Shown: positions 1 through 64,000 of the stretch, piece by piece | Layout: each line of letters begins with the position of its first letter | Numbering within the stretch: the first letter of the stretch is position 1 | IMG/VR virus record: IMGVR_UViG_3300032236_001613 | Span: 248,001 to 312,000 of that record | Length of the DNA: 64,000 nucleotides | Reading direction: 5' to 3' (one strand) | Program-made: the position numbers and the translations under genes | Notes under the pieces: generated by a model | Seen by the model: the letters and a program-made list of their open reading frames with translations, nothing else | The model's database searches: none | What the model was told of the DNA's origin: nothing

Positions 1-1929
1 TATGAAGAACGCCATAGCTGGAAGCTTGATTCAGTTGCTGAAGATGAACTTGGTGAGCGTAAAACACAGTACGAAGGTACACTTGACCAATTGTATAACA
101 ATGATTTTAAAACATTTATTGAGTACAATAGACAAGACTGCGCAATCTTAGAAAAACTCGATAAAAAATTAAAGTTTATTGACTTAGCTAACACAATTGC
201 ACATGAAAATACTGTGCTACTTCAAACTACAATGGGCGCCGTTGCTGTTACCGAACAAGCTATTATTAATGAGGCACATAGTTTAGGGTTGATTGTTCCT
301 AGTCGTACTAAACAAGATGACAAGGACATTACCGACGACGATGATGGTCCATCAGATACACAAGCAGCAGGTGCTTATGTAGCATATCCTAAAAAAGGAT
401 TACATGATTGGATTGGATCAATGGACATTAACAGTCTGTATCCATCTGTTATTCGTGCTTTAAATATGGGTCCCGAGACAATTATCGGTCAGCTAAGACA
501 AGAATATACTAAGGCAGAAATTTCTGCTAAAATGGCAAAAGGATCTAGTTTTGCTGCTTCTTGGGAAGGCAAGTTTGGAAGTAATGAGTTCGAACTTGTT
601 ATGTCTAAAGACATTGCACAAGACATAACTGTCGATTGGGAAGATGGCAAAAGCGATGTACTAACCGGTGCACAGATTTATTCTTTAATCTACGAAAATA
701 ATAATCCTTGGCTGTTAAGTGCAAATGGTACTATTTTTACTGTAGAGAAGGAAGGAATTATTCCTGGCTTGCTAGCACGTTGGTATAAAGAGCGTAAAGA
801 ACTTCAAAAGAAATTAAAAGCAGCAATTGAAGCAGGAAATAAAGTCGAAGAAGAGTACTGGGATAAAAGACAGCTAGTTAAGAAAATTAACTTAAACAGT
901 CTTTACGGTGCAATTCTTAATCCTGGTTGCAGATTTTTTGATAATCGAATTGGGCAGTCAACAACATTAACTGGTCGTCGAATTGCTAGACATATGGCAT
1001 CAAAAATTAATGAAATTATTACCGGCGAATATAATCATGTCGGTAAAGCTATCATTTACGGCGATACTGACTCTGCATACTTTAGTGCTTACAGTACGTT
1101 AAGAAATGAAATCAATAAAGGAGTTATTCCTTGGGATAAGGATACTGTAATTCAACTTTATAATACTGTAGCTGAAGAAGTTAACAACACATTTCCTCAA
1201 TTCATGTTAGATGACTTTCATTGCCCTAAGAAGCGTGGTGAAGTTATTAAAGCAGGACGAGAAATCGTTGCTATTAAAGGACTGTTTATTACTAAAAAAC
1301 GATACGCTGTTCTTTATTATGATAAAGATGGTAAACGTCAAGACCTTGGTGGAAAGCCTGGTAAAATTAAAGCCATGGGCCTAGATCTTAAAAGAAGCGA
1401 CACACCAGAATTCATGCAAGAGTTCCTTAGCGAAATTCTAAATAAAGTACTCAACGGTGCAGGTGAGGATGAGATTTTAGAAAGGATTTCTGTCTTTAGA
1501 ACTGAATTTAAATCACGTCCAGGTTGGGAAAAAGGCAGCCCTAAAAGAGCAAATAACATTACCGATTATCAATCGAGAGAAGAAAAAGCCGGTAAAATTA
1601 ATATGCCAGGACATGTTAGAGCAAGTATTAATTGGAATACATTACGTAGAATGAACGATGACAAATATTCATTACAAATCGTTGATGGTATGAAAGTTAT
1701 TGTTTGCAAACTCATTGATAATCCAATGGGGTTTACTAGCGTGGCGTATCCAACGGACGAACAAAGACTACCAAAATGGTTTCAAGAGCTACCTTTCGCT
1801 CATTCAGAGATGGAAGGTGTCATTATTAACAATAAGCTAGAAAATCTTATCGGAGTTCTTGAATGGGATTTGAACTCAACTAAACAGGACTCAACATTTG
1901 GAAGTTTATTTTCGTTTGGATCAGAATAA
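1..1929 (+). CDS. Family B DNA polymerase (T4 gp43-like), 5'-truncated by the window edge
   Basis: The frame is open from base 1 (YEERHSWKLD...). PolB motifs: ExoIII YNRQD, region II DINSLYPS, region III KINLNSLYG, region I YGDTDS, KKRY. Confidence 0.97.
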   Translation, partial: YEERHSWKLDSVAEDELGERKTQYEGTLDQLYNNDFKTFIEYNRQDCAILEKLDKKLKFIDLANTIAHENTVLLQTTMGAVAVTEQAIINEAHSLGLIVPSRTKQDDKDITDDDDGPSDTQAAGAYVAYPKKGLHDWIGSMDINSLYPSVIRALNMGPETIIGQLRQEYTKAEISAKMAKGSSFAASWEGKFGSNEFELVMSKDIAQDITVDWEDGKSDVLTGAQIYSLIYENNNPWLLSANGTIFTVEKEGIIPGLLARWYKERKELQKKLKAAIEAGNKVEEEYWDKRQLVKKINLNSLYGAILNPGCRFFDNRIGQSTTLTGRRIARHMASKINEIITGEYNHVGKAIIYGDTDSAYFSAYSTLRNEINKGVIPWDKDTVIQLYNTVAEEVNNTFPQFMLDDFHCPKKRGEVIKAGREIVAIKGLFITKKRYAVLYYDKDGKRQDLGGKPGKIKAMGLDLKRSDTPEFMQEFLSEILNKVLNGAGEDEILERISVFRTEFKSRPGWEKGSPKRANNITDYQSREEKAGKINMPGHVRASINWNTLRRMNDDKYSLQIVDGMKVIVCKLIDNPMGFTSVAYPTDEQRLPKWFQELPFAHSEMEGVIINNKLENLIGVLEWDLNSTKQDSTFGSLFSFGSE

Positions 1930-1937
1930 ATTAGACA

Positions 1938-1966
1938 TTGACTTTTTTTCGTTTTCTAAATACAAT
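1938..1966 (+). promoter_or_regulatory. Sigma70-type promoter overlapping a TAAATA late box
   Basis: TTGACT (1938-1943), 17 bp spacer, TACAAT (1961-1966). TAAATA at 1957-1962. AAGGA RBS precedes ATG 1985. Confidence 0.7.
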
Positions 1967-1984
1967 TAACAAAAGGAAATTATT

Positions 1985-2716
1985 ATGAAATCATATTTGC
2001 AAGATATTGTAAAACACACACATAGTTTAGGTATTGATTTGGCAAAGATTACAGGCACTGACGAAAGTACTGTTATTATGGCTGTTGCATCCGACAATTC
2101 GGTTATTGTCGAAGGTAAGTTTAAAGAAGTAGTTCCAGAATTTTCCGGAACATTCGGAATGCCAAACTTAGATAAGTTGAATACCATTCTTAATATTCCC
2201 GAATACGAAAAGGATGCTAAGATTACATTGTCTCATAGAACAGACGAAGAAGGTACAACTATTCCTGCTGGTATCCGCTTTGAGAATACTAACAGCGACT
2301 TTGTTAACGAATATCGTTTTATGACAACTAAGTTGATTAATGAAAAGCTAAAGCCCCTTAAGTTTAAGGGAGTTAAGTGGAACGTAGATTTTAGTCCAGG
2401 ACTTGTTAGCTTACAAAGACTAAAGTTCCAGTCTCAAGCGAACCGCGACAAGACTACTTTTGTTGCTAAAACTGACAAAGGTGCACTAAAGTTTTATTTT
2501 GGCGACCCTTCAACTCATGCCGGCGACTTTGTGTTTGAACCTACTGTAACTGGTTCTATTGCTCGCGCATGGCAATGGCCTGTAAGTGCAGTTATTAGCA
2601 TTTTAGATCTTCCTGGTGATAAAACCTATAAGATCAGTGACGAAGGTGCAACAATGATTACTGTTGATTCTGGTATTATTGAGTATAGCTACATTATTCC
2701 TGCTCAGACTAAGTAA
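1985..2716 (+). CDS. Probable DNA polymerase sliding clamp (gp45-like)
   Basis: 243 aa, clamp-like size and alternating beta/alpha pattern, ends YSYIIPA, lies directly after the polymerase. Confidence 0.6.
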   Translation: MKSYLQDIVKHTHSLGIDLAKITGTDESTVIMAVASDNSVIVEGKFKEVVPEFSGTFGMPNLDKLNTILNIPEYEKDAKITLSHRTDEEGTTIPAGIRFENTNSDFVNEYRFMTTKLINEKLKPLKFKGVKWNVDFSPGLVSLQRLKFQSQANRDKTTFVAKTDKGALKFYFGDPSTHAGDFVFEPTVTGSIARAWQWPVSAVISILDLPGDKTYKISDEGATMITVDSGIIEYSYIIPAQTK

Positions 2717-4194
2717 TGGAACAAGATAATTTAACTGTTAAACAGAAAGATTATGCTGTATTTTTACCGGCAATATCTGGATTTTACGCTACCTTTATAG
2801 GAAAGCAGCGTATTAATAATGATTATGTTGACCCTGCAAGATTTCCTGCAGGGTTAACTGATATGGAACAACTTAATTGGTTAAATCCTACAAAAGCATT
2901 ATTTCCTTATAAATGGTCATTGTATTCAGGCGGTCATGCAAACTTAGATCTTTCTAAAAAAGATCCAAATGAAGATATGGTTCGCAACAGAGATCCAGGT
3001 AGCCTAATATTGGGCGACTCAGGTGGATTCCAGATTGCTAAAGGTCTTTGGGAGGGCGATTGGCATGCTAATTCAGGATGTCCAAAAGCACAGCAAAAAC
3101 GTGAAGCAGTTCTTAAATGGCTCGATGGTATAGCCGATTATGGAATGATCCTCGATATCCCAACATGGGTTATTCATGATAAGGTAGCTAATTCTAAAAT
3201 CGGTAATTTTGCAAATTCACAAGAACTTGTAGATGCTACAAAATTTAATAACGATTATTTCATTAATAATCGTAAAGGTGTTAAAGAAGGTGGCGCAAAA
3301 TTACTAAACGTATTGCAAGGCGATAATCACACTGCTGCCGATACTTGGTATCAGACAATGAAAGTCTATTGCGATCCTAATGTCTATCCTAATCGTCACT
3401 TCGACGGATGGGCAATGGGTGGACAAAATATGTGTGATGTTCACTTAGTGCTAAAGCGTTTAGTTGAGTTAAGATACGATAATTTGCTACAACAAGGTGT
3501 TCATGACTGGATGCACTTTTTAGGAACTAGTAAACTAGAATGGGCTGTACTACTTACAGTTATACAAAGAGCTGTTAGAAAATATGTTAATCCTAATTTT
3601 ACTATTAGTTTTGACTGCGCAAGTCCTTTCTTAGCAACTGCAAATGGGCAAGTATATCATCATATTGATTTACCTAATAAAAAGAAATGGTGCTATCGAA
3701 TGAGTCCAATTGCTGACGATAAAAAGTATTCAACGGATACTAGAAACTATAGAGATGCAGTTCTACAAGATGGATTAATTTATCATTTCGATGAGAGTCC
3801 AGTAAGTAAAATTTTACAAATGAAAGATATATGCTATTATAAACCCGGAGACCTAAATAAAGTAGGTAAAGAAGGAAAGACTAGTTGGGATAGCTTTAGT
3901 TATGCTCTATTGATGAGTCATAATGTTTGGATGCATCTTACTGCGGTACAGGAAGCTAACAGAAAATTCGATGCTGGTGATCATCCTGCAATGATGCGAC
4001 GTAGTACTGGCGACGAAGAATATTTTGAAGATATTGTTGAAGCTATCTTTGCTGCACCTGACAAGGAAACTAGTTTAGAAATTATTGAAACATATAGCGA
4101 TTACTGGATGGAAATTGTTGGTACAAGGGGATTTAAAGGTAAAAAAACCGTAAATTCAAACACAATGAAAAATGCATTATTTGAGGAAGTTTAA
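2716..4194 (+). CDS. dpdA: tRNA-guanine transglycosylase-like DNA base-exchange enzyme (DpdA family)
   Basis: TGT motifs LGDSGGFQ, MILDIP, VLQG, MHFLG, SFDCASP; clustered with folE, queD and queE. Confidence 0.8.
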   Translation: MEQDNLTVKQKDYAVFLPAISGFYATFIGKQRINNDYVDPARFPAGLTDMEQLNWLNPTKALFPYKWSLYSGGHANLDLSKKDPNEDMVRNRDPGSLILGDSGGFQIAKGLWEGDWHANSGCPKAQQKREAVLKWLDGIADYGMILDIPTWVIHDKVANSKIGNFANSQELVDATKFNNDYFINNRKGVKEGGAKLLNVLQGDNHTAADTWYQTMKVYCDPNVYPNRHFDGWAMGGQNMCDVHLVLKRLVELRYDNLLQQGVHDWMHFLGTSKLEWAVLLTVIQRAVRKYVNPNFTISFDCASPFLATANGQVYHHIDLPNKKKWCYRMSPIADDKKYSTDTRNYRDAVLQDGLIYHFDESPVSKILQMKDICYYKPGDLNKVGKEGKTSWDSFSYALLMSHNVWMHLTAVQEANRKFDAGDHPAMMRRSTGDEEYFEDIVEAIFAAPDKETSLEIIETYSDYWMEIVGTRGFKGKKTVNSNTMKNALFEEV

Positions 4195-4736
4195 TGAAAA
4201 GAGATTACACAACTGGCGTAGCCGAAAACATTACATTTTTCCTAGGCACAGAAGTTGAAAAGACTCCTGCTTATGGAATGAAAACTCTGTTTGTAACTGG
4301 ATTGCAAACTATAGAAGAAATTGAAAAAATACTTAACGATCCGTTTACTAGTATTAAGGAACCTGTTAAGCACATTTTCTTTGGAGCTAATCATAGCTTT
4401 AATCCTAATTTTAATGACTACAAGAACTGGGCAGCATGGGAAAACATGATCACACACTTTCTTGAAAAAGATTATTGGTGTAGTTTAGATATTCCTTTGT
4501 CAGCTGTTGAAGAATTTAATGATGGTGGATTAAACGATTACGCTAATTTTATTCCACAAATTATGGTTACAATTCCTTATATTAAGTTGTGGAATTACAA
4601 CACTATGATTAAGATTGACGATAAGGATTTTAAAGCAACTAATCCCGGTGTTTGGACACATAGTTTGCACGAACTTAAGGACAGGAATAAGTTTACAGAT
4701 TGGTCAGAATACAAAAACGATCAGGTGATTAAATGA
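4194..4736 (+). CDS. Hypothetical protein in the deazaguanine cluster
   Basis: 180-aa ORF, translationally coupled to dpdA (TAATG) and to queD (ATGA); GAGGA RBS. Confidence 0.8.
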   Translation: MKRDYTTGVAENITFFLGTEVEKTPAYGMKTLFVTGLQTIEEIEKILNDPFTSIKEPVKHIFFGANHSFNPNFNDYKNWAAWENMITHFLEKDYWCSLDIPLSAVEEFNDGGLNDYANFIPQIMVTIPYIKLWNYNTMIKIDDKDFKATNPGVWTHSLHELKDRNKFTDWSEYKNDQVIK

Positions 4737-5104
4737 ATAAACAAGACATGATGATTTGGGTAACTTTCCAAAAAGAAGGAATTCATTGTTATCCTGCGGC
4801 AGCAACTGATCCAAAACTAGAAGATGTTAGTTTTTTGGGATTTCCGCATAGGCATATTTTCCATTTTAAGATATGGATTGAAGTTTTTGATGACGATCGA
4901 GAAATCGAATTTATTCAATTTAAACGTTGGTTGCAAAACTTATATAAAGATAGTACACTAAGTTTAGATCATAAGAGTTGTGAAATGATTGCTAAGGATT
5001 TACATCAAGTAATTCACAACAAATATGGCGCCAGAAATATCTGGATTGAGGTAAGTGAAGACAACGAAAATGGTTGCTTCATTAAATTTAACAATAGATG
5101 GTGA
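4733..5104 (+). CDS. queD: QueD-like 6-carboxytetrahydropterin synthase (T-fold)
   Basis: H-C, HRHIFHF zinc-His motif, REIEF and SCEMIA, ends EVSED; sits in the folE/queE cluster. Confidence 0.7.
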   Translation: MNKQDMMIWVTFQKEGIHCYPAAATDPKLEDVSFLGFPHRHIFHFKIWIEVFDDDREIEFIQFKRWLQNLYKDSTLSLDHKSCEMIAKDLHQVIHNKYGARNIWIEVSEDNENGCFIKFNNRW

Positions 5105-5115
5105 GGAAATATCAA

Positions 5116-5352
5116 ATGGCACGAGATTGGAATAACAAGCACTTGCGTATGAAGCCCGAAGTTTCACAAATTTTCGAGGATCTAGAAGAATATCTAGATT
5201 TTTGTAAGTACTTTGGACACGTTTACAACGAAGCCGATCTTTATAATGATCGAGGCCCGTGGGGAGAACTGCAGCGAGCCAAGAATGGTAAGCATGTTAG
5301 AAACAATTGGTCACAGTTTCTCAAGAGAAATTCTGCACCACGTTACAACTAA
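5116..5352 (+). CDS. Hypothetical protein
   Basis: ATG 5116 with GAGGA RBS preferred over the ORF-track start at 5098; fills the operon gap. Confidence 0.7.
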   Translation: MARDWNNKHLRMKPEVSQIFEDLEEYLDFCKYFGHVYNEADLYNDRGPWGELQRAKNGKHVRNNWSQFLKRNSAPRYN

Positions 5353-5355
5353 TCT

Positions 5356-6519
5356 ATGAGAAAGTTATTTTATATGGGCCTTGAACCTTACAAGGCCCGC
5401 TATACTTTGCAGTTGCAGGAATGGAACCGTGCTGTTTTCGAACAGCGCGGTATTAACTATGTTATAGTACCCGGCGAAACACTTAGTAACGATCAAGCAA
5501 TTGTTACCGGTCAGGTACTGGATGCACATGGTCGTAGCTACTTTGGCATGAGCCAACTAATGAATCTTGTGCGTATGATGAAAGCAGGAGAAGTTACAAA
5601 TGAAGATGTTGTCTACTTTGAAGACATGTTTCAACCAGGCATCGAAAGTTTGCCTTACATTCTGGATCAAGTACCCAACGAACTTCGTCCAAGAATCTTT
5701 GTTCGTTGTTTGGCTCAGTCTATCGATCCTGATGACTTTGTACATGTTTGGGGCATGAACCTTTGGATGGGTCTATATGAAAAAATGGTAGACTCATTTG
5801 TTGACGGTGTACTTGCTTCTAACGAAGAAATGGTTGCACATTTAAAAATTGCCGGTTGGACTGCTCCAATGTATAATATTTCAGGACTTGCGTTCGGTAA
5901 GGAAGAAGTACGCAATAGAGTTAAAGCAATTAAGCCATTTAGCGAACGTAGGATGCGTGTAGCTTTTTCGGCTCGTTGGGATCAAGAAAAACAGCCCGAC
6001 TTTTACATGGACTTAATTGAGAAGTTTAATAATCCATCAGTAGAGTTTGCTGTGTTTAGCGGCAGTAAACTAAAGAGCAATAACAATAGCTACATGCAGC
6101 GCACTAGAGACTTAGAATCTCGTGGTTTACTTAAGATTTATGAAGATCTTGAGAAGAACGAATACTACGAATTGCTAAATGATACTAGAGTATTGTTTAA
6201 TTGTGCACTACAAGATTGGGTTAGCAACACAGTAAGCGAAGCAGATGCATTAGAATGTAACGTTCTATTTCCAGCGTATCGCAGTTTTCCAGAAACATTT
6301 GCAAATGATCATACAAGAATGTATATTCCATGGTCTATAGATGATGCATTAATTAAGCTGGATCGACTTTTAAGATTTAAAGACCCTAAAGTTGGAGTTA
6401 TTAGTGATTGGACCAATGGTACAATTGGACGTATCTGTGATATCATCAGCGGCAACGGCGAAGAATGGCGGCGAGACAGTGTAGATTACAGAAAGCATCT
6501 AAGAGATAAAAAATATTAA
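5356..6519 (+). CDS. GT-B fold glycosyltransferase (GT4-like)
   Basis: C-terminal nucleotide-sugar binding pattern FSARWDQEKQP ... ALQDWVSNTVSEA ... LFPAYRSFPE. Confidence 0.75.
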   Translation: MRKLFYMGLEPYKARYTLQLQEWNRAVFEQRGINYVIVPGETLSNDQAIVTGQVLDAHGRSYFGMSQLMNLVRMMKAGEVTNEDVVYFEDMFQPGIESLPYILDQVPNELRPRIFVRCLAQSIDPDDFVHVWGMNLWMGLYEKMVDSFVDGVLASNEEMVAHLKIAGWTAPMYNISGLAFGKEEVRNRVKAIKPFSERRMRVAFSARWDQEKQPDFYMDLIEKFNNPSVEFAVFSGSKLKSNNNSYMQRTRDLESRGLLKIYEDLEKNEYYELLNDTRVLFNCALQDWVSNTVSEADALECNVLFPAYRSFPETFANDHTRMYIPWSIDDALIKLDRLLRFKDPKVGVISDWTNGTIGRICDIISGNGEEWRRDSVDYRKHLRDKKY

Positions 6520-6530
6520 AAGGATAACAA

Positions 6531-7223
6531 ATGTCTGATGTAGGTAAAAATATAAGCGAAGTAATCCGTGATCGTATTGAACGTGCTGGTGAAAGATTTC
6601 ACAGTAACGACAACATTTCTAAATTCATTTATAATGATAAAGAAATTGATCAACTTGTTGACGAAGTTACTGAACGTTTTCAAGGTGTATTAGAAAGTTT
6701 AATTATTGATACTAAACACGATCATAATACAAATGATACTGCACGTCGTGTAGCTAAAATGTTTGTTAGAGAAACTTTTAGTGGACGTTATCGACCAGTA
6801 CCTAAGGTAACAGCTTTTCCTAACATGGGGTACAAGAGTTTGTATACTACAGGTCCTATTAGTATTCGTAGCACTTGTGCACATCATTTCCAAAATATTG
6901 TTGGTAAGTGTTGGGTAGGCATTGTGCCTGAGGATGAAGTAATTGGTCTTAGCAAGTTTAATCGAATTGTTCATCATATTTGCGAAAGGCCGCAGATTCA
7001 AGAAGAAATGACTACACAAATTGCCGAAGCTCTCAAAGAATATGCTAAAACTGAGAATATTGCTGTTGTAGTTAAAGCAGAGCACCACTGTATGACACAA
7101 AGAGGCGTTCGCGAACACGAAAGCGATATGACTACAGCAATTATGTTAGGCGCTTTTTGGTGCGATCCTGCACTAAAGAAAGAATTTTATGATATTTGTC
7201 TAAGTATGAAAGGACATGGATAA
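6531..7223 (+). CDS. folE: GTP cyclohydrolase I
   Basis: TARRVAKM, STCAHHF, GLSKFNRIV, RPQIQE, HHCMTQRGV motifs. Confidence 0.97.
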   Translation: MSDVGKNISEVIRDRIERAGERFHSNDNISKFIYNDKEIDQLVDEVTERFQGVLESLIIDTKHDHNTNDTARRVAKMFVRETFSGRYRPVPKVTAFPNMGYKSLYTTGPISIRSTCAHHFQNIVGKCWVGIVPEDEVIGLSKFNRIVHHICERPQIQEEMTTQIAEALKEYAKTENIAVVVKAEHHCMTQRGVREHESDMTTAIMLGAFWCDPALKKEFYDICLSMKGHG

Positions 7224-7780
7224 TGAATAAACTTTTTGTCGACTACAATGAATATAAATTTCTAATTGCGAAACTCTGTCGTGATATTATGATGTCAGGT
7301 TGGAAACCTGATTATGTTGTAGGGATTACTCGAGGAGGATTACTTCCCGCAGTAATGATTAGTCATTATTTTGATGTTCCGTGCCACACTCTTAAAGTTA
7401 GCCTTCGAGACAGCGGCGATAATGATACAGAATCTAATTGTTGGATGGCTGACCATGCAATTGGGTATAAATTGAGAGACAAGAATGATAAAACTTCAGG
7501 ATTTAGTGATCTCGAAAGTAGAAAAAACATTCTTATCGTTGATGATATTAATGATACAGGTGCTACGTTTAACTGGATATTAAAAGATTGGCCTTCGAGC
7601 TGTTTAGGAGATAATCCTGCGTGGAACGAAGTTTGGAACAATAATGTAAAGTTTTCAGTTCTTGTTGATAACCTCTCAAGCATTGCACAAGTTAAAATGG
7701 ATTATTCAGGAATCGAAATTAACAAAGCAAACAACGATCTTTGGGTAGTTTTTCCTTGGGAAAATTGGTGGTTAAAATGA
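7223..7780 (+). CDS. Type I phosphoribosyltransferase (xanthine/guanine PRT-like)
   Basis: VGITRGG, PRPP-binding ILIVDDINDTGAT, WVVFPWE; start coupled to the folE stop (TAATG). Confidence 0.9.
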   Translation: MNKLFVDYNEYKFLIAKLCRDIMMSGWKPDYVVGITRGGLLPAVMISHYFDVPCHTLKVSLRDSGDNDTESNCWMADHAIGYKLRDKNDKTSGFSDLESRKNILIVDDINDTGATFNWILKDWPSSCLGDNPAWNEVWNNNVKFSVLVDNLSSIAQVKMDYSGIEINKANNDLWVVFPWENWWLK

Positions 7781-8193
7781 ATGATCATATTTTTCCTAGG
7801 TCTTCGAATGATAATATTTTTGCCGGACCTTTTTCTATTAAAGATGCAAATGTTCCATGGACCGATGTATTACAGGAAGATTTTTACGTTGTAGTATACC
7901 GAGACAAATATCCAGTAACCGAAGGACACTTGCTTTTCGTACCTAAATATAATACACTAGTTGCATTGGGATTTGCATTTGATCAGGCTATTCGTTATGG
8001 AAAGTTTATGGTTTCGCAAGAAACATGCTCCGCATTTAACATCGGATTAAATGCTGGTGAAGCAGCAGGTCAAACTATCATGTGGCCACATATACACCTT
8101 ATTCCTCGCAGAGTAGGTGATGTTGATGATCCTGTAGGTGGTGTACGTAACACTATCCCAGGTAAAGGAAATTATAAAAATGAGCAAAATTAA
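7777..8193 (+). CDS. HIT-family nucleotide hydrolase
   Basis: DKYPVTEGHLLFVPK and NAGEAAGQTIMWPHIHLIPR; ATGA overlap at 7777. Confidence 0.9.
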   Translation: MNDHIFPRSSNDNIFAGPFSIKDANVPWTDVLQEDFYVVVYRDKYPVTEGHLLFVPKYNTLVALGFAFDQAIRYGKFMVSQETCSAFNIGLNAGEAAGQTIMWPHIHLIPRRVGDVDDPVGGVRNTIPGKGNYKNEQN

Positions 8194-9034
8194 AGTAGCA
8201 GAATTATTTTACAGTATTCAAGGAGAAGGAAGGTACATGGGAGTACCTTCTATCTTCTTACGTACATTTGGATGCAATTTTCAATGTTCGGGTTTTGGAA
8301 TGCCTAAAGGCGAACGCAGTACAGAAGCTGTTAACATAGATCCTAGTAAATATAAGTCTTATGGCGAGTTGCCATTGGTTAGTACAGGCTGCGACAGTTA
8401 TGCTAGCTGGGATACAAGATTCAAAAACCTTAGTCCTATGCTGACTACAGATAGCATTGCTGAACAAATTGTTGAACTATTACCATATGGTGAATGGCGA
8501 GACGAGCATTTGGTTATTACTGGTGGAGAACCTTTACTAGGATGGCAACGTGCTTATCCAGATTTGTTGAATCATCCTAAGATGAAAAATTTGAAAGAAA
8601 TCACTTTTGAAACAAATGGTACACAAGAACTACATCCAGATTTTAAACAATATCTTAAAGAATGGAATCAGGCTCAATGGCCTCATGGCGGATCTGGAGA
8701 GATTACATTTAGCGTTAGTGCAAAATTAAGTTGCAGCGGTGAATCAAGAGCAGAAGCAATTAAACCAGAAATCGTTTGCGTGTACGAAGAATTTGGTTAT
8801 ACCTATCTTAAATTTGTTGTTGCGACCGATGATGATGCCGAAGAAGCAATTAATACAACAAAGATATATCGAGATGCAGGATTCAAAGGTCCAGTATATC
8901 TAATGCCTGTAGGCGGAGTAGAGAGTGTATACTCACTAAATAATCGCCGTGTTGCTGAATTAGCAATGCGCAATGGTCTAAGGTACAGCGATAGACTTCA
9001 AGTGCCGTTGTTTAAAAATGCATGGGGAACATGA
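8180..9034 (+). CDS. queE: 7-carboxy-7-deazaguanine synthase (radical SAM)
   Basis: ELFYSIQGEG, FLRTFGCNFQC...GCDS, VITGGEP, FETNGT, SAKL, RLQV; ATG 8180 with AAGGA RBS. Confidence 0.92.
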   Translation: MSKIKVAELFYSIQGEGRYMGVPSIFLRTFGCNFQCSGFGMPKGERSTEAVNIDPSKYKSYGELPLVSTGCDSYASWDTRFKNLSPMLTTDSIAEQIVELLPYGEWRDEHLVITGGEPLLGWQRAYPDLLNHPKMKNLKEITFETNGTQELHPDFKQYLKEWNQAQWPHGGSGEITFSVSAKLSCSGESRAEAIKPEIVCVYEEFGYTYLKFVVATDDDAEEAINTTKIYRDAGFKGPVYLMPVGGVESVYSLNNRRVAELAMRNGLRYSDRLQVPLFKNAWGT

Positions 9035-9513
9035 TGAATAAATTTATTAAAAAAGTTTTAGGCATTGACAAGCTAGAAGCTGCTACTTTAGAAGCGGCTA
9101 GGCTTGCAGCTGAAGCAGAAAGTAAAGCTCAAGAACTTGTTGCTAAAGCAGAAGCTGCTAAAATTGCAGCCGATGCAGCAGAAAATGAAAGAAAAGAACA
9201 GCAGCGTTTGGCCAAATTAACTCCTAAAGAAACTGCTACAGAAAAGAAAGAACCTTATTTTGAAGTAGTAGGATTTCATACTAATCCAGAAAATCCACGT
9301 TTTGGCTTTTGGGAACTTGACTGGAACGACTATAAAGTAGTAGAATTAAAGTCGTTAGGATATTACGGTGAAACAGACGAAGAAGTAGTTGATCAATGGT
9401 TCACCGAAATATGTAGAGAATCAGGAGCAGCAGTCGGAGCCAATATGGAACGACGTGCTATGGGTTTTATTGACGTTAAAAATATCGGCAACGGTCGATC
9501 AGAGGTAAGTTAA
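9031..9513 (+). CDS. Hypothetical protein (Ala/Glu-rich coiled-coil N-terminus)
   Basis: ORF overlapping the queE stop (ATGA) and coupled to the next gene. Confidence 0.8.
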   Translation: MMNKFIKKVLGIDKLEAATLEAARLAAEAESKAQELVAKAEAAKIAADAAENERKEQQRLAKLTPKETATEKKEPYFEVVGFHTNPENPRFGFWELDWNDYKVVELKSLGYYGETDEEVVDQWFTEICRESGAAVGANMERRAMGFIDVKNIGNGRSEVS

Positions 9514-10511
9514 TGACGTACATTTTAGTTGATACTGCAAATACTTTTTTTCGTGCAAGACATGTTGTACGTGGAAATCTCGAAGAAAAAGTAGGTCTCA
9601 GTCTCCATACAATCTTAACTAGTATTAAGAAAGCGTGGAAGGACTTTGACGGAAAACATGTTGTATTTTGCCTTGAAGGACGCAGTTGGCGTAAGGATTT
9701 TTACGAACCTTACAAACGTCAGCGGGCAGAGGCAAAAGCAGCATTATCTCCTGCTGAAGTAGAGGAAGATCGTGTTTTTTGGGAAACGTTTGATCAGTTT
9801 AAAGAATTCGTGCGAGATATGACAAACTGTACTGTGTTACAGCATCCTCAGCTTGAAGCCGATGATTTGATTGCAGGTTGGATACAAAATCATCCTAACG
9901 ACCAGCATGTTATTATTTCGACCGACGGAGATTTTGCACAACTAATTTCTCCAACTGTGCGCCAGTATAATGGAGTGACTGGCGTGACCATTACGCATGA
10001 AGGTTACTTTGATGAATTAGGTCGCCGGGTAGTCGACAAGAAAACTCAACAAGTTAAGCCTGCTCCTGATCCTCAGTGGCTCTTATTTGAAAAGTGCATG
10101 CGCGGAGATACTAGTGACAATGTCTTTAGTGCGTATCCAGGAGTGCGTACTAAGGGTACTAAAACTAAAGTCGGCTTACAGGAAGCATACGAAGATCGTA
10201 AGAGTAAAGGATATAACTGGAATAATCTTATGCTACAGCGTTGGTTAGATCATAATGGAGTTGAACACAAAGTTATTGATGATTATCAACGTAATGTAAC
10301 ACTCTGTGATTTAACTGCACAACCAGTTAATATTAAAGAGATAATTAATCAAACTATTAACGAAGCTAAAACATCTAACAAAGATATTAATCAAGTTGGC
10401 ATTCGTTTAATGAAGTTTTGTGGACGTTTTGAACTAAACAAGATTTCCGAACAGATTCAAGGATATGCTGCTCCATTAAATGCAAGGTACGTATATGACA
10501 ACAACGGCTAA
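9513..10511 (+). CDS. rnh: RNase H / 5'-3' flap exonuclease (T4 rnh-like)
   Basis: ILVDTAN, SWRKDFYEPYK, LEADDLI, IISTDGDFAQL, GDTSDNV. Confidence 0.92.
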   Translation: MTYILVDTANTFFRARHVVRGNLEEKVGLSLHTILTSIKKAWKDFDGKHVVFCLEGRSWRKDFYEPYKRQRAEAKAALSPAEVEEDRVFWETFDQFKEFVRDMTNCTVLQHPQLEADDLIAGWIQNHPNDQHVIISTDGDFAQLISPTVRQYNGVTGVTITHEGYFDELGRRVVDKKTQQVKPAPDPQWLLFEKCMRGDTSDNVFSAYPGVRTKGTKTKVGLQEAYEDRKSKGYNWNNLMLQRWLDHNGVEHKVIDDYQRNVTLCDLTAQPVNIKEIINQTINEAKTSNKDINQVGIRLMKFCGRFELNKISEQIQGYAAPLNARYVYDNNG

Positions 10512-10974
10512 GGTATTAGTTCCAAATAAAACGTGGATTTTACAAAATCAAGGTACTAAAATTGGAACTTTGAATAAAGAAAAGAAAGGGTATGCTTTTT
10601 TCAAAAAAGGCGAAAAAATCGAGTTAGGTAATCTAAACGAAGTTAAAGAAACGTTTGGTACTGATGTAGTAAAAGATGCTATTAATAATCTTAAGAATAC
10701 ATCGTTTATTGATCCAAAAGTAATTTATGATTACCCTTGCAAAACTAAACCTTATAATCCGGTTTTTAACATAAGAAAGCGATTACCAATTTATGCAAAA
10801 AGCTCCAAGAGTAAAAGTTTATATTGCGCTGGTTATTATCTAATTAAATTTAGAAAAGGGTGGACAAAAGCATTTTGTCCAAAACTTATTACATTAGAAA
10901 GATATCCATTTTTAGGTCCATTTAAAACTGAAGACGAGATGAAAAATATGCTTGCTACGGTGAATAAAGAATGA
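10495..10974 (+). CDS. Hypothetical protein
   Basis: Basic 160-aa ORF in operon context. Confidence 0.75.
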   Translation: MTTTAKVLVPNKTWILQNQGTKIGTLNKEKKGYAFFKKGEKIELGNLNEVKETFGTDVVKDAINNLKNTSFIDPKVIYDYPCKTKPYNPVFNIRKRLPIYAKSSKSKSLYCAGYYLIKFRKGWTKAFCPKLITLERYPFLGPFKTEDEMKNMLATVNKE

Positions 10975-11195
10975 AACCTTTAAACACTCTTCCTATAGAA
11001 AATTTCTTAGATAAGGCAAAAGTAGCACTTAAAACTAATCAAAAAACCTTCAATATGGACATTAAAGATGTACAATCTTTATACGATAGCCTAGCTATTG
11101 TTATGACTAGAATCGCAGGTACTTTAGATGAGAGATCCCAAACTCAACAGGTAGAAACTATTTCTATTAAAATGGACGGTGGTGGTTTTAGGTAA
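10971..11195 (+). CDS. Hypothetical protein
   Basis: 74 aa; ATGA overlap with the previous gene. Confidence 0.7.
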   Translation: MKPLNTLPIENFLDKAKVALKTNQKTFNMDIKDVQSLYDSLAIVMTRIAGTLDERSQTQQVETISIKMDGGGFR

Positions 11196-11215
11196 ATTTT
11201 AAGATAAATAATTAT

Positions 11216-11542
11216 ATGTCGACATATTCGGCATATAATTATATGAGTCGCCCAAAACCTAATGTTTTATTAGAAATTACAAATAAAAAAACTTATAAAA
11301 CCGAACAAGTTTTAGAAGCAGAGGCTATTTGGGCAGTCTTTTATAAAGATAAACCTGTTAATCTTAAAACCAGTTCGATTGTAGCCCAACAACTAGGTCC
11401 AAAGTATAAAAAAGTATCTTTTTCTAATGCCGGTCATGCACATAATCTTGCAGAAAAACTAAACAAGTTGTATAATTGCGAAGATTTTTCAGTATACAAA
11501 CTAACTACAGGTCAAAAGATTTCGGATGGATATAAAACATAA
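11216..11542 (+). CDS. Hypothetical protein (possibly leaderless; alternative start 11243)
   Basis: TAAATA at 11205-11210, 5 nt before the ATG. Confidence 0.75.
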   Translation: MSTYSAYNYMSRPKPNVLLEITNKKTYKTEQVLEAEAIWAVFYKDKPVNLKTSSIVAQQLGPKYKKVSFSNAGHAHNLAEKLNKLYNCEDFSVYKLTTGQKISDGYKT

Positions 11543-11933
11543 GTTAACCGTAGAATTTTTAACCAATTGGCTCGGATATGAGCCAACTGCTTTGGTTATC
11601 GAAAAATATTATCAAAAATGGTGGAAAAACATTAGAGAAAATGGCGAGCGTAGTCTTCGGTTAACATACGATGGTTTTACTTTTTTAAAAAACAACAACC
11701 TTTTAAAATTTTATCAAATTGACGTACTAGATGTTGTTTATACTAGCAAAGTAATGCTTCAACTAGACAAGTATCTAGTTTGTCCTTGGTATTTGTCTAG
11801 TAATAGCACAATATGGGTAAGCAGAGAAAAAACGGCTGTAGAATTAATTTTGTTCGGCGGCGATTTAGTAAAATACGGAAACTCAAAATATCAATCAGAA
11901 CTTATGTCCAAAGAAAATTCATTGACTTTGTAG
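11526..11933 (+). CDS. Hypothetical protein
   Basis: 135-aa ORF in operon context. Confidence 0.7.
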   Translation: MDIKHKLTVEFLTNWLGYEPTALVIEKYYQKWWKNIRENGERSLRLTYDGFTFLKNNNLLKFYQIDVLDVVYTSKVMLQLDKYLVCPWYLSSNSTIWVSREKTAVELILFGGDLVKYGNSKYQSELMSKENSLTL

Positions 11934-11949
11934 CATAAGAGCGTATAAT
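11922..11949 (+). promoter_or_regulatory. Sigma70-type promoter for the MoxR/VWA pair
   Basis: TTGACT, 16 bp spacer, TATAAT. Confidence 0.75.
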
Positions 11950-11992
11950 AATCTAGGTAAAGTTGTTACACTAACCATACAGGTATTTTTAT

Positions 11993-13081
11993 ATGGCAGA
12001 AAAAATTTCAGCGAATCGTACCGTTACACCAAACGAAGCCAAAAAGAGCATTCGTAAATGTATTAAAATTAAACGTCCTGTTTTTTTATGGGGCCCGCCA
12101 GGCATCGGCAAGAGCGATATTGTTAAACAAATTGGCAACGAACAGAATCGTGACGTTATTGACGTTCGACTAAGTCTTTGGGAACCTACCGATATTAAAG
12201 GTATTCCTTATTACAATTCTCAACTTAATACTATGAGTTGGGCACCTCCAGCAGAACTTCCAACTGATCCAAATAGTACTGCTATTTTATTCTTAGATGA
12301 GCTTAATTCAGCGGCACCTGCAACGCAAGCTGCAGCTTATCAGTTGGTGTTGAATCGTCGTGTTGGCACTTACCGTTTGCCTGATGGTGTCAGTATCGTG
12401 GCTGCAGGCAACCGTGAAACAGATAAAGGTGTTACTTATCGTATGCCAGCTCCGTTGGCGAATCGTTTCCTTCATCTTGAACTTTCAACTGATTTTGAAG
12501 ATTGGCTCAAATGGGCAACTGACAATATGATCCACGAACAAGTTGTTGGCTATGTTAGCTTTGCTAAACAGGATCTTTACAACTTTGATCCTAAGAGCCC
12601 GAGCCGTAGTTTTGCAACTCCTCGCTCATGGAGCTTTGTAAGCGATTTGCTTACCGATGACGACCTTGAAGATGATACACTAATGGATCTTGTATCAGGA
12701 GCTATTGGAGAAGGACTTGCACACAAATTTATGGCGCATCGTAAAGTTGCTAAACAAATGCCTAACCCAGAAGATATTCTTTCTGGTAAGATTACAAAAT
12801 GCTCAATTAAAGAAATTAGTGCAATGTATTCATTAGGTATTAGTCTCTGCTACGAGCTCAAAGGAGCTGCAGATAAAAAAGCTAAAAATTGGGATGCACT
12901 TGCTGATAATTACTTCCGCTTTTTGATGGATAACTTTCCTACGGAACTTACAGTTATGTCAGCTAAGATTGCATTGACTAATTACAATCTTCCATTTGAT
13001 ACTAGTAAACTTAAAAACTTTGACGAATTCCATGAAAAATACGGTAAGTATATTCTTACTGCAATGGACCAAGCGTTTTGA
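11993..13081 (+). CDS. MoxR-like AAA+ ATPase
   Basis: Walker A GPPGIGKS, Walker B LFLDELN, AAGNR, PLANRF, TPRSW. Confidence 0.92.
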   Translation: MAEKISANRTVTPNEAKKSIRKCIKIKRPVFLWGPPGIGKSDIVKQIGNEQNRDVIDVRLSLWEPTDIKGIPYYNSQLNTMSWAPPAELPTDPNSTAILFLDELNSAAPATQAAAYQLVLNRRVGTYRLPDGVSIVAAGNRETDKGVTYRMPAPLANRFLHLELSTDFEDWLKWATDNMIHEQVVGYVSFAKQDLYNFDPKSPSRSFATPRSWSFVSDLLTDDDLEDDTLMDLVSGAIGEGLAHKFMAHRKVAKQMPNPEDILSGKITKCSIKEISAMYSLGISLCYELKGAADKKAKNWDALADNYFRFLMDNFPTELTVMSAKIALTNYNLPFDTSKLKNFDEFHEKYGKYILTAMDQAF

Positions 13082-13085
13082 TTTG

Positions 13086-13103
13086 TGGGCCCGCAAGGGC
13101 CCA
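13086..13103 (+). terminator. GC-rich GNRA hairpin (weak terminator or mRNA stabiliser)
   Basis: TGGGCCC-GCAA-GGGCCCA; only a weak U-tail follows. Confidence 0.5.
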
Positions 13104-13124
13104 TCTTAATTAAGGAAAAATGTA

Positions 13125-14387
13125 ATGTCAAGTACCGTTATTAAAGATAAAAAAAATAAAAAACCTATTAAAGTTAAAGAATATTCACAGGCTGAAAAAA
13201 ATAAAATAGTCGAAAAACTTGTTGGGGCACGTATTGCATTGTTGCTTAAACATCCGTTTTTTGGCAATATGGCCACACGTCTCACTCTTATCGATGCTAG
13301 CGAATGGTGTCCGACTTTAGCAACCGATGGCCGTAACTTTTATTATAATAACGATTTTGTAAATAAACTCAAACCCAAAGAAGCTGAGTTCGGGTTTGCT
13401 CACGAAGTATTACATAATGTGTTCGACCACATCGGACGTCGTGGTGATCGAGATCCTGAATTATCAAATATTGCTGCCGACTTTGCTGTTAATCAAATAC
13501 TTAAAGATGAAAAAATCGGCGAAGTTCCTAATTTTATTAAAATCTTTCAGGATAACAAATATCGTAGTTGGAGCTACGAAGAAATCTATGAAGATCTAAA
13601 AAAACGCTGCAAAACTATTAATTTGTCTGATCTTGGTGAATTACTTGACGAACACCTTGACGGTGAAGGTGATTCCGAATCCGACGATGATGGCGAAAAA
13701 ATTGACGGCAACGGCAAAGGACGCCCGCGATTTACTGCTGAAGAACGCAAAAAAATCAGAGATGAAATTAAAGAAGCTATGCTTGCTGCTGCACAAGCTG
13801 CAGGCGCAGATAACACACCAGCAGGCATTCAACGAATGATCGGTGATTTTACTGCTCCTAAAATGGATTGGAGAGAATTGCTTCGTTTAAACATTCAAAG
13901 CATTATTAAAAATAATTTTAGTTTTGCTCGTCCTAATCGTAAAAGCCAACAGTGTGGTGCTGTACTTCCTGGTCTTCTTAACGAAGAAACAGTTGATGTG
14001 TGCGTTGCAATTGATATGAGCGGTAGTATTACTAATGCTCAAGCAAAAGATATGCTTAGTGAAGTTAAAGGTATTATGGATGAATATGTTGATTTTAAAT
14101 TAACTGTTTGGACTTTTGATACTAAAGTTTACAACATGCAAATTTTTACTAACGATAATGCTGACGATATTGCATCATACGTTCCTATGGGCGGTGGCGG
14201 CACGTCTTTTGAGTGCAATTGGGATTTTATGAAGGATAACGAAATCGAGCCTAAACGTTTTGTTATGTTTACCGACGGATATCCTTGCGGTGGTTGGGGA
14301 GATGAAGATTATTGTGAAACTTTGTTTATCATTCACGGTACCGAAAGTATTACTGCTCCGTTTGGACAAACTGCTTATTATAAATAA
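13125..14387 (+). CDS. Metallopeptidase-like (HExxH) + VWA-like protein (DUF2201-type), MoxR partner
   Basis: TLATDG, AHEVLH, NIAADFAVN, MIDAS motif DMSGS, GGGGTSF, FTDG. Confidence 0.88.
   Translation: MSSTVIKDKKNKKPIKVKEYSQAEKNKIVEKLVGARIALLLKHPFFGNMATRLTLIDASEWCPTLATDGRNFYYNNDFVNKLKPKEAEFGFAHEVLHNVFDHIGRRGDRDPELSNIAADFAVNQILKDEKIGEVPNFIKIFQDNKYRSWSYEEIYEDLKKRCKTINLSDLGELLDEHLDGEGDSESDDDGEKIDGNGKGRPRFTAEERKKIRDEIKEAMLAAAQAAGADNTPAGIQRMIGDFTAPKMDWRELLRLNIQSIIKNNFSFARPNRKSQQCGAVLPGLLNEETVDVCVAIDMSGSITNAQAKDMLSEVKGIMDEYVDFKLTVWTFDTKVYNMQIFTNDNADDIASYVPMGGGGTSFECNWDFMKDNEIEPKRFVMFTDGYPCGGWGDEDYCETLFIIHGTESITAPFGQTAYYK
14379..14386 (+). promoter_or_regulatory. T4-type late promoter
   Basis: Exact TATAAATA upstream of ATG 14399. 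Confidence 0.65.
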
Positions 14388-14398
14388 GTAGGTACAAA

Positions 14399-14680
14399 AT
14401 GGCACTAGCTAACGGAAAAATAAATCCACTCAATCTACTTGGCATGAGGAGATTGAGTTATATTCCGCCTCATTTTGAATCTATTATTATAGAAAATAAA
14501 GGAATCAATATTATAGACCAGTGGATCTACTTTAACTTAAATAGTAGGTATTGCATTAAAACTACTTCTGTATTAAATTCAGAAAGAAAAATAGTAACTG
14601 GTTTAGAGATCGGAATGGAGGATCATAAAGAACTTACTATGTTTAGTTTAGCATGTCCATTTTTACATAAAAATAATTAG
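14399..14680 (+). CDS. Hypothetical protein
   Basis: 93-aa ORF. Confidence 0.7.
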   Translation: MALANGKINPLNLLGMRRLSYIPPHFESIIIENKGINIIDQWIYFNLNSRYCIKTTSVLNSERKIVTGLEIGMEDHKELTMFSLACPFLHKNN

Positions 14681-14688
14681 GAGATAAT

Positions 14689-14904
14689 ATGGAAAATACT
14701 ACAGATACAAATCTATCAGTTTTAGATTTAGCTAACATTCGAGATATTCTCGATCTTGCTGCACGACGTGGTGCTTTTGCTGCCGGTGAAATGGTAGCAG
14801 TAGGAACAGTCTTTAATAAGCTTCATGCATTCGTTACTGCAGCGATGCCTCAACAGACTCCGGATGCTGCACCTGCAACAACGGATCAACCTTCGGCAGA
14901 ATAA
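14689..14904 (+). CDS. Hypothetical protein
   Basis: 71 aa; strong AGGAG RBS. Confidence 0.75.
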   Translation: MENTTDTNLSVLDLANIRDILDLAARRGAFAAGEMVAVGTVFNKLHAFVTAAMPQQTPDAAPATTDQPSAE

Positions 14905-14913
14905 GGAAAATTT

Positions 14914-15519
14914 ATGAAACATGTTGGTAAAATGAAAAATAATTCTGCAAGACTAGCAGTAGTCTACAGAACATTACCCGGTGATCCATACAGTGCGCTA
15001 GTTGTCGGAACGCAAGGGTTAGGTGATAGTTATCATGACACATTAATGAATCTTATAGAAAGTCCGGCAGGGCAACAAGCAAATGAACTTGCTGATGTAC
15101 TAGCTACCAGACGTTTTCCAGACGGATCAGTTATGTTAGGATTCTTACATCAAAACAGTCATTTAAAGAAAGTTCCTACTAGCATGGTTCTTATGACTCC
15201 TGACACGCAAACACAAATTCCGCTCGATGAGTTGAATCGCATCATTGCCGAACAAAAAGGTGTTCGTCTAGAGGATCTTGCTGTTAACGACGGTAGTGAA
15301 AAACCTAAAAATACAGCTAAAACTGTAGTAAAAGAAACTACAGATCATACTACTGCTGCTACTGTTCAGGCACCATCACAAGGATTTGATTTGTCGCCAA
15401 CAGAAAAGCGTAGCCGAGCTGATGCTTTATACAAGGAAGCAGCACGGTTACGCAAAGAGGCGGATGCAGAAGATCCACCGAAGAGTAAAAAGAAAGTAGC
15501 TAAAGTCGAGATCGAATGA
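14914..15519 (+). CDS. Hypothetical protein
   Basis: 201 aa; AAGGA RBS. Confidence 0.8.
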   Translation: MKHVGKMKNNSARLAVVYRTLPGDPYSALVVGTQGLGDSYHDTLMNLIESPAGQQANELADVLATRRFPDGSVMLGFLHQNSHLKKVPTSMVLMTPDTQTQIPLDELNRIIAEQKGVRLEDLAVNDGSEKPKNTAKTVVKETTDHTTAATVQAPSQGFDLSPTEKRSRADALYKEAARLRKEADAEDPPKSKKKVAKVEIE

Positions 15520-16001
15520 TCAAATGTATTGTTGCAGTTGATCAAAATCAAGGCATAGGTTTTAACGGATCTATGCCTTGGCCTACTTTAAAAGAAGATC
15601 TAAGTTGGTTTAAAGAAAAAACATTAGATCACATAGTATTAATGGGGTCGAATACTTACCGTAGTTTAGGTAAAAGTTTACCTAATCGTATTAATGTAGT
15701 AATTAGTTCTCAACTACATCCAAAAGCAGATTTTACATTTACAGATCCTATTGATGCAATCGAAACACTAAAAGAAAGATATAATAAAGATATTTACGTC
15801 ATAGGCGGCCAAAAAATCTATGATAGTTTAAAACATTTAATAGAAGTATTTTATGTTACTGAAATTGATTATCAATACAAATGCGATACTTTTTTTAATT
15901 TAAAGTTTGTAAAAGAAAACTTTAATAATATCGAAGAAATTAAAAAAATTGATAGTACAGAAACAACACCATCTTACACCATAAAAGAATACACAAAATG
16001 A
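15516..16001 (+). CDS. frd: Dihydrofolate reductase
   Basis: IVAVDQNQGIG, MPW, EDLSWFK, MGSNTY, LPNRINVV, VIGG, CDTFF. Confidence 0.95.
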   Translation: MIKCIVAVDQNQGIGFNGSMPWPTLKEDLSWFKEKTLDHIVLMGSNTYRSLGKSLPNRINVVISSQLHPKADFTFTDPIDAIETLKERYNKDIYVIGGQKIYDSLKHLIEVFYVTEIDYQYKCDTFFNLKFVKENFNNIEEIKKIDSTETTPSYTIKEYTK

Positions 16002-16870
16002 AACAATATTTAAAAGTACTTAAAGAAGTACTCGAAACTGGAGACGAAAGACCTGATAGAACCGGAGTAGGCACTCTTAGTAAATTTGGCATGCAAATGA
16101 AGTTTGATCTATCTAAAGGATTTCCTGCAGTAACTACAAAAAAACTTGCATGGCGTGCTGTTGTTAGCGAACTACTTTGGTTTATTGAAGGTAGTGGCGA
16201 CGAGCTAAGGCTAAGAGAAATTCTACACGGTGATAGACATAGTAATCAAAAAACTATCTGGACTGATAATGCTAGTGCACCATATTGGGTTAAAAGAAAT
16301 CATCAACGACATCCTGGTGATTTAGGACGTATATACGGAGTACAATGGCGTAGATGGCGTAAACCTGTTATTAGAATTAATAAAGTTGTTTTACATAATC
16401 ACGATCAACTATTAGAATTAATCAACGGTATTAAAGACGATCCTTATAGTAGACGCCATATTTTATCTGCGTGGAATCCTGGTGAAATAGAGCTCATGGC
16501 TCTTCCACCGTGCCATGTAATGTGTCAATTTTATGTTAATAACGGAAAACTTAGTTGTCAAATGTACCAGCGATCAGGTGATTTATTTTTAGGCGTTCCT
16601 TTTAATATTGCCAGTTATTCATTACTAACACATATGATTGCTCAAGTTTGTCATTTAGAGGTAGGAGAATTGATAATTGTTCTAGGTGATGCACACATTT
16701 ACAATAATCATATTGAGCAGGTTAAAGAACAGCTGAATAGAGTACCTTTTCCATTGCCCAAATTAATGCTTAATCCAGATATTGATGTTATAACAGACTT
16801 TGAAATGGACGACATCTCATTAGTTGATTATCAGTGTCACGATACGATTAAAGCTGATATGCTGATTTAA
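15998..16870 (+). CDS. thyA: Thymidylate synthase
   Basis: DRTGVGT, TTKK, ELLWF, YGVQWR, ALPPCH, YQRSGDLFLGVPFNIASY, DAHIY; uninterrupted. Confidence 0.97.
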   Translation: MKQYLKVLKEVLETGDERPDRTGVGTLSKFGMQMKFDLSKGFPAVTTKKLAWRAVVSELLWFIEGSGDELRLREILHGDRHSNQKTIWTDNASAPYWVKRNHQRHPGDLGRIYGVQWRRWRKPVIRINKVVLHNHDQLLELINGIKDDPYSRRHILSAWNPGEIELMALPPCHVMCQFYVNNGKLSCQMYQRSGDLFLGVPFNIASYSLLTHMIAQVCHLEVGELIIVLGDAHIYNNHIEQVKEQLNRVPFPLPKLMLNPDIDVITDFEMDDISLVDYQCHDTIKADMLI

Positions 16871-18291
16871 TAGCCAATTGCCATCCAATGGAAGCCGGTA
16901 TAATAATTACCGGCTGTACCACTACTTTGTATATAGATAGAACATCCGGATGTAGTTATCGTAGTATGTAAAATTTGTGTCCACCAATCTGCACCAGTAT
17001 TAGATAAGTTTCCTAATCCTAATGTTGCATTAACGCAACTCGGCGGAGTAGTGAAAGGTGCTCCACCAAAAGAAAGAGCAACGCTTCCCTGGCCTACTGT
17101 TCCGTCATTTAATGACGAGTAAGTAACTGTTTGGTAACCCCAAGCAATAATCATTCCTCCGGGCATCTTTTGCCAGCCAGATGTCGTGGTTAATTTTTGA
17201 TTACTTGCACCGGTAAACGATGCTAATCCAATAGCACCGACTGAATTAAAACTTACAATTTGACTTGTTGCAGCATTAACAACTGTACCGGGAGTTACAC
17301 CGGCACCGCTACTGTTAAATGTTATTCCGTTAGATAACGATCCTGCACTAGATGCAAATGTTGCACTACTAACTCCGCCGATAAAATTAGCAGCACGTAA
17401 ATTACCTGAGCTATCTCTAGCCGCGATGGTATTTGCAGTGCTCGACGTGACTGCTGTTTGATAAGTAGAATTATTTACTAATAAAGCATTAGCTGATGTA
17501 GCAACTCCATATAGTGTTTGTGCATAAATGTTTCCATAAGGATCTCTTGCTACTATTGTGCTAGGAACCGACCCGTCTGATGCAGAATAATAACTAACAC
17601 CTTCCAGTGTGTTTACAAAAGTTGATAAACTGTCTGCCCTTAATGCGTCAGATGCGCTGCCAAAAAATAAATATCCATCGTTAATAGTAGTTGCTGTTTT
17701 ACCGTTAGCATCTGCACCAGGAAGACTAATTCCTTTGCCAATGTACGAAAAGCTTGAATATATCGTATCACTAATATTTACAGAATATGGAGTATCTACA
17801 GAACTTAAATATACAGTATTAGTATTAATATTTGATTTTAGAACTAGATGACTAACGTTACTATTATCTTTAACTGTAGCTAATACCGACGACGATCCGC
17901 CTGACGAACCCGATCCACTTACATTTATAAAAGTTCCGCCATAGTTTATTGATAATTGATTTGTATTTGGGTTGAACCAAAAATCTCCGGTAGTCGAATT
18001 ATTTGGTTGTGTTTTTGCTGTGGATGTGAATGACAATGGTTTAAAAGTCAATCCATCATAGACATTTAATTTTAAGTTTGTTGAATCAAACCATAATTGC
18101 CCTTGTACTGGATTTTTAGGACTTGATGATTTAGAAAAATTTTCTAATAGATAAAATAAATTTTGATCTAAAATTGCACCGTACCCGGCATAGTTTCTAC
18201 CTACAAATGTTAATGACGTAGAATTATCAATAGACCCATCGGCTACTGTTGTAAGAGTTTTTCCGTTTGATTTTGTTATAATATAAGGCAT
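16867..18291 (-). CDS. Tail fibre-like virion protein (paralog 4)
   Basis: Shared N-terminal module; C-terminal GWQKMPGGMIIAWG...FHWMAIGY fibre-tip motif. Confidence 0.75.
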   Translation of the reverse strand: MPYIITKSNGKTLTTVADGSIDNSTSLTFVGRNYAGYGAILDQNLFYLLENFSKSSSPKNPVQGQLWFDSTNLKLNVYDGLTFKPLSFTSTAKTQPNNSTTGDFWFNPNTNQLSINYGGTFINVSGSGSSGGSSSVLATVKDNSNVSHLVLKSNINTNTVYLSSVDTPYSVNISDTIYSSFSYIGKGISLPGADANGKTATTINDGYLFFGSASDALRADSLSTFVNTLEGVSYYSASDGSVPSTIVARDPYGNIYAQTLYGVATSANALLVNNSTYQTAVTSSTANTIAARDSSGNLRAANFIGGVSSATFASSAGSLSNGITFNSSGAGVTPGTVVNAATSQIVSFNSVGAIGLASFTGASNQKLTTTSGWQKMPGGMIIAWGYQTVTYSSLNDGTVGQGSVALSFGGAPFTTPPSCVNATLGLGNLSNTGADWWTQILHTTITTSGCSIYIQSSGTAGNYYTGFHWMAIGY

Positions 18292-18315
18292 TGTTTTTAA
18301 TCCACTCTATTTAAT

Positions 18316-19914
18316 TTAAGCATAGTATCCGATTAATCTAATTGCTACAGCTTCCATACCGCCACCGTTTTGTGGCCTTGCAGGTATAGAGTAATCAAAG
18401 CTTCCGGCAGGGTAAGTATTAGATCCGTTTACCTCCGTAGTCTGTCTTACAGGTACAGTTACCTGAACCATGTTTACTGTTTGATTCCAATATTTGTATT
18501 CTGAAGTTGCAGCTCTAGCTAATAATAAGCAATCGCTCCATGGCCAACTTGGATAAGTAGTTCCTAATCCTGTAGTAGATAAATTTCTACCTAAAACAAC
18601 GGCAGTATTATAATTATTTGACGGTGTTCCGTCACCTATCCAATGAGCAGTATAATGTATTTCGAGTATTACTGATTTAACATTTGCTGGCAATCCTGAG
18701 GAAGATATAGTGTTGAATGTTGTCCATGGAACATTTAATACTGTAGTATTTGCACCTAAATTTTGAGATCCAGAAAGAAAAGGTACTCCATCTCCTGTTA
18801 AATCAAAAATAGTATACGGATTTATAAATCCAAAGCTTGGTGCTAACCCTGCTACTTGTGTTAACACACCAGATACTGCAGTATCAACATAGGTTTTAAC
18901 AGCTCGTTGTGATGCTAAGTAATCGTTACGATTTGATGCTAGTGTTGCATCTGTATCAAATTTAGAAACAACTGTTGAAAAAGGATCAACTAATTGTGCA
19001 TTAAAATTAACTACAGCTGCATTAGAAGTTCCTACATTAACATTCTGAGAATATAGATTATTCCATTTATATGAAGAAGACCCTAGATTAGAACCTAAAT
19101 TTGAATAAGGTAATAAATCAGAATTTACTGACCAGTTTCCAGATAATAACCCATTTGTGCTATATATTGCCGGAGTTTGTACAGAACTAGCACTAATTGC
19201 TCCAGTACCATCACGTTGTACTAAAGTTTCAGCATTGCTAGATGTTGATGCACTTATAAAATTTGTATTTTCAGCGTTTCTTAAAGCGTAAGAATTTTGA
19301 GAGCTATAACTGTTACCAAACAATGTAGCATCATTCGATGCTCCGTTTTTAAGAGTTATTCCTCTAACCACTGATGGAAATCCACTAACAGCATTTGAAC
19401 TATTAATACTAAATGCTGTGCTGCTTATTATTGCAACAACTTCATTATCAACATAACATTCAATTACTGGATGATAGGTATTTGTTAAATCTGCTAATTT
19501 AGTTGACACCATTCTAGTTGTGCCAAATCCAGATACTCCTTCGGGACCAATAAGACTCAAACTGGTACCATTATAAACACTAAGTTGGTTGTTTGTTGTA
19601 TCGAAATATAAATTTCCTAATGTATTTGCATTTGCAGAATTAGTTGTTAATAAAGTTAAAGTTTCCCAAGCAGACCCATTATAAACTTTTAATCCTTGCC
19701 CCGAAGTATCAAACCAAAGTTGACCTTTAACAGGTAAAGCTGGTGCAGTAGTCTTAGCAAAATTTTCTAGCAAATAAACAAAATTTTCATTTTGCAATGT
19801 TCCAAAATTGTAAAGATTTTTTCCAGGAAGAGTAAGGCTAGTACTATTATCATAAGTACCATCAGCTATAGTTGCTAATATTGTTCCATCGCTTTTTCTA
19901 ATCGTATATGCCAT
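18316..19914 (-). CDS. Tail fibre-like virion protein (paralog 3)
   Basis: Shared N-terminal module; SQRAVKTYVD fibre motif. Confidence 0.7.
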   Translation of the reverse strand: MAYTIRKSDGTILATIADGTYDNSTSLTLPGKNLYNFGTLQNENFVYLLENFAKTTAPALPVKGQLWFDTSGQGLKVYNGSAWETLTLLTTNSANANTLGNLYFDTTNNQLSVYNGTSLSLIGPEGVSGFGTTRMVSTKLADLTNTYHPVIECYVDNEVVAIISSTAFSINSSNAVSGFPSVVRGITLKNGASNDATLFGNSYSSQNSYALRNAENTNFISASTSSNAETLVQRDGTGAISASSVQTPAIYSTNGLLSGNWSVNSDLLPYSNLGSNLGSSSYKWNNLYSQNVNVGTSNAAVVNFNAQLVDPFSTVVSKFDTDATLASNRNDYLASQRAVKTYVDTAVSGVLTQVAGLAPSFGFINPYTIFDLTGDGVPFLSGSQNLGANTTVLNVPWTTFNTISSSGLPANVKSVILEIHYTAHWIGDGTPSNNYNTAVVLGRNLSTTGLGTTYPSWPWSDCLLLARAATSEYKYWNQTVNMVQVTVPVRQTTEVNGSNTYPAGSFDYSIPARPQNGGGMEAVAIRLIGYYA

Positions 19915-19924
19915 TCTCTATTCC

Positions 19925-21841
19925 TTATAACGTTATATCTGCGTTATTCCATGTCCATGCACCGAAAGTTACTACATATTCTTTAATTTTTACGTAAGTA
20001 ATACTAATACTTTGATTTACAACAGTAAAACTACCTGCAACGTCAGTAACAACTTGTTGTGAATTTGGTACTCCACCTTTATCAACTGTGGTTTTTGCAG
20101 TACTAACATTAACAAATGTAGTTGGGATAGTAACTGCTGAAGTAAAGCAAATTATTCTTGCTCTCGCTCCATCAGGTAGATCATAATATGGTTGTCCAGG
20201 ATTAGTAACAGGATATAGTTGTCCTAAATATGCTGCAATTATTGAGTTTTCGTTTGGACCCATTCCGGTTATATCTAAACTTAATGCAAAGCCTCTTGTT
20301 CCAACTAAATGATAAAGGTTGTCTACATATTTTTTATTAGCAGCATCAAAGTCACTTGTACATGTCGAAACGCTAGTTATTCTTGCATTTCCTACATCAA
20401 CTACTCCAGTTCCGGCAGCGTGTATATTAAGATCTACATTAGAGCCAACGAAAGGAGGAACAACTGAGATCGCTCCAGATGTTATACTAATATTAGTTAC
20501 AGTTAGATAATCTAATACTCCGAGTTCTGTTACGCCCGGTGCTTTTGTTATTGTTAACCCTAAACTTGTTGAGTTAATAACAGAAACACCACCAATTAAA
20601 TAAGAAGAAGTTGAATTAACTAAATTAAAATTATCATCAACTTGCCACGATTTTAATGAATTGCTCCAATTTAAATTATGATCTCTAGAGCCAATTAATG
20701 TAATACCTCCACCATCGGCAAACGTATCACTAGGTGATGCTTGTCCGTATGCTAATTGAATATTCTTATCTTTAACTTCTAAATTACTAGTTTGAACATT
20801 AGTTGTAGTTCCGTATACTGTTAAATTCCCTGATATCGAAATATCTTTAGCAACTGATAGTGATCCAGTTAATGTTACATCACTATTAATCTTTACAAAT
20901 GTAGGTATTGAAAGATCTGGAAATAGTGAAATACTGGGCTTAGAATAAGTTAAATCATTAGGATTAATTCTTACCGCAGTATAATAACCAGGAACTAATG
21001 TACTATTTGATCTAATATCAAAAGGTGCATTACTAATATTACTTGTAAGTACACTTGAATTGTTTGTTGAAGTTAACGATATATTATTATTTGCACCAAC
21101 AATTATTCCATTATCTGATAAAATATCAAGTCTTTTTGTCGTGTATTGAGAACTAGTTGTTGGATTAATTTGTAAGAAATTATCAGTTAAATAATTTGTA
21201 ATCGAACTAACAGAGTCCGCCATTGTAGCTGTTCCTACAAATCTTATATTAGGTATGGATGTATTAAGATTTATACCAGGCTGTACGGATGTCATTCCAT
21301 TGAACGAAGTTGCAAATGTAAACGAACCGGTAGATGCAATAGCTACTAATTGGTTATTGCTATATAAGCTAGCAACAATATTAGTGTTACTGTTTGTATC
21401 AATGATATAATCTGTTTGTACTCTTGATGATGCAGTAGTGACCGGAGCCGGAGGTCCTGCTAATGTAAAATTTCTACCGTCGGTTGTAAAGTATAATAAC
21501 TTATTAACTGTATCAATCCACAAATCACCAGCATTAGTAGTAGTCGGTTCGGTTGGAGATAATTGTGCCGACGATACAGATTTGAAAACATTGTCGAGAC
21601 TGTAGACATATAGTCTTCCGTCTTGTCTGTTATACCACAACTGCCCGTATAAAGGCGATCTTGGTTCTACTCCGTCAGAAGAAAAATTCTCCAACATTGC
21701 AACAAGATTATCATTGTAATACTGCCCATAAGCATTTACATTTTTACCTATTAAAGTTAAACTTGTGGCTAATTGGTCAACTGTACCATCGGCTAAAGTA
21801 AGTAAAACTGTTCCATCTGAATTTTTTATTGTATATGCCAT
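19925..21841 (-). CDS. Tail fibre-like virion protein (paralog 2)
   Basis: Shared N-terminal module; DAANKKYVD motif; GNLTVYGTTT beta repeats. Confidence 0.7.
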   Translation of the reverse strand: MAYTIKNSDGTVLLTLADGTVDQLATSLTLIGKNVNAYGQYYNDNLVAMLENFSSDGVEPRSPLYGQLWYNRQDGRLYVYSLDNVFKSVSSAQLSPTEPTTTNAGDLWIDTVNKLLYFTTDGRNFTLAGPPAPVTTASSRVQTDYIIDTNSNTNIVASLYSNNQLVAIASTGSFTFATSFNGMTSVQPGINLNTSIPNIRFVGTATMADSVSSITNYLTDNFLQINPTTSSQYTTKRLDILSDNGIIVGANNNISLTSTNNSSVLTSNISNAPFDIRSNSTLVPGYYTAVRINPNDLTYSKPSISLFPDLSIPTFVKINSDVTLTGSLSVAKDISISGNLTVYGTTTNVQTSNLEVKDKNIQLAYGQASPSDTFADGGGITLIGSRDHNLNWSNSLKSWQVDDNFNLVNSTSSYLIGGVSVINSTSLGLTITKAPGVTELGVLDYLTVTNISITSGAISVVPPFVGSNVDLNIHAAGTGVVDVGNARITSVSTCTSDFDAANKKYVDNLYHLVGTRGFALSLDITGMGPNENSIIAAYLGQLYPVTNPGQPYYDLPDGARARIICFTSAVTIPTTFVNVSTAKTTVDKGGVPNSQQVVTDVAGSFTVVNQSISITYVKIKEYVVTFGAWTWNNADITL

Positions 21842-21846
21842 AATTT

Positions 21847-22476
21847 TTAAGTCTTAATTATATAGGTTAACGCAGTCGAAGTATTTGAAGCAAATAATGT
21901 TTCGGTTAAATTTGGAACATTAAAATAGTCGGTTGCAGCTGAACCAAATTTTTCACCGATGATATTATGTAAATCAGGATAAGAATATCTATAATAAGAT
22001 GCTCCATTGCAAAATAACCATCCTCCTGGAGGAGATATATCAGCTGCTGGCCACGATAAAATCATTCCTGGTTGAGGAGTGACTACGTCGGATAAAAAAT
22101 TAGATTTTGTAATATTATACGCTTGCCCGTTATCTGATACAGGCATTAATGCATTTTGGCTAACAGAATTAGTGTTTGGTAAAGAAGTAATAGAATCCGT
22201 ATTTAGAGAAACAATCGGATTCCACTTTAACCCGTCAAAATAATTTAAAACACTATTTCCTGAATCATACCATAACTGCCCAGTAGTTGGGTTATTAGGT
22301 GACGTTGGACTAGAAAAATTTTCTAATAGATGCAGAAAATTACTAGCAAAAGTCTGTCCATAATTAGGATAATTCCTTCCTATTAAAGATAAACTAGTGT
22401 CTGTAACATTTACACTTCCCTCGGGTATTGTTACACTTGGTTGTGTAGGATCTGATCTATTAACTATATAATCCAT
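21847..22476 (-). CDS. Short fibre protein with tail-collar domain (paralog 1)
   Basis: Shared N-terminal module followed by PGMILSWP...PPGGWLFCNG...YPDL...IG..FG...FNVPNL collar motif. Confidence 0.8.
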   Translation of the reverse strand: MDYIVNRSDPTQPSVTIPEGSVNVTDTSLSLIGRNYPNYGQTFASNFLHLLENFSSPTSPNNPTTGQLWYDSGNSVLNYFDGLKWNPIVSLNTDSITSLPNTNSVSQNALMPVSDNGQAYNITKSNFLSDVVTPQPGMILSWPAADISPPGGWLFCNGASYYRYSYPDLHNIIGEKFGSAATDYFNVPNLTETLFASNTSTALTYIIKT

Positions 22477-22478
22477 AA

Positions 22479-23147
22479 TTAGCTTCCATTAGTTAAACTT
22501 TGTATTCTAACTGTATAATCAATCTGTATTAGTCTGTTTAATGCCTTTTGAACCGGATGAAAAATCACATGCGTTAATAACGGTCCAGTATTTTCACCTG
22601 CAGGATTATATCCTTTGAGTCCTAATTCATCAAAAACAAAATTGTTTGTATTACTTACACTAGCATCAAATGCAGGTTGCCCTGCTGGTTCGCCGTAATC
22701 TAACAGACAACTTACTAACACATCAGAGTAATACGTGCCTGGTACGTGCCTTACTTCCATAAAATTCCTTGAAGGATCTAAATCATAAGGATTATTAGCG
22801 TCAACAACTTTATAATACGTTTGATTATAAAGAGCTGCATTTGAACCTACATTGTTAGGTGTTAGATAGGTAATAATACCTGTAGGGTCTATTCTACTAC
22901 CACCATTACCAAATGCCATTTCTGAAATAAAATTTTGACCCAAATTAGCTACACTATTAGCTAAAGAAATAGAAAAGTTTTCGTAATGAATTGCGTTTCT
23001 TTTATCTACGAAAATTTCTTTAGTAGTCGGATCGTAAATTTTTATGTGGCCCTGAATACGTAATGCTCCTGTTTCATTAGGTTTTTCATTAGTTGGCGTT
23101 GGTGTTTGCATAAATTTCTTCATATTTTTGTTATTAGAATTGTCCAT
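22479..23147 (-). CDS. Virion structural protein (baseplate/fibre attachment)
   Basis: MAFGNGG, FDELGL, HPVQK..NR.IQIDYTVRI; located between the giant baseplate gene and the fibres. Confidence 0.65.
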   Translation of the reverse strand: MDNSNNKNMKKFMQTPTPTNEKPNETGALRIQGHIKIYDPTTKEIFVDKRNAIHYENFSISLANSVANLGQNFISEMAFGNGGSRIDPTGIITYLTPNNVGSNAALYNQTYYKVVDANNPYDLDPSRNFMEVRHVPGTYYSDVLVSCLLDYGEPAGQPAFDASVSNTNNFVFDELGLKGYNPAGENTGPLLTHVIFHPVQKALNRLIQIDYTVRIQSLTNGS

Positions 23148-26100
23148 AGTAATATTTATCAGGGAATGTACTTGGGTTATCCTGCAAGAATGTAGAGAAT
23201 AAACTATTGTCGTTAAGTACAGAAGTTCCGGTATTTCTATACATATTATTGATTGCTAACCTTTGAACTAACATAATTTCTGTACCTGTTTTAATATTAG
23301 GCAAATTAAGAGTCAATGTTGCAGTGCTTATACTTCCATTAGAAACAATACCTGAAATAGTGAATTCTTCTGGATAGTAATCTAATCCGCTGTAAATATA
23401 TCCATTTACTGCATTTGTAAGCTTAGAATTAGTATATACCCAGACCTGATTAGTCGAAGTTACTAAGTAAGCATCGTTTACAAATTTTGTTAAAACTAAT
23501 GTACTAGTAGTACTCGTCGTTCCTAACAGATTAATATCTCCGCTATCATAACTTATATCAGTATTTTGTTTATAAATTCCGGCTTTTCTTAACAACTTTC
23601 CGCCATAATATACTAACAATTGATCTGCTGCAGTTGCAGTAGTTAACAGTGTTCCGTTTATTACATAAGAAATGGCATTAGTAGCAGTTAATTTTTGTTT
23701 TACAAATGTCTCTTGATACGGAGCATTTTGCTTATAACTTTGGTCTATAACTGCTGTTCCTACAAGATATGCATCTTTTGGCCCAGTACCGAGCGAACCG
23801 CGACGTAAATCGCTTAATTCATTACCGTTAATTGTCAAATATTCAATCCATTCGCCATCAATTAACACAGCTCCGGGTATTTTTTTAGCTAAATTTGGTT
23901 CAGCTAACACGCTGCCGTCTTGTACAACAATTTTTGTAGATGTCGAATATAAAGTCTCAGCTAGATAAGTTGTATTACCTTTGCTAATTCGTTTAAATTG
24001 ATTACGTCCTAATAAATCAGTAAAAACTCTATAACCTACACTATTTTTTTCTATAGTATTATCAGACATACTCATAATCGATACTAACTGATTTGGTATA
24101 TATGGATAATCTTCTCTGAGAACAACCATAGTTCCTGTATCATCGAGATAAAAATCAACAGTATTAATTAATGGACTATTACCGATAGTTACCCAAATGT
24201 ATCTCGAATTTAATAGTTTTCTAGTAAGAGGATATTTTCCTGAAGGTCTTGAAAGGTAAGTTTCTTCTCTAATTAAACTAGTATCACCGTCAGTAAAATC
24301 GATAACTTTGAGTAAATCATTAACTTGATAATTCGCAGTTGGTTTGATGTAAACATATCCATTAGCAAAATAATAATCGCTAAAAGTATGATTAGTGATT
24401 GCCATTGCATCGCCTGTTTGTAAGAACCCAGGTTTAAACAATATTTGATTGCTATCTTGGTCTAACACAAAATCTATACCGTTTCTTAACTTGATTCCGT
24501 TTACATAAACCTCTAAATGTGCAAGATCAAATGTTCCTGGAGGATAATTATTAGCCGGATCAATTAAAAATGCAGTTTCTCCGGCAGATACTGAATAATA
24601 TACAGTGCTAGGAGACATTAATCGTCTATTATTAATTTCTACAATAGCTTGCGAGTTAGCTGATCCGTGTTTTCCTGGATAAATTGTTAACAGATAACTT
24701 GTTGTAACACCATCGCCAACAAATGTCTGTTCATTTACCGTACTAAATTTATTTCCTCCACTAGTGAAGGACCAAGCTTGCAATGTATAATTTCCAAGAG
24801 CTAAGTTACTTACATATAAGCGTCCTCTTGATAAAGTATATTCCGTAGTTGATAATCTTCTACCATTTAATGTTGCATAAATGCTGCCAATTTCGTTAAT
24901 TGTGCCAACATGCACACTTAATGCTGTTACATTAGAACCATTAGCGTAGTCATAGTAATTAAACTGATACCCTCCGACTCCAATCACAGAAACGCCCAAT
25001 ATACCAGTAATTGGTTGAGGATTGACTATTACATCTTGATTGATAAAGTCAATAGTATAATCTCGCCCATAAGTTAAAACTGTATCGTTATAATACACCA
25101 TTGTCGATGCTGTATTTGGAGGCAACATCGGTAACGCAACTATTGTATTTGTAACAGTTTGATTAATTTGAATAACTGATTGGGTGATCATCGGACTACC
25201 ACTTTCGGCTCTAGTGTAAACACTAATTCCAACACTTTCGTACATTTCACCTTTAATTTGCTCTTCTGGAGCATAGCTAGTGTATATTGATACAAATTTA
25301 TCAGCATCAATGATAGTGTCGCTAGGGTTAACTCCGGCAGCAGTCGTATATGATAAATTACCACCATCTAAAATAGTATCTAATACACCCGGAGTAGTAT
25401 TGTATTCCCAAAATTCTAATCTAACTGTATTTGATATTATCTGATCTGCGGTAGATGTACTAAAAATAACACTGTTAGATAGTGTGTTAATACCTGTTAC
25501 AACTACGTTTGATGATAAAAACTTATTATTATTTGTAGTTAACGTAGTTAGTGCTACGGTAGTTACACGTAACCCTGCGGTAATTCCTTGCAATGTGTTT
25601 ACAACTAATGTATCTGTACCTGTTGCTGCAGTTGTTATTACAGTTGCTGTAGTATAGAAATTTGAATCATCGCCATATAATGACTTACCAAATGGTGCCA
25701 TATCCCAGTTTGTGGTATAATCAAACTCCAATCCTTGAATTTGAGATCCAGGAAACTCAACACCGCTCATCAATTGAGCAAGATCGTTACCAGGCATACC
25801 TACTGTCGGAGAATAATAATTCTGTATTCGATCTACTGCATGGAATAATTCAATATTTTTATTATAGGAAATTACTAATGTCGTTCCAGTTGAAGGAATT
25901 GAATTTAAAACAATGTTAGAGAATAACTTATGATACCCGTTGACAACTTTTTTATATGTATCAATTGAATACTCTGTAGCTAATATTCTGTGTCCTGTAC
26001 TAGTTGTATTATATAATGTAACTTCTATATTTGCTTTTTTATTTTCAGCTGCCCAACTTAAAGGAAAATTGTAAGTACGATTGTCGCCTTTGAAACTTTC

Positions 26101-29100
26101 TGTTACTCTTTGATTGCTGATTTCGTTATTAACAGTAATTCTATCAAATTTTAATCCAATAGTATTAGTTCTTACTTTTCCGTTAGCCATTCTTGCATAC
26201 GCAGTTGCTGGAACTAACAAGGTCGACCCTCCGCCGAGGATAACAATACTTGGTGTTTTAGTATAACCACTACCAGAATTAGTAATTTTTATTGAAGTAA
26301 CTTTTCCTAAAGATATTAAAGCTTCAGCAGTAGCACCAGAACCTGTGTCACCGGGTGCAGTAATAATTTCAACTGTAGGTACAGATGTATACCCGCTACC
26401 ATGAGAAGATACTACAGCACTTTCGACAAATAATTTATAATTATCATACCATGATTTCCATGGATATGTGCTTAGTAATGCATCGCCTTCGACTACTGAT
26501 ATAAAAGAGTTAGAGCCTTTATCGTAGTAACTAGGAGAATCGAAGTCAGTAATATACGAATTAGTAGATTCTACAACATCGTAATTAACTTGATAATTTC
26601 TTATTTTTGTATGATAAGGTTTAACTTCCTTTATATAATTCTCGTAGTATTCACTATTTTGGAATTTATAAACATGTCGCTGATCTAAACTGCCTGCTAA
26701 GTTCTTAACATTAATAAAGGTAGTTTTAAACGCCCAATCTAAGAATTTTTGTTCACTGAGAGCATACTTAACTGCTTTGAAGAAGAAATAATTCCAGTAA
26801 ATCTTAAGAGACCCTACAAATATATCGTCTTTGAGAGCTGTTAAAATATTTAAAAGTGGTCTTTCTGGGGTTTGATCGTATAAAGTTTGATCATAGGTGT
26901 AATGGTAATCAAAATTATACCAATTATCCTTAGTATTCCATAAACTACTACTTAACTGTATTGTTCCTTTTTCGCTTAGTACTAAATCGTAATCGTTATC
27001 GTAGGTTCCATTACCATTGACTCTTTGTAAAATAATGTATCTACCATTACCTTGATTGAGAACTTTTACATAATCACCTAAACTTACTGTAACTGTTTCT
27101 AGTGCGTACGGTTCAGGAACTGTAATTAGCGGCTTCAAAGGATCGTAGTTAGTGCTAGTCCAATCAACATACGACCAATATTGTGTGGTGTCATAATCTT
27201 GTGTATGTCTTTTAATCCATTTTTTATTAGATAGCTCGTACTTGGCCCACAAATTATTACTATTAATATCAGATTCTACAATAACTGTATAAGGTCTTAC
27301 TAAAAGAGTAGGTGCTACTGTAAACACACTACCAGGATTTTCAATTTCAACAGAAATAATTTCCCCATTTTGATTTATTAATGTTTTAATACTTGCATTT
27401 GAAACTAAATCATTATTTCCTGGAATTATTTCTACGTTTGGCCCGGCCCACGAAATTGCATTTCCGTAAATATCTAGCCCGACTGGTAATAATGCACCAA
27501 ACCCGTACCCTGGATTATCAATATTAATTGATGTTATCTTTCCATTAGTAATCGAGCATGATAAGGCAGCATCTTTTTTATCTACAACAACTAAACTTGT
27601 TAAACTATCGTAATCAGATAGTAATAAATCATATTCTCTAGAATAGACATCTGGAATTTCTTCTTTAGAATTTAAATTTCTAAAATTAGCTGAATAAGAA
27701 ATTAAATATTTTGAAAATACTCCGTTAACATATTCAATAGCATTTCTTAATGCTTCAGTTCTATTAACAAACATACCCTGTTTTGGTCTAATTTCTATAC
27801 CATACTTTTGTCTATCGCTCAAAGATGGGTCAGGAATTAAATTTCCAAGACTATCTACTCCTACTAAACTATCAATTAGTTTCTTATTAAGCATAGTTGT
27901 AGGCATACTATTAGCATCGCCTTCGCTTAATAACATCCATTCTGTATGTTTATTGATAGAACGATTATAGTAATCTTTTGAAATATTCAGATAGATATTA
28001 TTAGAAACTAAATCATTCTTTATATTAGTTACTGATAAAGAATTCGACGAAAGTATTGATAAAAATTTATTACCGATGCTTGACGGATTAAAAATTATGC
28101 TAGCTACATCGCTTGCTGATATTTTTCTTCCTAACAAGTTTGGAACAATAACAGTATTCTTAACCCAATAGAAATAAACATCTGTAGTTACTCCAGTTTC
28201 GGCATTATAATATTGTTTAACACTTATAATACTATTGTCTGGATACTTAGGTTGACCACTTACTCCTCGGTATAATCCTTCTGTAGTATCAGCTAAAGAA
28301 CTCCATTGGCTAGGAAGATATTCAGTTTTAACCCATTCATATACATCAATGCTTGCCCCTGGGAATATGGATCCCCATGCGTTCTTTCTATATTCTATTT
28401 CGCCCTGTTCGTACCAAACATACTTAACAGTACTTAGATCCCACCATAATTCGCCCACATGGTCTTCAATCCAGCTAGTGTTAGTGTCTACTACTACTCC
28501 CTGGTTTCCGATGCTATATACCGCAGGATCAAAAGCTGTTTTGTATCTAATTTCTTGATCCGCAATTCCGATTATTTTTCCTTTAACTGGATCAATAATA
28601 TCAATATAATCTACAATTTTTTCCGAGAAACTATCAATAGTGATTGCTCTCTTAATTTTATCAAGATCCACTAGTTCATCTTGATATCTATGAACACTCC
28701 AGTTATTTGATGTTAAATCTAATTTATCAAATTCATAAACCACACCGTAGTTTGGTGTAGTTGTTGGAGCTCCGACAAAAATACTTCCATTTGTTATAGC
28801 TAAACTATGTCCATATCCGGACCCACTAACCAATGAAGCAGTATCTTGAAATTCATTTGCTAGTATAAAATTAACATTCTTTCTCTCATAAGAATATACA
28901 CTACCAGAATTTACAATATACTCGATAAACTCTGTAGTTTCATTGTCAAACAATGTTAATCCATTATCAAATGTTGTTGTTAGAGCTTGCTTACCAATAG
29001 TTGATACCAATAATAAATCACCGTGAGTATTAGTTTTAACAGTTGATCCAAAATACATATCAGTATCATCGGTAGGATTGAAAATATAATCTGTTAAATT

Positions 29101-32100
29101 ATATTGTGTTCCATTCCACATATATACAAATACTATTCCGGGACTATGAGTTAGATCTTTAGCAGTTATAGATGAAGCAAAAAGATAAACTCCATTGTCA
29201 GACATTGCAATACTTTGACCAAATTTGTCATTAACAGTACATAAACTAGGGGCATTGATTGTTTGCAGTAATGTATCAGCAGAATATACATAAACTGTCG
29301 AATTGTCCGCATAAGCAATCGCTGTTCTGTCACCTGCAATATTTCCTACTATTTGATAATCTGTGCTAGTTGATGAACTAATTGATAAACTATAACTTGG
29401 AATAATAGTTGCAGTTAATGTTGCAGTTGTTGAGACGTTAATGATATCTAACAATAAATCATAAGCATACACTGTACCGGTACCTGGGGCCCCGACTAAT
29501 AATGTTTTATTTCCGTTAACTGCCTGCTGCGAAAGATAGATAGTGCTGCCGTATCTAGCATTCGAACCAGGATAAACTTCATTATCTAAAATAAAGGTTC
29601 CATCTATACTGTTTATTTGAATTAGATTGGCTGATGGAGCTCCGGCTACAATTACGCTGTAATCCATGTCATAAGATACTGAATACCCAAAGTTAGTTAC
29701 TGTAGAACTAAGTGTACTATTAACTGTTATAAGCCCTATAGGAGTTAAATTTTGTGTTTTGACTCCGTTATAGGCAAACACTGCTCCATAACCTGTTGCT
29801 GGAGTATAATATCCTGGAGCACCTATTATTAATACATCAGCAGTTTCTCTTGATGCAAGACTTTGCCCAAATAGCTGATGTATATGCTGATACCCATTAA
29901 AGATTTCTTTTAATTTTGAATAATTATTCTGTTTTTTATATACAGTCCACTTATCGCTAATTCCATCGCCATTGTCTGCCCAAATAGTATCACCGAATTT
30001 AAATTTGATCTTTTCTTGTAAATCTCTGATAGTATCAAAAGAATTAACTCGGACACTTTCGAATTTAAAGAGTAAAGCTACTGTTGTTGGTAGCGAAGCT
30101 GATGTTAAAGTAGTAGAGACACTAAAACTACTTAAAGACGGTATTCTGGTTATCTCATAAATCCCATCAGTTTCATTATCTAACCCATAAACAGAAACTA
30201 TATCTCCAACAGATAAATTATGCTTATGACTTGTTGTAAAAGTTAACTCCGATGATGGCAATGTTACTGAAGAGCTTAGTACTCGAGTGTTTTGTACAGT
30301 ATACCTATAGACATCCCAACTACCATTATCTTTAAACCCAAGCCAGAATGTATCACCTTCGTTCAAACTACCTATATTGGCAATATCAAATAAACTTGTT
30401 TTATTATAGATTGTTGAAGTTACATCATCTAATCTTACATATCCAGCAACTGGTAATATAATATTATTGTTTCTATAAGTAGAAGAAGTAGTGGTTTCAA
30501 AAACCATTTCGCTATTATAATTTTGACTCTTAATACTTAGATCACTAGGAGTAATATAAGAATTAATGTCGTCAGGAACGGCAGGAGCAGTGTCAACAAA
30601 CTTCACAATTTGACTATTTTCTCTAAAATCAGATTCTCTTAATGGAAATTCGATCTCATTATAAGAATTAAAATTACCATATGATCCGATTCTAAATGCC
30701 CATTCTTCTGTAAACTCAATCTGTCCCTGAAGATTGTGCATGCTAGCTTTAGCCAATTTTTGTATCGAATTTGCTGTGCCTTTCTCCTTAATAAATCCTT
30801 GATAGAATTTATATTGAGCAATAGGATCAACAAAGATATTTGTTAAGTAAAGACGAGGAGTATACCCAGTTAAATGCTGAGCCATCTTTTGTTGGCTTTG
30901 ATCAAAGTTATCAATGTCTAAGCTATAAAAATCTTCAAATTGATTTATTTTGTATTCAAAGTTTGGAAGAAGCTGAGCTACAGGAGCGGATCCTAATAAT
31001 GACCATTGAGTGTAATCAAAATTTAAAGATCCGATAATATTTTGAGTAGCTGAATAATATTTTCCATAGTACTTAACTATGTCGCCTACTGAATAATCAG
31101 TATAATTTGTCCAGTCACTAATTATTGCTTCATCATATATAAATCCAGGACTTAAAAAATCACCATTCCAGTCACTGGTAATAAATCCAGCAAGTTTCAT
31201 TCTGCTTTGTCTATATCCTGTTTTAATATCGTACACAATATCACCGAACATACTTTTGTTATTCATAACAATAACATGTTCTTTTTGTATAAGATTTAAT
31301 CTAGCAAAATAAATTCCTTCCGGTGAATTAAATGATTTAATAGTGCAAACTTGATTTTCTCTACTAAGAGTAAAATTCTTTATAGGGTACGGCGATCCGT
31401 CAGATTTTAACAATGAGTAATCATAAAAACTGTCAAGTACATTATCGACTACAGCATCGGTAAATTGATATTCAATTGTATCCGCAAAAGGACTTAATGT
31501 AATGACAGAACCTGCTGCCCATCCTTGAGTGGTCCAATATAAAAATTCTTTACCACTGAATTTCCAATCAATAACTGCTCCTAAATCTGAGTTAAACTGA
31601 TTAAAAATAAATCCTTGATTAGTTAACCATTGCCCATACCCAACAATAAGATCATAAACTTCTTGTAAAGTTTTATATTGAGTACCGTACGGCACTGAAG
31701 TTACTTCGGAATTAAAATCTAAAGTAGAGAGTACTGTAGCTCCGCCAACTGTTGGTAATCTCGATAACTTAATATAATTTGATGTATTAAAACTAGTGCC
31801 AGAGTTAGCACTGTTTACTACAGTATAAAATACTCCTGAATATTTTACAATTTGTCCTGATTGATAATATGTATTTTCTGTCCATGTTAGATAAGCTGAG
31901 GATTTTCCACCAACGTTAACAACACTATCATTATTTCTATGTCTAGGAGCGTTGATATTAAAGAAAGCATTTTGTCTATCGTATCCTTTAACAGTAAAAT
32001 ACCCATCACCTTTTTCAATTATTATTCCAGATATTGAAACAGATTTAATAGGATTACTAGTGTTAAACAATAATGTATAATCTTCATTAGGTAGAAGTAC

Positions 32101-35100
32101 ACCAGGATTTATAGAAGCTGGGTTAACCGAATCAATTATAATTTCTAATTTATCTTTACTTAAAAATCCTCCAGCTTTATAACTTAAATTAAAGTTTACT
32201 GTAGACAGATCCTGTTTAAGTTCAGATAGATACTTTTTATTTCTCTTTAATCCATTTTCGATTACCCAAACACTGTAACCAGAGGAAGGAACAGATGATC
32301 CTAAATTGTCAATATCAGAATACAACATAACAGTAGCTGGATCAAGGAATAACTTATCGCTGCCGTATCTATATTGGCCAGTTGCATTTTTAGACAATCT
32401 TATAGGATCAAACATTTTAGCAGCATAATCTGCTGGTTTAGCAAGAGCACAAATTATTTGTACTGCGAAAGGCCACAGACTGCTACGTCTCCAAGCAGTT
32501 TCAACCGGACCGTGATCGCCGTAGACCCAATCGGCATCAGGCGACGGTATGTATCCGTTTTGAGCGATTCCTGCCCACTCTCTAACATCAACTACATTAC
32601 CGCTAGCATCAACAGGAATTACTTGACTTAGCCCCAGACGAATATAAACTGGATCTATTCCTGCTCGATCTCCTTGTCTAATTAAGCCTGCTTCGAGATC
32701 TTGCCATAAGTTTAAATTTCCTGCGGTGTAAGGAGCCGGCCCATATTCTGATTCCCACCATGATGGTTTAACACTAAATCCGAGCATTTCCCAAGGATGA
32801 GTATTTGGACGGTCAGTATCGAAATAATACTTATAGATACCTCTCCAGTTTCCAGCAGGAAGACTATCTGCAAAGGTATAATCATATGCTTGCTTAAAGT
32901 TATAAGTTTTATGATTATTAACATTATAGTATAAATTTTTTGTAAAATCTAGACCGTAAATAGAACTCCATTGAGTAAAATCACCTTGAACTAACTTATA
33001 AATTTCACTATAAGAATATTCTGATTTTCTAAATACCGAAGGTAGAATTTTATTAATATTAAAAATTTCTGGATTATAGTTTGCTTTTATGTTGTTGTAA
33101 ACACGTTTCTCAAATTCAAGCAATGCAATATCTCTATAATCATAATTTCCTTGATCTGCATCCTTTACTAATGTATATGCTACAGTTAAACTTCCGTCGT
33201 GTCCTTGTATTATCATTACAGGATCGTTAGCATAACTATAATCTTTATATATCTCAGGAACATACTTAGGATATAATCCTAATTTAGTAGGTGTCGGCGG
33301 TACATATGATCCTATTGTTGAAAAATAATCAACAATAGTGATTACATCTTGCACATTTAAAGTAGTAATAATTTTTACATTAGGGTTAACAGTATCAAAT
33401 GTATAATCTCTTCCATATATTAATTGAGTACCGTTAAGATATATTAGTATAGATCTATTCGATGGAGCTGTAATATCAAATATACTTGTAAGAGGGTAGA
33501 TAACATTGCGAGAATCAGTCACTGTGTAGGATTTTGAAGTTGAATTGTTACCAAACCCAATCATATCGCTTTGACTATAAGGAAATGAAGAATTTTTACT
33601 GTAGTTTATTAAGTTGATTGCCTGATCTAAAATTTGATCTGTAGTAAGACTCATATCAATCTGAGAGATCGAATCAATAAGTTTTAACTTAAATCCATAG
33701 TAATCATTAGCTGATGCACGAGTTGCATTAATTAAACTATTTTTTACATCAGTTATAAAAAGTTGAGCAAAAGATAAAGGATTATTATTGGTAATTAATC
33801 TTGTTCCGTATTTTGAAATATCTGGAAGACTCTTTAAATTACTTACACCAGGAAAATAACCAACGAAATTAGGTTCTCTCTGCACCATTGTTTGCACATG
33901 ATCTGAGATTTCACTTAATGTAAACTGATTTATCTCACCGTTTAGTGGATTGTTTGTTAAATTCAATGGTGTCTCGTAAACCCCTGTACTGTTAGGTGCA
34001 GCACTTGAATAGCAATTTAACAATAGATTAGTTGTTGTGCTAAAAGATTTATTAAGTTTTACATTTAAAACATTTTGCGTTGATGTAAAAACATAATCAG
34101 TTGATTCAATTAATTTTATATTATTAGCAAATACTGATACAGTAAGATCACTAATTAATCCGCTGTTATCGTAAACTGTTATTGGTACAATAGTAGTATT
34201 TGTATCTAAAACTTGGAACTGCTGTACTGCAAGTTTATAAGATTCTCCTTTGACCCATATATTAACAAGTGCATTATTCTGTTTTAAGTAAGTACTTGAT
34301 GTCGGAACTGCTGTTACCTGGTTCGTGCTTAATAAAGAGATTGTATCACTACTAAAAAAGTTTTGAAACAAGTAAGATCCTTCAACTCCTACATTCATAT
34401 AGCTTAAAGGAAATCCTAGTACAGGATCGTTTGCACCAGTACCTATTACATAACCAAATAGCTTATTTCCATTAAAAATAGAATCATAATAATTTTTATT
34501 ACTATAGCTGTTGCCATCGGCATCAAACAAATCAAAAAGAGGAGCTTGATTTAACTTAGTTCGTTGTTGAGCTAATACCCATTCCAATCCATTAAACCAC
34601 AACTCAGTGCCTTGACCTAATGTTCCAGTCGTTATTACAGTAGTGTTTCCAAAAACAGGTTCAACAGATTCAACAAGATTTATTTTATAAAATCCGTTGA
34701 TTGAACTAAATGTAACTTCGAATACTTTTGATTTTACTAAAGGATCTTTATCAGCAGTAAAAATTATTTTTTGACCCGCAGAAAGTGCAACACCGTCAAC
34801 AGTATACGAACTCGAGCCTTCGATAGTCTGAAAAACATTGGTAGTTGTTCGATCGATTAAATCGACCGTCGAAATACTGTTATTTCCAAAATTATATAGT
34901 TGTAAATCAGCTTCGAACTCAACGATCGGTCGGCTAGCTCTCATATTAATTGGTAAAACTGGTACAACACCATTTGCTGCGGCTGATACATTAACTACAT
35001 CAATATGAAACCATCTGTTATATCTAGACCATGGATTTAAATCTCGGCTAGCACGATTAATTGTAACATACTCAGGAGTTAACGGAAGATTTTTAAAATT

Positions 35101-36156
35101 ATCAAACGGATAATCATCAAAAGGAGTTGCATCAAAATCGGCATCATACTGTGTTGCTAAATTTTCAGGAGTTTGCAATAAATTAAAGTCAATTAACTTA
35201 ATTGCACTACCTACTCCTTCGACTATAAACTCTTTATTTTGATAATATGACGGTGAAACATTACCTGCAAATACAATTTTTAATCCATTAATAAATTCTA
35301 TTCCAGCAGAAGTTTTGTACTGAGCTTTACCAACAATGTCTTCGTCAACATTAATGGATGAATTTTCAGTAATAACTTTTACTAAGATTGTTCCAGGAAC
35401 AACTAACCCATCGTCGGAAGTATAATAAATGACACTCGGAACAGTTTCATTAACTGTAAAAATAATCTGACCGTTACTAACACCTGCTCCGGTTAATGAG
35501 CCTAGATTATTTGGTTCGTTATTTGTTTTAATATAAAAATTATGTTTAGAGTTAATATTGAAAACATATGTAACTCCTCTATAAAAAGTTAAGATTGGAT
35601 CTTCGGTTACACCATCTGGAGTAAAAATAAAATAACTGCCATCGGCAGAATCTGTCACAGTATATGTGCTTACTGTATTTCTTTGTGTGCCGGTAACTGT
35701 TATTGAATCTGGACCTAATGGTAACCAATAATACTCTCTAAAATTAACAAACTTATCCCAATCAATATGCGGATTGTAGCTATTAACATCAGGCGATAGT
35801 AATCTATTATAATCATTTACCGTTGACCCGTAATAACCTAATTGATTGACGAGATCATCGAATCCAAATGCGTTCTTAATCGTACCTTCGGTATCGGCTA
35901 AAGTTAAAGACGGTTGAAATGGATACTTATTTCGTAATTCCGAAGCATTAATAGTTGAATTTGATATGTATACATCTGAATTTGAATTATAGTTAGGAGT
36001 TAATTTACTTCCAACGAATCCGTTGATTCTTGTTAGCGAGGGTGTTTTATATAATTGGTCAAGAGTACTAGATAAAAACTTATTATTTTTTTCAGTTTGA
36101 AAATAAGTTGGTAATAGGTTTATTGATTTTCTAGTGTTTTTTGATGATTTATCCAT
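23134..36156 (-). CDS. Giant (4340 aa) baseplate wedge / virion structural protein
   Basis: Follows the gp6-like gene; YIKEVKPYHTKI wedge-like motif, FG-GAP-like repeats, CBM5/12-like repeats, GSGY beta repeats. Confidence 0.75.
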   Translation of the reverse strand: MDKSSKNTRKSINLLPTYFQTEKNNKFLSSTLDQLYKTPSLTRINGFVGSKLTPNYNSNSDVYISNSTINASELRNKYPFQPSLTLADTEGTIKNAFGFDDLVNQLGYYGSTVNDYNRLLSPDVNSYNPHIDWDKFVNFREYYWLPLGPDSITVTGTQRNTVSTYTVTDSADGSYFIFTPDGVTEDPILTFYRGVTYVFNINSKHNFYIKTNNEPNNLGSLTGAGVSNGQIIFTVNETVPSVIYYTSDDGLVVPGTILVKVITENSSINVDEDIVGKAQYKTSAGIEFINGLKIVFAGNVSPSYYQNKEFIVEGVGSAIKLIDFNLLQTPENLATQYDADFDATPFDDYPFDNFKNLPLTPEYVTINRASRDLNPWSRYNRWFHIDVVNVSAAANGVVPVLPINMRASRPIVEFEADLQLYNFGNNSISTVDLIDRTTTNVFQTIEGSSSYTVDGVALSAGQKIIFTADKDPLVKSKVFEVTFSSINGFYKINLVESVEPVFGNTTVITTGTLGQGTELWFNGLEWVLAQQRTKLNQAPLFDLFDADGNSYSNKNYYDSIFNGNKLFGYVIGTGANDPVLGFPLSYMNVGVEGSYLFQNFFSSDTISLLSTNQVTAVPTSSTYLKQNNALVNIWVKGESYKLAVQQFQVLDTNTTIVPITVYDNSGLISDLTVSVFANNIKLIESTDYVFTSTQNVLNVKLNKSFSTTTNLLLNCYSSAAPNSTGVYETPLNLTNNPLNGEINQFTLSEISDHVQTMVQREPNFVGYFPGVSNLKSLPDISKYGTRLITNNNPLSFAQLFITDVKNSLINATRASANDYYGFKLKLIDSISQIDMSLTTDQILDQAINLINYSKNSSFPYSQSDMIGFGNNSTSKSYTVTDSRNVIYPLTSIFDITAPSNRSILIYLNGTQLIYGRDYTFDTVNPNVKIITTLNVQDVITIVDYFSTIGSYVPPTPTKLGLYPKYVPEIYKDYSYANDPVMIIQGHDGSLTVAYTLVKDADQGNYDYRDIALLEFEKRVYNNIKANYNPEIFNINKILPSVFRKSEYSYSEIYKLVQGDFTQWSSIYGLDFTKNLYYNVNNHKTYNFKQAYDYTFADSLPAGNWRGIYKYYFDTDRPNTHPWEMLGFSVKPSWWESEYGPAPYTAGNLNLWQDLEAGLIRQGDRAGIDPVYIRLGLSQVIPVDASGNVVDVREWAGIAQNGYIPSPDADWVYGDHGPVETAWRRSSLWPFAVQIICALAKPADYAAKMFDPIRLSKNATGQYRYGSDKLFLDPATVMLYSDIDNLGSSVPSSGYSVWVIENGLKRNKKYLSELKQDLSTVNFNLSYKAGGFLSKDKLEIIIDSVNPASINPGVLLPNEDYTLLFNTSNPIKSVSISGIIIEKGDGYFTVKGYDRQNAFFNINAPRHRNNDSVVNVGGKSSAYLTWTENTYYQSGQIVKYSGVFYTVVNSANSGTSFNTSNYIKLSRLPTVGGATVLSTLDFNSEVTSVPYGTQYKTLQEVYDLIVGYGQWLTNQGFIFNQFNSDLGAVIDWKFSGKEFLYWTTQGWAAGSVITLSPFADTIEYQFTDAVVDNVLDSFYDYSLLKSDGSPYPIKNFTLSRENQVCTIKSFNSPEGIYFARLNLIQKEHVIVMNNKSMFGDIVYDIKTGYRQSRMKLAGFITSDWNGDFLSPGFIYDEAIISDWTNYTDYSVGDIVKYYGKYYSATQNIIGSLNFDYTQWSLLGSAPVAQLLPNFEYKINQFEDFYSLDIDNFDQSQQKMAQHLTGYTPRLYLTNIFVDPIAQYKFYQGFIKEKGTANSIQKLAKASMHNLQGQIEFTEEWAFRIGSYGNFNSYNEIEFPLRESDFRENSQIVKFVDTAPAVPDDINSYITPSDLSIKSQNYNSEMVFETTTSSTYRNNNIILPVAGYVRLDDVTSTIYNKTSLFDIANIGSLNEGDTFWLGFKDNGSWDVYRYTVQNTRVLSSSVTLPSSELTFTTSHKHNLSVGDIVSVYGLDNETDGIYEITRIPSLSSFSVSTTLTSASLPTTVALLFKFESVRVNSFDTIRDLQEKIKFKFGDTIWADNGDGISDKWTVYKKQNNYSKLKEIFNGYQHIHQLFGQSLASRETADVLIIGAPGYYTPATGYGAVFAYNGVKTQNLTPIGLITVNSTLSSTVTNFGYSVSYDMDYSVIVAGAPSANLIQINSIDGTFILDNEVYPGSNARYGSTIYLSQQAVNGNKTLLVGAPGTGTVYAYDLLLDIINVSTTATLTATIIPSYSLSISSSTSTDYQIVGNIAGDRTAIAYADNSTVYVYSADTLLQTINAPSLCTVNDKFGQSIAMSDNGVYLFASSITAKDLTHSPGIVFVYMWNGTQYNLTDYIFNPTDDTDMYFGSTVKTNTHGDLLLVSTIGKQALTTTFDNGLTLFDNETTEFIEYIVNSGSVYSYERKNVNFILANEFQDTASLVSGSGYGHSLAITNGSIFVGAPTTTPNYGVVYEFDKLDLTSNNWSVHRYQDELVDLDKIKRAITIDSFSEKIVDYIDIIDPVKGKIIGIADQEIRYKTAFDPAVYSIGNQGVVVDTNTSWIEDHVGELWWDLSTVKYVWYEQGEIEYRKNAWGSIFPGASIDVYEWVKTEYLPSQWSSLADTTEGLYRGVSGQPKYPDNSIISVKQYYNAETGVTTDVYFYWVKNTVIVPNLLGRKISASDVASIIFNPSSIGNKFLSILSSNSLSVTNIKNDLVSNNIYLNISKDYYNRSINKHTEWMLLSEGDANSMPTTMLNKKLIDSLVGVDSLGNLIPDPSLSDRQKYGIEIRPKQGMFVNRTEALRNAIEYVNGVFSKYLISYSANFRNLNSKEEIPDVYSREYDLLLSDYDSLTSLVVVDKKDAALSCSITNGKITSINIDNPGYGFGALLPVGLDIYGNAISWAGPNVEIIPGNNDLVSNASIKTLINQNGEIISVEIENPGSVFTVAPTLLVRPYTVIVESDINSNNLWAKYELSNKKWIKRHTQDYDTTQYWSYVDWTSTNYDPLKPLITVPEPYALETVTVSLGDYVKVLNQGNGRYIILQRVNGNGTYDNDYDLVLSEKGTIQLSSSLWNTKDNWYNFDYHYTYDQTLYDQTPERPLLNILTALKDDIFVGSLKIYWNYFFFKAVKYALSEQKFLDWAFKTTFINVKNLAGSLDQRHVYKFQNSEYYENYIKEVKPYHTKIRNYQVNYDVVESTNSYITDFDSPSYYDKGSNSFISVVEGDALLSTYPWKSWYDNYKLFVESAVVSSHGSGYTSVPTVEIITAPGDTGSGATAEALISLGKVTSIKITNSGSGYTKTPSIVILGGGSTLLVPATAYARMANGKVRTNTIGLKFDRITVNNEISNQRVTESFKGDNRTYNFPLSWAAENKKANIEVTLYNTTSTGHRILATEYSIDTYKKVVNGYHKLFSNIVLNSIPSTGTTLVISYNKNIELFHAVDRIQNYYSPTVGMPGNDLAQLMSGVEFPGSQIQGLEFDYTTNWDMAPFGKSLYGDDSNFYTTATVITTAATGTDTLVVNTLQGITAGLRVTTVALTTLTTNNNKFLSSNVVVTGINTLSNSVIFSTSTADQIISNTVRLEFWEYNTTPGVLDTILDGGNLSYTTAAGVNPSDTIIDADKFVSIYTSYAPEEQIKGEMYESVGISVYTRAESGSPMITQSVIQINQTVTNTIVALPMLPPNTASTMVYYNDTVLTYGRDYTIDFINQDVIVNPQPITGILGVSVIGVGGYQFNYYDYANGSNVTALSVHVGTINEIGSIYATLNGRRLSTTEYTLSRGRLYVSNLALGNYTLQAWSFTSGGNKFSTVNEQTFVGDGVTTSYLLTIYPGKHGSANSQAIVEINNRRLMSPSTVYYSVSAGETAFLIDPANNYPPGTFDLAHLEVYVNGIKLRNGIDFVLDQDSNQILFKPGFLQTGDAMAITNHTFSDYYFANGYVYIKPTANYQVNDLLKVIDFTDGDTSLIREETYLSRPSGKYPLTRKLLNSRYIWVTIGNSPLINTVDFYLDDTGTMVVLREDYPYIPNQLVSIMSMSDNTIEKNSVGYRVFTDLLGRNQFKRISKGNTTYLAETLYSTSTKIVVQDGSVLAEPNLAKKIPGAVLIDGEWIEYLTINGNELSDLRRGSLGTGPKDAYLVGTAVIDQSYKQNAPYQETFVKQKLTATNAISYVINGTLLTTATAADQLLVYYGGKLLRKAGIYKQNTDISYDSGDINLLGTTSTTSTLVLTKFVNDAYLVTSTNQVWVYTNSKLTNAVNGYIYSGLDYYPEEFTISGIVSNGSISTATLTLNLPNIKTGTEIMLVQRLAINNMYRNTGTSVLNDNSLFSTFLQDNPSTFPDKYYYGQF

Positions 36157-36169
36157 TATTCATTAATCC

Positions 36170-39100
36170 TTAACTACTGGTCACTATTGATGTTGAATTT
36201 AATTCTGATGCTGTTAAACTATTAATAATCTGTATGTCGCTAACTGTTGCTCCGCTAACAAAGATTTCATTGCTTTGGCAAGTTATTTGAAATAAACTGC
36301 CAAACCCACTGTTAGTAGACTTTGGAACAATAACAAAGTTAGTTATGTCAGGAGTCATAATATTCATAACGTAAGCTACCAATTCTCCAAAATTAAATGT
36401 TTGTCCGAAATCCCAGTTATCAATAGCAAAAAAATTATCAATAGCAGACAGAATTCTTGTTTGTAAACTAGTTATGCTAGCTGTACTTGAAGGACTTTGC
36501 ACAGCTTTGAATGTTGCTTGTAAAGGCAAAGGAGCCTGGCTACCAAACAATACTTTATATCTTGCAGGATGATATACAATCTCATCACTAATGCTCTTAA
36601 TAGGTTCCAAAGTCTGAGAATAATTATTTTCTAAACTTTGTGTTGTCGGTGGTAGTGGTTCGTTACCAGTACCACTAAGTAACCAATTTCGATATTCAAG
36701 GTCATAACTTTTACTCAATAAGTAAACGTCTATGATATTCATCTTGCTTGGATCGAGTCTTCTTTCGTTACCGCTATTATGTAAATAGTGAAATTTTAAA
36801 TTAGCTCTACCTGCTCGAGCATAATACAATGGTTCAACATTATAAGAATTTGATACTGCAGAATAACTTTGTATAACATCAGTGTTATAAAAATAATATA
36901 AATTTCCGTCAACAGGATTAGATACGCCCGATTGACTTGCATAAGCTAACACGTTTCCTGTATAAAGAGAATATCTTGTTCCATCAGCCGATTTTTGAAA
37001 ATAAACAAACTTGCTTCTAGCATTTGTTTGTGGGCTAATATAAGATGGATTTACAATATTATTAAATGCATCTGGATCGTCAATTTGACCATCATCACTG
37101 TGATCATAGAAACTAACATATACTTTTTTAGGCTCTATATATCCGTCCGGTTCGACTACTCCGCTATTAATCTGCCATGAGTAATCAATACCTAGTGCTT
37201 GAGAGGTGCTAGGTTGTTTATTAATCGAAAGCACATCAATACGATCTTTAATAACTGTGTCTGTTACAAAATCGTAATTCTTTTTCGAATCATCAACATA
37301 AAAAGCTGTTTGTGCTTGACTTTCGAAAACATATTCTAATCCTCGAGAACGAACAGTGTATTCTTTACCCGACCATTGAAACGCTAGTAACCAACTAGCA
37401 TCTCTATTAGAGTTAGTTAAATCGCCTTGGTAAGTAAGACTAAATGAATTAATTAAATCAATGTTAGTATCTAAAACTATATTCCATGATACTGTATTAG
37501 CGTTATAACTTAGCCCAAAATTTCGCTTAGACTGAGCTAAATTTACAATTTCTGTTTGTAAACTATAAGATAAAGTTGTTACAAATGGTGGAATAATAGA
37601 CTGTAATACAGCACTATTTGGTATTATAAAAGTATAAGGATTAACAATACCATCGCCGGGTATAGTTCCTGTTAAAATAACCGGACCTGTGCCGTCACTT
37701 AAATTACCGATACCACTATTTGATCCGTCACCAACTACATTTACAACTTTAGTCCACAAGTATGATACAGTTGTATCATCAGCAATTGACGTTAATGTTC
37801 CATTAGGTAAGAAATATTGATTTGGTGGTGGAATTAATTTTAATAATGCTCCGGGTATAACAGATGACAGAGAGCCTGACCCAAAATATCCTAATGTTAC
37901 TGGGCCACTGGCACTACTAAAATAACCTCTAGTTTGGTTGGTAGTTATGTTGGACTGATGCCATGCAATATATGATGCATCTAAAACAACTCTCGGGTAA
38001 GAATCTAAATAAAATGATTTTAGTCTCGGCGAGTTAATTATAGGTGCAACGCTATTTTGTACAACCGAAAATATTTCGTTTCGTGTAGTAAAACTAAATT
38101 GGAAACTGTTTTCTAAATAATCTTTATATAAAATTCCATCAGTAGCAAAAATATCAGTAGAGCTGTAAGCGCCGCTGATATCACTTAATTCATAATATTT
38201 GCTTATTCCGCTACTAATTCTATTGATACTTTTAATTTTAATAACGTCAGGGTTGACATTAAGAGGAGCAATATTATAATCCTCTCCAGTAATCATACGA
38301 TTCTGTGTATAATAAGTCTGTGGCGCTTTTAATTTAATATCGCTGTTAGATTCGCTAGCCGAAGAATTATTAACAGTATATTGTAAACTTACAATTATTG
38401 TTAATGTTTGAGTTTGCCCAGAAGCGTTATAATAAGGAATCTGAAGAGTAATATTACTCATTTGATTTGGTTTTATTGATAACGTTGCGCCGTCACTTTG
38501 TCTGTAGTAAAGTGTAAAGTTGCCGTTAGGTAAATTTCCAAAACTACCATCCGCAAATGATAAATCAATCTGATCGTTAATTCTAGTTAACACAGTATAA
38601 AGATTTCTGTCGTTTAAACTATTGCTGTTGTAAATGACATTATTACCAGACAAACTACTAACTTTAGTCCATAGAGTCTGTGGCGAATTAGTTGAATCTA
38701 GCTGCCATAACCATACATCAGAATCATTAACATTAGGAGTATTAACAGATATTAATTCGTTAGGCACCGGGCTTGTAACAGAAAAATTAACATTTGATAA
38801 AGATCCTTGTCGAAAATGTACAAAAAATCCTGTATTATTACTACCGCTGCCTTGATTATCATTTTGGAACAATAAAGCAAAGCTATTGCCCGGAGCAGGC
38901 GGTTCTTCGTAAATGAAGGTTTGACCTGCAAATGTTGACGAGACTATCTCAAAATTTAACTGAGTTCCGCCAATACTTTTTGTAAATCCGTAAACAGGAA
39001 CATTTGAGTTAGTGCTATTAATTCTATATTGCTCAGTTACAATGTTATTAATAACAGTGCTTAAATTTGGTTTTCCAAATTGTTGCGGCGCAATCATGGC

Positions 39101-39583
39101 AGAATTCATTATGGAAATAAACTGATCGTACCAATTTAAATTTGTCGGATCATTCCAACTTACTATAGAGTTGGAAAGATTAACTCCGTTTGAATCGTAG
39201 ATACTATCTGAAGTTGATACCGAAACAATTTTTAACAATCCCGACGAAGGAACATTTCTTTTTGGATTGTAACTGATTAACTGCGCTAATCGTAGAATAC
39301 TATCTCTTCTTTCAGCAGTTTCTAAAAAGTTTTCTCTAGCATTTAAGTCTATTCTAAAACTTAAATTTTGACCTAAAAATGCAATAAGATCAACTAGTGC
39401 TATAAATTCACTACTATCGATATAATCATTGAATTCTTCAGGATAACTTTCTTTTAAGTAAGTTATTAATGTGCGACGTAGAGTTTCAAAGTCATAGCTT
39501 GTGAAATCAGCATTTTTAAAACTTTGATATATTTTTTTCCAATCTTCAGCGACTAGCAATTGATTAGTTGTTGATGGTATCAT
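36170..39583 (-). CDS. Baseplate wedge subunit (gp6-like)
   Basis: DFETLRRTLITYL, FNDY..SS, ENFLETAERRDSI, FADGSFG, QNRMITGEDY. Confidence 0.85.
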   Translation of the reverse strand: MIPSTTNQLLVAEDWKKIYQSFKNADFTSYDFETLRRTLITYLKESYPEEFNDYIDSSEFIALVDLIAFLGQNLSFRIDLNARENFLETAERRDSILRLAQLISYNPKRNVPSSGLLKIVSVSTSDSIYDSNGVNLSNSIVSWNDPTNLNWYDQFISIMNSAMIAPQQFGKPNLSTVINNIVTEQYRINSTNSNVPVYGFTKSIGGTQLNFEIVSSTFAGQTFIYEEPPAPGNSFALLFQNDNQGSGSNNTGFFVHFRQGSLSNVNFSVTSPVPNELISVNTPNVNDSDVWLWQLDSTNSPQTLWTKVSSLSGNNVIYNSNSLNDRNLYTVLTRINDQIDLSFADGSFGNLPNGNFTLYYRQSDGATLSIKPNQMSNITLQIPYYNASGQTQTLTIIVSLQYTVNNSSASESNSDIKLKAPQTYYTQNRMITGEDYNIAPLNVNPDVIKIKSINRISSGISKYYELSDISGAYSSTDIFATDGILYKDYLENSFQFSFTTRNEIFSVVQNSVAPIINSPRLKSFYLDSYPRVVLDASYIAWHQSNITTNQTRGYFSSASGPVTLGYFGSGSLSSVIPGALLKLIPPPNQYFLPNGTLTSIADDTTVSYLWTKVVNVVGDGSNSGIGNLSDGTGPVILTGTIPGDGIVNPYTFIIPNSAVLQSIIPPFVTTLSYSLQTEIVNLAQSKRNFGLSYNANTVSWNIVLDTNIDLINSFSLTYQGDLTNSNRDASWLLAFQWSGKEYTVRSRGLEYVFESQAQTAFYVDDSKKNYDFVTDTVIKDRIDVLSINKQPSTSQALGIDYSWQINSGVVEPDGYIEPKKVYVSFYDHSDDGQIDDPDAFNNIVNPSYISPQTNARSKFVYFQKSADGTRYSLYTGNVLAYASQSGVSNPVDGNLYYFYNTDVIQSYSAVSNSYNVEPLYYARAGRANLKFHYLHNSGNERRLDPSKMNIIDVYLLSKSYDLEYRNWLLSGTGNEPLPPTTQSLENNYSQTLEPIKSISDEIVYHPARYKVLFGSQAPLPLQATFKAVQSPSSTASITSLQTRILSAIDNFFAIDNWDFGQTFNFGELVAYVMNIMTPDITNFVIVPKSTNSGFGSLFQITCQSNEIFVSGATVSDIQIINSLTASELNSTSIVTSS

Positions 39584-39636
39584 AATAACAATTTCTCATA
39601 GATACCTATATTTATTGATGTTATTAAATACGTATA

Positions 39637-40077
39637 TTATTGGAGAATTAACCCAAGCTCTTTGTTAAAAGCTAAGGATAAATTCTCTGTTTGATCAGAA
39701 CCTACAACCTGAAGTGTAAGTTCAAGTAGAATTCCGTATTCTTGTTCGTCGATAATTATTTGTACTGGAACAACTCTAGGATCTGCATTAACAATTCTGT
39801 TAATATCATCAGAAATTACTTGCTTGATACTATCTGTAAATGGTTCAAATATTGTTTCCCATATTATAGTACCAAACTCCGGCAGCATAACACGCTCGCC
39901 TTGTCTAGTATTAAACTGATTTATAAGATCTTGCTTAATTAAATCATAATCATAAAGTCTAGTATCACCTAATGTACCAACATTTACTGAACTATACCCG
40001 ACATAAAACTGACTTGTTTTCTGTGGATTTGTTGAACTGTACTGGGTTGGATTAAGTTCTAGATTTTTATAAGGCAT
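39637..40077 (-). CDS. Baseplate wedge subunit (gp25-like)
   Basis: LIKQDLIN...TRQGERVMLPEFG...DPRV. Confidence 0.9.
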   Translation of the reverse strand: MPYKNLELNPTQYSSTNPQKTSQFYVGYSSVNVGTLGDTRLYDYDLIKQDLINQFNTRQGERVMLPEFGTIIWETIFEPFTDSIKQVISDDINRIVNADPRVVPVQIIIDEQEYGILLELTLQVVGSDQTENLSLAFNKELGLILQ

Positions 40078-40088
40078 ACGTTTATTTA

Positions 40089-42395
40089 TTAAGTACCTAA
40101 TCCAACAGTTGTAGCGACAGTATTAGTTGTTAGAGGGTCACCTGCACTATTAGTAAGAGTTGTTTGTGGTCCTGTAGTAGTTGATTTATTCTGTAACTGC
40201 ATTAAGAAACATTGATAAAATCCTAATTTTGTATTGTATATATCAGGAGTACAATATCCCACTGCTCTAACAGCAGCATTAAAATATGCAGGATCTTCTT
40301 GATCTAAAGATACTCTATCTAACAAATAAGCAACAGCAATAGCAGCACCTATATTAACGTCAAGAGCTAATAAAGGATTATCTACTAGATCTGTTTCATT
40401 TTTTAGAATACCTTTTTGGAAAAGTATTTTACTATATCTTGTATAGTTACTTCTTCCAGTTAATTGTATATAACCCCTATCAACAAAAGAATTACCGTCA
40501 CCAGGTTGAGTATTTCCTAAAATTTTTGATTTATTACCAGGAGCACCTGCTGGAGGAGGATCGTATATAAAAGGTACTAGTGCCGATGAATTATAAGCAT
40601 ATTGGTTGGCTAACTCTTGATCTCCTCTAAAAATACTAGGGAATACTTGAAGTAGTCGATCCGCAGAGTAATTATAACTGGCTTGTAAAGGTCTCCAAAG
40701 GCTTTCGCCGCCACAAACACCTAATAAACTTGCTAACGCTTGCTTTCCTGTTAATCCTAATGTAGCTGCTGCCGATTTAAGAGCATTGATTCCGTTTTGA
40801 CTTACAGGATCCGCAATCTTGCTAGCAAATTTCGGGTCGCAAGTACCTTCAACAACAGCAGGATAGTTAGTAGAAGCGAATCCAGATAATTCAATGTTTG
40901 ATGGGATTCCACTAGACGATCTTGACTGTTGCGTTACATCGGTATTTGATGGTGTAAATGTATCAGGACTAATACTTTCGTGCTGATCCCAGGGTTCGTG
41001 TGTTGGTGCTCTTTGCATAATAGAGGTTAAGGGAGCAGCCTTATAAAATTTACCGTTTGCCCAACCAGATGCAACTTGTCTATTTGGTAAAGAATAAAGA
41101 GGTAATTGCGTAGGAATCAATGCCGAATCTGCTTTTTGCGCTGGAGTAGCATTTTGATTTATTTGTATAGCAGTTGCATAATAGTTTGCCGATGCATAAT
41201 TATGAATATTGGCGCCGGCTGTTTGTTTAATATCACCTGTTTTAGTTTTTAAATGCATATTATTATCAACTGTTATTTTTAAGTCGCCGCCAACTGACTC
41301 ATCCTTGTTATTTTTAATTGAAATTTTTGCATAATCATCGACCAATAAATTATAAAATCCTGCAACATTAGTTTCCATATTCCCAACAGCACGAACGTTA
41401 AAATTTCTACCTGCTTCGAGATTTATATCTCTCTCAGCTTTAAAATTAAAATCGTTTTCCGTATGAATGCTTACGCTATCATGCGCATAGATATCAATTT
41501 TTCCATTACTAGTAAGCTCAATCCATGCAGTTCCTTTACTGTTTGCAATATATATTAGATCGTTTGTATTATGCATCAGTATTTGATGCCCTGTACGTGT
41601 TCTAATTCTTACTAATTCGTTCTGTCCGTTTTCGTCGCCGTCGTCCATAACAAATTGAGAACCGCCTAATCTAGTAACAGGCACAGAAACTTTCTGCTCA
41701 TTATTACCTACTGTACCTTTCCTGCCTTTAGGATCAAGCGGGCCTGGTGTACTAATTCCAAAGATTTTGCTAGGAATTTCTCTTCTAGCCGAGCTAGATG
41801 TTACACCTCTTATTAAATCTTTTAATAGACCTTGCTCTAACAACCTATCGGCAAAAGGATGTACAGGTCTTTGTTGTGAGGATGGAACAATATTATCGTG
41901 TGCAACAGTTCTAGAAAATTCTGCAACAGGCAAATAGTTTACATCACCATACTTTGCACGTTGTTCTTGATTTAAATAAACTTTATCGCTAGCTGCTATT
42001 CCTGGGATCATATGGTTTTGATATGTCTCAGGAACACACCCTATCCAATATCCTTGTTTAATATCGCCTTCGACAAAGATTACTAATACCTTGGTTCCAA
42101 TTTCGGGAGTAACCATCCACATACCATGGCTTTTTTGTACATCTTCAAATTTTCTAGGATCGCCGCCGTTATAAGAAGCATCTGATACACCATAAAAAGG
42201 ATTTAAATATCTTGCATGAATCGCATTAGATGGTAGATCAGAATTACTTGTTCCATCTTTTTTAATTAATGTAACGTGCAATCCTCCCATATATGTAGTA
42301 TCATTGTTGTTAACAACTTTAGCAAGATAAGGGCCATTCGATAGAGGAATATTTGTACTGTCTAATGGGTCTCCGTTTCTTTGTGTAATTGGCAT
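40089..42395 (-). CDS. Baseplate hub spike (gp5/VgrG-like) with C-terminal GH19 lysozyme-like domain
   Basis: OB-fold PEIGTKVLVIFVEGD, RTRTGHQ, beta-helix repeats, then GES...NYS...GNTQPGDG...RGYIQLTGRSNY. Confidence 0.85.
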   Translation of the reverse strand: MPITQRNGDPLDSTNIPLSNGPYLAKVVNNNDTTYMGGLHVTLIKKDGTSNSDLPSNAIHARYLNPFYGVSDASYNGGDPRKFEDVQKSHGMWMVTPEIGTKVLVIFVEGDIKQGYWIGCVPETYQNHMIPGIAASDKVYLNQEQRAKYGDVNYLPVAEFSRTVAHDNIVPSSQQRPVHPFADRLLEQGLLKDLIRGVTSSSARREIPSKIFGISTPGPLDPKGRKGTVGNNEQKVSVPVTRLGGSQFVMDDGDENGQNELVRIRTRTGHQILMHNTNDLIYIANSKGTAWIELTSNGKIDIYAHDSVSIHTENDFNFKAERDINLEAGRNFNVRAVGNMETNVAGFYNLLVDDYAKISIKNNKDESVGGDLKITVDNNMHLKTKTGDIKQTAGANIHNYASANYYATAIQINQNATPAQKADSALIPTQLPLYSLPNRQVASGWANGKFYKAAPLTSIMQRAPTHEPWDQHESISPDTFTPSNTDVTQQSRSSSGIPSNIELSGFASTNYPAVVEGTCDPKFASKIADPVSQNGINALKSAAATLGLTGKQALASLLGVCGGESLWRPLQASYNYSADRLLQVFPSIFRGDQELANQYAYNSSALVPFIYDPPPAGAPGNKSKILGNTQPGDGNSFVDRGYIQLTGRSNYTRYSKILFQKGILKNETDLVDNPLLALDVNIGAAIAVAYLLDRVSLDQEDPAYFNAAVRAVGYCTPDIYNTKLGFYQCFLMQLQNKSTTTGPQTTLTNSAGDPLTTNTVATTVGLGT

Positions 42396-42398
42396 AGT

Positions 42399-45300
42399 TT
42401 AATAGTTTTGAGTAGCTTTAATTAATGCTGTTAGTATAGCCGAGCTACCTCCTTTACTTCCGTATTTACTAACCGCCGATTTCGAAAGGTCGCCGGTATT
42501 GGGCACATCTTTACCAGTAAGATTAGAGACATTATTAATTTCTGTTTCTCTACTTACTGTTGTATTTGTTATACGTCTTAACCCTGCTTGTATAGTAGAT
42601 AATTTATCAGCTACTACTTGAGGTTTAGCTCCTACACTTGAAATATTCGATAATTTAACATTAGATAATATTTGATCTAAATTAGAAATATCCGATACTC
42701 CAGATATATTATTTAGATTGCCTCCTCTATTAACAATATATCTTAAATCGCTAGAATTAATCCTTGGTTCTGGAGCAATAGCTTTAGGTTGTGTCGGAGG
42801 AATATTACCTAATCCATCAATAGGTAGATTATTAATATTCAACCCATTTTGTATTTCAGCATTAATATCAACATTGCTAGGTATTTTATTAGCAGCATCT
42901 GTAATAGTCTTTAAAATTCTTGACTTTAGATTCGGGCTAAGTCCTGATATTACACTTGAATTAATTCCTAACTGTCCTTCAAGTGCAGCAAAATTTCCAT
43001 TAAGATTATTAACATTTGAACTTACATTTGAAACTAAGCCAGCAGCTTGAGAAGAAAGATTTGTAACTTTAGCTATCTGGCTCGAACCTAAACTATTAAC
43101 TAAATTATTATTATTTGCTAATAATGTCTTAGATAAATTCGCTGGTGTAACTTTTGATAGCCCTAAAGATTGTGCAGTATTGCTTATTTCATTTACAGAA
43201 CCGCCGACTTGATTTACATTGTTTGATAATGCAGATAATCCTGCATTTGCTAGTCTTATAGAACTACCAACATTTGAAAGTCCTGCCGACGGTAACCCAC
43301 TTACTCTATTAACTAACGAACCTACATTGTTTGAGGCACCGGATTTTAAAGAATTTATAATGCTAGCAACTGTTAGCCCGGCTGCTGCTGCTCCGGCCAA
43401 GCTGTTTATTCCTCCAGGAACTAAATTTGATAAAGCACCAGGCAATCCTTTTACTGAATTTGATGTTTTCAAAAGCTTTTGTGTAGTGCTAGCTAAGGTA
43501 TTATCTGTTGCTCGCATCGATGACACTTCGGCAGGCGGGGCCGGAGAAGGAGTTCTTTCCGCTACAGGTGATGTACCAACTGTTTCTGGAGTGGAAGGAG
43601 TGGAACTAGTGTCTTCGAGTTGACCTGGGATTCTCACAAGTTGCAAAATTTGCTTGAAAACTCCGTCATTAAATGTGCTGTTTACTTGAATAACTCTAAA
43701 CACTCCGCTGTAAGATGCTACTTTAGTATTTGTTTTACCCAGTGTTTCGTAATAAACAAATCCAGTCTTTTCATTAATATCAGTAGGAGTATTGAACCTA
43801 ATCACAATATTAGTGTCTTGGTAAGTGTACGGAACTTCTCCGTTGCTAATCATTCCTGTTGTTTGATCAAATGTTAATCTTTGATTACCGATAGAATCGG
43901 TAAGAAGATAACACGGATCACCTATAATTTCTAATTCTCCTGTAGCAAGATCAACATTTTCTAAAATTCCTTGATGCATACTTTTTGCTAAGTCGTAAAA
44001 GGGATCAATTTGTCCTTCCACTGCACCAATATTAGTTGTAGATCTGTCAGCTAATGTAGAGATTGATGCTTTTCCATGTATATCTTTTTGAACTTCTTTT
44101 TTTGTTACCTTTGGTAATTTTACATCTGGAGTTGTTTGCCCTTCGACACTATCCATAGGAACAGTTACATTAGGTTTATTTCCTAGATTAGACGGCACAG
44201 CTTGATAGTAAAGTGTGTTAAACTTTAATCTAAACTTTTCAATATCAACATTCTGTCCTGTATAAAGGTAATTGTAGCTTCTCTGCGCATATGCTGCTGC
44301 TACCGTAGTATCAATGGCCACAGAAGATAATGGTTGAATTCTAGAATAGTGTATCTTATAAGGTTGCACAATATATCGATAATTTCTAAAAGGCTTACGA
44401 AGATATTCGTTATAATCTTCTCGATCTTCAACTTCAACTAAAACAATAAAATAATCTATATATCCTAACTTATCAGGAGTAGGATTATGTAATATTCTTC
44501 TTACATAGGAACTATCTCTTATAATTGATGCAATAATTTCTGTAATATCACAACCTTTACCAAACTGTGCAGCAATTGATCTAGGGGTTGGGTCGTATAT
44601 CTTTTGTCCTTTTTCGTTAACACCTAAATAAGTTAAATGAAGCTTAGACGGCGACTCAGTTATAAACTTTAGTTTATCTTCTTCCGAAACAAAATCAAAA
44701 TGTTGTTGTTGTGTTAAAAAATTTACAGTCGATGCGTCGCTAATTAAATTATTATCATCATTTCTTATTATAATCTCATAGTGATCTGATTTAACATTGG
44801 AATCTTTGGTAATAAGTTCCATTTCATCTTGTTTTTGTTGGTTGATACGTATCGCTAAACTACCTAATAAATCTTTAACAGTGTTACCTGTACACAATAC
44901 ATTATCTAATAACTTTCCAGAGTTATTACTAAATCCTAACTCGTTAGTTGGAACTCCGGCACAGCGATATCTTGTGCCTGTTTCGTTAATATCAATTTCA
45001 ACTTGAGTAAATCTAAAGACGAAATATCTAGAGAACGGAATATTTTCAATTTTATTATTATCGTCCCTATATCCGATAAACTCTAACTTTAATAGGAAAG
45101 GACAATTTAAATAGCTGTCATGATCTGCAGAAACTGCTGCCACATGCAATGCTTCGATAAATCCTGTCATACTGTAAGGCTCAAATAAATCAAATTCTAT
45201 TTGAGTAGCAATTGACATATTTGTTGACAAACTTCCGCCACAAACTGTGTTAATTCTTACATTATTGATAAAAAAATCAAATCTTCCTGGGCTATTTTTA

Positions 45301-45686
45301 TTGAATCCTTGCACTAGGTCGTCATATTCAGGACTTGCAGTTGGTGTACTTGCATCTGCAGTTTTGCCGCCTGACTTAGCAATAACGAAAATATTTTTAT
45401 CATTTTTATAATCAAACGTGCTATCGTAAAGCGCCTTCTTAGGCAACGATGCTAAAGTAAATTTGTAATTATACGAGGTATAATTATTTAAAATGTTTGT
45501 CTTTTTACTTTCTGTGACTATACCTTTAGTTTTATCCCTAGTAATATAATCTTTAGCATATGGTGATACTGCCATATTTTCTGCGATACTAGATTGTCTA
45601 ACAATTGTACCTCTTCGAGGACCTGTAGGTGTAAGTTTATCTTTTACACCGGACCACTTGTCTGGAGGCAAATAACCAACTGCCAT
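42399..45686 (-). CDS. Baseplate hub-like protein (gp27-like) with low-complexity C-terminal extension
   Basis: Position next to gp5; LEIIGDP and YSGVFRVIQVNSTFNDGVFKQ.L hub-type motif. Confidence 0.6.
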   Translation of the reverse strand: MAVGYLPPDKWSGVKDKLTPTGPRRGTIVRQSSIAENMAVSPYAKDYITRDKTKGIVTESKKTNILNNYTSYNYKFTLASLPKKALYDSTFDYKNDKNIFVIAKSGGKTADASTPTASPEYDDLVQGFNKNSPGRFDFFINNVRINTVCGGSLSTNMSIATQIEFDLFEPYSMTGFIEALHVAAVSADHDSYLNCPFLLKLEFIGYRDDNNKIENIPFSRYFVFRFTQVEIDINETGTRYRCAGVPTNELGFSNNSGKLLDNVLCTGNTVKDLLGSLAIRINQQKQDEMELITKDSNVKSDHYEIIIRNDDNNLISDASTVNFLTQQQHFDFVSEEDKLKFITESPSKLHLTYLGVNEKGQKIYDPTPRSIAAQFGKGCDITEIIASIIRDSSYVRRILHNPTPDKLGYIDYFIVLVEVEDREDYNEYLRKPFRNYRYIVQPYKIHYSRIQPLSSVAIDTTVAAAYAQRSYNYLYTGQNVDIEKFRLKFNTLYYQAVPSNLGNKPNVTVPMDSVEGQTTPDVKLPKVTKKEVQKDIHGKASISTLADRSTTNIGAVEGQIDPFYDLAKSMHQGILENVDLATGELEIIGDPCYLLTDSIGNQRLTFDQTTGMISNGEVPYTYQDTNIVIRFNTPTDINEKTGFVYYETLGKTNTKVASYSGVFRVIQVNSTFNDGVFKQILQLVRIPGQLEDTSSTPSTPETVGTSPVAERTPSPAPPAEVSSMRATDNTLASTTQKLLKTSNSVKGLPGALSNLVPGGINSLAGAAAAGLTVASIINSLKSGASNNVGSLVNRVSGLPSAGLSNVGSSIRLANAGLSALSNNVNQVGGSVNEISNTAQSLGLSKVTPANLSKTLLANNNNLVNSLGSSQIAKVTNLSSQAAGLVSNVSSNVNNLNGNFAALEGQLGINSSVISGLSPNLKSRILKTITDAANKIPSNVDINAEIQNGLNINNLPIDGLGNIPPTQPKAIAPEPRINSSDLRYIVNRGGNLNNISGVSDISNLDQILSNVKLSNISSVGAKPQVVADKLSTIQAGLRRITNTTVSRETEINNVSNLTGKDVPNTGDLSKSAVSKYGSKGGSSAILTALIKATQNY

Positions 45687-45687
45687 A

Positions 45688-45990
45688 TTATAGTCCTAAT
45701 ACCGAATTTAAAGTAGTCATTTGAGGAAGATAAATTGTTTGTCCTGCATATAAGTCATATATAGGATCTTTGATTACGTCCTTATTTCTCACAGAAAATA
45801 CCCACCATAAATTTACATCACCATATAAATCATATGCTAATAAATCTGGTCTATATTCGTATTGAGTAGTTACGGTGTATTGTACATCATCGGCAACCAC
45901 AGGTATATTTCTAAACGTTGCTACGTCTAAATAAAAACTACTAATATTAGTTTTATAATAAGGACTTGAATTAGAGTACATTGCTGACAT
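45688..45990 (-). CDS. Baseplate wedge protein (gp53-like, LysM-type)
   Basis: YRPDLLAYDLYGDVNLWWVF..RN...DP. Confidence 0.85.
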   Translation of the reverse strand: MSAMYSNSSPYYKTNISSFYLDVATFRNIPVVADDVQYTVTTQYEYRPDLLAYDLYGDVNLWWVFSVRNKDVIKDPIYDLYAGQTIYLPQMTTLNSVLGL

Positions 45991-47072
45991 TATAGATATC
46001 CCTCAGATCTCTTGCCACCAGAATTCTCATTTAACCATCCATTAACAGTACCATTTAATAGTTGTTGTCTGCTGAATAGCGGTATTAACGTTAATTTGAT
46101 TGTAGTAATAACCGGCACAGAAGTGATTCCAACCGAGGTAAAACTTTTATATATAGCATTACTTGGATCAACTGTGTAATAGTCAACGTTGTCAGGAAAT
46201 TCTACAGAAAAGTTTTTAACAACTACCGGAGTATTGTTAAACATATAGTCGCCATGTGCAAATAATCTACAAACCGGCGGTGGTGCACCGGCATTATCAT
46301 CACTTCCAAATTTCATCTTAACTAAACTACGCCCTAAATGTATTGTTGAAATTACATATGCAGCATCTTGTTCATTTTGTACAACAAATTTACCAGTAAT
46401 GCTAATCTCACTCACTGCACTATTTTTATAAAAATATTGAGTATAATTTGAATGCATTGCATTTAATGACGAATAATTTGCAGTGTGCTCTATGGTTATT
46501 TGAGGTGTAAAAGGAAATAATATTCCTTCAAGACTACTTAAATTCTTTGCAGGTCCGAAATTATTAACATATTCTGTTGGAACTTTTAATCTAACTCTTT
46601 GAGTATCATCACCTTTAAATTTTGGTTGTGCAGCAGTAGGCCTTGACATGGCGGGATTAGCTGAGGGTTTTTTCTTTTTAGATAGCTTATCTAAAGCAGA
46701 ACCTAGACTACCGACTAATCCGCCGATTGCTGCACCTTTTTTTCCACCAATAAGTGCACCAAGTACGATACCACCAGTTAAATTTCTTGATGCTCTAGTT
46801 AGATCAGATTGACTTGCATTTGTTGTGTTGTCTAAAACAGGTTGATCAACTGTAGTTTGAGTACCGTCGGCATTTGTTGTTGTAGTAGTACCATCGGCAT
46901 TTTGCTGTGCTGATCCACCGGTCGGTGCCGGAACTGGATCTGGAAAATTATTACCCGATATTAATACACTAACAGGAACGTCTTGTTGCGCTGCTGATTC
47001 GCGGAGTTGACGAGCGACATCAGCCTTCTGATCTGGAGTTAAAGTTTTAATATATTCAAGAAATGTCGCCAT
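45990..47072 (-). CDS. Tail tube initiator / baseplate protein (gp48/gp54-like)
   Basis: FPFTPQI, GAPPPVCRL, PVVVKNFSVEFP tube-fold motifs. Confidence 0.65.
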   Translation of the reverse strand: MATFLEYIKTLTPDQKADVARQLRESAAQQDVPVSVLISGNNFPDPVPAPTGGSAQQNADGTTTTTNADGTQTTVDQPVLDNTTNASQSDLTRASRNLTGGIVLGALIGGKKGAAIGGLVGSLGSALDKLSKKKKPSANPAMSRPTAAQPKFKGDDTQRVRLKVPTEYVNNFGPAKNLSSLEGILFPFTPQITIEHTANYSSLNAMHSNYTQYFYKNSAVSEISITGKFVVQNEQDAAYVISTIHLGRSLVKMKFGSDDNAGAPPPVCRLFAHGDYMFNNTPVVVKNFSVEFPDNVDYYTVDPSNAIYKSFTSVGITSVPVITTIKLTLIPLFSRQQLLNGTVNGWLNENSGGKRSEGYL

Positions 47073-47129
47073 TAGTAAAAATCCTTTATCATGTGTATTT
47101 AACCAATAAATAATCTACCTACATAATGG

Positions 47130-47158
47130 TTGACCTACTGTTGTTTTTATGCTACAGT
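47130..47158 (+). promoter_or_regulatory. Sigma70-type promoter for the late sigma gene
   Basis: TTGACC, 17 bp spacer, TACAGT with extended TG; divergent late box TAAATA on the minus strand at 47096-47101. Confidence 0.6.
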
Positions 47159-47184
47159 AACGAAATTAGGAGATTCCGAGAAGA

Positions 47185-48102
47185 ATGACAATAACAATAA
47201 CACCCACCGGAAGAAAGGTAAAATATTTAAACAATAGAGACTTATTAGCAGAAATCCATAGAAGTAAATGTAGTTATTCTAGCTTTTCTAGCCCCGAATA
47301 TAATCAATACGACATCATATTAACTAGCCTCGATAAGATTAATATAAGAACAATAGCCGAAGCAAAACGTAATAGAGCTAAAAGATTAGGTCTTGAAGCA
47401 TTTAATTTAGCAAGGATTGGCGGAGATAAAAAGATTAAACTTACAGACTGCACTCCTGATTATAAAACCATTGCTAAAAATGATATTATTATTAGAATAA
47501 TGACTTTTGATCACATTCCACTTTCCCCAAATCGTAAAAAGACTGCTAAAACTACTGCAGATCGTCATGAGAAGGTAAATTTTCCTCCTTTTCAACACTG
47601 GAAGTTTAATGATAACGACGAATTAGAGTGCGTAGGTAAAAGTCATTGGAAAGGCACATTAGATAACGGCAAGTTTAGTAAAGATCACGGAAGAATTACA
47701 GAAAATCTAGGCAGAATGTATATCAAATTAAGCGAGAGATATGCACAACGTAGTAACTGGAGAGGTTATACTTACGTTGACGAAATGCGTGGCCAAGCAA
47801 TTCTGCAGTTAAGCCAAATTGGATTACAGTTTGACGAATCAAAAAGCGAAAACCCATTCGCATATTACACAGCAGCAGTAACTAATTCGTTTACTCGTGT
47901 ACTTAATCTAGAGAAAAAGAGCCAAAATATTAGAGACGATTTACTCGAAGTTAACGGACTGACCCCAAGCCTAACTCGTCAAACACGGGATGAATTTGCT
48001 GACGAAACTGCAAAGCAAGCAGAAATTTACAAAAATACTCGCATGCCAAAAAGTAACGAAAGCGATTTTGCTTCAGAGGACGACTCATCAGAAAACGATT
48101 GA
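47185..48102 (+). CDS. Late-transcription sigma factor (T4 gp55-like)
   Basis: YLNNRDLL, NWRGYTYVDEM, FDESKSENPFAYYT...F.R.L..EKK; adjacent to gp47/gp46 as in T4. Confidence 0.85.
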   Translation: MTITITPTGRKVKYLNNRDLLAEIHRSKCSYSSFSSPEYNQYDIILTSLDKINIRTIAEAKRNRAKRLGLEAFNLARIGGDKKIKLTDCTPDYKTIAKNDIIIRIMTFDHIPLSPNRKKTAKTTADRHEKVNFPPFQHWKFNDNDELECVGKSHWKGTLDNGKFSKDHGRITENLGRMYIKLSERYAQRSNWRGYTYVDEMRGQAILQLSQIGLQFDESKSENPFAYYTAAVTNSFTRVLNLEKKSQNIRDDLLEVNGLTPSLTRQTRDEFADETAKQAEIYKNTRMPKSNESDFASEDDSSEND

Positions 48103-48127
48103 TTTATTCTTTAAAGTTAGCTAAAAT
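48099..48127 (+). promoter_or_regulatory. Sigma70-type promoter for gp47/gp46
   Basis: TTGATT, 17 bp spacer, TAAAAT; AAGGAG RBS follows. Confidence 0.55.
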
Positions 48128-48145
48128 TACTCAAGGAGAATATTA

Positions 48146-49159
48146 ATGTCGTTGTTTAAGAAAGTTGCAGCTTTTACAGATCTGCATGTTGGCCTAAAAG
48201 GCAATAGTCTAACTCATCTACAAGACTGTGAAGAATTTGTAGACTGGTTTATTAAGCAAGCTAAAGATGCTGGTTGTGATACCGGCATCTTTCTAGGCGA
48301 CTGGCATCACCAGAGAAATTCCATTAATCTTGTTACTCTCGACACTAGTGTGCGTCTTTTGGAAAAACTTGGAAAAGCTTTTGACCAATTTATTTGGTTT
48401 CCTGGTAATCACGATTTATTTTTTAGAGATAAACGCGATGTGCACAGTTCATCTTTTGGACGACATATTCCTGGTGTTACAGTAGTAGACTCTGTAACCA
48501 CTATTAACGACGTTACTCTAGTTCCTTGGTTAGTTAAGGAAGAATGGAAGGCTATTTCGAAATCTAAAAGTAGATATATTTTTGGACATCTTGAGTTACC
48601 TACGTTCATGATGAATGCTATGGTTGCTGCTCCAGATCACGGATTATTGCAACCTAACCATTTTCAAAATCAAGAACTAGTTTTTAGTGGTCACTTTCAT
48701 AAAAGACAGAATAAAGGTAAAATTTGGTACATCGGCAACGCATTTCCGCATGACTTTGCAGATTCTTGGGATGATGAAAGAGGAATGATGATTATGGAAT
48801 GGGGAGGAACTCCTGAATTCCATTCATGGAAAGACGCTCCTAAGTATCGTTCCGTTAAACTTAGTCAATTAATTGAGGATAAAGATAATATTTTAAAATC
48901 TAAAATGTATCTTAAAGTTACAGCCGATGTAGAATTAAATTATGAAGAAGCTATTTTCTTAAAAGAAAGCTTTATGTCTGAAGAAACTGTGAGAGAATTT
49001 AGTATGATTAGAGATCGTGTTACATTAGACGGAGTTGAAGAAGCTCCAACAGAAGCTGCAATACAAAGTGTTGACCAAATCGTAACACAAGAATTACTTA
49101 ATATTTCAAGCGAACAGTTTAGTTCTGCAACATTATTGGATATATGGCAACGTCTATGA
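48146..49159 (+). CDS. Recombination endonuclease subunit (gp47, Mre11/SbcD-like)
   Basis: TDLHVG, FLGDWHH, PGNHD, GHLE, SGHFH phosphoesterase motifs. Confidence 0.93.
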   Translation: MSLFKKVAAFTDLHVGLKGNSLTHLQDCEEFVDWFIKQAKDAGCDTGIFLGDWHHQRNSINLVTLDTSVRLLEKLGKAFDQFIWFPGNHDLFFRDKRDVHSSSFGRHIPGVTVVDSVTTINDVTLVPWLVKEEWKAISKSKSRYIFGHLELPTFMMNAMVAAPDHGLLQPNHFQNQELVFSGHFHKRQNKGKIWYIGNAFPHDFADSWDDERGMMIMEWGGTPEFHSWKDAPKYRSVKLSQLIEDKDNILKSKMYLKVTADVELNYEEAIFLKESFMSEETVREFSMIRDRVTLDGVEEAPTEAAIQSVDQIVTQELLNISSEQFSSATLLDIWQRL

Positions 49160-50946
49160 CAAACATTGAACTTGAAAGTATGACACTTAAGAATTTCATG
49201 AGCGTAGGTAATCAAACGCAATCCATAAATTTCAAAAGTGACTTCTTAACTTTGGTTTTAGGTACTAACCTCGATCTTGGTGGAGAAGATACCGGTAGCC
49301 GTAACGGAACAGGTAAAACTACAATGGTTAATGGATTAAGTTACTTGTTCTACGGCGAAGCATTATCGAGAATTAAGAAAGAAAATTTAATTAATAAAAC
49401 TAACGGTAAGAATATGCTGCTTACCGGATCGTTTCGAGTAAACGGCGTAAGACATCGTATTGAAAGAGGAAGAAAACCTACTTTTCTTAAACTTTATATC
49501 GACGATAAAGAACATGTTGGTAAAGATGAAGAAGAATCTCAAGGCGATAGTCGAGAAACTCAAAAATATATCGAAAATGTAATCGGTATGAGCCACACAA
49601 TGTTTAAACACATTGTGGCTCTCAACACTTATACAGAACCATTCCTTAGTTTAAAGGCTGCTGACCAACGAGAAGTTATTGAAGAACTTATCGGAAGCAC
49701 AATGTTAAGCACTAAGGCAGAATCTCTAAGACTACTAATTAAAGAAAATAAAGATGCGATTGCTGCTGAACAGATAAAAATTGATAGCATTAAAAATGCT
49801 AACGAAGGTATTCAACGTAGTATTAATTCTTTAATTCTTAAAAAAGACACGTGGGATAAGAAAAAAGATACAGACTTAATGGAGCTAGCTAATGCAATTT
49901 CCGAACTAGAAAGTTTAGATATTAATGCCGAACTTGAAGCACATAAAAATCTAAAAGTATGGAAAGATAATAATACTCAACTGCAAAATCTAAAAAAGCA
50001 AAAAGCTAGTGCGGATTTATCTTTAGTACAAGCTGATAGAAATGTTAAAAAATATACTGCAGAATTGGAAAAGTTAGCAGACAATAAGTGTCCTCAGTGT
50101 GAGCAAGACTTGCACAATGACACACATATTAACTTACTTGCTAATGCTGAAAAGAATTTGTCCGATGCTGTCGATTATTACAATACCGTAAAGAATAATA
50201 TTGATGAGCTAAACACTCAAATTAATACTATTGGAGATATCGGTACATGTCCTACGACATTCTATGCAACTGAAGCAGAGGCGTTGGGGCATCAAAATCA
50301 ATTAACAAATTTAGAACAAGCATTAATCGACCGTAACTCACAAATTAATCCCTATACAGATCAGATTGAGGAGTTGGAAAAAACTGCCTTGCAAACTATA
50401 TCTTGGGATAAGATTAATGAGTTGACAAAATTAAAAGAGCATCAAGACTTTTTACTTAAACTATTAACTAACAAAGATAGTTTTATTCGTAAAAAGATCA
50501 TTGATCAAAATCTCGCGCATTTAAATCATAGACTTAGTTACTATTTGGATAAGCTAAAACTTCCGCATCTAGTTAAATTTAAAAATGATTTAGAAGTAGA
50601 GATTACAGATTTTGGTAAAGACCTAGACTTTGACAACCTTTCTAGAGGTGAACGCAACAGACTTATCTTAAGTATGAGCTTCGCTTTCAGAGATGTTTGG
50701 GAAAGTTTATACCAAAGTGTTAACTTGTTGTTTGTTGACGAGTTAATGGACTCAGGTATGGACTCTGCTGGAGTCGAAGCAGGGTTAAGATTATTAAAAG
50801 AAATGGCTCGTGAAGGCGGTAAAAACATTTACTTGATTTCTCATAAAGATGAATTAGTCAGTAGAGTTGACAGTATCTTGAGAGTAGTTAAAGAAAATGG
50901 TTTTACCTCGTATTCAAATTCGACCGAGCCGGTGGGATTAGTATGA
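49156..50946 (+). CDS. Recombination ATPase subunit (gp46, Rad50/SbcC-like)
   Basis: KNFMSVG, NGTGKTT, CPQC zinc hook, LSRGE signature, LFVDE, ISHK; ATGA overlap at 49156. Confidence 0.95.
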   Translation: MTNIELESMTLKNFMSVGNQTQSINFKSDFLTLVLGTNLDLGGEDTGSRNGTGKTTMVNGLSYLFYGEALSRIKKENLINKTNGKNMLLTGSFRVNGVRHRIERGRKPTFLKLYIDDKEHVGKDEEESQGDSRETQKYIENVIGMSHTMFKHIVALNTYTEPFLSLKAADQREVIEELIGSTMLSTKAESLRLLIKENKDAIAAEQIKIDSIKNANEGIQRSINSLILKKDTWDKKKDTDLMELANAISELESLDINAELEAHKNLKVWKDNNTQLQNLKKQKASADLSLVQADRNVKKYTAELEKLADNKCPQCEQDLHNDTHINLLANAEKNLSDAVDYYNTVKNNIDELNTQINTIGDIGTCPTTFYATEAEALGHQNQLTNLEQALIDRNSQINPYTDQIEELEKTALQTISWDKINELTKLKEHQDFLLKLLTNKDSFIRKKIIDQNLAHLNHRLSYYLDKLKLPHLVKFKNDLEVEITDFGKDLDFDNLSRGERNRLILSMSFAFRDVWESLYQSVNLLFVDELMDSGMDSAGVEAGLRLLKEMAREGGKNIYLISHKDELVSRVDSILRVVKENGFTSYSNSTEPVGLV

Positions 50947-51227
50947 TAAACAAGTATATAGAATTACATAATGAACTTATTGATCTTTTAGTAACTTATC
51001 ATAATGCTCATCTAAACTTTATTAAACGACCTTCTGCTTACAGTATGGATCCTGTAATTAGAACAACAGCAAAGATATCTAGAGCATTAAGAGAAATAAA
51101 ACGTTACAATAGAATATTGAGACCAGTTTTATTAGATCAAAAAAGAAAGCATGTAGAAAATAAAAGAGCCAAAAAGGAGGCAAGAAAAAATGAGCGACTC
51201 AACAGAACAAATGAAAACCGCACTTAA
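50943..51227 (+). CDS. Hypothetical basic protein
   Basis: 94 aa, Lys/Arg-rich; ATGA overlap with gp46. Confidence 0.6.
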   Translation: MINKYIELHNELIDLLVTYHNAHLNFIKRPSAYSMDPVIRTTAKISRALREIKRYNRILRPVLLDQKRKHVENKRAKKEARKNERLNRTNENRT

Positions 51228-51387
51228 CAGTTACCTAGCCGAGAATGACAAGTTTGTCGGTGGAAATTCAGCAGCAGGAACTCGTGCTCGCAAGGCATTA
51301 GCTGAACTCGGTAAGTTAGTTAAGGCACGTCGTAATGAAATTACAGCAGAAAAGAATGCTCGCAAGGCGTCTAAGTCTGCATCGTAA
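51190..51387 (+). CDS. Hc1-like (histone H1-like) small DNA-binding protein
   Basis: KF..GNSAAGTRARKAL.EL..L.K..R motif; AGGAGG RBS. Confidence 0.7.
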   Translation: MSDSTEQMKTALNSYLAENDKFVGGNSAAGTRARKALAELGKLVKARRNEITAEKNARKASKSAS

Positions 51388-51390
51388 ACA

Positions 51391-51816
51391 GTGACTTGGT
51401 TCTATCAAGAACAAATTGTTACTGAACTGCCCGAAGATTGTGTTGGATTTATATATCTTATTACTAATACAATCTCGGGCCGTATGTACGTCGGAAAAAA
51501 ATTGGCTAAGTTTAGTAAAACCAAATATAAAACAGTAAAACTTAAAAACGGCAACAAGAAAAGAAAAAAAATTAAGAGCAAAATAGATTCAGATTGGCAA
51601 ACATATTATGGCTCCAGTGATGAACTATCAAAAGATATAGAAAAATTAGGCAAAGAAAACTTTCGAAGAGAAATATTACATTACTGTACTAGTAAGGCAC
51701 AAACATCATATCTCGAAGCAAAAGAACAATTCGACCGTCGTGTGTTAGAAACCAATGAATATTACAATGGTCACATACGTGTTAGAATCCATGGCTCACA
51801 TATAATCAAAAAATAG
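51391..51816 (+). CDS. Stand-alone GIY-YIG nuclease
   Basis: GFIYLITNTISGRMYVGKK, YYGSS, FRREIL, LEAKEQF, YYN. Confidence 0.85.
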   Translation: MTWFYQEQIVTELPEDCVGFIYLITNTISGRMYVGKKLAKFSKTKYKTVKLKNGNKKRKKIKSKIDSDWQTYYGSSDELSKDIEKLGKENFRREILHYCTSKAQTSYLEAKEQFDRRVLETNEYYNGHIRVRIHGSHIIKK

Positions 51817-52256
51817 GCAAATACACAGTTAAGGCTAGCATCGGCCAACCTCGGATGCCCATGATAACCACACGAAAGTGATGGGGACGGAAATTCTCTG
51901 CGCTGTACAGAGTGTTCAACTACTATCCTTTACAGGACGAAGATCGCAAACGCCGCGGTTTAGTTGTTTAAAAGAATTTAAAGGCACAAAGATGGGGAGC
52001 GAAACCCCGAACTATTATATAAGACTAGCGGGTATATAATAGTTACCGTCATAAAGAACGCTGCTCGAGGTACCGGATGACCGCCTCTGTAATGCAGTAA
52101 CGCTAGGGTTGTGATACTCAGATAATAATCACAGAAATCTTACCCATATGGTGGGTAAGTATGGCTGATTAATCTAGATAATCTTAAATCAGTTCTATCT
52201 TTTCTAGAAAATGGCTACGAGCGTGAGCGAAGTAGCGAGCTAGCGTAGCTGGCTCT
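51817..52256 (+). ncRNA. Candidate large structured non-coding RNA (family unassigned)
   Basis: ORF-free and GC-richer than its flanks; more than 10 stems including a GAAA tetraloop, a perfect 12-bp helix, nested multibranch domains and a potential pseudoknot. Confidence 0.65.
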
Positions 52257-52261
52257 AATAA

Positions 52262-52269
52262 TATAAATA
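52262..52269 (+). promoter_or_regulatory. T4-type late promoter
   Basis: Exact TATAAATA before ATG 52294. Confidence 0.65.
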
Positions 52270-52293
52270 AATTTATTGCTGTAGGATATTAAA

Positions 52294-53007
52294 ATGAAAT
52301 TATCTGATGTGTTTTCCGAAAGTGCTCTTAATGAGTTAGGGATTATTAAATCTTTTAAAGCTGGATATCGAGCAGGTAAAAATAAAGTTCTAAATTTACC
52401 AACCGGATCACAAGTCGATAACGAACCAGCGCAAGCAACAACTAATCAAGCTGCACAACAGCAGCCTGCTCAACAGCCAAATGCTCAAAATACAACACAA
52501 CAACCTTCTCGCACAACGACACAAGCAGCAACTACTCCAGCGGAACCACCTACCGCTGCACAAAACATTGCATCTCAACAAGCACTTAATCAAAAATTAT
52601 CGGCAGGTAATCAAAACACTAACGATTATCTTAAAAGTATAGCTGCACAGATAAAGTCTGAGCCAGATACTAACAAGAAAATTGAATTAGGTAGAGAATT
52701 AATTAACTTTGTTGCAGATCGTCATAGTCAGCCTAACTGGGGGACTTTATCAGGCGTAGCTGGCAGTATAATTAAAAAGAATATACCGGATCCAAATTTT
52801 GTTAAGCCAGCATTAGAAAAAATTAAGGACGGTGGACATATCGGTACTGACGAATTAGAATCCATAAATTACATGCTTGAAACTGTAGGATTAAGCCTAT
52901 TAGACTTAGGATTAGAAGCTGTTCTAACAGAAAGCAAAGGTTCTTATATTTTAAGACGTGTAGTAGATACATCTATTTTAGATTTACGTAAGCTAGCAGG
53001 ACTATAA
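52294..53007 (+). CDS. Hypothetical protein, probable internal head protein
   Basis: Late promoter; Gln/Ala/Thr-rich linker; C-terminal LRKLAGL motif shared with the scaffold protein. Confidence 0.6.
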   Translation: MKLSDVFSESALNELGIIKSFKAGYRAGKNKVLNLPTGSQVDNEPAQATTNQAAQQQPAQQPNAQNTTQQPSRTTTQAATTPAEPPTAAQNIASQQALNQKLSAGNQNTNDYLKSIAAQIKSEPDTNKKIELGRELINFVADRHSQPNWGTLSGVAGSIIKKNIPDPNFVKPALEKIKDGGHIGTDELESINYMLETVGLSLLDLGLEAVLTESKGSYILRRVVDTSILDLRKLAGL

Positions 53008-53226
53008 TTAGAAGAAAGGTAGTCCACTTTCCTTAGTAGTTTCTAAGTTGTTTTCGATGATCTTACTAATAACCGATCGATCCTGATAGTCTAGCTGATA
53101 TGCTTCGGTAATAGTTACACCACCACGCATAAACCAGCAAATTCTAAATAGTTCATCTTTAATGGCCTTTGTTTCTTTTTCTAAGTCTTGTGATAACTGG
53201 TCAATTTCATTAAGACTAAGAGACAA
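53008..53226 (-). CDS. gp51-like baseplate hub assembly protein, probably the -1 frameshift extension of the gp26-like ORF
   Basis: Only a TTG start with no RBS; lies in the -1 frame of the upstream ORF behind T TTT TTC. Confidence 0.6.
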   Translation of the reverse strand: MSLSLNEIDQLSQDLEKETKAIKDELFRICWFMRGGVTITEAYQLDYQDRSVISKIIENNLETTKESGLPFF

Positions 53227-53231
53227 AAGCC

Positions 53232-54092
53232 TTACCCGAAAAAAGTTGCAGGATCGAATACAATAGGAATCTCAATATCAGCAGTTGATCCAAGTGCAAT
53301 CATTTCTTCAGATGCTTGAACTCGTAAAGGTTTGATAGAATTTTGTTCTCTTAGAAGATCTATATGATCTTTAATAATGTTAAACATACTTCTGTCACAG
53401 TTTTCTATAAATTCTTTTATAAATTCTTGATCAGTTACTACTCCTGATGTAGTTTCAATAGCTACTATAGAATCAGTAATTACATTTAGTGTAAGGTCAG
53501 TTAATTTATTAAAGCTCTTTTTAAATAATTCAGTTTTTTCTTCCTCGCTTAACTCATTATCGTTAACTAAATTAAAAATTCTTTGAGTTTCAAATGTTTG
53601 GCTAGCAGCTTGAGATAACTTTTTATAATTTAATGGGCGTACATGTACTTTTAAATTTGTAGATATTTCAATTAACTCGTTCCATTTAACATTAGAATAT
53701 AAGCTATCGATAATTTGTTTTAAATCTACAGAATATGCAGCTTCGATACCTTTAACTGTTACATTAGCATCCATTTTTTCGCCATAAGTAGCTAATCTTA
53801 TTGCTACTAAAATAATATCTAAATCAATTTGGGGACATTCCCATGCATTTATTACATTAGGTAAACAACTTTGTATAACATCAACTACAGCCTGTCCGTT
53901 TAATAGTGCATCAGGAGTTTTTAAAATTAACTCATCTTTAGCAGTCATGGAATAAACCGGGTATTCACCATTTGCGCTAACATTTAAAGATCCTTCAGGC
54001 CAATAATTTCCGTTACTTGGAAACCGAATATAAATCTTTGGTTGCCTCATCATGCCCATTAAGGGATTGATTTTTTGAGGGGAATTTTGCAT
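53232..54092 (-). CDS. Baseplate hub assembly chaperone (gp26-like)
   Basis: IRFPSNG, MTAKDELILK, DLDIILVAIRLATYGE, ends F..ATFFG; GGAG RBS. Confidence 0.75.
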   Translation of the reverse strand: MQNSPQKINPLMGMMRQPKIYIRFPSNGNYWPEGSLNVSANGEYPVYSMTAKDELILKTPDALLNGQAVVDVIQSCLPNVINAWECPQIDLDIILVAIRLATYGEKMDANVTVKGIEAAYSVDLKQIIDSLYSNVKWNELIEISTNLKVHVRPLNYKKLSQAASQTFETQRIFNLVNDNELSEEEKTELFKKSFNKLTDLTLNVITDSIVAIETTSGVVTDQEFIKEFIENCDRSMFNIIKDHIDLLREQNSIKPLRVQASEEMIALGSTADIEIPIVFDPATFFG

Positions 54093-54106
54093 ATGTTAGA
54101 CTCCGA

Positions 54107-54136
54107 TAAATAATTGATGCTTTATAAAAATATTTA
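54107..54136. promoter_or_regulatory. Opposed late boxes for the gp26-like and tape measure genes
   Basis: TAAATA on + at 54107-54112 and on - at 54131-54136. Confidence 0.55.
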
Positions 54137-54166
54137 TCTACGCAGTTAACCTGGAATTTTAAATAC

Positions 54167-56284
54167 ATGGCACCAGTATCGGGTACATTCGGAGATCAAC
54201 AAGTAAATCTTGAAAATGCAGCTACAGAAGCTACATTACAAAAATTACTAGTTGCTATTACCGCAACTAGCAAAGAAGCTGCGGATGCTGTTGCTAAAAT
54301 GGCAAAAAATGCTGGATTAGATCCAGAAAAAGTTAAACTTACAACAGCGTCTTTAACTGAATTAGAAAAATCTGCTGCTATTTTAGGTGGTGCATATGCT
54401 GGGTTAGAATACGCCAGTGATCAGTTAAAAGCTAAATTAACAGCCGCTGCAGGTCTTGTTGGTACTTTTACTTCTGGTACTGGCAAAGCTAGTGATTTAT
54501 TTGGAGCTTTAGGAAAATTACCTGGACCTTTAGGCCTTGTCGGTACAGGATTTCAATTAGTATCTCAGTTTCAAGAACAACTTTTAAAAAGTTATCAAGA
54601 AATAAGTGCTTCGGGTGTTAATTTTAGCGGTAGTCTTATACAAATGCGAGTAGCTGCATCTAGCATGTACTTGTCAATGGACCAGTTTAGTACTTTAGTA
54701 AAAAAGAATTCTGAATCATTTATTAATCTCGGCGGTGGAGTTGATAAGGGATTTCAAACTTTTTCTAGATTAAGCAATAATTTGATTAATAGTCAACTAG
54801 GTGATCGTTTACTATCGTTAGGATATAGTTTTGAAGAAATAAATCAAGGATTAGCTAGCTATATCGGAATGAGTGGACCACGTAGGGCCATAGACTTAGC
54901 TGATGAAAAAACTAAAGCAGCAATACTTACATCGTCGTCTGAATACTTAGAAAATTTAAATGCATTATCTGAAATTACTGGTAAAAGTCGAGACAAACAG
55001 CAAGAAGAGCTAGATGCTGCTAGTAAAAATGCTGCTTTTCAAGCTAAACTAGCAACTATGTCGGAGGACGAACGTAAAAAAGCATTAGCAGGAATGGCAA
55101 ATGCATTAGCAATCGGTGGAAAAGGTGCTGTTGATGCGTTCCAATCTAAGTTAATGGGAATAGCACCAGATAAAGCCGGTGCCTTATTCCTTGCTACTGC
55201 AAGTAATGCAGCAAGAGTAGTTGAAGATTCTGTTGATATGGTTTATAATACTAGTATTGGTGTAAAACAAATGGCTAGTACTACATTAAGAGAAGGGCTC
55301 AAAGCTGCTGGTCTTGATTTTCAAAAATTTTCTAATCAAACATTATATGCAATTATAAGACAAGGCGGACCACTCGCTGATAGCTTACAGCAATTAGGGA
55401 TTACAGCAAACAAAGCATCTACTATGACTGAAGAGCAAATACAGCAGATAATTGATAAAGCTGATGCCGATAGTAATGCTGCTGCCGAAGCTAGAGAAGC
55501 AGCCGAAAATCAAAAAGAAATTATGAAGATGGGACAAGAGTTATTAAAAGATTTAATGCCTATTTTCCGTGATTTAAAACCTTTAATACCTGGATTTTTA
55601 AGAAGTGTTACAGATATGATAGGGTTAATTAATAAAATTCCTGGTGGTTTAACAACATTGCTCGAAGCTATCGTAGCATTTTCTATTGGATCGAATGTGC
55701 TTAAAGGAGCATCTGCAGTTAAAAGTCTTATAAACGCCGGAGGTGCTGCTGCTGCTATTGGAAAAGAAGTTCCGGTTCTTACCGAAGCAGTTACTGCCGG
55801 TAAGGTTGCAACTAGCGCCGCTACCGGTACCGGGTTATTGGCTAAAGGCTCTGCTAAGTTGGGCGGTAAAATGCTATCTAAATTCATACCTGGTATTGGA
55901 TTACTTGCTGGCGGAGCTGATGCCTATATGAGATTAGGAGAAGGAGATTATTTTGGAGCAGGACTAGCAGCAGCAGGAGGACTTGCCTCGTTAATACCCG
56001 GTGTTGGCGGAATAGTAGCAGCTGGATTTGACGTAGCAAATTTAGCAAGAGACTTGCATAAAAAGTCTGACGATAATAAAAAAGAAGAAAAATCCAAAAA
56101 AGATGATGCAAGCATACTTGATAATAAGGATGACGATATTAATAAAGAATTAATAACCGAATTAAAACGGTTAAATACAATATCCGAAAATATGCTGCAT
56201 ACAATGCAACTAGTATCAAACGATATGAAACGCAGTGTTAGTGCTATTAATGGGTTAAACAAAAATTTATATCCTGTGAGTTAA
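54167..56284 (+). CDS. Tape measure-like protein
   Basis: Ala/Gly/Leu-rich helical sequence with hydrophobic Gly-rich C-terminal segments; adjacent to the chaperone gene. Confidence 0.65.
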   Translation: MAPVSGTFGDQQVNLENAATEATLQKLLVAITATSKEAADAVAKMAKNAGLDPEKVKLTTASLTELEKSAAILGGAYAGLEYASDQLKAKLTAAAGLVGTFTSGTGKASDLFGALGKLPGPLGLVGTGFQLVSQFQEQLLKSYQEISASGVNFSGSLIQMRVAASSMYLSMDQFSTLVKKNSESFINLGGGVDKGFQTFSRLSNNLINSQLGDRLLSLGYSFEEINQGLASYIGMSGPRRAIDLADEKTKAAILTSSSEYLENLNALSEITGKSRDKQQEELDAASKNAAFQAKLATMSEDERKKALAGMANALAIGGKGAVDAFQSKLMGIAPDKAGALFLATASNAARVVEDSVDMVYNTSIGVKQMASTTLREGLKAAGLDFQKFSNQTLYAIIRQGGPLADSLQQLGITANKASTMTEEQIQQIIDKADADSNAAAEAREAAENQKEIMKMGQELLKDLMPIFRDLKPLIPGFLRSVTDMIGLINKIPGGLTTLLEAIVAFSIGSNVLKGASAVKSLINAGGAAAAIGKEVPVLTEAVTAGKVATSAATGTGLLAKGSAKLGGKMLSKFIPGIGLLAGGADAYMRLGEGDYFGAGLAAAGGLASLIPGVGGIVAAGFDVANLARDLHKKSDDNKKEEKSKKDDASILDNKDDDINKELITELKRLNTISENMLHTMQLVSNDMKRSVSAINGLNKNLYPVS

Positions 56285-56287
56285 AAT

Positions 56288-58030
56288 ATGTCATGGAAAC
56301 GTTACTTTACACCTGTTAATACCACAGGACAGATGAGTCCTGTAAGTCAATCAAGCCGTGCCAATCCTACTAGAACTAATTATAGTTCTTATTTGCCCGA
56401 TGTTTATAGCGGGCATCCTAATCGTTTAGAAAGATACGCACAGTATGATACTATGGACATGGATCCTGAAGTTAATGCTGCTTTTGACATTTTAGCTGAA
56501 TTTTGTACACAAATGAACGATGAGAATGGTACTCCATTCCAAGTATTCTTCAAAGATCAAGCTACTAGCACCGAAGTTAAGATTATTAAGAAGTATATGC
56601 AGCAATGGTCTAAACTAAACAAGTTTGGAACACGTATTTTTAAGATTGTACGCAATACTTTTAAGTATGGTGACTGCTTTTTTATTAGAGATCCCGAAAC
56701 ATTATCATGGTTTTACATAGATCCTAGTAAGGTTGATAAAGTTATTGTCAACGAAAGTGAAGGTAAAAAACCCGAACAGTATGTTATACGTGACATAAAT
56801 GTTAATTTTCAAAATTTAACAGTAACACAGATTAATCCTAGCAATCAAAATACTACTCCTGGCGGCACAGCATATGTTACAGGCGGTGCACAACAACGAG
56901 GAATGGTTGGTGCTTACCCACAAAGTGCTGGAAATCGTTTCCAAATCAATCAAAATCAATGGGCAATTGATGCAGAACATGTTATTCACCTTAGCTTAAG
57001 CGAAGGAATTGATAACAATTTTCCGTTTGGCAATAGTTTAATGGAAACAATCTTCAAAGTCTATAAACAAAAAGAACTTTTAGAAGACGCTATTATTATA
57101 TATCGTGTACAACGTGCACCAGAAAGACGTATATTCTACATTGATGTAGGTAACATGCCATCGCACTTAGCAATGAGCTTTGTAGAACGTGTTAAAAATG
57201 AAGTAAATCAACGACGTATTCCTAGTGTTACAGGTGGTGGACAAAGCGTTATAGACTCAGGTTTCAATCCTTTATCTATTAACGAAGACTATTTCTTCCC
57301 ACAAACTGCAGAAGGACGTGGAAGTAAGGTAACAACTTTACCTGGCGGCACAAATTTAGGTGAAATTAGCGATTTGCTATTCTTTACACAGAAATTAATG
57401 CGTGCATTGCGTATTCCTAGTAGCTATTTGCCTACAGGAACTAGCGATAGCGAAACTGTTTTTAGTGATGGCAGAGTAGGTACAGCTTATATTCAAGAAC
57501 TACGCTTTAACAATTACTGCGAGCGTTTACAAAGCTTAATGAATGAACAGTTTGATACTGAATTTAAGATGTATTTGTACAAAAAGGGTATGAATATTGA
57601 CCCTAACTTGTTCGAAGTTAAGTTTAATCCGCCACAAAACTTTGCTGCACATCGTCAAGTAGAAATGGATACTGCTAGAGTTTCGACCTACGGAGCAATA
57701 TCTGAAGTACCTCACTTAAGCAAACGTTTTGCTCTAAAGAGATTCTTAGGATTAACCGCAGAAGAAATTGCAGAAAACGAACAAATGTGGCGAGAAGAAA
57801 ATGTTGATGTTGATTCTAAAGGTGATGCACAAAGCGATTTACGCTCTGTTGGTATAACAAGTGCAGGGCTTGGTGGCGATTTAGATACATTAGGTGGCTC
57901 AGATTTGGGTCCAGAATCGTTGCAAAATGCAGACATGACCACACCTGGAGCATCTCCTGTAGGAACAACTGCACCTGCTGGCGGAGCAGCAGCACCCGCT
58001 GGTGGCGGAGCAGCACCTCCTGCACCATAA
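56288..58030 (+). CDS. Portal protein (gp20-like)
   Basis: LLEDAIIIYRVQRAPERRIFYIDVGNMP, EDYFFP...GRGSKVTTLPGG.NLGEI.D. Confidence 0.96.
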   Translation: MSWKRYFTPVNTTGQMSPVSQSSRANPTRTNYSSYLPDVYSGHPNRLERYAQYDTMDMDPEVNAAFDILAEFCTQMNDENGTPFQVFFKDQATSTEVKIIKKYMQQWSKLNKFGTRIFKIVRNTFKYGDCFFIRDPETLSWFYIDPSKVDKVIVNESEGKKPEQYVIRDINVNFQNLTVTQINPSNQNTTPGGTAYVTGGAQQRGMVGAYPQSAGNRFQINQNQWAIDAEHVIHLSLSEGIDNNFPFGNSLMETIFKVYKQKELLEDAIIIYRVQRAPERRIFYIDVGNMPSHLAMSFVERVKNEVNQRRIPSVTGGGQSVIDSGFNPLSINEDYFFPQTAEGRGSKVTTLPGGTNLGEISDLLFFTQKLMRALRIPSSYLPTGTSDSETVFSDGRVGTAYIQELRFNNYCERLQSLMNEQFDTEFKMYLYKKGMNIDPNLFEVKFNPPQNFAAHRQVEMDTARVSTYGAISEVPHLSKRFALKRFLGLTAEEIAENEQMWREENVDVDSKGDAQSDLRSVGITSAGLGGDLDTLGGSDLGPESLQNADMTTPGASPVGTTAPAGGAAAPAGGGAAPPAP

Positions 58031-58045
58031 AATATAAATAAGAAT

Positions 58046-58291
58046 ATGCTATTAAGAGAATTTGTATACTTTGATGCAGACGAAGCCGGGATGAAAGAGA
58101 AGAATCGCTATGATTCCGATCATGATTTAAGCATCTTAAAGATGAGCGATCTTAGAAAAAGCCGTTTAACTCTACGCATGTTAAACGATTTACGTAAAGC
58201 AGGCGATGCTAAAGAGAAAGAACAAAAAGAAGATCTAGAGCTAGTAAGAAAAATGTACGCAGCACCTGCACCACAACAAGGTGCAATGTAA
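58046..58291 (+). CDS. Small head-associated protein
   Basis: Lies between portal and core genes; TATAAATA at 58033-58040. Confidence 0.7.
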   Translation: MLLREFVYFDADEAGMKEKNRYDSDHDLSILKMSDLRKSRLTLRMLNDLRKAGDAKEKEQKEDLELVRKMYAAPAPQQGAM

Positions 58292-58429
58292 AATTATAAA
58301 AATTTGAGATTTTTCTATCTCAAAGACCAAAATCTTCAGTTTTTGGCCTATTTGGCATAAGTATTCTACAATGTCTGTAAATAATAAACGACAGCCTTGC
58401 TAGTTTTTAAAACATAAGGAGACCACGCA

Positions 58430-59446
58430 ATGTCTAATAAATTTGAAAAGTTACTAGACTATCTAGTCAACGAAGAGCATGAAAAAGCTAACGAGCTTTT
58501 CCATGAGATCGTTGTAGAAAAGTCAAGATCAATCTACGAAAATCTAATTTCTGAAGAAGCTGATGACGAGGAAATGGACGAGTCACGCGAAGAAGATGAC
58601 GAGGAAATGGACGAGTCACGCGAAGAAGATGACGAGGAAATGGACGAGTCACGCGAAGAAGATGACGAGGAAATGGACGAGTCAATGATGGACGACGAAG
58701 AAATGGATGAGTCAATGATGGACGACGAAAGCATGTACGAAATCGGCGGAGATGCATCCGACGATATGGTCGGTGACGTTTCAGATGATTCAATGGACGG
58801 CGGCATGGGCGGCATGGACGATATGCACGACCTAGGCGACGAACCAAGCCTTGGCACCGAATTAGGTAGCGAAGGTACAGAACAGAATTTACTTGATAAA
58901 CTCGATCAGCTAGAAGCCAAGCTTGATGCAATCATTGCTGGTGAAAAGCATGAAGAAGAGGAAAATCCAGATATTCACGGTCATGAAATGGACAGTCTAA
59001 CCACTAGCGACGAAGACGAATCGGACGATATGGATATGGATATGGACAGCGAAGAAGACAGTGAAGAAGAAGATGAAGAAGATATGGACGAACAGCTAGT
59101 ACGTGAGTACAGAGAAATCGTTCGTAAAGGCAAAGATTACACAGCCGGAAGTCCAAACGAGGAAGGTAGTGTACATAAGAAGAGTGCTATTAACACCAAT
59201 CTATCAAGTCTACCAAGTTCAAAAGCAAATGCTAAAAACATTGCTCAGAACGGTAAAGGTGATAGCGAAGACGGAAATAAGACCAATATGGGTCCTAATG
59301 CCAAGAGTCTTGCTGGTGGCGTAAAAGGTAAGTTTACTGACGGGTCGACATTAAATGTTGACGGAAAGCAAACTAAGGGTTACGACAAGAGCACTAAGAA
59401 GCCAGCTAAGGAAAAGAGCGTTAATAGTAAAGACGTTCTTCCATAA
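58430..59446 (+). CDS. Highly acidic prohead core protein (gp67/gp68-like)
   Basis: Asp/Glu-rich; located between portal and protease; AAGGAG RBS. Confidence 0.7.
   Translation: MSNKFEKLLDYLVNEEHEKANELFHEIVVEKSRSIYENLISEEADDEEMDESREEDDEEMDESREEDDEEMDESREEDDEEMDESMMDDEEMDESMMDDESMYEIGGDASDDMVGDVSDDSMDGGMGGMDDMHDLGDEPSLGTELGSEGTEQNLLDKLDQLEAKLDAIIAGEKHEEEENPDIHGHEMDSLTTSDEDESDDMDMDMDSEEDSEEEDEEDMDEQLVREYREIVRKGKDYTAGSPNEEGSVHKKSAINTNLSSLPSSKANAKNIAQNGKGDSEDGNKTNMGPNAKSLAGGVKGKFTDGSTLNVDGKQTKGYDKSTKKPAKEKSVNSKDVLP
58562..58729 (+). repeat. In-frame tandem repeat (33-nt unit, DDEEMDESREE)
   Basis: GATGACGAGGAAATGGACGAGTCACGCGAAGAA occurs three times exactly (58562-58660), followed by degenerate DDEEMDESMM units. 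Confidence 0.95.
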
Positions 59447-59458
59447 TAAGGAACAGGG

Positions 59459-60088
59459 ATGAAATTATCTTACTTAAGAGAGCATCTAAGTTTCGATCAG
59501 GCAAGAGTTGTACTTGAGTCTGACGATAAGGATGGCAAGAATCTTTATCTTAAAGGTATTGCCATCCAAGGCGGAATACGTAATGCAAATCAACGTGTTT
59601 ATCCTGTCGAAGAAATTACCAATGCTGTCAAAACTCTAAATGATCAGATCCAAAATGGATACTCAGTATTAGGTGAGGTTGATCATCCTGATGACCTTAA
59701 AGTTAATTTGGACCGCGTCAGCCATATGATTACAGATATGTGGATGGACGGTCCTAACGGATATGGGAAGATGAAAATTCTTCCCACTCCTATGGGCAAT
59801 CTTATTCGTACCATGCTCGAAAGTGGTGTAAAACTAGGCGTCAGTAGCAGAGGCAGCGGCAACGTTGACGAACGCACCGGCCAAGTAGCTGATTTTGAGA
59901 TTATCACAGTCGATATAGTAGCTCAACCTTCTGCGCCAGGAGCTTATCCTACACCGGTTTATGAACACTTAATGAACGCAAGAGGTGGTCATAGAGCTTA
60001 TAGGGTCGCGCAAGAAAGTAAAGAAGATCCAAAAACTCAGCAGTATCTCCGTGAGGCGATGCTGAATATTATTAAAGGTTTGAAATAA
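59459..60088 (+). CDS. Prohead protease (gp21-like)
   Basis: NANQRVYP, GEVDHP, VSH, TPMG, GVSSRGSG, DIVAQPSAPGA. Confidence 0.95.
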   Translation: MKLSYLREHLSFDQARVVLESDDKDGKNLYLKGIAIQGGIRNANQRVYPVEEITNAVKTLNDQIQNGYSVLGEVDHPDDLKVNLDRVSHMITDMWMDGPNGYGKMKILPTPMGNLIRTMLESGVKLGVSSRGSGNVDERTGQVADFEIITVDIVAQPSAPGAYPTPVYEHLMNARGGHRAYRVAQESKEDPKTQQYLREAMLNIIKGLK

Positions 60089-60105
60089 CCTTAAAGGGAG
60101 ATGTG

Positions 60106-61197
60106 ATGTTGGACGCATTCAAACAATTAGTAGAATCAGGCGTAATGACAGAAGAGACGAAATCAGTAGTCGAAGCTGCTTTTGCTGCTAAAATTCAAGA
60201 GAATCGCGATCAAATCACCGCTCAACTTCGTGAAGAATTTGCTCAAAAATATACACACGATAAGGGTGTTATGGTTGAAGCAATCGACAAGATGTTAAGC
60301 GAGAGATTGGCCGCCGAAATGGCTGAGCTTGTAGAAGATAAAAAGACACTAGTTCAGGCTAGTGTTGATTATCAAAACAAAATGACTGATGATGCTAAAG
60401 TATTAGAATCATTTGTTATGAGCCAGCTAGGAAAAGAATTAGTAGAATTCCAAAGCGATCGTAAGAAAGTTGCTGAGAATTTTTCTAAATTAGAACAATT
60501 TGTTGTACATGCATTAGCTAAAGAAATTTCAGAATTTGCTCAAGACAAGAAAGACCTTGCTGAAACCAAAGTTAAACTTGTTAGAGAAGCTAAAGCAAAG
60601 TTTGAACAGATTAAAAACGAGTTTATTGAACGTGGTGCTAAAGTCGTTGAAAACGCAGTAACTAAGAATCTTAATAGAGAGATCACTCAATTGAAAGAAG
60701 ATATCGATAGTGCTCGTAACAACGAATTTGGACGTCGTTTATTTGAAGCATTTGCTAACGAATATTCAACTTCTTATCTTAACGAAAAATCAGAAACAAG
60801 TAAATTGTTAAAGATTATCGAAAAGAAAGAACAAGAACTTTCCGAAGCAAAAACAGCTTTAAAAGAGAAAGAAACTATTGTTGAGTCAAAGGAACGCGAA
60901 ATTCGTGTTGCTAAAGACACAGCAGAGCGTAAGGCTCTATTAGGCGAAATGTTAGCTCCATTAGGTGCTGACAAAAGAGAGATTATGCGCAGTCTATTAG
61001 AAAACGTACAGACTTCTAAATTGAGTGTTGCATTTGACAAATACCTACCCGCAGTGATGGAAGGCGATAAGAAGAAAGTGGCGAAAGCTACTTTAACTGA
61101 GTCGACTGCTGTAACAGGCGATCGCGAAGTAAAGAGTCAGCCACAGGTAGGCTCAGATAACATTTTAGAGATCCGCAAGTTAGCGGGACTAAAGTAA
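60106..61197 (+). CDS. Prohead scaffold/core protein (gp22-like)
   Basis: Long coiled coil between protease and capsid genes. Confidence 0.85.
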   Translation: MLDAFKQLVESGVMTEETKSVVEAAFAAKIQENRDQITAQLREEFAQKYTHDKGVMVEAIDKMLSERLAAEMAELVEDKKTLVQASVDYQNKMTDDAKVLESFVMSQLGKELVEFQSDRKKVAENFSKLEQFVVHALAKEISEFAQDKKDLAETKVKLVREAKAKFEQIKNEFIERGAKVVENAVTKNLNREITQLKEDIDSARNNEFGRRLFEAFANEYSTSYLNEKSETSKLLKIIEKKEQELSEAKTALKEKETIVESKEREIRVAKDTAERKALLGEMLAPLGADKREIMRSLLENVQTSKLSVAFDKYLPAVMEGDKKKVAKATLTESTAVTGDREVKSQPQVGSDNILEIRKLAGLK

Positions 61198-61218
61198 CTA
61201 TTATTCAAGGAGACATTA

Positions 61219-62394
61219 ATGTCACAGTTATTAAATGAAAGATGGTCCGAGACAAAGGAAGCTCTGCTTGAAGGCCTATCGGGTAATCGTCGTGCTTCTA
61301 TGCAGGTTTGCTTAGAGAACACACGCAAGTACTTGGCAGAAGCCGCAACAGCAGGAGCAACAAGCTCTGGTAACGTAGCAACACTTAATCGTGTTATTCT
61401 ACCAGTTATCAGACGTGTAATGCCAACAGTTATTGCCAACGAAATCATCGGCGTACAGCCAATGACAGGCCCTGTTGGGCAGATCCACACACTACGTGTA
61501 CGTTACGCCGATGGCGACGGTACTGTAGTAGCTGGCGAAGAAGCACTAAGCCCATTCAAGATTGCTGCTGCTTACTCCGGTAACGGCGTTGACGGCACAC
61601 CAAAAGCCGCTCAAACAGCACAACTTGAAGGTCAACCGGGTAAGAGAATGAGCATCCAGATTCTCAAAGCTCCAGTAGAAGCCAAGAGCCGCAAGCTCTC
61701 AGCTCGTTGGACATTTGAAGCTGCACAAGATGCACAGGCTCAACAAGGTATTGATATTGAAGCAGAAATTATGGCAGCACTAGCTCAGGAAATCACTGTC
61801 GAAATCGACCAGGAAATCCTAACTTCACTACGTGGTTTAGCTTCAGTTGAACAGTCATATGACCAAAGTCTAGTTTCTGGTACAGCAACATTCGTCGGCG
61901 ACGAACATGCTGCACTAGCAATTCAGATCAATCGCGTAAGCAACCTAATTGCACAGCGTACACGTCGTGGCGCAGGCAACTGGGCAGTTGTTTCAAACCA
62001 GGCTCTAACAATTCTACAGTCTGCAACTACAAGCGCATTTGCTCGTACAACAGAAGGTACATTTGAAGCCCCAACTAACACTAAGTTTGTTGGTACACTA
62101 AACGGTGCTATGAAGATCTATGTTGACAGCTACAAGGCTGACAGCGATGACAACAACCAGGTTCTAATCGGATACAAAGGCACAAGCGAAGCTGACGCAC
62201 CAGCGTTCTATTGCCCATACATTCCGCTAATGAGTTCTGGTGTTGTACTAGATCCAGCAACCTTCGAACCAGTCGTAGGCTTCCTAACACGCTACGGTTA
62301 TGTTGAACTCAGCAACACCGCAAGCAGCTTAGGTAACGCAGCTGACTACCTCGGTAAGGTCGCTATCGTAAGCGCAACAGTAAGCTTCAAGTAA
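61219..62394 (+). CDS. Major capsid protein (gp23-like)
   Basis: IRRVMP..IA..IIGVQPMTGPVGQI, AKSRKL.A.WT.E.AQD, YCPYIP, TFEP..GFLTRYG. Confidence 0.98.
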   Translation: MSQLLNERWSETKEALLEGLSGNRRASMQVCLENTRKYLAEAATAGATSSGNVATLNRVILPVIRRVMPTVIANEIIGVQPMTGPVGQIHTLRVRYADGDGTVVAGEEALSPFKIAAAYSGNGVDGTPKAAQTAQLEGQPGKRMSIQILKAPVEAKSRKLSARWTFEAAQDAQAQQGIDIEAEIMAALAQEITVEIDQEILTSLRGLASVEQSYDQSLVSGTATFVGDEHAALAIQINRVSNLIAQRTRRGAGNWAVVSNQALTILQSATTSAFARTTEGTFEAPTNTKFVGTLNGAMKIYVDSYKADSDDNNQVLIGYKGTSEADAPAFYCPYIPLMSSGVVLDPATFEPVVGFLTRYGYVELSNTASSLGNAADYLGKVAIVSATVSFK

Positions 62395-62419
62395 TAAAAT
62401 TACTTGTAAATTTACACAG

Positions 62420-62444
62420 AAAGCCCGCCCTGTGCGGGCTTTTT
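62420..62444 (+). terminator. Rho-independent terminator after the capsid gene
   Basis: AAAGCCCGC-CCTGT-GCGGGCTTTTT. Confidence 0.88.
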
Positions 62445-62467
62445 GCTGATTGTCGATTAAATACAAC

Positions 62468-62671
62468 ATGAGAATAAACGAACTTATATTTGAAATCGGT
62501 GTAGGACAACCAAAAACATTTAAAGGTTCTACATGTACAAAAGATTGCTCGGGTCATACTGCAGGGTATAATTGGGGTAAAAATAAAAATGTTAAAAATC
62601 CTAATAATTGCCCACCAGGCGGAAGCAAAAGTTTTAATAACGGCTGCAAAATTGCAGGTTCCGGTAAATAA
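62468..62671 (+). CDS. Small Cys-rich protein
   Basis: ATG 62468 lies 4 nt after TAAATA; CTKDCSGH.AGY.WG...C...S.SF..GC. Confidence 0.7.
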   Translation: MRINELIFEIGVGQPKTFKGSTCTKDCSGHTAGYNWGKNKNVKNPNNCPPGGSKSFNNGCKIAGSGK

Positions 62672-62675
62672 TAAC

Positions 62676-62746
62676 AGTTCGCTCGAAAAGAGAGTTTATG
62701 CAGTACCCACTGCGTAGATCCTAGAACGATCTTATAAAATAAGGAG
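62676..62746 (+). promoter_or_regulatory. Structured 5' leader (three-way junction plus SD-sequestering hairpin)
   Basis: GTTC/GAAC closes CTC-GAAAA-GAG and GTTTATGCAGT-ACCC-ACTGCGTAGAT; CTTAT/ATAAG overlaps the AAGGAG RBS. Confidence 0.5.
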
Positions 62747-62752
62747 AAACAA

Positions 62753-63424
62753 ATGGGACGTCCGATTAAAAAGAGATTTTTTGCTGGCACAGCAGTTGTT
62801 GCTGACACTGCAGGTATGGGAGTTGTTGCACCAAACGGTGTTGCTATTCTTACAAGTGGTACTAATTTTACTATTGTACCGACAGTAACATTTAGCCAAC
62901 CAGATATTTTAGGTGGTACAGTTGCAACTGGACACGTTACAGTTAACGGAGCTGGTAATCTTGCTAGTTTTGTTGTTGATTCTAGCGGTTCTGGTTATAC
63001 ATTAGATCCTGATATTGTGTTAACAGGTTCAACAGGAACAGGTGCAACATTTAGTGTTACATTAGCAGGAGTTAGTAATACAGGAAAAATTACAACTTCC
63101 GCATACTTACCGAGAAAGTCGTCTGTTGCTAGAACATCAACAATTCTAAAGCAAGAATCGAGTCATCGTTATCTTGTGCAAAACAGAGACGGTGACGGCA
63201 TTTGTAAATTAACTGCATCTGGTAGTTTAACTGCTGGTCAAATGAGTATTACTGCAACTGATAGCGCAGGTGGTACATATTATGTAACAAAGTTAACATC
63301 TCGTAAAGCATTGTTAACTCCGATTAACGGAACACAGTTTCCTACTAACACTTATGCAAAATGGTTACGTTCTAGTGACGGCTCGCCAGTTGCAAATGTT
63401 AGTGTAACTATTCCTGTTGCTTAA
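62753..63424 (+). CDS. Virion structural protein (possible head decoration protein)
   Basis: MGRPIKK N-terminus; SGSGYT beta repeats like those in the giant protein; downstream of the capsid gene. Confidence 0.65.
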   Translation: MGRPIKKRFFAGTAVVADTAGMGVVAPNGVAILTSGTNFTIVPTVTFSQPDILGGTVATGHVTVNGAGNLASFVVDSSGSGYTLDPDIVLTGSTGTGATFSVTLAGVSNTGKITTSAYLPRKSSVARTSTILKQESSHRYLVQNRDGDGICKLTASGSLTAGQMSITATDSAGGTYYVTKLTSRKALLTPINGTQFPTNTYAKWLRSSDGSPVANVSVTIPVA

Positions 63425-63444
63425 TACGTTATTTTAAATAACAT

Positions 63445-63475
63445 AAAAATAGCTGCCTTGTGCAGCTATTTTTTT
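63445..63475 (+). terminator. Rho-independent terminator (potentially bidirectional)
   Basis: AAAAATAGCTGC-CTTGT-GCAGCTATTTTTTT. Confidence 0.88.
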
Positions 63476-63489
63476 GGTTAAATAAGAAT

Positions 63490-64000
63490 ATGTCAACTGA
63501 TTGGTCATACTCAACTATAATAACTCAATATGCTGAAGTAGAGCAGCATATCCCGTGGAAAGATAACGGAACAAATTTTGTTGATGCAATGTATTGCGAT
63601 AATAGTTTTTTAGAAACTACCTCACCTTTATTGCATATTTCAAGAACTCCTAATAATGATTTAAAAATGAAAACCTGGTTTCTTAAGTTTACCGGGTTTT
63701 CATTTAATAATCTTCCATTATCAATTTCAGGTTTAGAAGCAGAATTAGGTATGAATAGGGAAGGTAGAATTACTGATGAAACTATTCAACTAACTTATAA
63801 TAATACGGACATTGGAAAAAATCAAGCAGATTTTCGATTGGATATGTTTAAATTATATGGCGGACCTAACGATCTTTGGGATTTTAGTTTAACTAGCACA
63901 GTAATAAATGATCCTAGTTTCGGTATTATTTTAAGATTTCAAAGTCATCCTAGTTGGCCTCATAAATCAACGCCGATGATCGACTACATACGGCTGAGAG
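63490..64000 (+). CDS. Hypothetical (probably virion) protein, 3'-truncated; absent from the ORF track
   Basis: Open from ATG 63490 (MSTDWSYSTIITQY...YGGPNDLW...FGIILRFQSHP...) to the window end; TAAATA at 63479-63484. Confidence 0.8.
   Translation, partial: MSTDWSYSTIITQYAEVEQHIPWKDNGTNFVDAMYCDNSFLETTSPLLHISRTPNNDLKMKTWFLKFTGFSFNNLPLSISGLEAELGMNREGRITDETIQLTYNNTDIGKNQADFRLDMFKLYGGPNDLWDFSLTSTVINDPSFGIILRFQSHPSWPHKSTPMIDYIRLR

What the first reader, a model, noticed from the sequence alone, without database searches (positions are those of the whole stretch)
2716..9034. 7-deazaguanine DNA-modification operon lacking QueC but containing a glycosyltransferase, PRTase and HIT hydrolase
Established: FolE, QueD and QueE convert GTP to 7-carboxy-7-deazaguanine (CDG); QueC is needed to reach preQ0; DpdA exchanges the base into DNA. 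Seen: dpdA, queD-like, folE and queE are present in a tightly packed and partly translationally coupled run, with no queC, queF or gat-queC in the window. A GT-B glycosyltransferase, a purine PRTase, a HIT hydrolase and two unknown ORFs are interleaved. Inference: the phage may make a hypermodified, possibly sugar-decorated, deazaguanine, or may use PRTase/HIT to salvage excised guanine or channel deazapurine nucleotides. I know of no characterised glycosylated deazaguanine in phage DNA.
Basis: partly seen in the sequence, partly recalled or inferred. Interest (0 to 1): 0.8.

Follow-up and report, generated by a model that had tools for sequence, protein, structure and literature searches.

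The report
Deazaguanine DNA-modification cluster with conserved glycosyltransferase
An uncultured 328-kb jumbo phage carries the known QueC-free gene set that replaces guanine in DNA with 7-deazaguanine, plus a glycosyltransferase that travels with this set in seven phage lineages, so a sugar-bearing deazaguanine, never yet described in DNA, is a realistic and testable prediction.

Summary
Window 2716-9034 is a tightly packed, partly overlapping run of nine + strand genes.

- **492-aa protein:** a divergent DpdA3-like DNA transglycosylase. Its model matches TGT, ArcTGT and DpdA at Z 16-20.
- **"queD-like" gene:** this is DpdL, the proposed 7-carboxy-7-deazaguanine (CDG) decarboxylase. It carries the published LxxxHRHxF signature and is 59% identical to ACP17 DpdL.
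- **Missing QueC:** this is not a gap. It is the hallmark of the known 7-deazaguanine (dDG) route of Cellulophaga phage phiST.
- **True QueD:** it lies 37 kb upstream, overlapping a UDP-xylose synthase gene.
- **Glycosyltransferase (GT):** a GT4 enzyme that sits beside DpdA3/DpdL in this clade and in BUCT-ZZ01, ACP17, BUDD/X1, BCSR5, PA5oct-like phages and Phosso. It was not found in phiST, whose DNA holds plain dDG.
- **Sister genomes:** the GT is followed by GalE, heptose-pathway, aminotransferase and methyltransferase genes inside the cluster.
- **PRTase and HIT:** accessory, in 8 and 5 of 31 full-length loci. The PRTase probably salvages the released guanine.

No glycosylated deazaguanine in DNA was found in the literature searched. 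The chemistry is unproven. Cultured relatives make LC-MS a direct test.

The parts
2716..4194 (+). DpdA3-like DNA guanine transglycosylase (492 aa), a divergent PA5oct-type branch
   Evidence: GDSGGFQ and SFDCASP motifs, with D101 and D300 invariant in 38 sequences. hhalign to DpdA3 of ACP17/BUDD/BCSR5/phiST: 95.4%, E 1.9e-8. AF2 pLDDT 87.4. Foldseek top three are TGT 6yry 5.9e-7, ArcTGT 1iq8 and DpdA 7ui4. VIA Z 19.6/18.7/15.8 against 11.0 for the next hit. Pfam TGT and DpdA HMMs do not hit.
4194..4736 (+). Conserved 180-aa protein of unknown function, a partial beta/alpha barrel
   Evidence: 595 cluster representatives in the 1.8-billion-protein library. A homologue sits in the ACP17 cluster. 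AF2 pLDDT 94.8. No clear structural relative. QueE recurs among the weak matches, but hhalign to QueE gives 0.8%.
4733..5104 (+). DpdL (QueD paralogue; proposed CDG decarboxylase)
   Evidence: 59% identity to ACP17 DpdL and 31% to phiST CGPG_00067. Motif LGFPHRHIF matches the published DpdL signature LxxxHRHxF. phrog_17812, 8e-34.
5098..5352 (+). Conserved 84-aa protein of unknown function
   Evidence: Found between DpdL and the GT in 79 of 80 sister loci. No family hit. No similarity to the PA5oct ORF at the same position.
5356..6519 (+). GT4-family (GT-B) glycosyltransferase, a conserved partner of DpdA3/DpdL
   Evidence: The family profile hits PDB GT4 chains (2f9f 3.5e-5, 6eji 1e-4). 14 of 17 family members hit PF00534. 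Atlas GT4 clusters score 0.97-1.0, and the model of the top cluster has TM 0.7-0.8 to full-length GT4. Homologues lie next to DpdA3/DpdL in ACP17, BUDD, BCSR5, PA5oct, Phosso and BUCT-ZZ01.
6531..7223 (+). GTP cyclohydrolase I (FolE)
   Evidence: PF01227, 5.3e-45.
7223..7780 (+). Type I purine (6-oxopurine-like) phosphoribosyltransferase, accessory
   Evidence: PF00156, 2.8e-13. Nearest PDB chains are purine/HGPRT/GpT enzymes. PRPP loop VDDINDTG. Present in 8 of 31 full-length sister loci. A PRTase also lies in the BUCT-ZZ01 cluster, and a partial one in PA5oct.
7777..8193 (+). Hint/Fhit-branch HIT protein, accessory
   Evidence: PF01230, 9e-8. PDB HIT proteins such as 3imi at 5e-7. Motif WPHIHLIPR. 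Present in 5 of 31 full-length sister loci.
8180..9034 (+). QueE-like radical SAM CDG synthase
   Evidence: phrog_2076, 7e-54. NCBIfam QueE models at about 1e-13, below their cut-offs. Conserved Cys at alignment positions C32, C36 and C71.

Best explanation
This is a DpdA3/DpdL-type 7-deazaguanine DNA-modification module extended by a glycosyltransferase.

Proposed pathway:
1. FolE, QueD and QueE turn GTP into 7-carboxy-7-deazaguanine (CDG). QueD is encoded 37 kb upstream, overlapping a UDP-xylose synthase gene.
2. There is no QueC. DpdL is proposed to decarboxylate CDG to 7-deazaguanine.
3. The DpdA3-like transglycosylase swaps this base for guanine in phage DNA after replication, as in Cellulophaga phage phiST.
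4. The GT4 enzyme, fixed next to DpdA3/DpdL, then most likely adds a sugar from an NDP-sugar to the deazaguanine, on DNA or just before insertion. The donor would be UDP-xylose or a host UDP-sugar in this phage. In sister phages it would be UDP-galactose, heptose or amino sugars.
5. The PRTase probably recycles the released guanine to GMP, feeding FolE.
6. HIT and the 180-aa and 84-aa proteins are helpers of unknown role.

Shown: the gene identities, synteny and co-occurrence. Inferred: DpdL activity, the acceptor and position of the sugar, and the roles of PRTase and HIT.
For: - **Gene identities:**
- **No QueC or QueF:** none in the genome or in the sister loci.
- **QueD:** its CxxxHGY motif is the same type as in phiST and ACP17.
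- **Precedent:** phiST has FolE/QueD/QueE/DpdA3/DpdL, no QueC, and dG fully replaced by dDG (PMC10516641).
- **GT linkage:** the GT family lies adjacent to DpdA3/DpdL in ACP17, BUDD/X1, BCSR5, PA5oct, Phosso and BUCT-ZZ01 (66% identity to the window GT) and in all 80 clade loci. It was not found in five DpdL phages, including phiST.
- **Sugar genes:** 30 of 46 loci with 5 kb or more after the GT carry an NDP-sugar gene within 7 kb of it. These include GalE over the NCBIfam cut-off, HldE/HldD-like genes, DegT, a cupin and a TylF-like methyltransferase.
- **QueD-UXS pair:** QueD overlaps UXS by one base. UXS scores 1e-120 to human UXS1.
- **Other acceptors:** ThyA is canonical, so no hydroxymethyl-pyrimidine acceptor is evident.
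- **Experimental hints:** PA5oct DNA resists G-containing restriction sites (PMC12191111). DpdL plus DpdA3 alone failed to give dDG in E. coli.
Against: - No chemical data exist for any GT-bearing phage.
- 7-deazaguanine has no obvious hydroxyl or amine handle at C7, so the attachment site is unknown.
- The window phage has many other sugar genes: six SDR genes and a 1364-aa double GT4 protein. The QueD-UXS adjacency could therefore be incidental.
- UXS is absent from the five other GT-bearing cultured phages checked, PA5oct, ACP17, Phosso, BUDD and BCSR5.
- The window's own GT scores only E 0.14 on PF00534.
- DpdL activity has never been shown biochemically.
- The GT absences come from a search whose own output warns that an empty answer proves little.
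Confidence: 0.5

Rival explanations
1. The DNA carries plain 2'-deoxy-7-deazaguanine, as in phiST. The GT4 enzyme and the nearby sugar genes serve another target, such as virion proteins or the host envelope, and sit here only because of shared early or middle expression.
For: phiST makes dDG without this GT. The window genome has a large separate sugar and GT repertoire. Deazaguanine lacks an obvious glycosylation handle (chemistry, own knowledge).
Against: The GT is adjacent to DpdA3/DpdL in seven otherwise unrelated phage lineages, with different gene orders. The order is invariant in 80 clade loci. BUCT-ZZ01 has two GT4 genes flanking DpdA3.
Confidence: 0.27
2. This is a nucleotide-level route, as in tubercidin or toyocamycin biosynthesis. 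The PRTase joins CDG or 7-deazaguanine to PRPP, and the nucleotide is processed (HIT, kinases, reductase) and incorporated by the phage PolB. The DpdA-like protein plays a minor or different role.
For: FolE, QueD and QueE plus a PRTase without QueC is the tubercidin logic (own knowledge). A PRTase recurs in the deazaguanine clusters of BUCT-ZZ01 and PA5oct. NT5C and kinase genes occur in sister clusters. ADG nucleoside was reported in cells infected by Campylobacter phage CP220 (cited in PMC10516641).
Against: PRTase is present in only 8 of 31 full-length sister loci and HIT in 5 of 31, whereas DpdA-like and DpdL are near-universal. The PRTase keeps the DTG loop of 6-oxopurine PRTs, whose Asp contacts N7, which is absent in deazapurines (own knowledge). 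The catalytic Asp motifs of the DpdA-like protein are invariant.
Confidence: 0.1
3. The GT acts on the free base or a soluble precursor, and the DpdA3-like enzyme inserts an already glycosylated deazapurine.
For: DpdA families are known to shift substrate specificity (PMC10516641). This DpdA branch is very divergent and larger than phiST DpdA3, at 492 against 259 aa.
Against: Known DNA glycosyltransferases act on DNA (own knowledge). There is no evidence for a widened base pocket.
Confidence: 0.08

Closest known systems
Cellulophaga phage phiST dDG system (FolE, QueD, QueE, DpdA3, DpdL; Cui et al. 2023, PMC10516641)
   Same: The same enzyme set and no QueC. DpdL carries the LxxxHRHxF signature and QueD is of the CxxxHGY type. 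The cluster lies next to the DNA polymerase gene.
   Different: The window's DpdA is a much larger, divergent branch with no BLAST-level similarity, only hhalign at 95%. phiST has no GT4, PRTase, HIT or 180-aa protein, and has a MazG-like gene instead. QueD is unlinked in the window genome.
Pseudomonas jumbo phage PA5oct (Wroclawvirus) deazaguanine cluster
   Same: Syntenic order: PolB, phrog_12062 protein, DpdA-like (36% identity), GT-like, DpdL (51%), PRTase-like fragment, QueE, 5'-3' exonuclease. Its DNA resists G-site restriction enzymes and a modified G is predicted.
   Different: FolE, HIT and the 180-aa protein are not seen in the PA5oct locus. The GT is only about 20% identical. The modification has not been chemically identified.
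Synechococcus phage BUCT-ZZ01 (Kyanoviridae) cluster
   Same: GT 66% identical. QueE, PRTase, QueD, FolE, DpdA3 and DpdL are all in one cluster.
   Different: It is a T4-like 156-kb cyanophage. Its DpdA3 is the canonical type, and a second GT4 paralogue flanks it. HIT and the 180-aa protein are absent.
T-even phage hydroxymethylcytosine glucosylation (alpha- and beta-glucosyltransferases)
   Same: The logic is the same: a non-canonical base in DNA is further decorated by a phage GT-B enzyme using an NDP-sugar. Some relatives carry the GT layer and others lack it (own knowledge; PMC13216743 listed).
   Different: The base is a pyrimidine with a hydroxyl handle, made at the nucleotide level. The GT families differ. 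Here the base is a purine analogue inserted by base exchange.
tRNA queuosine glycosylation (QTMAN/QTGAL)
   Same: A GT4-type enzyme adds a sugar to a 7-deazaguanine derivative in a nucleic acid. A bacterial QTMAN_N cluster appears among the Atlas look-alikes of the window GT, at 0.97 with 180 shared features.
   Different: The acceptor there is the cyclopentenediol of queuosine in tRNA. No QTMAN_N Pfam hit was found in any of 17 family members. This is a lead only.

Membership tests
TGT/DpdA superfamily (DpdA3-like) | TGT-type TIM barrel fold | tested here: met
   AF2 model pLDDT 87.4. Foldseek top three hits are TGT, ArcTGT and DpdA. VIA Z 19.6/18.7/15.8 against 11.0 for the next barrel.
TGT/DpdA superfamily (DpdA3-like) | Two catalytic aspartate motifs (DSGGFQ; FDC) | tested here: met
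   GDSGGFQ (D101) and SFDCASP (D300) are invariant in 38 sequences. They align to DSGGLQ and SYDS of DpdA3. The DpdA3 profile aligns its DSGG to the DSGSFQ/DSGGFQ of ArcTGT and QTRT1.
TGT/DpdA superfamily (DpdA3-like) | Match to the curated Pfam models PF01702 (TGT) or PF23859 (DpdA) | tested here: not met
   No hit at E up to 10. A PDB sequence profile search was also empty. The protein is too divergent for plain HMMs.
TGT/DpdA superfamily (DpdA3-like) | Profile similarity to named DpdA3 proteins | tested here: met
   hhalign 95.4%, E 1.9e-8. The DpdA3 HMM hits the PA5oct orthologue at 1.8e-8.
TGT/DpdA superfamily (DpdA3-like) | CxCxxC...H zinc site of tRNA TGTs | tested here: not met
   No CxCxxC motif in the 492-aa sequence. 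The relevance of this site for DpdA3 is unknown.
TGT/DpdA superfamily (DpdA3-like) | Exchange of guanine in DNA for a 7-deazaguanine | not testable with these tools
   Needs biochemistry or mass spectrometry of the DNA.
DpdL | Homology to DpdL of phiST and ACP17 | tested here: met
   59% identity to ACP17 (E 6e-37) and 31% to phiST.
DpdL | Signature LxxxHRHxF in place of the QueD motif CxxxHGH | tested here: met
   LGFPHRHIF. The signature is as stated in PMC10516641.
DpdL | Context: FolE, QueD, QueE and DpdA present, QueC absent | tested here: met
DpdL | CDG decarboxylase activity | not testable with these tools
   This activity is unproven even for phiST DpdL.
GT4 / GT-B glycosyltransferase | Match to Glycos_transf_1 (PF00534) and relatives | tested here: met
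   14 of 17 family members hit, best 6.8e-12, although the window protein alone scores E 0.14. The family profile hits PDB GT4 chains.
GT4 / GT-B glycosyltransferase | Two-Rossmann GT-B fold | tested here: inconclusive
   The window protein itself was not folded. The Atlas model of the top-scoring look-alike cluster (feature score 1.00; the tool does not establish kinship) has TM 0.70-0.80 to full-length GT4 proteins.
GT4 / GT-B glycosyltransferase | Acceptor is (deazaguanine in) DNA | not testable with these tools
   Only genomic association is available.
6-oxopurine phosphoribosyltransferase | Type I PRT fold with PRPP loop | tested here: met
   PF00156, 2.8e-13. Loop NILIVDDINDTGAT. Nearest PDB chains are purine PRT, GpT-2 and HGPRT.
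6-oxopurine phosphoribosyltransferase | Equivalog-level match to XPRT or HGPRT | tested here: not met
   NCBIfam XPRT 34 bits against a cut-off of 138. HGPRT 20 bits against 150.
HIT (Hint/Fhit branch) | HIT domain and histidine triad HxHxHxx | tested here: inconclusive
   PF01230 at 33 bits, over its cut-off. The motif is WPHIHLIPR, so the first His of the triad is replaced.
Tubercidin/toyocamycin-type deazapurine nucleotide pathway | PRTase as an obligatory core step | tested here: not met
   PRTase is present in only 8 of 31 full-length sister loci that keep DpdA, DpdL, the GT and QueE.

The most novel reading that the evidence does not exclude
A very abundant clade of roughly 330-360-kb freshwater jumbo phages, together with PA5oct-like, ACP17-like, Xanthomonas, Burkholderia, Sinorhizobium and a T4-like cyano-phage, would carry a glycosylated 7-deazaguanine in their DNA. 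This would be the first sugar-bearing purine-type base in any genome. The sugar would differ between relatives (xylose, galactose, heptose or amino sugars). A GT4 enzyme working with DpdA3 and DpdL would make it, and the 180-aa QueE-like protein would be a further missing factor.
Probability: 0.4. Interest if true: 0.85.

Novelty: new variant of a known kind. Interest (0 to 1): 0.72.

Why it matters
All known glycosylated DNA bases are pyrimidines (hmC, hmU, 5-hydroxycytosine). A sugar on a deazapurine would be new nucleic-acid chemistry and would need an unusual attachment, possibly a C- or N-glycoside.

The GT and the conserved 180-aa protein are also concrete candidates for the 'other unknown enzymes' that the discoverers of dDG invoked when DpdL plus DpdA3 failed in E. 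coli.

The family is very large. The 8000 best candidates were scored for each of DpdA and the GT, and nearly all passed E 0.001, on contigs up to 360 kb or more. The modification would therefore be common in nature. It would bear on restriction evasion, on defence systems that sense modified G (END nucleases, Dag glycosylases), and on sequencing of such DNA. Seven cultured phage groups make it directly testable.

Tried and rejected
- **Plain sequence methods:** Pfam, PHROGs, NCBIfam and PDB phmmer gave nothing for the 492-, 180-, 84- and 387-aa proteins. A PDB profile search with the DpdA-like family was empty.
- **Nucleotide similarity:** megablast of the cluster against 50,697 phage records found no match.
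- **180-aa protein as a QueE relative:** the structural hints stay in the noise range (Z about 6, TM about 0.5), and hhalign gives 0.8%. Longer family members carry C-terminal extensions, which gave no clue.
- **84-aa protein:** no family hit, and no similarity to the PA5oct ORF at the same position.
- **Vibrio phage 2.275.O:** the 370-aa ORF after its DpdA-like gene does not align with the GT family.
- **UXS as a conserved partner of the GT:** rejected. It is absent from five other GT-bearing phages.
- **QTMAN_N kinship of the GT:** not supported by Pfam.
- **GT acting on hydroxymethyl-pyrimidines:** unlikely, because ThyA is canonical and sits next to DHFR.
- **Promoter and terminator scan:** counts were at chance level.
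- **GT structure prediction:** The window GT was therefore not folded.
- **Moraphage lineage (PMC12619734):** whether the clade equals this lineage could not be settled.

Full report
**Source.** The window is bases 248001-312000 of a 328,068-bp IMG/VR virus record, estimated 92% complete. It is a jumbo phage of about 35% G+C.

**The observation.** On the + strand, after a family-B DNA polymerase cut by the window edge (ORF to 1929) and a phrog_12062 protein (1985-2716), come nine genes:
- 2716-4194 (492 aa)
- 4194-4736 (180 aa)
- 4733-5104 (123 aa)
- 5098-5352 (84 aa)
- 5356-6519 (387 aa)
- 6531-7223, FolE
- 7223-7780, PRTase
- 7777-8193, HIT
- 8180-9034, QueE

A 5'-3' exonuclease follows further on. 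With the likely ATG starts, the junctions are -1, -4, -7, +3, +11, -1, -4 and -14 nt.

**Direct family hits.** FolE (PF01227, 5e-45), PRTase (PF00156, 3e-13), HIT (PF01230, 9e-8) and QueE (phrog_2076, 7e-54) are direct hits. The other five proteins had no Pfam, NCBIfam or PDB sequence hit.

**The 492-aa protein.**
- It contains GDSGGFQ and SFDCASP, the counterparts of the two catalytic-aspartate motifs of tRNA-guanine transglycosylases. Both aspartates are invariant in 38 relatives.
- A profile of its family aligns to a profile of named or annotated DpdA3 proteins (ACP17, BUDD, BCSR5, phiST) at 95.4% probability and E 1.9e-8, across both motifs.
- The DpdA3 HMM hits its PA5oct orthologue at 1.8e-8.
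- An AlphaFold2 model (pLDDT 87.4) has bacterial TGT, archaeosine TGT and the DNA preQ0 insertase DpdA as its three best PDB matches. Foldseek gives 5.9e-7 to 7.8e-5. VIA gives Z 19.6, 18.7 and 15.8, against 11.0 for the next TIM barrel.
- The curated Pfam TGT and DpdA models do not hit it, and no CxCxxC zinc motif is present.

It is therefore a divergent branch of the DpdA3 kind.

**The 123-aa 'queD-like' protein is DpdL.**
- It is 59% identical to the ACP17 protein that Cui et al. named DpdL, and 31% identical to phiST CGPG_00067.
- It carries LGFPHRHIF, which matches the published DpdL signature LxxxHRHxF that replaces the QueD motif CxxxHGH.
- Cui et al. (PMC10516641) showed that phiST encodes FolE, QueD, QueE, DpdA3 and DpdL but no QueC. 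In phiST, dG is completely replaced by 2'-deoxy-7-deazaguanine.
- The missing QueC is therefore the expected state for this pathway. QueC and QueF are absent from the whole record and from 80 sister loci.

**The true QueD.** It exists 37 kb upstream, at G000:C1:213387-213917 (PF01242, 5.7e-14). Its CxxxHGY motif is the same as in the QueDs of phiST and ACP17. It overlaps by one base a UDP-glucuronate decarboxylase (UDP-xylose synthase), which scores 1e-120 to human UXS1. UvdE and SufC/SufBD-like genes follow.

**The 387-aa protein is a GT4 glycosyltransferase.**
- The family profile hits GT4 chains in the PDB: WbaZ-1 at 3.5e-5 and WlaC at 1e-4.
- 14 of 17 family members hit PF00534.
- Atlas look-alikes are GT4 clusters at 0.97-1.0, and the model of the top cluster has TM 0.7-0.8 to full-length GT4 proteins.

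**The GT co-segregates with DpdA3 and DpdL.** Homologues lie directly beside DpdA3 or DpdL in:
- Acidovorax phage ACP17
- Xanthomonas phages BUDD and X1
- Burkholderia phage BCSR5
- PA5oct-like Pseudomonas jumbo phages
- Sinorhizobium phage Phosso
- the T4-like Synechococcus phage BUCT-ZZ01, at 66% identity and with a second GT4 paralogue on the other side of DpdA3

The family was not found in five DpdL phages: phiST, RHph_I1_18, Ahp1, Bakedbeans and D479. DpdL phages therefore appear to split into GT-bearing and GT-free sets. The one chemically characterised member, phiST with plain dDG, is GT-free.

**The clade.**
- The 8000 best candidates were scored for each of the DpdA-like protein and the GT, and nearly all passed E 0.001. 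The 120 listed for each are 74% or more identical to the query, on contigs up to 360 kb or more.
- In 80 IMG/VR loci the order PolB, phrog_12062, DpdA-like, (180 aa), DpdL, 84 aa, GT is invariant. A variable segment follows, and then FolE, QueD and QueE.
- The variable segment holds nucleotide-sugar genes. A GalE equivalog, often directly after the GT, scores 309 and 288 bits against a cut-off of 262. There are also HldE- and HldD-like heptose genes, a DegT aminotransferase, a cupin, a TylF-like methyltransferase, an NT5C phosphatase and, in single loci, a B12 radical SAM enzyme and a 2OG oxygenase.
- Of 46 loci with at least 5 kb after the GT, 30 carry such a gene within 7 kb.
- In the window phage the segment is empty, because FolE follows the GT by 11 nt. 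Orthologues of the kinase (49% identity) and the cupin (71%) lie at 202.5-204.4 kb, near the QueD-UXS pair.

**PRTase and HIT.**
- Among the 31 full-length sister loci, PRTase occurs in 8 and HIT in 5, so both are accessory.
- The PRTase is nearest to archaeal and yeast 6-oxopurine PRTs and keeps the DTG loop.
- A PRTase also sits in the BUCT-ZZ01 cluster, and a fragment in PA5oct.
- The best reading is salvage of the guanine released by base exchange back to GMP and GTP, the pathway's own substrate. This is inference.
- HIT belongs to the Hint/Fhit branch and its first triad histidine is replaced. Its role is open.

**The 180-aa and 84-aa proteins.**
- The 180-aa protein belongs to a large family of 595 representatives and is also found in ACP17.
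- It folds confidently (pLDDT 94.8) into a partial beta/alpha barrel with no clear relative.
- QueE recurs among its weak structural matches in three searches, but profile comparison does not support kinship.
- The 84-aa protein is clade-specific and unexplained.

**Literature.**
- Iyer et al. predicted a deazaguanine system in PA5oct.
- A 2025 preprint reports that PA5oct DNA resists several G-containing restriction sites, and that defence nucleases sensing modified G target the phage. The base was not identified.
- No paper in the searched library describes a glycosylated deazaguanine in DNA or links a GT or PRTase to DpdA.

**Verdict.** The cluster is a DpdA3/DpdL 7-deazaguanine module, which is a known kind, with a conserved glycosyltransferase layer, which is not described. 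Glycosylation of the deazaguanine is the best-supported reading of the GT. It rests on association only, and the attachment chemistry is unknown.

Noticed in passing
G000:C1:213387-218715 (outside the window; L012:10387-15715): QueD overlaps a UDP-glucuronate decarboxylase (UDP-xylose synthase) gene by one base. A UvdE endonuclease and SufC/SufBD-like Fe-S assembly genes follow, and these could serve the radical SAM enzyme QueE.
   Followed up: partly
window 1985-2716: The phrog_12062 protein right after PolB is conserved in PA5oct, Phosso and Vibrio phage 2.275.O. It is annotated as a virion structural protein (by mass spectrometry) in PA5oct, but as a DNA polymerase III sliding clamp in Phosso. 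The annotations conflict.
   Followed up: no
window 1-1929: The family-B DNA polymerase is cut by the window edge. The whole-genome ORF is 900 aa (G000 247227-249929). In PA5oct the orthologue is split by a homing endonuclease.
   Followed up: no
window 15516-16870: DHFR and a canonical thymidylate synthase (358 bits, over the equivalog cut-off) overlap by 4 nt. Gene orientation switches to the minus strand at about 16.9 kb.
   Followed up: partly
window 11993-14387: A MoxR-type AAA ATPase is followed by a DUF2201 metallopeptidase/VWA protein. The pair is conserved at 70-81% identity in sister loci.
   Followed up: no
G000:C1:121400-123500 and 157000-184000: The genome also encodes a 1364-aa protein with two GT4 domains, and five further SDR epimerase/dehydratase genes lie in a sugar-gene region. 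The phage therefore has glycosylation capacity beyond this cluster.
   Followed up: partly
L093:7010-11167 (Synechococcus phage BUCT-ZZ01): Two GT4 paralogues flank DpdA3 and DpdL in a cultured T4-like cyanophage. The same cluster holds a PRTase, QueD, FolE and QueE. This would be a convenient experimental model.
   Followed up: partly
L049:9456-10001 and L049:15595-17100: One sister locus has a 2OG-Fe(II) oxygenase-like gene abutting the GT start and a B12-binding radical SAM gene inside the cluster. These may provide further tailoring, or create a hydroxyl handle.
   Followed up: no
L002:8905-14983 (Vibrio phage 2.275.O): A homologue of the window's DpdA-like protein is linked there to QueF, a YhhQ-like transporter, QueC and a Gat domain. 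The same DpdA branch therefore also serves a preQ1-type pathway.
   Followed up: no
window 4194-4736: The 180-aa family has a confident predicted fold without clear relatives. QueE keeps appearing among its weak structural matches, although the protein has a single cysteine and no profile similarity to QueE.
   Followed up: partly

Follow-up and report, generated by a model that had tools for sequence, protein, structure and literature searches.

In a 328-kb freshwater giant phage related to T4 (IMG/VR record IMGVR_UViG_3300032236_001613) and in about 160 contigs of uncultured relatives, roughly one gene in ten, mostly virion genes, has the putative late-promoter box TAAATA fixed 5 nt before its ATG with no ribosome-binding site. 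This points to mRNAs that begin at the start codon, though the start sites are inferred from sequence, as a search for sequencing runs holding this DNA found only DNA metagenomes, from freshwater and lake samples, with one probable source sample. The arrangement was first noticed in a window of 64,000 nt (positions 248,001 to 312,000 of the record), where a first-pass annotation listed five genes with the box exactly 5 nt before the ATG and a sixth with a 4-nt spacing, and proposed that transcription starts on the A of the ATG. The observation is real, with all six sites present and each ATG being the first, or first plausible, start of an ORF (Table 1). The interpretation is only partly supported. 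While every indirect test that could be run favours leaderless late mRNAs, the further suggestion that two translation modes set virion protein stoichiometry has no support beyond the coexistence of both gene classes. The annotation could not show that the trait covers about 10% of all genes, nor that it is specific to this lineage.

Table 1. Features in the 64,000-nt window associated with TAAATA boxes close to, or further from, start codons.
Position	Strand	Feature	Supporting observations
1957..1987	+	Leadered configuration: TAAATA box 22 nt before the ATG at 1985, with an AAGGAA SD	
11205..11218	+	Box (11205-11210), 5-nt spacer ATTAT, ATG of a 108-aa ORF (11216-11542) of unknown function	Upstream gene ends at 11195; no PHROG or Pfam hit
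22479..23158	-	Box (23158-23153), spacer TTACT, ATG (23147) of a 222-aa gene; box to ATG 23145-23158	phrog_11259; the box lies inside the 3' end of the 4340-aa gene, whose stop overlaps this start by 14 nt
39637..40088	-	Box (40088-40083), spacer AACGT, ATG (40077) of a gp25-like baseplate wedge protein (146 aa); box to ATG 40075-40088	phrog_43, 3e-17; 11-nt gap to the upstream gene
47185..48102	+	gp55-type late sigma factor (305 aa), the likely reader of the TAAATA box	T4 gp55 E 1.3e-8; phrog_12791 'sigma factor for late transcription' 8e-86; followed by gp47-like (48146-49159) and gp46-like (49144-50946) genes, as in T4
52262..52296	+	Leadered configuration: TATAAATA, its TAAATA part ending 24 nt before the ATG at 52294, with a weak SD (AGGA)	
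58035..58291	+	Box (58035-58040, here the full TATAAATA from 58033), spacer AGAAT, ATG (58046) of an 81-aa protein after the portal gene, in the position of T4 gp67 (prohead core); box to ATG 58035-58048	phrog_13986; orthologues in 43 of 43 relatives keep the box at 4-7 nt, 34 of them at 5 nt, with a variable spacer
58378..58432	+	Leadered configuration: TAAATA box 46 nt before the ATG (58430) of a 338-aa head gene, with an AAGGAG SD	
62415..62448	+	Intrinsic terminator hairpin plus U-run after the major capsid gene, ending 9 nt before the next box	Fold -20.4 kcal/mol, z -5.5
62458..62671	+	Box (62458-62463), 4-nt spacer CAAC, ATG (62468) of a 67-aa ORF	Orthologue in L003, a relative's contig, has the box at 5 nt
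63442..63476	+	Intrinsic terminator hairpin plus U-run, ending 2 nt before the next box	Fold -16.4 kcal/mol, z -4.5
63479..64000	+	Box (63479-63484), spacer AGAAT, ATG (63490) of a 172-aa ORF that runs off the end of the window; box to ATG 63479-63492	Orthologues in relatives (MTTNW..., MSTSW...) carry terminator + TAAATA + 4-6 nt + ATG

Spacing between the TAAATA box and the start codon

As a bare pattern the five TAAATA-N5-ATG hits in the window are not significant, as 2.5 are expected and 10 of 100 shuffles reach five. When the ATG is required to open an ORF of at least 60 codons, however, five are observed against 0.04 in shuffles and 0.27 at other offsets in the real sequence. The genome-wide histogram of box-to-ATG distances, which had been suggested as a check, shows a sharp peak, with counts of 9, 23 and 14 at d = 4, 5 and 6 against about 5 elsewhere. 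The count at d = 5 exceeds every one of 200 dinucleotide shuffles, even though TAAATA itself is depleted twofold (316 against 664 +/- 26). Counting only ATGs that open ORFs of at least 50 codons gives 19 at d = 5 against a mean of 1.4 at control offsets (Poisson p about 1e-15). Only ATG is enriched at this spacing (ATG 23, GTG 2 and TTG 2), while SD-led genes use GTG or TTG in 11 of 128 cases; non-AUG starts work poorly without a leader.

The claim that there is no room for a Shine-Dalgarno sequence also held. None of the 32 genes classed as box genes has an alternative SD-led start downstream, the one borderline case being a gene outside the window (genome 113580, d = 4) with GAGGAG just upstream of its box. 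Although the window count taken alone is within the range of shuffles, chance or misannotated starts would seem a most improbable explanation. TAAATA, which the first-pass annotation described as common in AT-rich DNA, is depleted here, the ATG is the first start of the ORF in nearly all cases, and N-termini, boxes and spacing are conserved across relatives whose capsid or terminase is 60-92% identical.

The distance from box to start is bimodal. Of about 319 genes, 32 carry the box at 4-7 nt, 5 at 8-15 nt and 44 at 16-30 nt with an SD, whereas an inverted-box control is flat. In terms of inferred start sites, leaders of 3-10 nt, too short for an SD and too long to be leaderless, are avoided. 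The base before the ATG is T or C in 28 of 28 box genes with d = 5-7, against 41-55% in other gene classes, and in 158 of 171 distinct d = 5 contexts in relatives. RNA polymerase prefers to start at a purine preceded by a pyrimidine. The spacings of 4, 6 and 7 nt do mean that some mRNAs may carry one or two extra nucleotides or lack one.

The box behaves as a signal in DNA. TAAATA is the rarest of the 15 hexamers of its composition (316 against 496-830), it is about threefold depleted on both strands of genes (106 sense, 97 antisense), and 36% of copies lie in the 12.5% of the DNA that is intergenic. Since the box occupies the usual SD position and A/U-rich upstream enhancers exist in bacteria, it might instead act on the mRNA as a non-SD ribosome-binding or enhancer element, but this is very unlikely. 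The equal antisense depletion fits a DNA signal rather than an RNA one, the same box lies 16-30 nt upstream of genes that have their own SD, it matches the late-promoter motif of T4 (PMC2988020) and of CBB/GAP32 (PMC5259590), and the pyrimidine at -1 is a feature of transcription and not of translation. Moreover, several boxes directly follow terminators, so that no nearby upstream promoter could place them inside the mRNA and only read-through transcripts could carry them. Besides the two hairpins in Table 1, which a simple terminator scanner missed but folding confirmed, terminators end 6 and 3 nt before the boxes of the tail-tube-like and terminase genes.

A further alternative is that TAAATA is a late promoter but that the proteins are made mainly from longer read-through transcripts, by termination-reinitiation or by SD-independent, A/U-rich (S1-type) initiation, with the closeness of box and ATG reflecting genome compaction. 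Ten of the 32 box genes lie 20 nt or less after an upstream same-strand gene, one overlapping it, and in many relatives the TAA of the box is the portal stop codon, so such routes could contribute to translation there. Another 80 genes have neither an SD nor a box, so some SD-independent initiation must exist in this system anyway. As the main explanation, however, this is unlikely. Compaction does not explain the fixed 5-nt spacing, the pyrimidine at -1 or the sparsely occupied 8-15 nt zone, nor the same arrangement directly after terminators and at divergent junctions, where no upstream transcript or ORF exists. Eight of the 32 box genes sit at such junctions, one pair within a 38-nt gap. 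When the arrangement is lost, as in the relatives' contigs L166 and L175, an SD-like sequence appears.

Gene classes and conservation among relatives

Most box genes with a PHROG hit are tail, head, connector, terminase or endolysin-like genes, and they include tail fibres, virion proteins, a head-tail adaptor, a tail-tube-like protein, terminase, an endolysin-like protein, a gp25-like protein and a prohead-core-like protein. Most box genes are late or structural, judged from their identity. No pattern of copy number against translation mode emerged that would bear on the stoichiometry idea, as box genes include presumably low-copy proteins (terminase, gp25-like) and possibly high-copy ones (tail-tube-like); the main predictor is being the first gene after a promoter. 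Twelve of the 32 box genes share an N-terminal motif, so some sites may be duplicates rather than independent inventions. Paralogy is not the full explanation, since the other 20 do not share it and unrelated genes (terminase, tail-tube-like, gp25-like) keep the box across relatives.

Megablast against the phage collection found no close DNA relatives. In the 160 contigs of IMG/VR relatives the box and spacing are kept while the spacer varies freely, with pooled counts at d = 5 of 59 and 166 against backgrounds of 0-24. The terminase start keeps the box in 72 of 74 contigs, the two exceptions having an insertion upstream and an SD-like GAGG or AGGA instead, and the small post-portal gene keeps it in 43 of 43. 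The layout was not found in the other phages examined. T4 has no TATAAATA closer than 13 nt to a start, the range being 13-41 nt with a peak at 28 nt, with a leader and an SD. GAP32 and Vibrio phage 2.275.O have 0-2 sites at d = 4-6, no box at 4-6 nt from ORF starts and a hump at 25-36 nt, and their orthologues of the post-portal gene have a leader and an SD. Phosso has 3 bare TAAATA-N5-ATG matches in 469 kb, against 2 for the reversed-pattern control.

A proposed model of leaderless late mRNAs and related systems

We favour, with reasonable confidence, the explanation that TAAATA is the -10-type box of this phage's late promoters, read by host RNA polymerase carrying the phage's gp55-type sigma. 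In T4 the late box TATAAATA spans -13 to -6 (PMC2988020), so a box placed 5 nt before an ATG would put the transcription start on the A of that ATG. Promoter-proximal mRNAs of the 32 or so box genes would begin with AUG, carry no 5' UTR and no SD, and would have to be translated by the leaderless route, in which a ribosome binds the 5'-terminal AUG directly, while the 44 or so genes with the box at 16-30 nt would have a minimal leader just long enough to hold an SD. The analysis itself establishes the motif, its spacing statistics, its conservation, the classes of gene and the presence of the sigma factor, whereas the promoter function of the box, the exact start site and the route of translation are inferred, with the start-site distance extrapolated from T4. 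The arrangement belongs to an uncultured, mostly freshwater subclade of the Rak2/GAP32-like giant myoviruses, and probably reflects a host, or an infected-cell state, that translates leaderless mRNAs well.

The similarity to T4 late promoters lies in an A/T box of the same core sequence at the -10 position without a -35 element, an AT-rich stretch downstream, the box preceding virion genes and the gp55 homologue in T4-like synteny. Here, however, the box is the 6-mer TAAATA (invariant by construction), with no conserved TA in front and no conserved upstream position apart from a weak A at -12, or a T-run where a terminator precedes the box. Searches with the T4 gp45 protein and with Pfam PF02916 gave no hit to the sliding clamp, and neither gp45 nor the co-activator gp33 was found in the relative CBB by its authors (PMC5259590), though divergent analogues cannot be excluded. 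The same paper (Buttimer et al, 2017), which also cites Abbasifar et al (2014) for GAP32, predicted ATAAATA as the late motif of CBB and GAP32. These belong to the same phage group (major capsid protein 67-71% identical) and share the motif and the gp55-like sigma, but the putative leaderless layout is confined to the uncultured subclade.

In Deinococcus-Thermus a -10-type element lies about 6-7 bp before the start codon without a -35 element and yields leaderless mRNAs, alongside a second gene class with GGAG-type SDs (PMC12340547), and leaderless middle and late transcripts are reported for the Thermus phages phiYS40 and P23-45 (Sevostyanova 2007; Berdygulova 2011). Those systems use the host primary sigma and the motif TANNNT, in a phylum where leaderless genes are the norm, whereas here the element is a putative phage late-sigma box in a T4-superfamily phage. 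The lambda cI mRNA from pRM, the classic leaderless phage mRNA, also starts at the A of the AUG and is translated without an SD (PMC10491246), but it is a single regulatory gene expressed at a low level in lysogens, compared with dozens of late and structural genes of a lytic giant phage.

T4-type late transcription and leaderless translation are each well studied, but we found no paper in the library searched that links the two. If the start sites are confirmed, this clade would be a natural case in which a phage sigma's promoter is fused to the start codon for dozens of virion genes. It would give a clean rule for annotating start codons and late genes in a large group of uncultured giant phages (box, 5 nt, ATG, with a pyrimidine at -1), show how 5' UTR architecture shifts between sister lineages (20-30 nt leaders in T4, GAP32 and a Vibrio relative, against 0 or 11-25 nt here), make the translation physiology of an unknown freshwater host, or of the infected cell, directly testable, and offer compact promoter and start-codon cassettes of about 14 bp for expression design.

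A more speculative possibility, which we consider unlikely on present evidence, is that leaderless initiation is a dedicated late-phase translation channel in this phage clade, in which the mRNAs made by fusing the gp55-type promoter to the AUG are read preferentially once the phage has remodelled the host's translation apparatus. Candidate tools in the genome are its own ribosomal protein bS21 and possibly an initiator-like tRNA, whereas searches for IF3 and an S1 domain found nothing. This would couple a transcriptional switch to a translational one, making the layout more than a passive adaptation to a leaderless-friendly host. Searching species-representative genomes with the phage bS21 gave only two weak hits, 48% to a Candidatus Stygibacter MAG and 38% to Brevundimonas, which we rejected as evidence of the host. 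A Bacteroidota-type host looks unlikely, by inference, because about 40% of genes have SDs of at least 5 nt and canonical TTGACA/TATAAT sites occur.

A few sigma70-like TTGACA-N17-TATAAT promoters abut ATGs at 6 nt (8 sites against about 2 at other offsets), the offset expected for a -10 hexamer ending at -7. This is merely suggestive, as it rests on 5-6 genes and the host-type -10 hexamers alone (TATAAT and variants, TANNNT) show no spacing peak. Finally, the first 36 nt of box genes are less structured than those of other genes (p 0.002).

The TAAATA box and its distance from the start codon

The window is positions 248001-312000 of a single viral contig of 328,068 bp with 37% GC, which IMG/VR classes as linear and about 92% complete. 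Its major capsid protein is 67-71% identical to those of Vibrio phage 2.275.O, Sinorhizobium phage Phosso, Cronobacter phage GAP32 and Pectobacterium phage CBB, and the phage is therefore a giant myovirus of the Rak2/GAP32 group within the T4 superfamily. The head module runs portal, an 81-aa gene, a 338-aa gene, a 209-aa gene in the prohead-protease position, a 364-aa gene and the capsid gene, which matches the layout annotated in the relatives. The only sequencing runs found to contain this DNA were DNA metagenomes from freshwater and lake samples, with no RNA run among them.

All five TAAATA-N5-ATG sites, and the single site with a 4-nt spacer, are where the first-pass annotation had placed them, so that its observation holds. 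As a bare 14-mer pattern five hits in the window would be unremarkable, as 2.5 are expected and 10 of 100 shuffles reach 5. Each ATG, however, is the first usable start of a real ORF and, when this condition is applied, 5 sites are observed against 0.04 in shuffles and 0.27 at other offsets. The genome-wide histogram that had been proposed as a check was made on the whole contig, which contains 316 TAAATA sites. ATG is found at offsets of 4, 5 and 6 nt in 9, 23 and 14 cases, respectively, against about 5 elsewhere, and 19 of the 23 at offset 5 open ORFs of at least 50 codons. Offset 5 exceeds all 200 dinucleotide shuffles, even though TAAATA itself occurs at half the expected frequency (316 against 664 +/- 26), and against control offsets in the real sequence the Poisson p is about 1e-15. 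Only ATG, and not GTG or TTG, is enriched at this spacing. Chance or misannotation of the start codons would seem a remote possibility.

A rough gene call gave 319 genes covering 87.5% of the contig; as these calls were made with our own procedure the counts for each class are approximate. Thirty-two of the genes have the box 4-7 nt before their start, which is nearly always the first start codon of the ORF, and none of these has an alternative SD-led start. Of the others, 128 have an SD of at least 5 nt and 76 have a 4-nt SD. The distance from box to start is bimodal, with 32 genes at 4-7 nt, only 5 at 8-15 nt and 44 at 16-30 nt, most of the latter with an SD in the short leader, while the inverted box gives a flat control. 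This is the pattern expected if the box fixes the 5' end of the mRNA. Leaders of 3-10 nt cannot hold an SD and also spoil leaderless initiation, so they would be avoided.

The base immediately before the ATG is T or C in 28 of the 28 box genes with 5-7 nt spacing, as compared with 41-55% in other gene classes, and is T or C in 158 of 171 distinct contexts from relatives. RNA polymerase prefers to start at a purine preceded by a pyrimidine, so this would place +1 on the A of the ATG even where the spacer is 6 or 7 nt. TAAATA is the rarest of the 15 hexamers of its composition (316 against 496-830). Its counts on the sense and antisense strands of genes are similar (106 and 97), against roughly 290 expected for each, and 36% of the copies lie in the 12.5% of the genome that is intergenic. 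Avoidance in both orientations points to a DNA-level signal such as a promoter rather than an element of the mRNA, and we consider it very unlikely that the box acts as an RNA-level enhancer. In addition, though this is weaker support, the first 36 nt of box genes fold less stably than those of other genes (mean -1.3 against about -2.4 kcal/mol, p 0.002).

Surroundings of the box, gene content and the predicted sigma factor

Strong terminator hairpins with U-runs end 9 and 2 nt before the boxes of the genes starting at 62468 and 63490 of the window, and others end 6 and 3 nt before the boxes of the tail-tube-like and terminase genes elsewhere in the genome. Eight of the 32 box genes sit at divergent junctions, and in one case two boxes face outwards within a 38-nt gap. 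Fourteen more have gaps above 20 nt. Translational coupling therefore cannot be the general explanation, though it may contribute at the 10 sites that follow another gene closely, such as that at 23147, which overlaps the stop of the gene for a 4340-aa protein. Read-through transcription combined with coupling or SD-independent initiation remains possible as an alternative overall, but seems unlikely.

The box genes with a family hit are mostly late functions, namely tail fibres and virion structural proteins, a head-tail adaptor and a tail-tube-like protein, the large terminase, a glycoside-hydrolase (endolysin-like) protein, the gp25-like baseplate wedge protein and the small gene after the portal. 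The likely reader of the box is encoded in the window, where an ORF matches both T4 gp55 (E 1.3e-8) and the PHROG family 'sigma factor for late transcription' (8e-86), and is followed by gp47-like and gp46-like genes, as in T4. A gp45 clamp was not detected in our searches for one. The authors of the CBB genome likewise found a gp55-like gene but no gp33 or gp45, and predicted ATAAATA as the late motif of CBB and GAP32 (PMC5259590). In T4 the first T of TATAAATA is placed at -13, which puts the end of the box at -6 (PMC2988020). By this geometry five spacer bases would put +1 on the next base, as the first-pass annotation had argued.

Positions of the features referred to in the text. Coordinates are those of the window or of the whole contig (genome), as marked; L085, L091, L093 and L094 are loci of the same contig, and L166 and L175 are IMG/VR relatives
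Feature	Position	Strand	Description
Major capsid protein gene	window 61219-62394		
gp55-type sigma factor ORF	window 47185-48102		
ORF of 4340 aa	window 23134-36156	-	in the tail/baseplate region; weak CBM_5_12 hit only
Start of the following box gene	window 23147		leaderless-type start
Box gene after a terminator	window 62468		start position
Box gene after a terminator	window 63490		start position
Box 1 nt before an ATG	window 54153-54169		ATG at 54167; gene of 705 aa, virion or peptidase-like
Proteins with the shared N-terminus (17)	window 58046 and 62468; genome 48300, 49972(-), 51025(-), 52281(-), 81772, 84468, 86458(-), 86871(-), 87307, 88280(-), 89161, 125779, 214910 and others		
bS21 homologue	genome 151806-152012 (L091:11806-12012)	+	68 aa; Pfam PF01165, 57.8 bits
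Large terminase	genome 26682-29255 (L085:6682-9255)		858 aa; LAGLIDADG_3 domain at residues 290-359
tRNA genes	genome about 194.4-204 kb (L093:14408-19372, L094:290-3999), plus 62.2 kb and 84.1 kb		27 genes
Candidate initiator tRNA	genome 200684-200757		CAT anticodon
Contig ends	genome 1-200 and 327869-328068		GGTTAT/ACCGGT-type repeats
Terminase in L166 and L175	locus position 6001		no box
Additional gene in L175	position 5307		230 aa; own TAAATA-N5-ATG, about 0.7 kb upstream of the terminase

Conservation amongst uncultured relatives

To investigate whether the arrangement is conserved, IMG/VR was searched with the capsid and terminase proteins, which returned 160 contigs from uncultured relatives with 77-92% and 60-87% identity, respectively. 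Pooled, these show the same peak, with 59 and 166 ORF starts at offset 5 against backgrounds of 0-24, although, as the contigs overlap in lineage, the pooled counts show conservation rather than independent events. For the small post-portal gene 43 of 43 orthologues keep the box 4-7 nt upstream, 34 of them at 5 nt. For the terminase 72 of 74 keep it, 71 at exactly 5 nt and typically in the order terminator, 3-4 nt, TAAATA, N5, ATG. The five spacer bases vary freely. In the two exceptions, the relatives L166 and L175, something has been inserted upstream, and an SD-like GAGG or AGGA now precedes the ATG of the terminase; in L175 an extra gene with its own box lies about 0.7 kb upstream. This amounts to a natural swap experiment.

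The control genomes behave differently. T4 has 32 perfect TATAAATA boxes lying 13-41 nt from ORF starts, with a peak at 28 and none closer than 13. GAP32 and Vibrio phage 2.275.O have 0-2 sites at offsets 4-6 and a hump at 25-36 nt, while Phosso has 3 bare TAAATA-N5-ATG matches in 469 kb, against 2 for the reversed-pattern control. The GAP32 and Vibrio orthologues of the post-portal gene have an SD, and in GAP32 the box lies about 40 nt upstream. The layout is thus a derived trait of one uncultured subclade.

Interpretation and further features of the genome

The best-supported model, which we consider likely though well short of certain, is that TAAATA is the gp55-type late promoter box and that in about 32 genes it is placed so that transcription starts on the A of the ATG, producing leaderless late mRNAs, while about 44 further genes use the same box with a minimal SD-bearing leader. 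The spacing of the box, its conservation and the classes of gene that it precedes are shown by the sequences; promoter activity, the exact start of transcription and leaderless translation are inferred from them, in the absence of any direct measurement of a 5' end. The interpretation in the first-pass annotation is partly supported. Its further proposal, that two modes of translation tune virion stoichiometry, is neither supported nor refuted: the capsid, scaffold-position and protease-position genes are SD-led internal genes of operons, while the box genes are by construction promoter-proximal and include both low-copy and possibly high-copy proteins.

A smaller second class may also exist. 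Among 89 strong TTGACA-N16-18-TATAAT sites the distance to an ATG peaks at 6 nt, with 8 sites against about 2 at other offsets, 5 of them opening real ORFs, plus one at 5 nt. Six is the offset expected for a -10 hexamer ending at -7. This hints that early, host-sigma transcripts can also be leaderless, which would favour a host-level capacity for such translation. However, the numbers are small and -10 hexamers alone show no peak, so that this is suggestive only.

Leaderless phage mRNAs are known from lambda cI and are reported for the middle and late genes of Thermus phages. A -10 motif 6-7 bp before ORFs is an experimentally validated mode of expression in Deinococcus-Thermus (PMC12340547). 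The transcript maps of PhiKZ and AR9, on the other hand, found no leaderless phage mRNAs. We found no paper connecting gp55 or T4-type late promoters with leaderless transcripts, though the literature searched did not cover subscription journals and this is not proof of novelty. Leaderless phage mRNAs are thus already known, and what would differ here is their inferred origin from a gp55-type late promoter.

The phage encodes a homologue of the ribosomal protein bS21, which may bear on how the late mRNAs are translated. Phage bS21 genes have been described in freshwater giant phages, where they lie next to the head genes (PMC9723584), whereas here the gene lies far from that module. ARAGORN finds 27 tRNA genes, including three with a CAT anticodon. 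From inspection of the sequence, one of these three has a U1:U72 mismatch and two of the three G:C pairs typical of initiator tRNA, and it may be a phage initiator tRNA.

Seventeen proteins of varied size and C-terminus share an N-terminus of the form M-[RLK]-[IL]-x-[ED]-[LFI], followed within about 10 residues by [LIVF]-x-E, and twelve of the 17 are box genes. This resembles the T4 capsid-targeting sequence that is cut by the prohead protease. They may be internal head proteins, and they include a glycoside hydrolase and an HNH/EndoVII-like nuclease. The large terminase is longer than the approximately 528 aa seen in most relatives, and the extra ~330 aa contain the LAGLIDADG_3 domain, so this is probably an intein with a homing endonuclease. 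Three relatives (L136, L137 and L141) carry a similarly long gene.

The box that lies only 1 nt before the ATG of the virion or peptidase-like gene does not fit either spacing class; a second box is found 47 nt further upstream. The repeats of which both ends of the contig consist appear, by eye, to code for collagen-like tail-fibre repeats of the Gly-Tyr-x-Gly-Ser-Ile type, and the assembly probably broke inside a repetitive fibre gene.

Follow-up and report, generated by a model that had tools for sequence, protein, structure and literature searches.

The closest described counterpart of the RNA analysed here is Polynucleobacter-1, a motif of 141 nt that was defined from 16 examples with the remark that its "3' half is not always detected" (Weinberg et al. 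2010, PMC2864571). At that time it had not been found in any purified phage, and the supplement of the same study placed it downstream of a phage-like gene family (GOS11034, P-SSM2 gene 218-like) (PMC2864571). Among larger phage-borne RNAs, GOLLD and ROOL are described as forming homo-oligomers.

Here, we report a comparative analysis of a locus in a 64-kb stretch of viral DNA (the whole stretch analysed, hereafter the window), for which an initial annotation made from the letters alone had proposed a pseudoknot within a large noncoding RNA. Comparison with homologs supports this pseudoknot and refines the proposal: the 141-nt Rfam motif known since 2010 is one domain of a ~435-nt RNA, carried by T4-like phages of fresh water, that holds at least four pseudoknots, of which the proposed one is a single member. 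Like Polynucleobacter-1 as described, the RNA is associated with fresh water and with Burkholderiales and lies downstream of what may be the same phage-like gene family, and positions 51833-51969 of the window match the Rfam model end to end. Unlike it, the motif makes up only the first third of the RNA found here, and the model is without the central domain (in which the proposed pseudoknot lies), the twin-loop 3' domain and the leader pseudoknot.

Results

Genomic context

The virus record that contains the window is 328,068 bp long and estimated to be 92% complete, and it carries the RNA as a single copy. The neighbouring genes are T4-like and include a late sigma factor, SbcD-/SbcC-like (gp47/gp46-like) nucleases, a baseplate hub and a portal protein; no tRNA genes were found in the 64-kb window. 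The pseudoknot sits in a 477-nt gap between a 141-aa ORF (51391-51816, + strand) and an ORF at 52294. The 141-aa protein consists of a SegE-type GIY-YIG nuclease domain alone: PF19835 matches residues 3-129 over profile positions 1-123 of 123 (E 1e-32; 113.4 bits against a cut-off of 25), and the translation shows GFIY, MYVG, YLE and YYN, which supply the GIY and YIG motifs and the Glu and Asn of a predicted active site. Its identification with T4 endonuclease II found no sequence support. The family (phrog_447) is encoded in 497 cultured-phage records and is common in T4-like cyanophages; the setting resembles the arrangement reported in 2010, and the family may correspond to GOS11034/PSSM2_218. 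In deposited phage genomes, members of the family are often annotated as 'NAD synthetase', apparently an error passed on from record to record. A 65-aa ORF (51190-51387) immediately before the GIY-YIG gene has a match to the histone H1-like Hc1 (PF07432, E 5e-13), which is unusual for a phage. The window also holds a second Rfam motif, freshwater-2 (RF02980), at 62678-62755 directly before the ATG at 62754 (59.5 bits against a cut-off of 49.9).

The GIY-YIG gene is on the same strand as the RNA and directly before it in 75 of 83 loci. In seven of the other eight it lies 0.8-1.8 kb upstream of the RNA, with extra ORFs between them. The gene is found behind gp46 in 77 of 79 related loci, a conserved synteny on account of which we dropped the idea of a mobile cassette made up of a homing endonuclease and an RNA. 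Because all phage loci share the gp46/gp47 neighbourhood, the synteny of the GIY-YIG gene and the RNA could itself be lineage inertia.

On the other side of the RNA, between it and a + strand ORF (52294-53007), lies a TATAAATA box (52262-52269, + strand) that recurs in many homologous loci and matches the T4-type late promoter consensus. Its position places the likely promoter of the next gene downstream of the RNA. The + strand ORFs behind the RNA start in many loci with MK(I/V)x(E/D)(I/L)(I/L)xE and are otherwise variable and of low complexity; this start presumably resembles the capsid-targeting leader of T4 internal proteins.

These flanking genes bear on the possibility that the RNA is a cis-acting leader, riboswitch-like or an antiterminator, for the gene downstream. 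A same-strand ORF does begin 35-100 nt past the terminal hairpin in 29 of 75 phage loci and behind the bacterial copies described below, the RNA has the high structural complexity and conserved junctions that a leader might show, and the 2010 table marks the Polynucleobacter-1 motif as probably cis-regulatory. However, in 46 of the 75 loci the gene that follows is encoded on the opposite strand, the downstream genes fall into 22 unrelated clusters, those behind the bacterial copies are unrelated to each other, and the RNA shows no terminator or anti-terminator arrangement. Thus, neither a constant place in a 5' UTR nor a recurring same-strand gene was found. Given the opposite-strand genes, the 22 families, the late-promoter-like TATAAATA box between the RNA and the next gene, the ORFs that can separate the nuclease gene from the RNA and the noncoding character of the element, a leader for the next gene is improbable.

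Comparative evidence for the pseudoknot

In the window, positions 52010-52021 (AACTATTATATA) and 52033-52044 (TATATAATAGTT) can be read directly as a perfect 12-bp helix with an 11-nt loop (52022-52032, AGACTAGCGGG), and CTAGCG at 52025-52030 within that loop is complementary to CGCTAG at 52101-52106. Each of these coordinates agrees exactly with the initial annotation. Taken alone, such a match says little. Of random sequences matched in length and dinucleotide composition, 42% have at least one perfect 6-nt complement to the loop (mean of 0.68 matches), and the lone complement on which the annotation was built is therefore insufficient. The folding energy of the single sequence is not exceptional (z of -1.9 on the + strand and -2.3 on the - strand) and, with values near -2 on both strands, is uninformative. 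Since the match does not exceed chance and the folding energies are unremarkable, the question was settled by comparison of homologs.

Two sets of homologs were gathered independently. A pattern derived from the Rfam consensus gave at least 119 stretches in viral contigs; among the matches listed, ~84 are true members and the rest are chance hits inside genes or cut contigs. Their similarity to the window extends well past the Rfam motif, to ~52255. From these we aligned 50 homologs with MAFFT (alignment A1). The second set was collected through the neighbouring gp46-like gene and searched with R1, a covariance model built on the nested pairs of the central domain alone, without the 52025-31 to 52100-06 pairing. 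R1 found 56 further copies, and the resulting 57 hits, the window included, were aligned by the model (A2). Overall, the motif occurs in the 328-kb virus record and in ~140 viral contigs.

Both sets contain the compensatory changes that the initial annotation had named as the check on its proposal. In A1, the helix between 52025-31 and 52100-06 is 92.3% paired and all seven of its pairs change on both sides. The helix holds 37 compensatory cells, compared with 10.2 +/- 2.5 after shuffling, and none of 500 shuffles reached 37, a control that ignores relatedness; when the partners were slid by 1-3 columns, pairing was 23-50%. In A2, the helix is 99.7% paired with four of seven pairs changing on both sides, and the pair 52029-52102 is CG in 25 sequences and UA in 24. 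Part of the pairing percentage is inherited, because both strands are fairly conserved in sequence. The paired variants include CUAGCG/CGCUAG, UAGUG/CACUA, ACAGCAU/AUGCUGU and CUGAUAU/AUAUCAG as well as rewrites of the whole helix (ACAAUA/UAUUGU, CUAGCAU/AUGCUAG, AUAACGUU/AACGUUAU and CAUAAUA/UAUUAUG). On a quick tree built without the pseudoknot columns, the pair 52029-52102 changes state at least seven times and 52030-52101 at least six times, counts that come from a tree only partly supported, with 3-4 independent contrasts on supported branches. The position of the partner is also maintained: in homologs with insertions of 20-50 nt, it still lies 10-14 nt before the next hairpin.

The helix of the family is one pair longer than that proposed. 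It comprises seven pairs between CTAGCGG (52025-52031, + strand) and ACGCTAG (52100-52106, + strand, after helix P2); the six proposed pairs are present in the window, where the seventh is lacking (G-A). The stalk that presents the loop, hairpin Pb (52010-52044, + strand; 12-bp stalk and 11-nt loop), is likewise conserved, its outer nine pairs being 84-90% paired with eight of nine changing on both sides. The loop letters 52025-31 thus pair outside their own hairpin (52010-44) and beyond the P2/P3 element, which is the arrangement of a pseudoknot.

A chance complementarity, in which loop and downstream hexamer are unpaired and their match is an accident of one sequence, would agree with the 42% of random sequences that give such a match and with the reappearance of CTAGCG at 52240 and of GCTAG at 51834-38. 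Neither of these other copies covaries with the loop, however, and coincidence would have to account for two strands that change together in two independently gathered sets, up to complete rewrites, and for a partner that keeps its distance from the next hairpin despite insertions; we regard it as very improbable. The compensatory substitutions exceed the controls, and on this comparative sequence evidence we put the probability that the loop at 52025-52031 pairs with 52100-52106 as a pseudoknot inside a structured noncoding RNA at a little under 0.9.

Architecture of the RNA

The conserved RNA, ~435 nt from leader to terminal hairpin (51822-52255, + strand), starts just past the stop codon of the upstream gene and is shared by ~100 viral contigs. 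Its ends, the strand expressed and its abundance are deduced, since no RNA run carrying the locus was found among the sequencing runs searched. All nested helices covary, and at least four pseudoknots and invariant unpaired stretches are present.

The 5' domain (51833-51969) corresponds to Polynucleobacter-1 (RF01718), which matches on the + strand only and over model positions 1-141 of 141 (cmscan 87.5 bits, E 3.1e-17; gathering score 37). In alignment A3, helix P1 (51838-42 with 51854-58), an outer helix (51917-21 with 51962-66) and a hairpin (51943-47 with 51955-59) are each 100% paired with 4-5 compensatory pairs. Two pseudoknots belong to this domain. One joins GGCT (51833-51836, + strand) to GGCC (51843-51846) in the loop of P1; it is 88.8% paired in A3, where the pair 51834-51845 is GC in 46 sequences and AU in 12. 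The other connects a leader strand (51825-51829, + strand) to 51902-51906 in the loop of the 5'-domain hairpin P3. It is indicated by mutual information and by the alignment, with many compensatory pair types, and after re-registration the mean helix is 5.02 bp long, compared with 3.95 +/- 0.10 with shuffled partners. The leader strand lies outside the Rfam model, 9-13 nt past the stop codon of the upstream gene.

The central domain contains hairpin Pb, the pseudoknot described above and an element of two nested helices (52060-52098, + strand). P2 (52060-64 with 52094-98) is 95-96% paired with 3-4 compensatory pairs. The central P3 (GAGG 52067-70 with CCTC 52084-87), stacked under P2, is 100% paired in the forms GAGG/CCUC, GUGG/CCAC, UAGG/CCUA and CAGG/CCUG, and the element carries the invariant loop TACCGGA..ACCG. 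A second central pseudoknot joins GTCAT (52048-52052, + strand) to ATGAC (52077-52081) in the loop of the central P3. It is 98.8% paired in A1 and 93.1% in A2, three of its five pairs are compensatory, and its variants include GUUGU/ACAAC, GUCAU/AUGAC and GUCGU/ACGAC. With both flanks of the P2/P3 stack thus tied to loops, the two pseudoknots form an interlocked and compact core. The 3' strand of the annotated pseudoknot (from 52100) begins two bases past the end of P2 (52098), and because it abuts P2 we infer that the pseudoknot helix likely stacks coaxially on it. We think it very likely that the pseudoknot exists and has a structural role. In our model that role would be architectural, setting how the 5' and 3' domains are oriented to each other.

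The 3' domain is a series of hairpins on the + strand. The first (52110-52133) carries loop M1 (ACTCAGATAAT, 52116-52126) and the third (52165-52192) carries loop M2 (ATCTAGATAAT, 52172-52182); we refer to M1 and M2 as the twin loops. Between them stands a G+C-rich hairpin (52139-52159), supported by covarying pairs and by alignment A4. Farther downstream, a hairpin with a covarying GCTAC/GTAGC stem (52214-52236) has a conserved 13-nt loop, GAGCG-N3-GCGAA, that can be divided into GA/GAA flanks, a 2-bp GC stem and a GNRA-like tetraloop, and it is kept in all three architectures discussed below. The terminal hairpin (52237-52255) has an 8-bp stem and a GTA loop; six stem pairs covary at 100% pairing, and in many loci an opposite-strand gene ends right behind it.

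The initial annotation had argued from an AU-rich stalk and a GC-rich loop for function at the level of RNA, and the comparison supports that argument. A protein-coding or DNA-level element might have produced the conservation instead, seeing that a 53-codon ORF (51878-52039) overlaps the region and that folding is about equally good on both strands. That ORF, however, is open in one of 55 homologs, namely the window itself, and the element accordingly functions as + strand RNA. Substitutions keep base pairs in every helix, including G-U pairs, which on the opposite strand would read A-C, and together with the restriction of the Rfam match to the + strand they leave a coding or DNA-level origin hardly credible.

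The twin loops

The twin loops read ACTC-AGATAAT (52116-26) and ATCT-AGATAAT (52172-82) in the window. Their last seven letters are identical to each other, and these letters vary among homologs. This identity holds for 81 of 82 members and, on a second count, for 54 of 55. Of the gp46-anchored loci, all 65 that are complete enough to be judged show it, as do all three bacterial copies. There are 15 variants, and parsimony on the quick tree requires at least 18 concerted changes. The twin loops are thus a case of covariation by identity rather than by complementarity.

Searches for a partner within the RNA or near it were negative. No complement of the twin loops was found as 8-mers within 800 nt or as exact 7-mers up to 5 kb away, mutual information revealed no partner anywhere in the RNA, the conserved block ACUAUCC received no support as one, and neither self-pairing nor pairing between M1 and M2 was found. 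The complement is not enriched in the 328-kb phage genome, and the palindromic look of the loops in the window is not conserved among homologs. That the loops are identical and have no complement in the places searched suggests a single partner with two equal sites.

Related RNAs with other layouts

A blastn search with the 477-nt gap gave no match in 50,697 cultured-phage records, and an Rfam scan of the RNA region at E up to 10 returned only RF01718 and two chance-level hits. Within the metagenomes, contigs from several runs end or branch at ~52063 and ~52105, where the most conserved block of the RNA is bounded. Assemblies thus break where many relatives share sequence, and many different relatives must therefore live side by side in these lakes.

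In some phage loci, the 3' domain described above is preceded by another 5' part, one without an Rfam match. In nine close-relative loci (L246:8644-9115, L253, L261, L265, L271, L274, L300, L305 and L314), a gap of ~470 nt follows the same GIY-YIG gene. The 3' part of this gap is like that of the RNA, with twin loops ACATGAA or GCATGAA, the GAGC..GCGA loop and the terminal hairpin. The 5' two-thirds differ and match neither RF01718 nor the central-domain model. A model of the twin-loop region, R2, finds this second architecture weakly (E 7e-4 to 0.06) and misses both the L246 copy and those in bacteria, all of which were identified from the twin motif and by visual inspection.

The third layout is bacterial. 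Three of 151 Burkholderiales genomes, all small, combine RF01718 with another central domain and the same 3' domain, and their twin loops are AGCGAAA or GGCGAAA. No GIY-YIG gene lies near these copies, and in two genomes the ORFs that follow the RNA show no relation to each other. In one genome (G051, locus C4:71077-74217, - strand), the copy is flanked by a Zorya type I system (ZorABCD) on one side and a tyrosine integrase on the other. A scan of the bacterial genomes with the pattern GGTACCGGANNACCGCC, which is a poor one, gave 120 chance matches in G+C-rich genomes and no member.

Discussion

Our results are consistent with a model of a folded RNA particle that acts in trans. The RNA would probably be transcribed together with the upstream GIY-YIG gene, and it would offer its twin loops to a partner with two equal sites, which could be a dimeric protein, a nucleic acid with two copies of the complement or a palindromic DNA site with its two strands. 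A stand-alone RNA that acts in trans is, in our view, probable. As a best guess, the most likely version is a scaffold displaying both loops for a partner that is duplicated or dimeric. The specific mechanism, that the twin loops bind a two-site partner, is a tentative proposal that we consider less likely than not. Loops that change in step are an unusual signature, and they provide a direct experimental handle.

One candidate for the partner is the adjacent nuclease. The RNA and the domain-only GIY-YIG protein could form an RNP whose nucleic-acid recognition, lacking in the protein, comes from the RNA: the twin loops would read a 7-nt sequence twice, and the pseudoknot would shape the scaffold. 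The gene is upstream and on the same strand in essentially all phage loci, an association already noted in 2010, and the protein is a catalytic domain alone beside an RNA whose twin loops have no partner in cis. On the other hand, the bacterial copies of the RNA have no adjoining GIY-YIG gene, both relatives of the gene that we inspected in cultured phages, in Melnitz (52% identity) and P-HM1, have no such RNA behind them, and other ORFs can separate gene and RNA. All phage loci share one synteny block, and no residue of the protein tracks the letters of the loops, a test that was powerless with 3-4 supported contrasts. We therefore consider a partnership of RNA and nuclease unlikely. Its fullest form, in which the RNA is the recognition subunit of a new RNP nuclease and the twin loops aim the 141-aa domain, which carries no DNA-binding domain, at a short sequence twice, is quite doubtful. 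In such an enzyme the double-pseudoknot core would set the spacing of the loops, and the target might be, for example, both strands of a palindromic site. If it were true, the 15 loop variants would be 15 specificities.

The complexity of the RNA also raises the possibility of a ribozyme, or of a self-assembling RNA-only particle like ROOL and GOLLD, in which the pseudoknots would form an active site or a protomer, and protomers would touch one another through the twin loops. A length of ~435 nt, four or more pseudoknots, invariant unpaired stretches and, as with GOLLD and ROOL, carriage by phages would suit such a role. No Rfam model of a ribozyme, intron, GOLLD or ROOL matches at E up to 10, however, and there are no flanking exons. 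In addition, the twin loops are identical rather than complementary to each other, and their palindromic look in the window is not shared by homologs. We rate this alternative as rather unlikely, and continue to favour a trans-acting scaffold for a two-site partner.

Large natural RNAs with several covariation-supported pseudoknots are rare, and the ribozymes, OLE, GOLLD, ROOL and raiA have each opened a structural or functional line of work. With more than 100 diverse sequences now available, the RNA described here is represented well enough for covariation-guided modelling and for cryo-EM. Because it is found beside a minimal GIY-YIG nuclease in phages and beside Zorya in one bacterium, it is a candidate for a role in conflict between phage and host or between phages.

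Finally, the locus can be compared with other known systems that it resembles in part. Like GOLLD and ROOL, the RNA is a large, elaborately folded, phage-borne noncoding RNA with several pseudoknots, a comparison of kind only. It differs from them in matching neither model, in having no tRNA neighbours in 64 kb (such neighbours are frequent for GOLLD and ROOL), in its smaller size and in its link to a GIY-YIG gene. A group I intron with a GIY-YIG gene, such as T4 td with I-TevI, similarly places a GIY-YIG gene beside a pseudoknotted RNA in a T4-like phage. In contrast to that case, no intron model matches at E up to 10, the RNA is flanked by separate small genes instead of the halves of a split host gene, and the strands enclose no equivalent of P4-P6: 7 nt lie between a 5' pseudoknot strand and P2, as set against the P4-P6 domain of an intron. 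Moreover, the homing endonuclease gene of a group I intron roams, whereas the GIY-YIG gene here is syntenic behind gp46 in 77 of 79 loci. The omega RNAs of HEARO/IscB and TnpB and the bridge RNA of IS110 are also long structured RNAs beside a small nuclease gene. Their partners are RuvC/HNH or DEDD enzymes rather than GIY-YIG proteins, and their guides have variable segments that match flanking DNA; to judge from the letters, an omega-type guide seems not to apply here, where the loops have no complement within 5 kb and the bacterial copies have no nuclease gene beside them. In one respect the likeness is closer, as the IS110 bridge RNA contains two loops with a common core sequence, resembling the twin loops of the RNA described here.

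Follow-up and report, generated by a model that had tools for sequence, protein, structure and literature searches.

A jumbo phage very probably makes a short and a long version of its T4 gp26/gp51-type tail-hub assembly chaperone from a single gene, through a programmed -1 ribosomal frameshift. The frameshift is inferred from sequence signals and their conservation in about 100 related phages, whereas other relatives, apparently including T4, use two separate genes. The gene lies on the minus strand of a 64,000-nucleotide stretch (hereafter the window) of IMG/VR record IMGVR_UViG_3300032236_001613. It ends ACT TTT TTC GGG TAA, with T TTT TTC in X XXY YYZ register. Most ribosomes would stop at this TAA and release a 286-aa protein. 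A fraction would slip back by one base, stalled by an RNA stem located 6 nt downstream, and would continue in the -1 frame to give a 361-aa protein.

Table 1 Features of the frameshift locus, in window coordinates.
Feature	Position	Strand	Description
0-frame gene	53232..54092	-	ATG start; 286 aa, short product; PF12322, gp26/gp51-type baseplate-hub assembly chaperone
Slippery heptamer	53244..53238	-	T TTT TTC at the conserved C-terminal Phe-Phe
Spacer	53237..53232	-	6 nt, GGGTAA, contains the 0-frame stop codon
0-frame stop codon	53234..53232	-	TAA
Stem-loop	53231..53164	-	Stimulatory structure; loop of about 50 nt with inner pairing
5' arm of stem	53231..53223	-	GGCUUUUGU
3' arm of stem	53172..53164	-	ACAAAGGCC
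Possible start codon	53226..53224	-	TTG inside the 5' arm; would begin a 72-aa ORF
-1 frame extension	53238..53008	-	76 codons plus stop; C-terminal domain of the long product (285 + 76 = 361 aa)
-1 frame stop codon	53010..53008	-
Neighboring gene	54167..56284	+	705 aa, divergently transcribed; candidate tail tape measure / hub protein

Conservation of the slippery site and the -1 reading frame

The initial annotation had proposed a -1 frameshift at T TTT TTC that fuses the gp26-like protein to the downstream ORF, and our analysis supports this central claim. Reading from the heptamer in the -1 frame gives RVRLLSLSLNEIDQ..., and the junction peptide is as originally given. However, the downstream ORF, described there as lacking an ATG or ribosome binding site of its own, has no ATG but does have a possible TTG start. 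The heptamer alone is no evidence for recoding, as TTTTTTC occurs 31 times in the AT-rich window against 35 +/- 6 expected. The significance comes entirely from conservation, the codon patterns and the downstream RNA stem.

All 85 metagenomic or IMG/VR relatives examined (5 IMG/VR and 80 metagenome loci) and all 12 GenBank jumbo phages examined have NNT TTT TT(C/T) at the same Phe-Phe with the extension in the -1 frame; the last base is T in three of these. The 12 phages are Atu_ph07, Phosso, PA5oct, Serratia BF, 121Q, RaK2, Vibrio 2.275.O, Xoo-sp13, SCTP-2, RsoM2USA, RAS14 and Yen9-04. Identity of the N-domain to the window protein falls to 24%. Elsewhere in the same ORFs Phe is encoded by TTT 82% of the time, so TTT-TTC is expected for about 15% of Phe-Phe pairs. 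The codon preceding the pair ends in T in 78 of 78 sequences across six different amino acids. Homopolymer runs are error-prone in sequencing and in-frame versions of the gene do exist, but an assembly error or a decaying gene is very unlikely and is refuted by the comparative data: the frame relation recurs in 97 independent assemblies and isolates, and the in-frame versions belong to distant lineages (23-34% identity) with different junction codons rather than being one-base variants.

Selection acts on the -1 frame immediately 3' of the heptamer. In 75 of 75 unique sequences the first -1 codon encodes Arg, as CGT (39), CGC (18), CGG (12) and CGA (6), while the overlapping 0-frame residue varies among V, A, G, D and E. 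The rare TTC codon (18% use) is always the second Phe codon, as a CGN Arg codon in the -1 frame requires. The 0-frame stop lies 1 to 8 codons after the heptamer in different phages, and in three loci in which it is lost, the -1 peptide R-x-R-L-L is kept.

Alternatively, the extension could be a separate small gene, translated from its own start by coupling or re-initiation after the gp26-like stop, without any fusion protein. GenBank records annotate it in this way in 121Q, Serratia BF, Vibrio 2.275.O, Xoo-sp13, Phosso and Atu_ph07; none of the 12 records inspected, several from phages considered for therapy or biocontrol, annotates the site as a frameshift. In Atu_ph07 and Phosso an ATG overlaps the stop. 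The TTG at extension codon 5 is present in the window, preceded by an AAGG at 3 nt, and in 60 of 75 relatives, and an ATG occurs at extension codon 2 in 9 of 75. Some independent initiation cannot be excluded in those phages. Nevertheless, we consider this explanation very unlikely. The first ATG, GTG or TTG in the extension frame is at codon 31 or later in RaK2 and in seven metagenomic lineages, and PA5oct has none within 40 codons. The codons upstream of any start (Arg, x, Arg, Leu) are under protein-level selection, the TTG is replaced by TTA or CTA in 15 of 75 sequences and sits inside the conserved stem, and gene callers give versions of 58, 70, 72 or 75 aa. Moreover, in lineages without the frame change the domain exists only as a C-terminal fusion.

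A covarying stem downstream of the heptamer

A 10-12 bp stem begins 6 nt after the heptamer and shows compensatory changes. The spacer is 6 nt throughout the alignment, and RNAalifold found the stem unprompted. Of all cells, 94.3% are paired against 84.6% when shuffled (0 of 500 shuffles reach it) and 33-52% when the partner columns are slid. The covariation score is 0.279 against 0.107, and three pairs each show 15-36 double changes. In the window the fold has an MFE of -20.3 kcal/mol (z = -2.4). Stems at the same spacing occur in Atu_ph07 (z = -6.6), Phosso, PA5oct, 121Q, Vibrio, Xoo-sp13 and SCTP-2, whereas Serratia BF, RaK2, Yen9-04 and RAS14 show no convincing downstream structure.

The stem also bears on whether the same fusion might be produced by RNA polymerase slippage on the T6 run, with one extra U in some transcripts. 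The site is a homopolymer run, which is longer in RsoM2USA (T9), Xoo-sp13 and RAS14 (T7), and its conservation is also what this model predicts. However, known transcriptional slippage sites appear usually to be runs of 7-9 or more, and six T is short. The strict X XXY YYZ register and the conserved covarying stem at exactly 6 nt, the classical ribosomal stimulator with no role in polymerase slippage, make this explanation very unlikely. A similar arrangement appears to operate in E. coli dnaX, where A AAA AAG is followed by a stem-loop at about 6 nt. There the slip appears to lead to early termination and a shorter product, while here it would extend the protein.

One recoded gene or two paralogs

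The 0-frame protein matches PF12322 T4_baseplate at 32.2 bits (cut-off 24.5) and phrog_150 'baseplate hub' at E = 7e-14, while closer relatives score 86-100 bits. PHROG and Pfam scans of the extension alone gave nothing for the window version; the 121Q-type extension falls in phrog_18291, function unknown. The extension has 268 homologs in the large protein database and 445 HMM hits among cluster representatives. Eighteen of the top 150 HMM hits are 319-351 aa PF12322 proteins from other lineages with the extension fused in frame and no slippery site at the junction. One of them gives an AlphaFold model with pLDDT 94.7 and pTM 0.90 over its whole length, whose structural neighbors are T4-like baseplate hub assembly proteins. 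A shape search recovered only the N-domain.

In all five fused lineages with enough flanking DNA, a short PF12322 paralog that simply stops lies immediately upstream. These tandem loci of uncultured phages (L111, L113, L114, L116 and L117) carry the same extension domain (HMM E-values from 1e-13 to 1e-21) and the same divergent large neighbor gene. The window protein resembles both paralogs of L111, the one pair compared (E = 4e-46 and 5e-26), more than they resemble each other (2e-11). In contrast, the 328-kb window genome and eight frameshifting phages have one PF12322 gene each.

T4 has two, gp26 (short) and gp51 (long), transcribed divergently. Both are listed as hub assembly chaperones, their roles still being described as 'hub assembly chaperone' and 'essential protein of unknown function', and gp51 is absent from the virion (PMC3004832). 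PF12322 covers gp26 1-206 and gp51 1-201, which leaves gp51 a 48-aa tail. T4 gene 26 ends at the same Phe-Phe but as TTC TTT, which is not slippery. T4 also makes gp26' from an internal in-frame start, for which no counterpart was seen here. The 72-76 aa downstream ORF is not gp51-like on its own, as the initial annotation had it; BLAST found no alignment to T4 gp51. Rather, it is the whole fusion that has the architecture of gp51. Homology of the extension to the gp51 tail is plausible but only weakly supported. hhalign gave P = 3e-4 and a probability of 39%, with a score of 22.8 against a column-shuffled null of 9.7 +/- 2.0 (0 of 200 shuffles reach it), after P = 0.0055 and 6.6% with a narrower profile. 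HMM scores are 5-8 bits, always in the same register at the extreme C-terminus, and the full-length alignment runs end to end, but a BLAST alignment (E = 0.015) prefers another register.

Relation to other tail assembly chaperones

The two products would share the PF12322 domain, and only the long one would carry the small helical C-terminal domain. The pair probably acts like lambda G/GT or P2 E/E+E', with a fixed ratio of a plain chaperone and a chaperone with an extra docking domain working on the central hub / tape measure during tail assembly. The chaperone and tape-measure role is transferred from T4 genetics. As in lambda G/GT, P2 E/E+E' and Mu gp41/42 (Xu, Hendrix and Duda 2004), a -1 slip on a heptamer near the 3' end of the gene is predicted to give two products with a common N-terminus, and the arrangement is conserved across very divergent phages. 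The comparison to G/GT made in the initial annotation holds for the way the gene is expressed, not for family membership. No tail-chaperone Pfam or PHROG hit was obtained, a profile search of PDB sequences found nothing, and Foldseek of the pLDDT 94.7 model found no PDB match at E below 0.06. The extension is also only 76 aa.

The statement that the gene lies next to the tape measure gene rests on a lead only. After its own unnamed clusters, the nearest named clusters of the 705-aa neighbor by protein features are tape measure families (PF20155, PF10145; score 0.93). Its RaK2 homolog carries an old annotation as similar to a tape measure protein, and its PA5oct homolog is a virion protein detected by mass spectrometry. 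Synteny is kept in frameshifting and two-gene lineages. However, the neighbor has no Pfam hit, and no match to the T4 gp29 family was found in the window genome. Furthermore, the neighbor is transcribed divergently, whereas lambda G/GT lies between the tail tube and tape measure genes, on the same strand and immediately upstream of the latter. The flanking genes here are a 237-aa unknown and the portal gene.

To our knowledge, the conserved frameshift of tail assembly chaperone genes has not been found in T4-like phages, and we found no report of the present case in the searchable literature. It offers a natural experiment in which one requirement for two products is met either by recoding or by gene duplication, and a testable model in which T4 gp26 is the short and gp51 the long form of one chaperone. 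About as likely as not, T4-type contractile-tail phages have a G/GT-like chaperone pair built on an unrelated fold. In this hypothesis the ancestral PF12322 gene made both forms by frameshifting, and in several lineages, among them the one leading to T4, a duplication replaced the frameshift with two genes. This would explain why T4 needs both gp26 and gp51 and why no frameshifted tail chaperone has been found in T4-like phages, and it would show that the need for a fixed ratio of short and long chaperone is general across tail assembly and has been met by different means.

A DNA-level search of the phage collection returned only a short, irrelevant match. Two CxxC knuckles (a putative zinc ribbon) are seen in most PF12322 members, a common feature rather than a strictly defining one. 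The window protein and its freshwater family have lost all four Cys, and the short paralogs in L111, L113, L114 and L117 have lost the C-terminal CxxC as well.

Conservation and codon usage at the candidate slip site

The window is part of a 328,068-bp viral record with an estimated completeness of 92% and derives from a T4-related jumbo phage. As evidenced by profile searches, the region carries gp46/47-like nuclease genes, a T4-type portal and a prohead protease as well as a segE-like GIY-YIG homing endonuclease ORF with a GTG start (PF19835, E = 1e-32), which lies between the gp46/47-like nuclease genes and the gp26-like gene. The gp26-like gene encodes a protein of 286 aa matching PF12322 'T4_baseplate' above the Pfam cut-off and phrog_150 'baseplate hub', and ends ACT TTT TTC GGG TAA. 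The -1 frame is open from 11 codons before the heptamer T TTT TTC and runs 76 codons past it. The initial annotation, which proposed a programmed -1 frameshift at this heptamer into the downstream ORF, is right in its coordinates and in its junction peptide. Two corrections apply, however. A TTG could start a 72-aa ORF within the extension, and the heptamer by itself means nothing here, because TTTTTTC occurs 31 times in the window against 35 expected.

Coordinates of the gp26-like gene, its candidate recoding signals and related features
Feature	Sequence	Strand	Position
segE-like homing endonuclease ORF	window	plus	51391..51816
gp26-like 0-frame ORF	window	minus	53232..54092
Heptamer T TTT TTC	window	minus	53244..53238
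Stop codon of the -1 frame	window	minus	53010..53008
Possible TTG start of the 72-aa ORF	window	minus	53226
Stem, 5' arm	window	minus	53231..53223
Stem, 3' arm	window	minus	53172..53164
Divergent 705-aa ORF	window	plus	54167..56284
Tandem short and long PF12322 paralogs	L111		411-2389
Tandem short and long PF12322 paralogs	L113		820-2744
Tandem short and long PF12322 paralogs	L114		196-2114
Tandem short and long PF12322 paralogs	L116		1959-3790
Tandem short and long PF12322 paralogs	L117		4931-6914
Stem with alternative 3' partner	L095		1178-1292
Run of nine T	L108 (Ralstonia phage RsoM2USA)		around 2268
Gene 26'	L009 (T4)		3803-4090

Using tblastn with the 76-aa extension we obtained matches in Agrobacterium phage Atu_ph07 and Sinorhizobium phage Phosso that ran across the end of their 'baseplate hub' gene in the -1 frame, and both phages read CAT TTT TTC. 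The N-domain has homologs in 94 phage records, essentially the RaK2 / 121Q / PA5oct / Atu_ph07 group of jumbo myoviruses. Of these we inspected twelve—Atu_ph07, Phosso, PA5oct, Serratia BF, 121Q, RaK2, Vibrio 2.275.O, Xoo-sp13, SCTP-2, RsoM2USA, RAS14 and Yen9-04—and every one has NNT TTT TT(C/T) at the conserved C-terminal Phe-Phe, an extension of about 71-80 aa in the -1 frame that is open from the heptamer, and a 0-frame stop anywhere from 1 to 8 codons after the heptamer. Similarly, five IMG/VR loci and 80 metagenome loci, mostly from lakes and 47-58% identical to the window protein, all have NNT TTT TTC and a 75-76 aa extension; a single apparent exception (locus L043) was an artefact. 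These 97 independent occurrences exclude a sequencing error. None of the inspected GenBank records annotates a frameshift, and several omit the downstream ORF or start it at an internal Met.

In order to determine which frame is under selection, we analyzed 75 unique sequences of the window's family. The codon that follows the slip in the -1 frame is Arg in all 75, spelled CGT in 39, CGC in 18, CGG in 12 and CGA in 6, while the 0-frame residue over the same bases varies among V, A, G, D and E. The next -1 codons give x-Arg-Leu-Leu. In three of the related loci (L080, L092 and L095) the 0-frame stop has mutated and the 0 frame runs on for three more codons, yet the -1 peptide is unchanged. Elsewhere in the same ORFs Phe is encoded by TTT in 82% and by TTC in 18% of cases. 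Nevertheless, the second Phe of the heptamer is TTC in 78 of 78 sequences, as an Arg codon in the -1 frame requires, and the preceding codon ends in T in 78 of 78 sequences although it encodes six different amino acids.

The downstream ORF might instead be translated from a start of its own. However, the second -1 codon is ATG in only 9 of 75 sequences and otherwise CTA, ATA, GTA, TTA, CTG, GCA or TCA, and the TTG codon of the window is TTA or CTA in 15 of 75. The first possible start in the extension frame is at codon 31 or later in RaK2 and in seven metagenomic lineages (L040, L042, L045, L051, L061, L064 and L076), while PA5oct has none within 40 codons. Gene callers accordingly report versions of this ORF with 58, 70, 72 or 75 aa. 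Separate initiation is contradicted by these start-less lineages, by the selection upstream of any start and by the natural in-frame fusions described below.

A covarying RNA stem downstream of the heptamer

An alignment of 76 sequences starting at the heptamer yielded, without any prompting, a 10-bp consensus stem by RNAalifold that begins after a 6-nt spacer. Counted as a 12-bp helix, 94.3% of cells are paired, compared with 84.6% in shuffled controls (0 of 500 shuffles reach the observed value) and 33-52% in controls with slid partner columns. The covariation score is 0.279, compared with 0.107 for shuffled and 0.035-0.080 for slid controls. Three pairs carry most of the compensatory changes: columns 21/77 (GC 60, AU 14, UA 1), columns 22/76 (UA 25, AU 15, CG 11, UG 10, GU 7, GC 1) and columns 23/75 (AU 30, CG 30, UA 5, GU 1). 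In the window the fold is -20.3 kcal/mol with z = -2.4, and the candidate TTG start lies inside the 5' arm. The L095 lineage has lost the usual 3' partner of the stem and pairs CCAGACTCT with AGAGUCUGG closer in, which gives a shorter loop at the same spacing.

Atu_ph07 and Phosso have longer perfect versions of the same stem, and PA5oct, 121Q, Vibrio 2.275.O, Xoo-sp13 and SCTP-2 have other stems at the same spacing, while Serratia BF, RaK2, Yen9-04 and RAS14 show nothing convincing. RNA polymerase slippage on the T6 run cannot be excluded from sequence alone, but it does not explain the covarying stem at 6 nt. In RsoM2USA the slip site is a run of nine T followed by an 11-bp hairpin about 14 nt downstream, which could favour polymerase slippage or a shifted slip position in that phage. 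Overall, our confidence in the frameshift itself is high, although slippage is inferred from the sequence comparisons.

Natural fusions, gene copy number and relation to T4 gp26 and gp51

A profile of the extension searched against 1.84 billion cluster representatives gave 445 hits at E up to 0.001, most of them small ORFs. Of the best 150 hits, eighteen are proteins of 319-351 aa with the domain at the very C-terminus. These are distinct lineages of PF12322 proteins, 23-34% identical to one another, in which the extension is in frame across a junction of the type ...LDLD...F-R-x-K-L-I...EE-I, and their junction codons are not slippery. For one of them, P0255, an AlphaFold model that includes the extension has a mean pLDDT of 94.7 and a pTM of 0.90, consistent with a single folded polypeptide.

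In all five such loci with enough flanking DNA (L111, L113, L114, L116 and L117, from uncultured phages), a short PF12322 paralog of 276-319 aa lies immediately upstream on the same strand, and two shorter contigs hold only the 3' end of an upstream gene at that position. These phages have tandem short and long paralogs instead of a frameshift. Three of the five short paralogs still end NNT TTT TT(C/T), and in L111, the one checked, the -1 frame closes after two codons, which may be a relic of a former slip site. The window protein resembles both the short and the long paralog of L111 (E = 4e-46 and 5e-26) more than those two resemble each other (2e-11). Copy numbers agree with this picture, with one PF12322 gene in the window genome, one in each of eight frameshifting phages and two in T4.

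PF12322 covers residues 1-206 of T4 gp26 and residues 1-201 of gp51; gp51 is therefore the same domain plus a 48-aa tail, which the phrog_150 profile includes. The database tags gp51 homologs (proteins P0125-P0216) besides PF12322 with a second Pfam family, PF28602, which probably describes this tail. T4 gp26 ends ...KEFFELL at the equivalent Phe-Phe, encoded TTC TTT, which is not slippery, and gene 25 follows it. T4 also makes gp26' from an internal in-frame start, giving the C-terminal 95 aa of gp26, and thus already produces nested products from this gene family by a different route. Aligning a diverse extension profile with the gp51 tail using hhalign gave P = 3e-4, a probability of 39% and a score of 22.8, against a column-shuffled null of 9.7 +/- 2.0 (0 of 200 shuffles reach the observed score). 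HMM scores are low, 5-8 bits, but always at the extreme C-terminus, and the full-length profiles align end to end. We consider this homology plausible but unproven. The review by Leiman et al. lists both gp26 and gp51 as hub assembly chaperones and calls gp51 essential, of unknown function and absent from the particle (PMC3004832).

Our literature searches found no report of a frameshift in this gene family. The mechanism is of a known kind, but here it sits in a new protein family and clade, and it suggests an explanation for the T4 gp26/gp51 pair. The reading of gp26 as the short form and gp51 as the long form, working like G/GT, is one we hold with only moderate confidence.

Putative client and features of the gp26-like protein

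The divergent 705-aa neighbor has no Pfam domain, but four observations point to a tape-measure-like role. Its nearest named clusters by protein features are tape measure families, the RaK2 homolog was annotated as tape-measure-like, the PA5oct homolog is a virion protein detected by mass spectrometry whereas the gp26-like protein carries no such note, and the neighborhood is conserved. About 100 of its C-terminal residues hit peptidase and endolysin PHROGs. However, no T4 gp29 homolog was detected in the genome, and the assignment of this neighbor as the client is therefore an inference.

The PF12322 fold has no solved relative and is not a member of the known tail-assembly-chaperone families; the resemblance to G/GT lies in how the gene is expressed and in its probable role. 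The gp26-like protein of the window and its whole freshwater-metagenome family have lost the four cysteines of the two CxxC knuckles, which Atu_ph07, 121Q, RaK2 and T4 gp26 keep. A zinc ribbon, if that is what the knuckles form, is therefore dispensable for this family.
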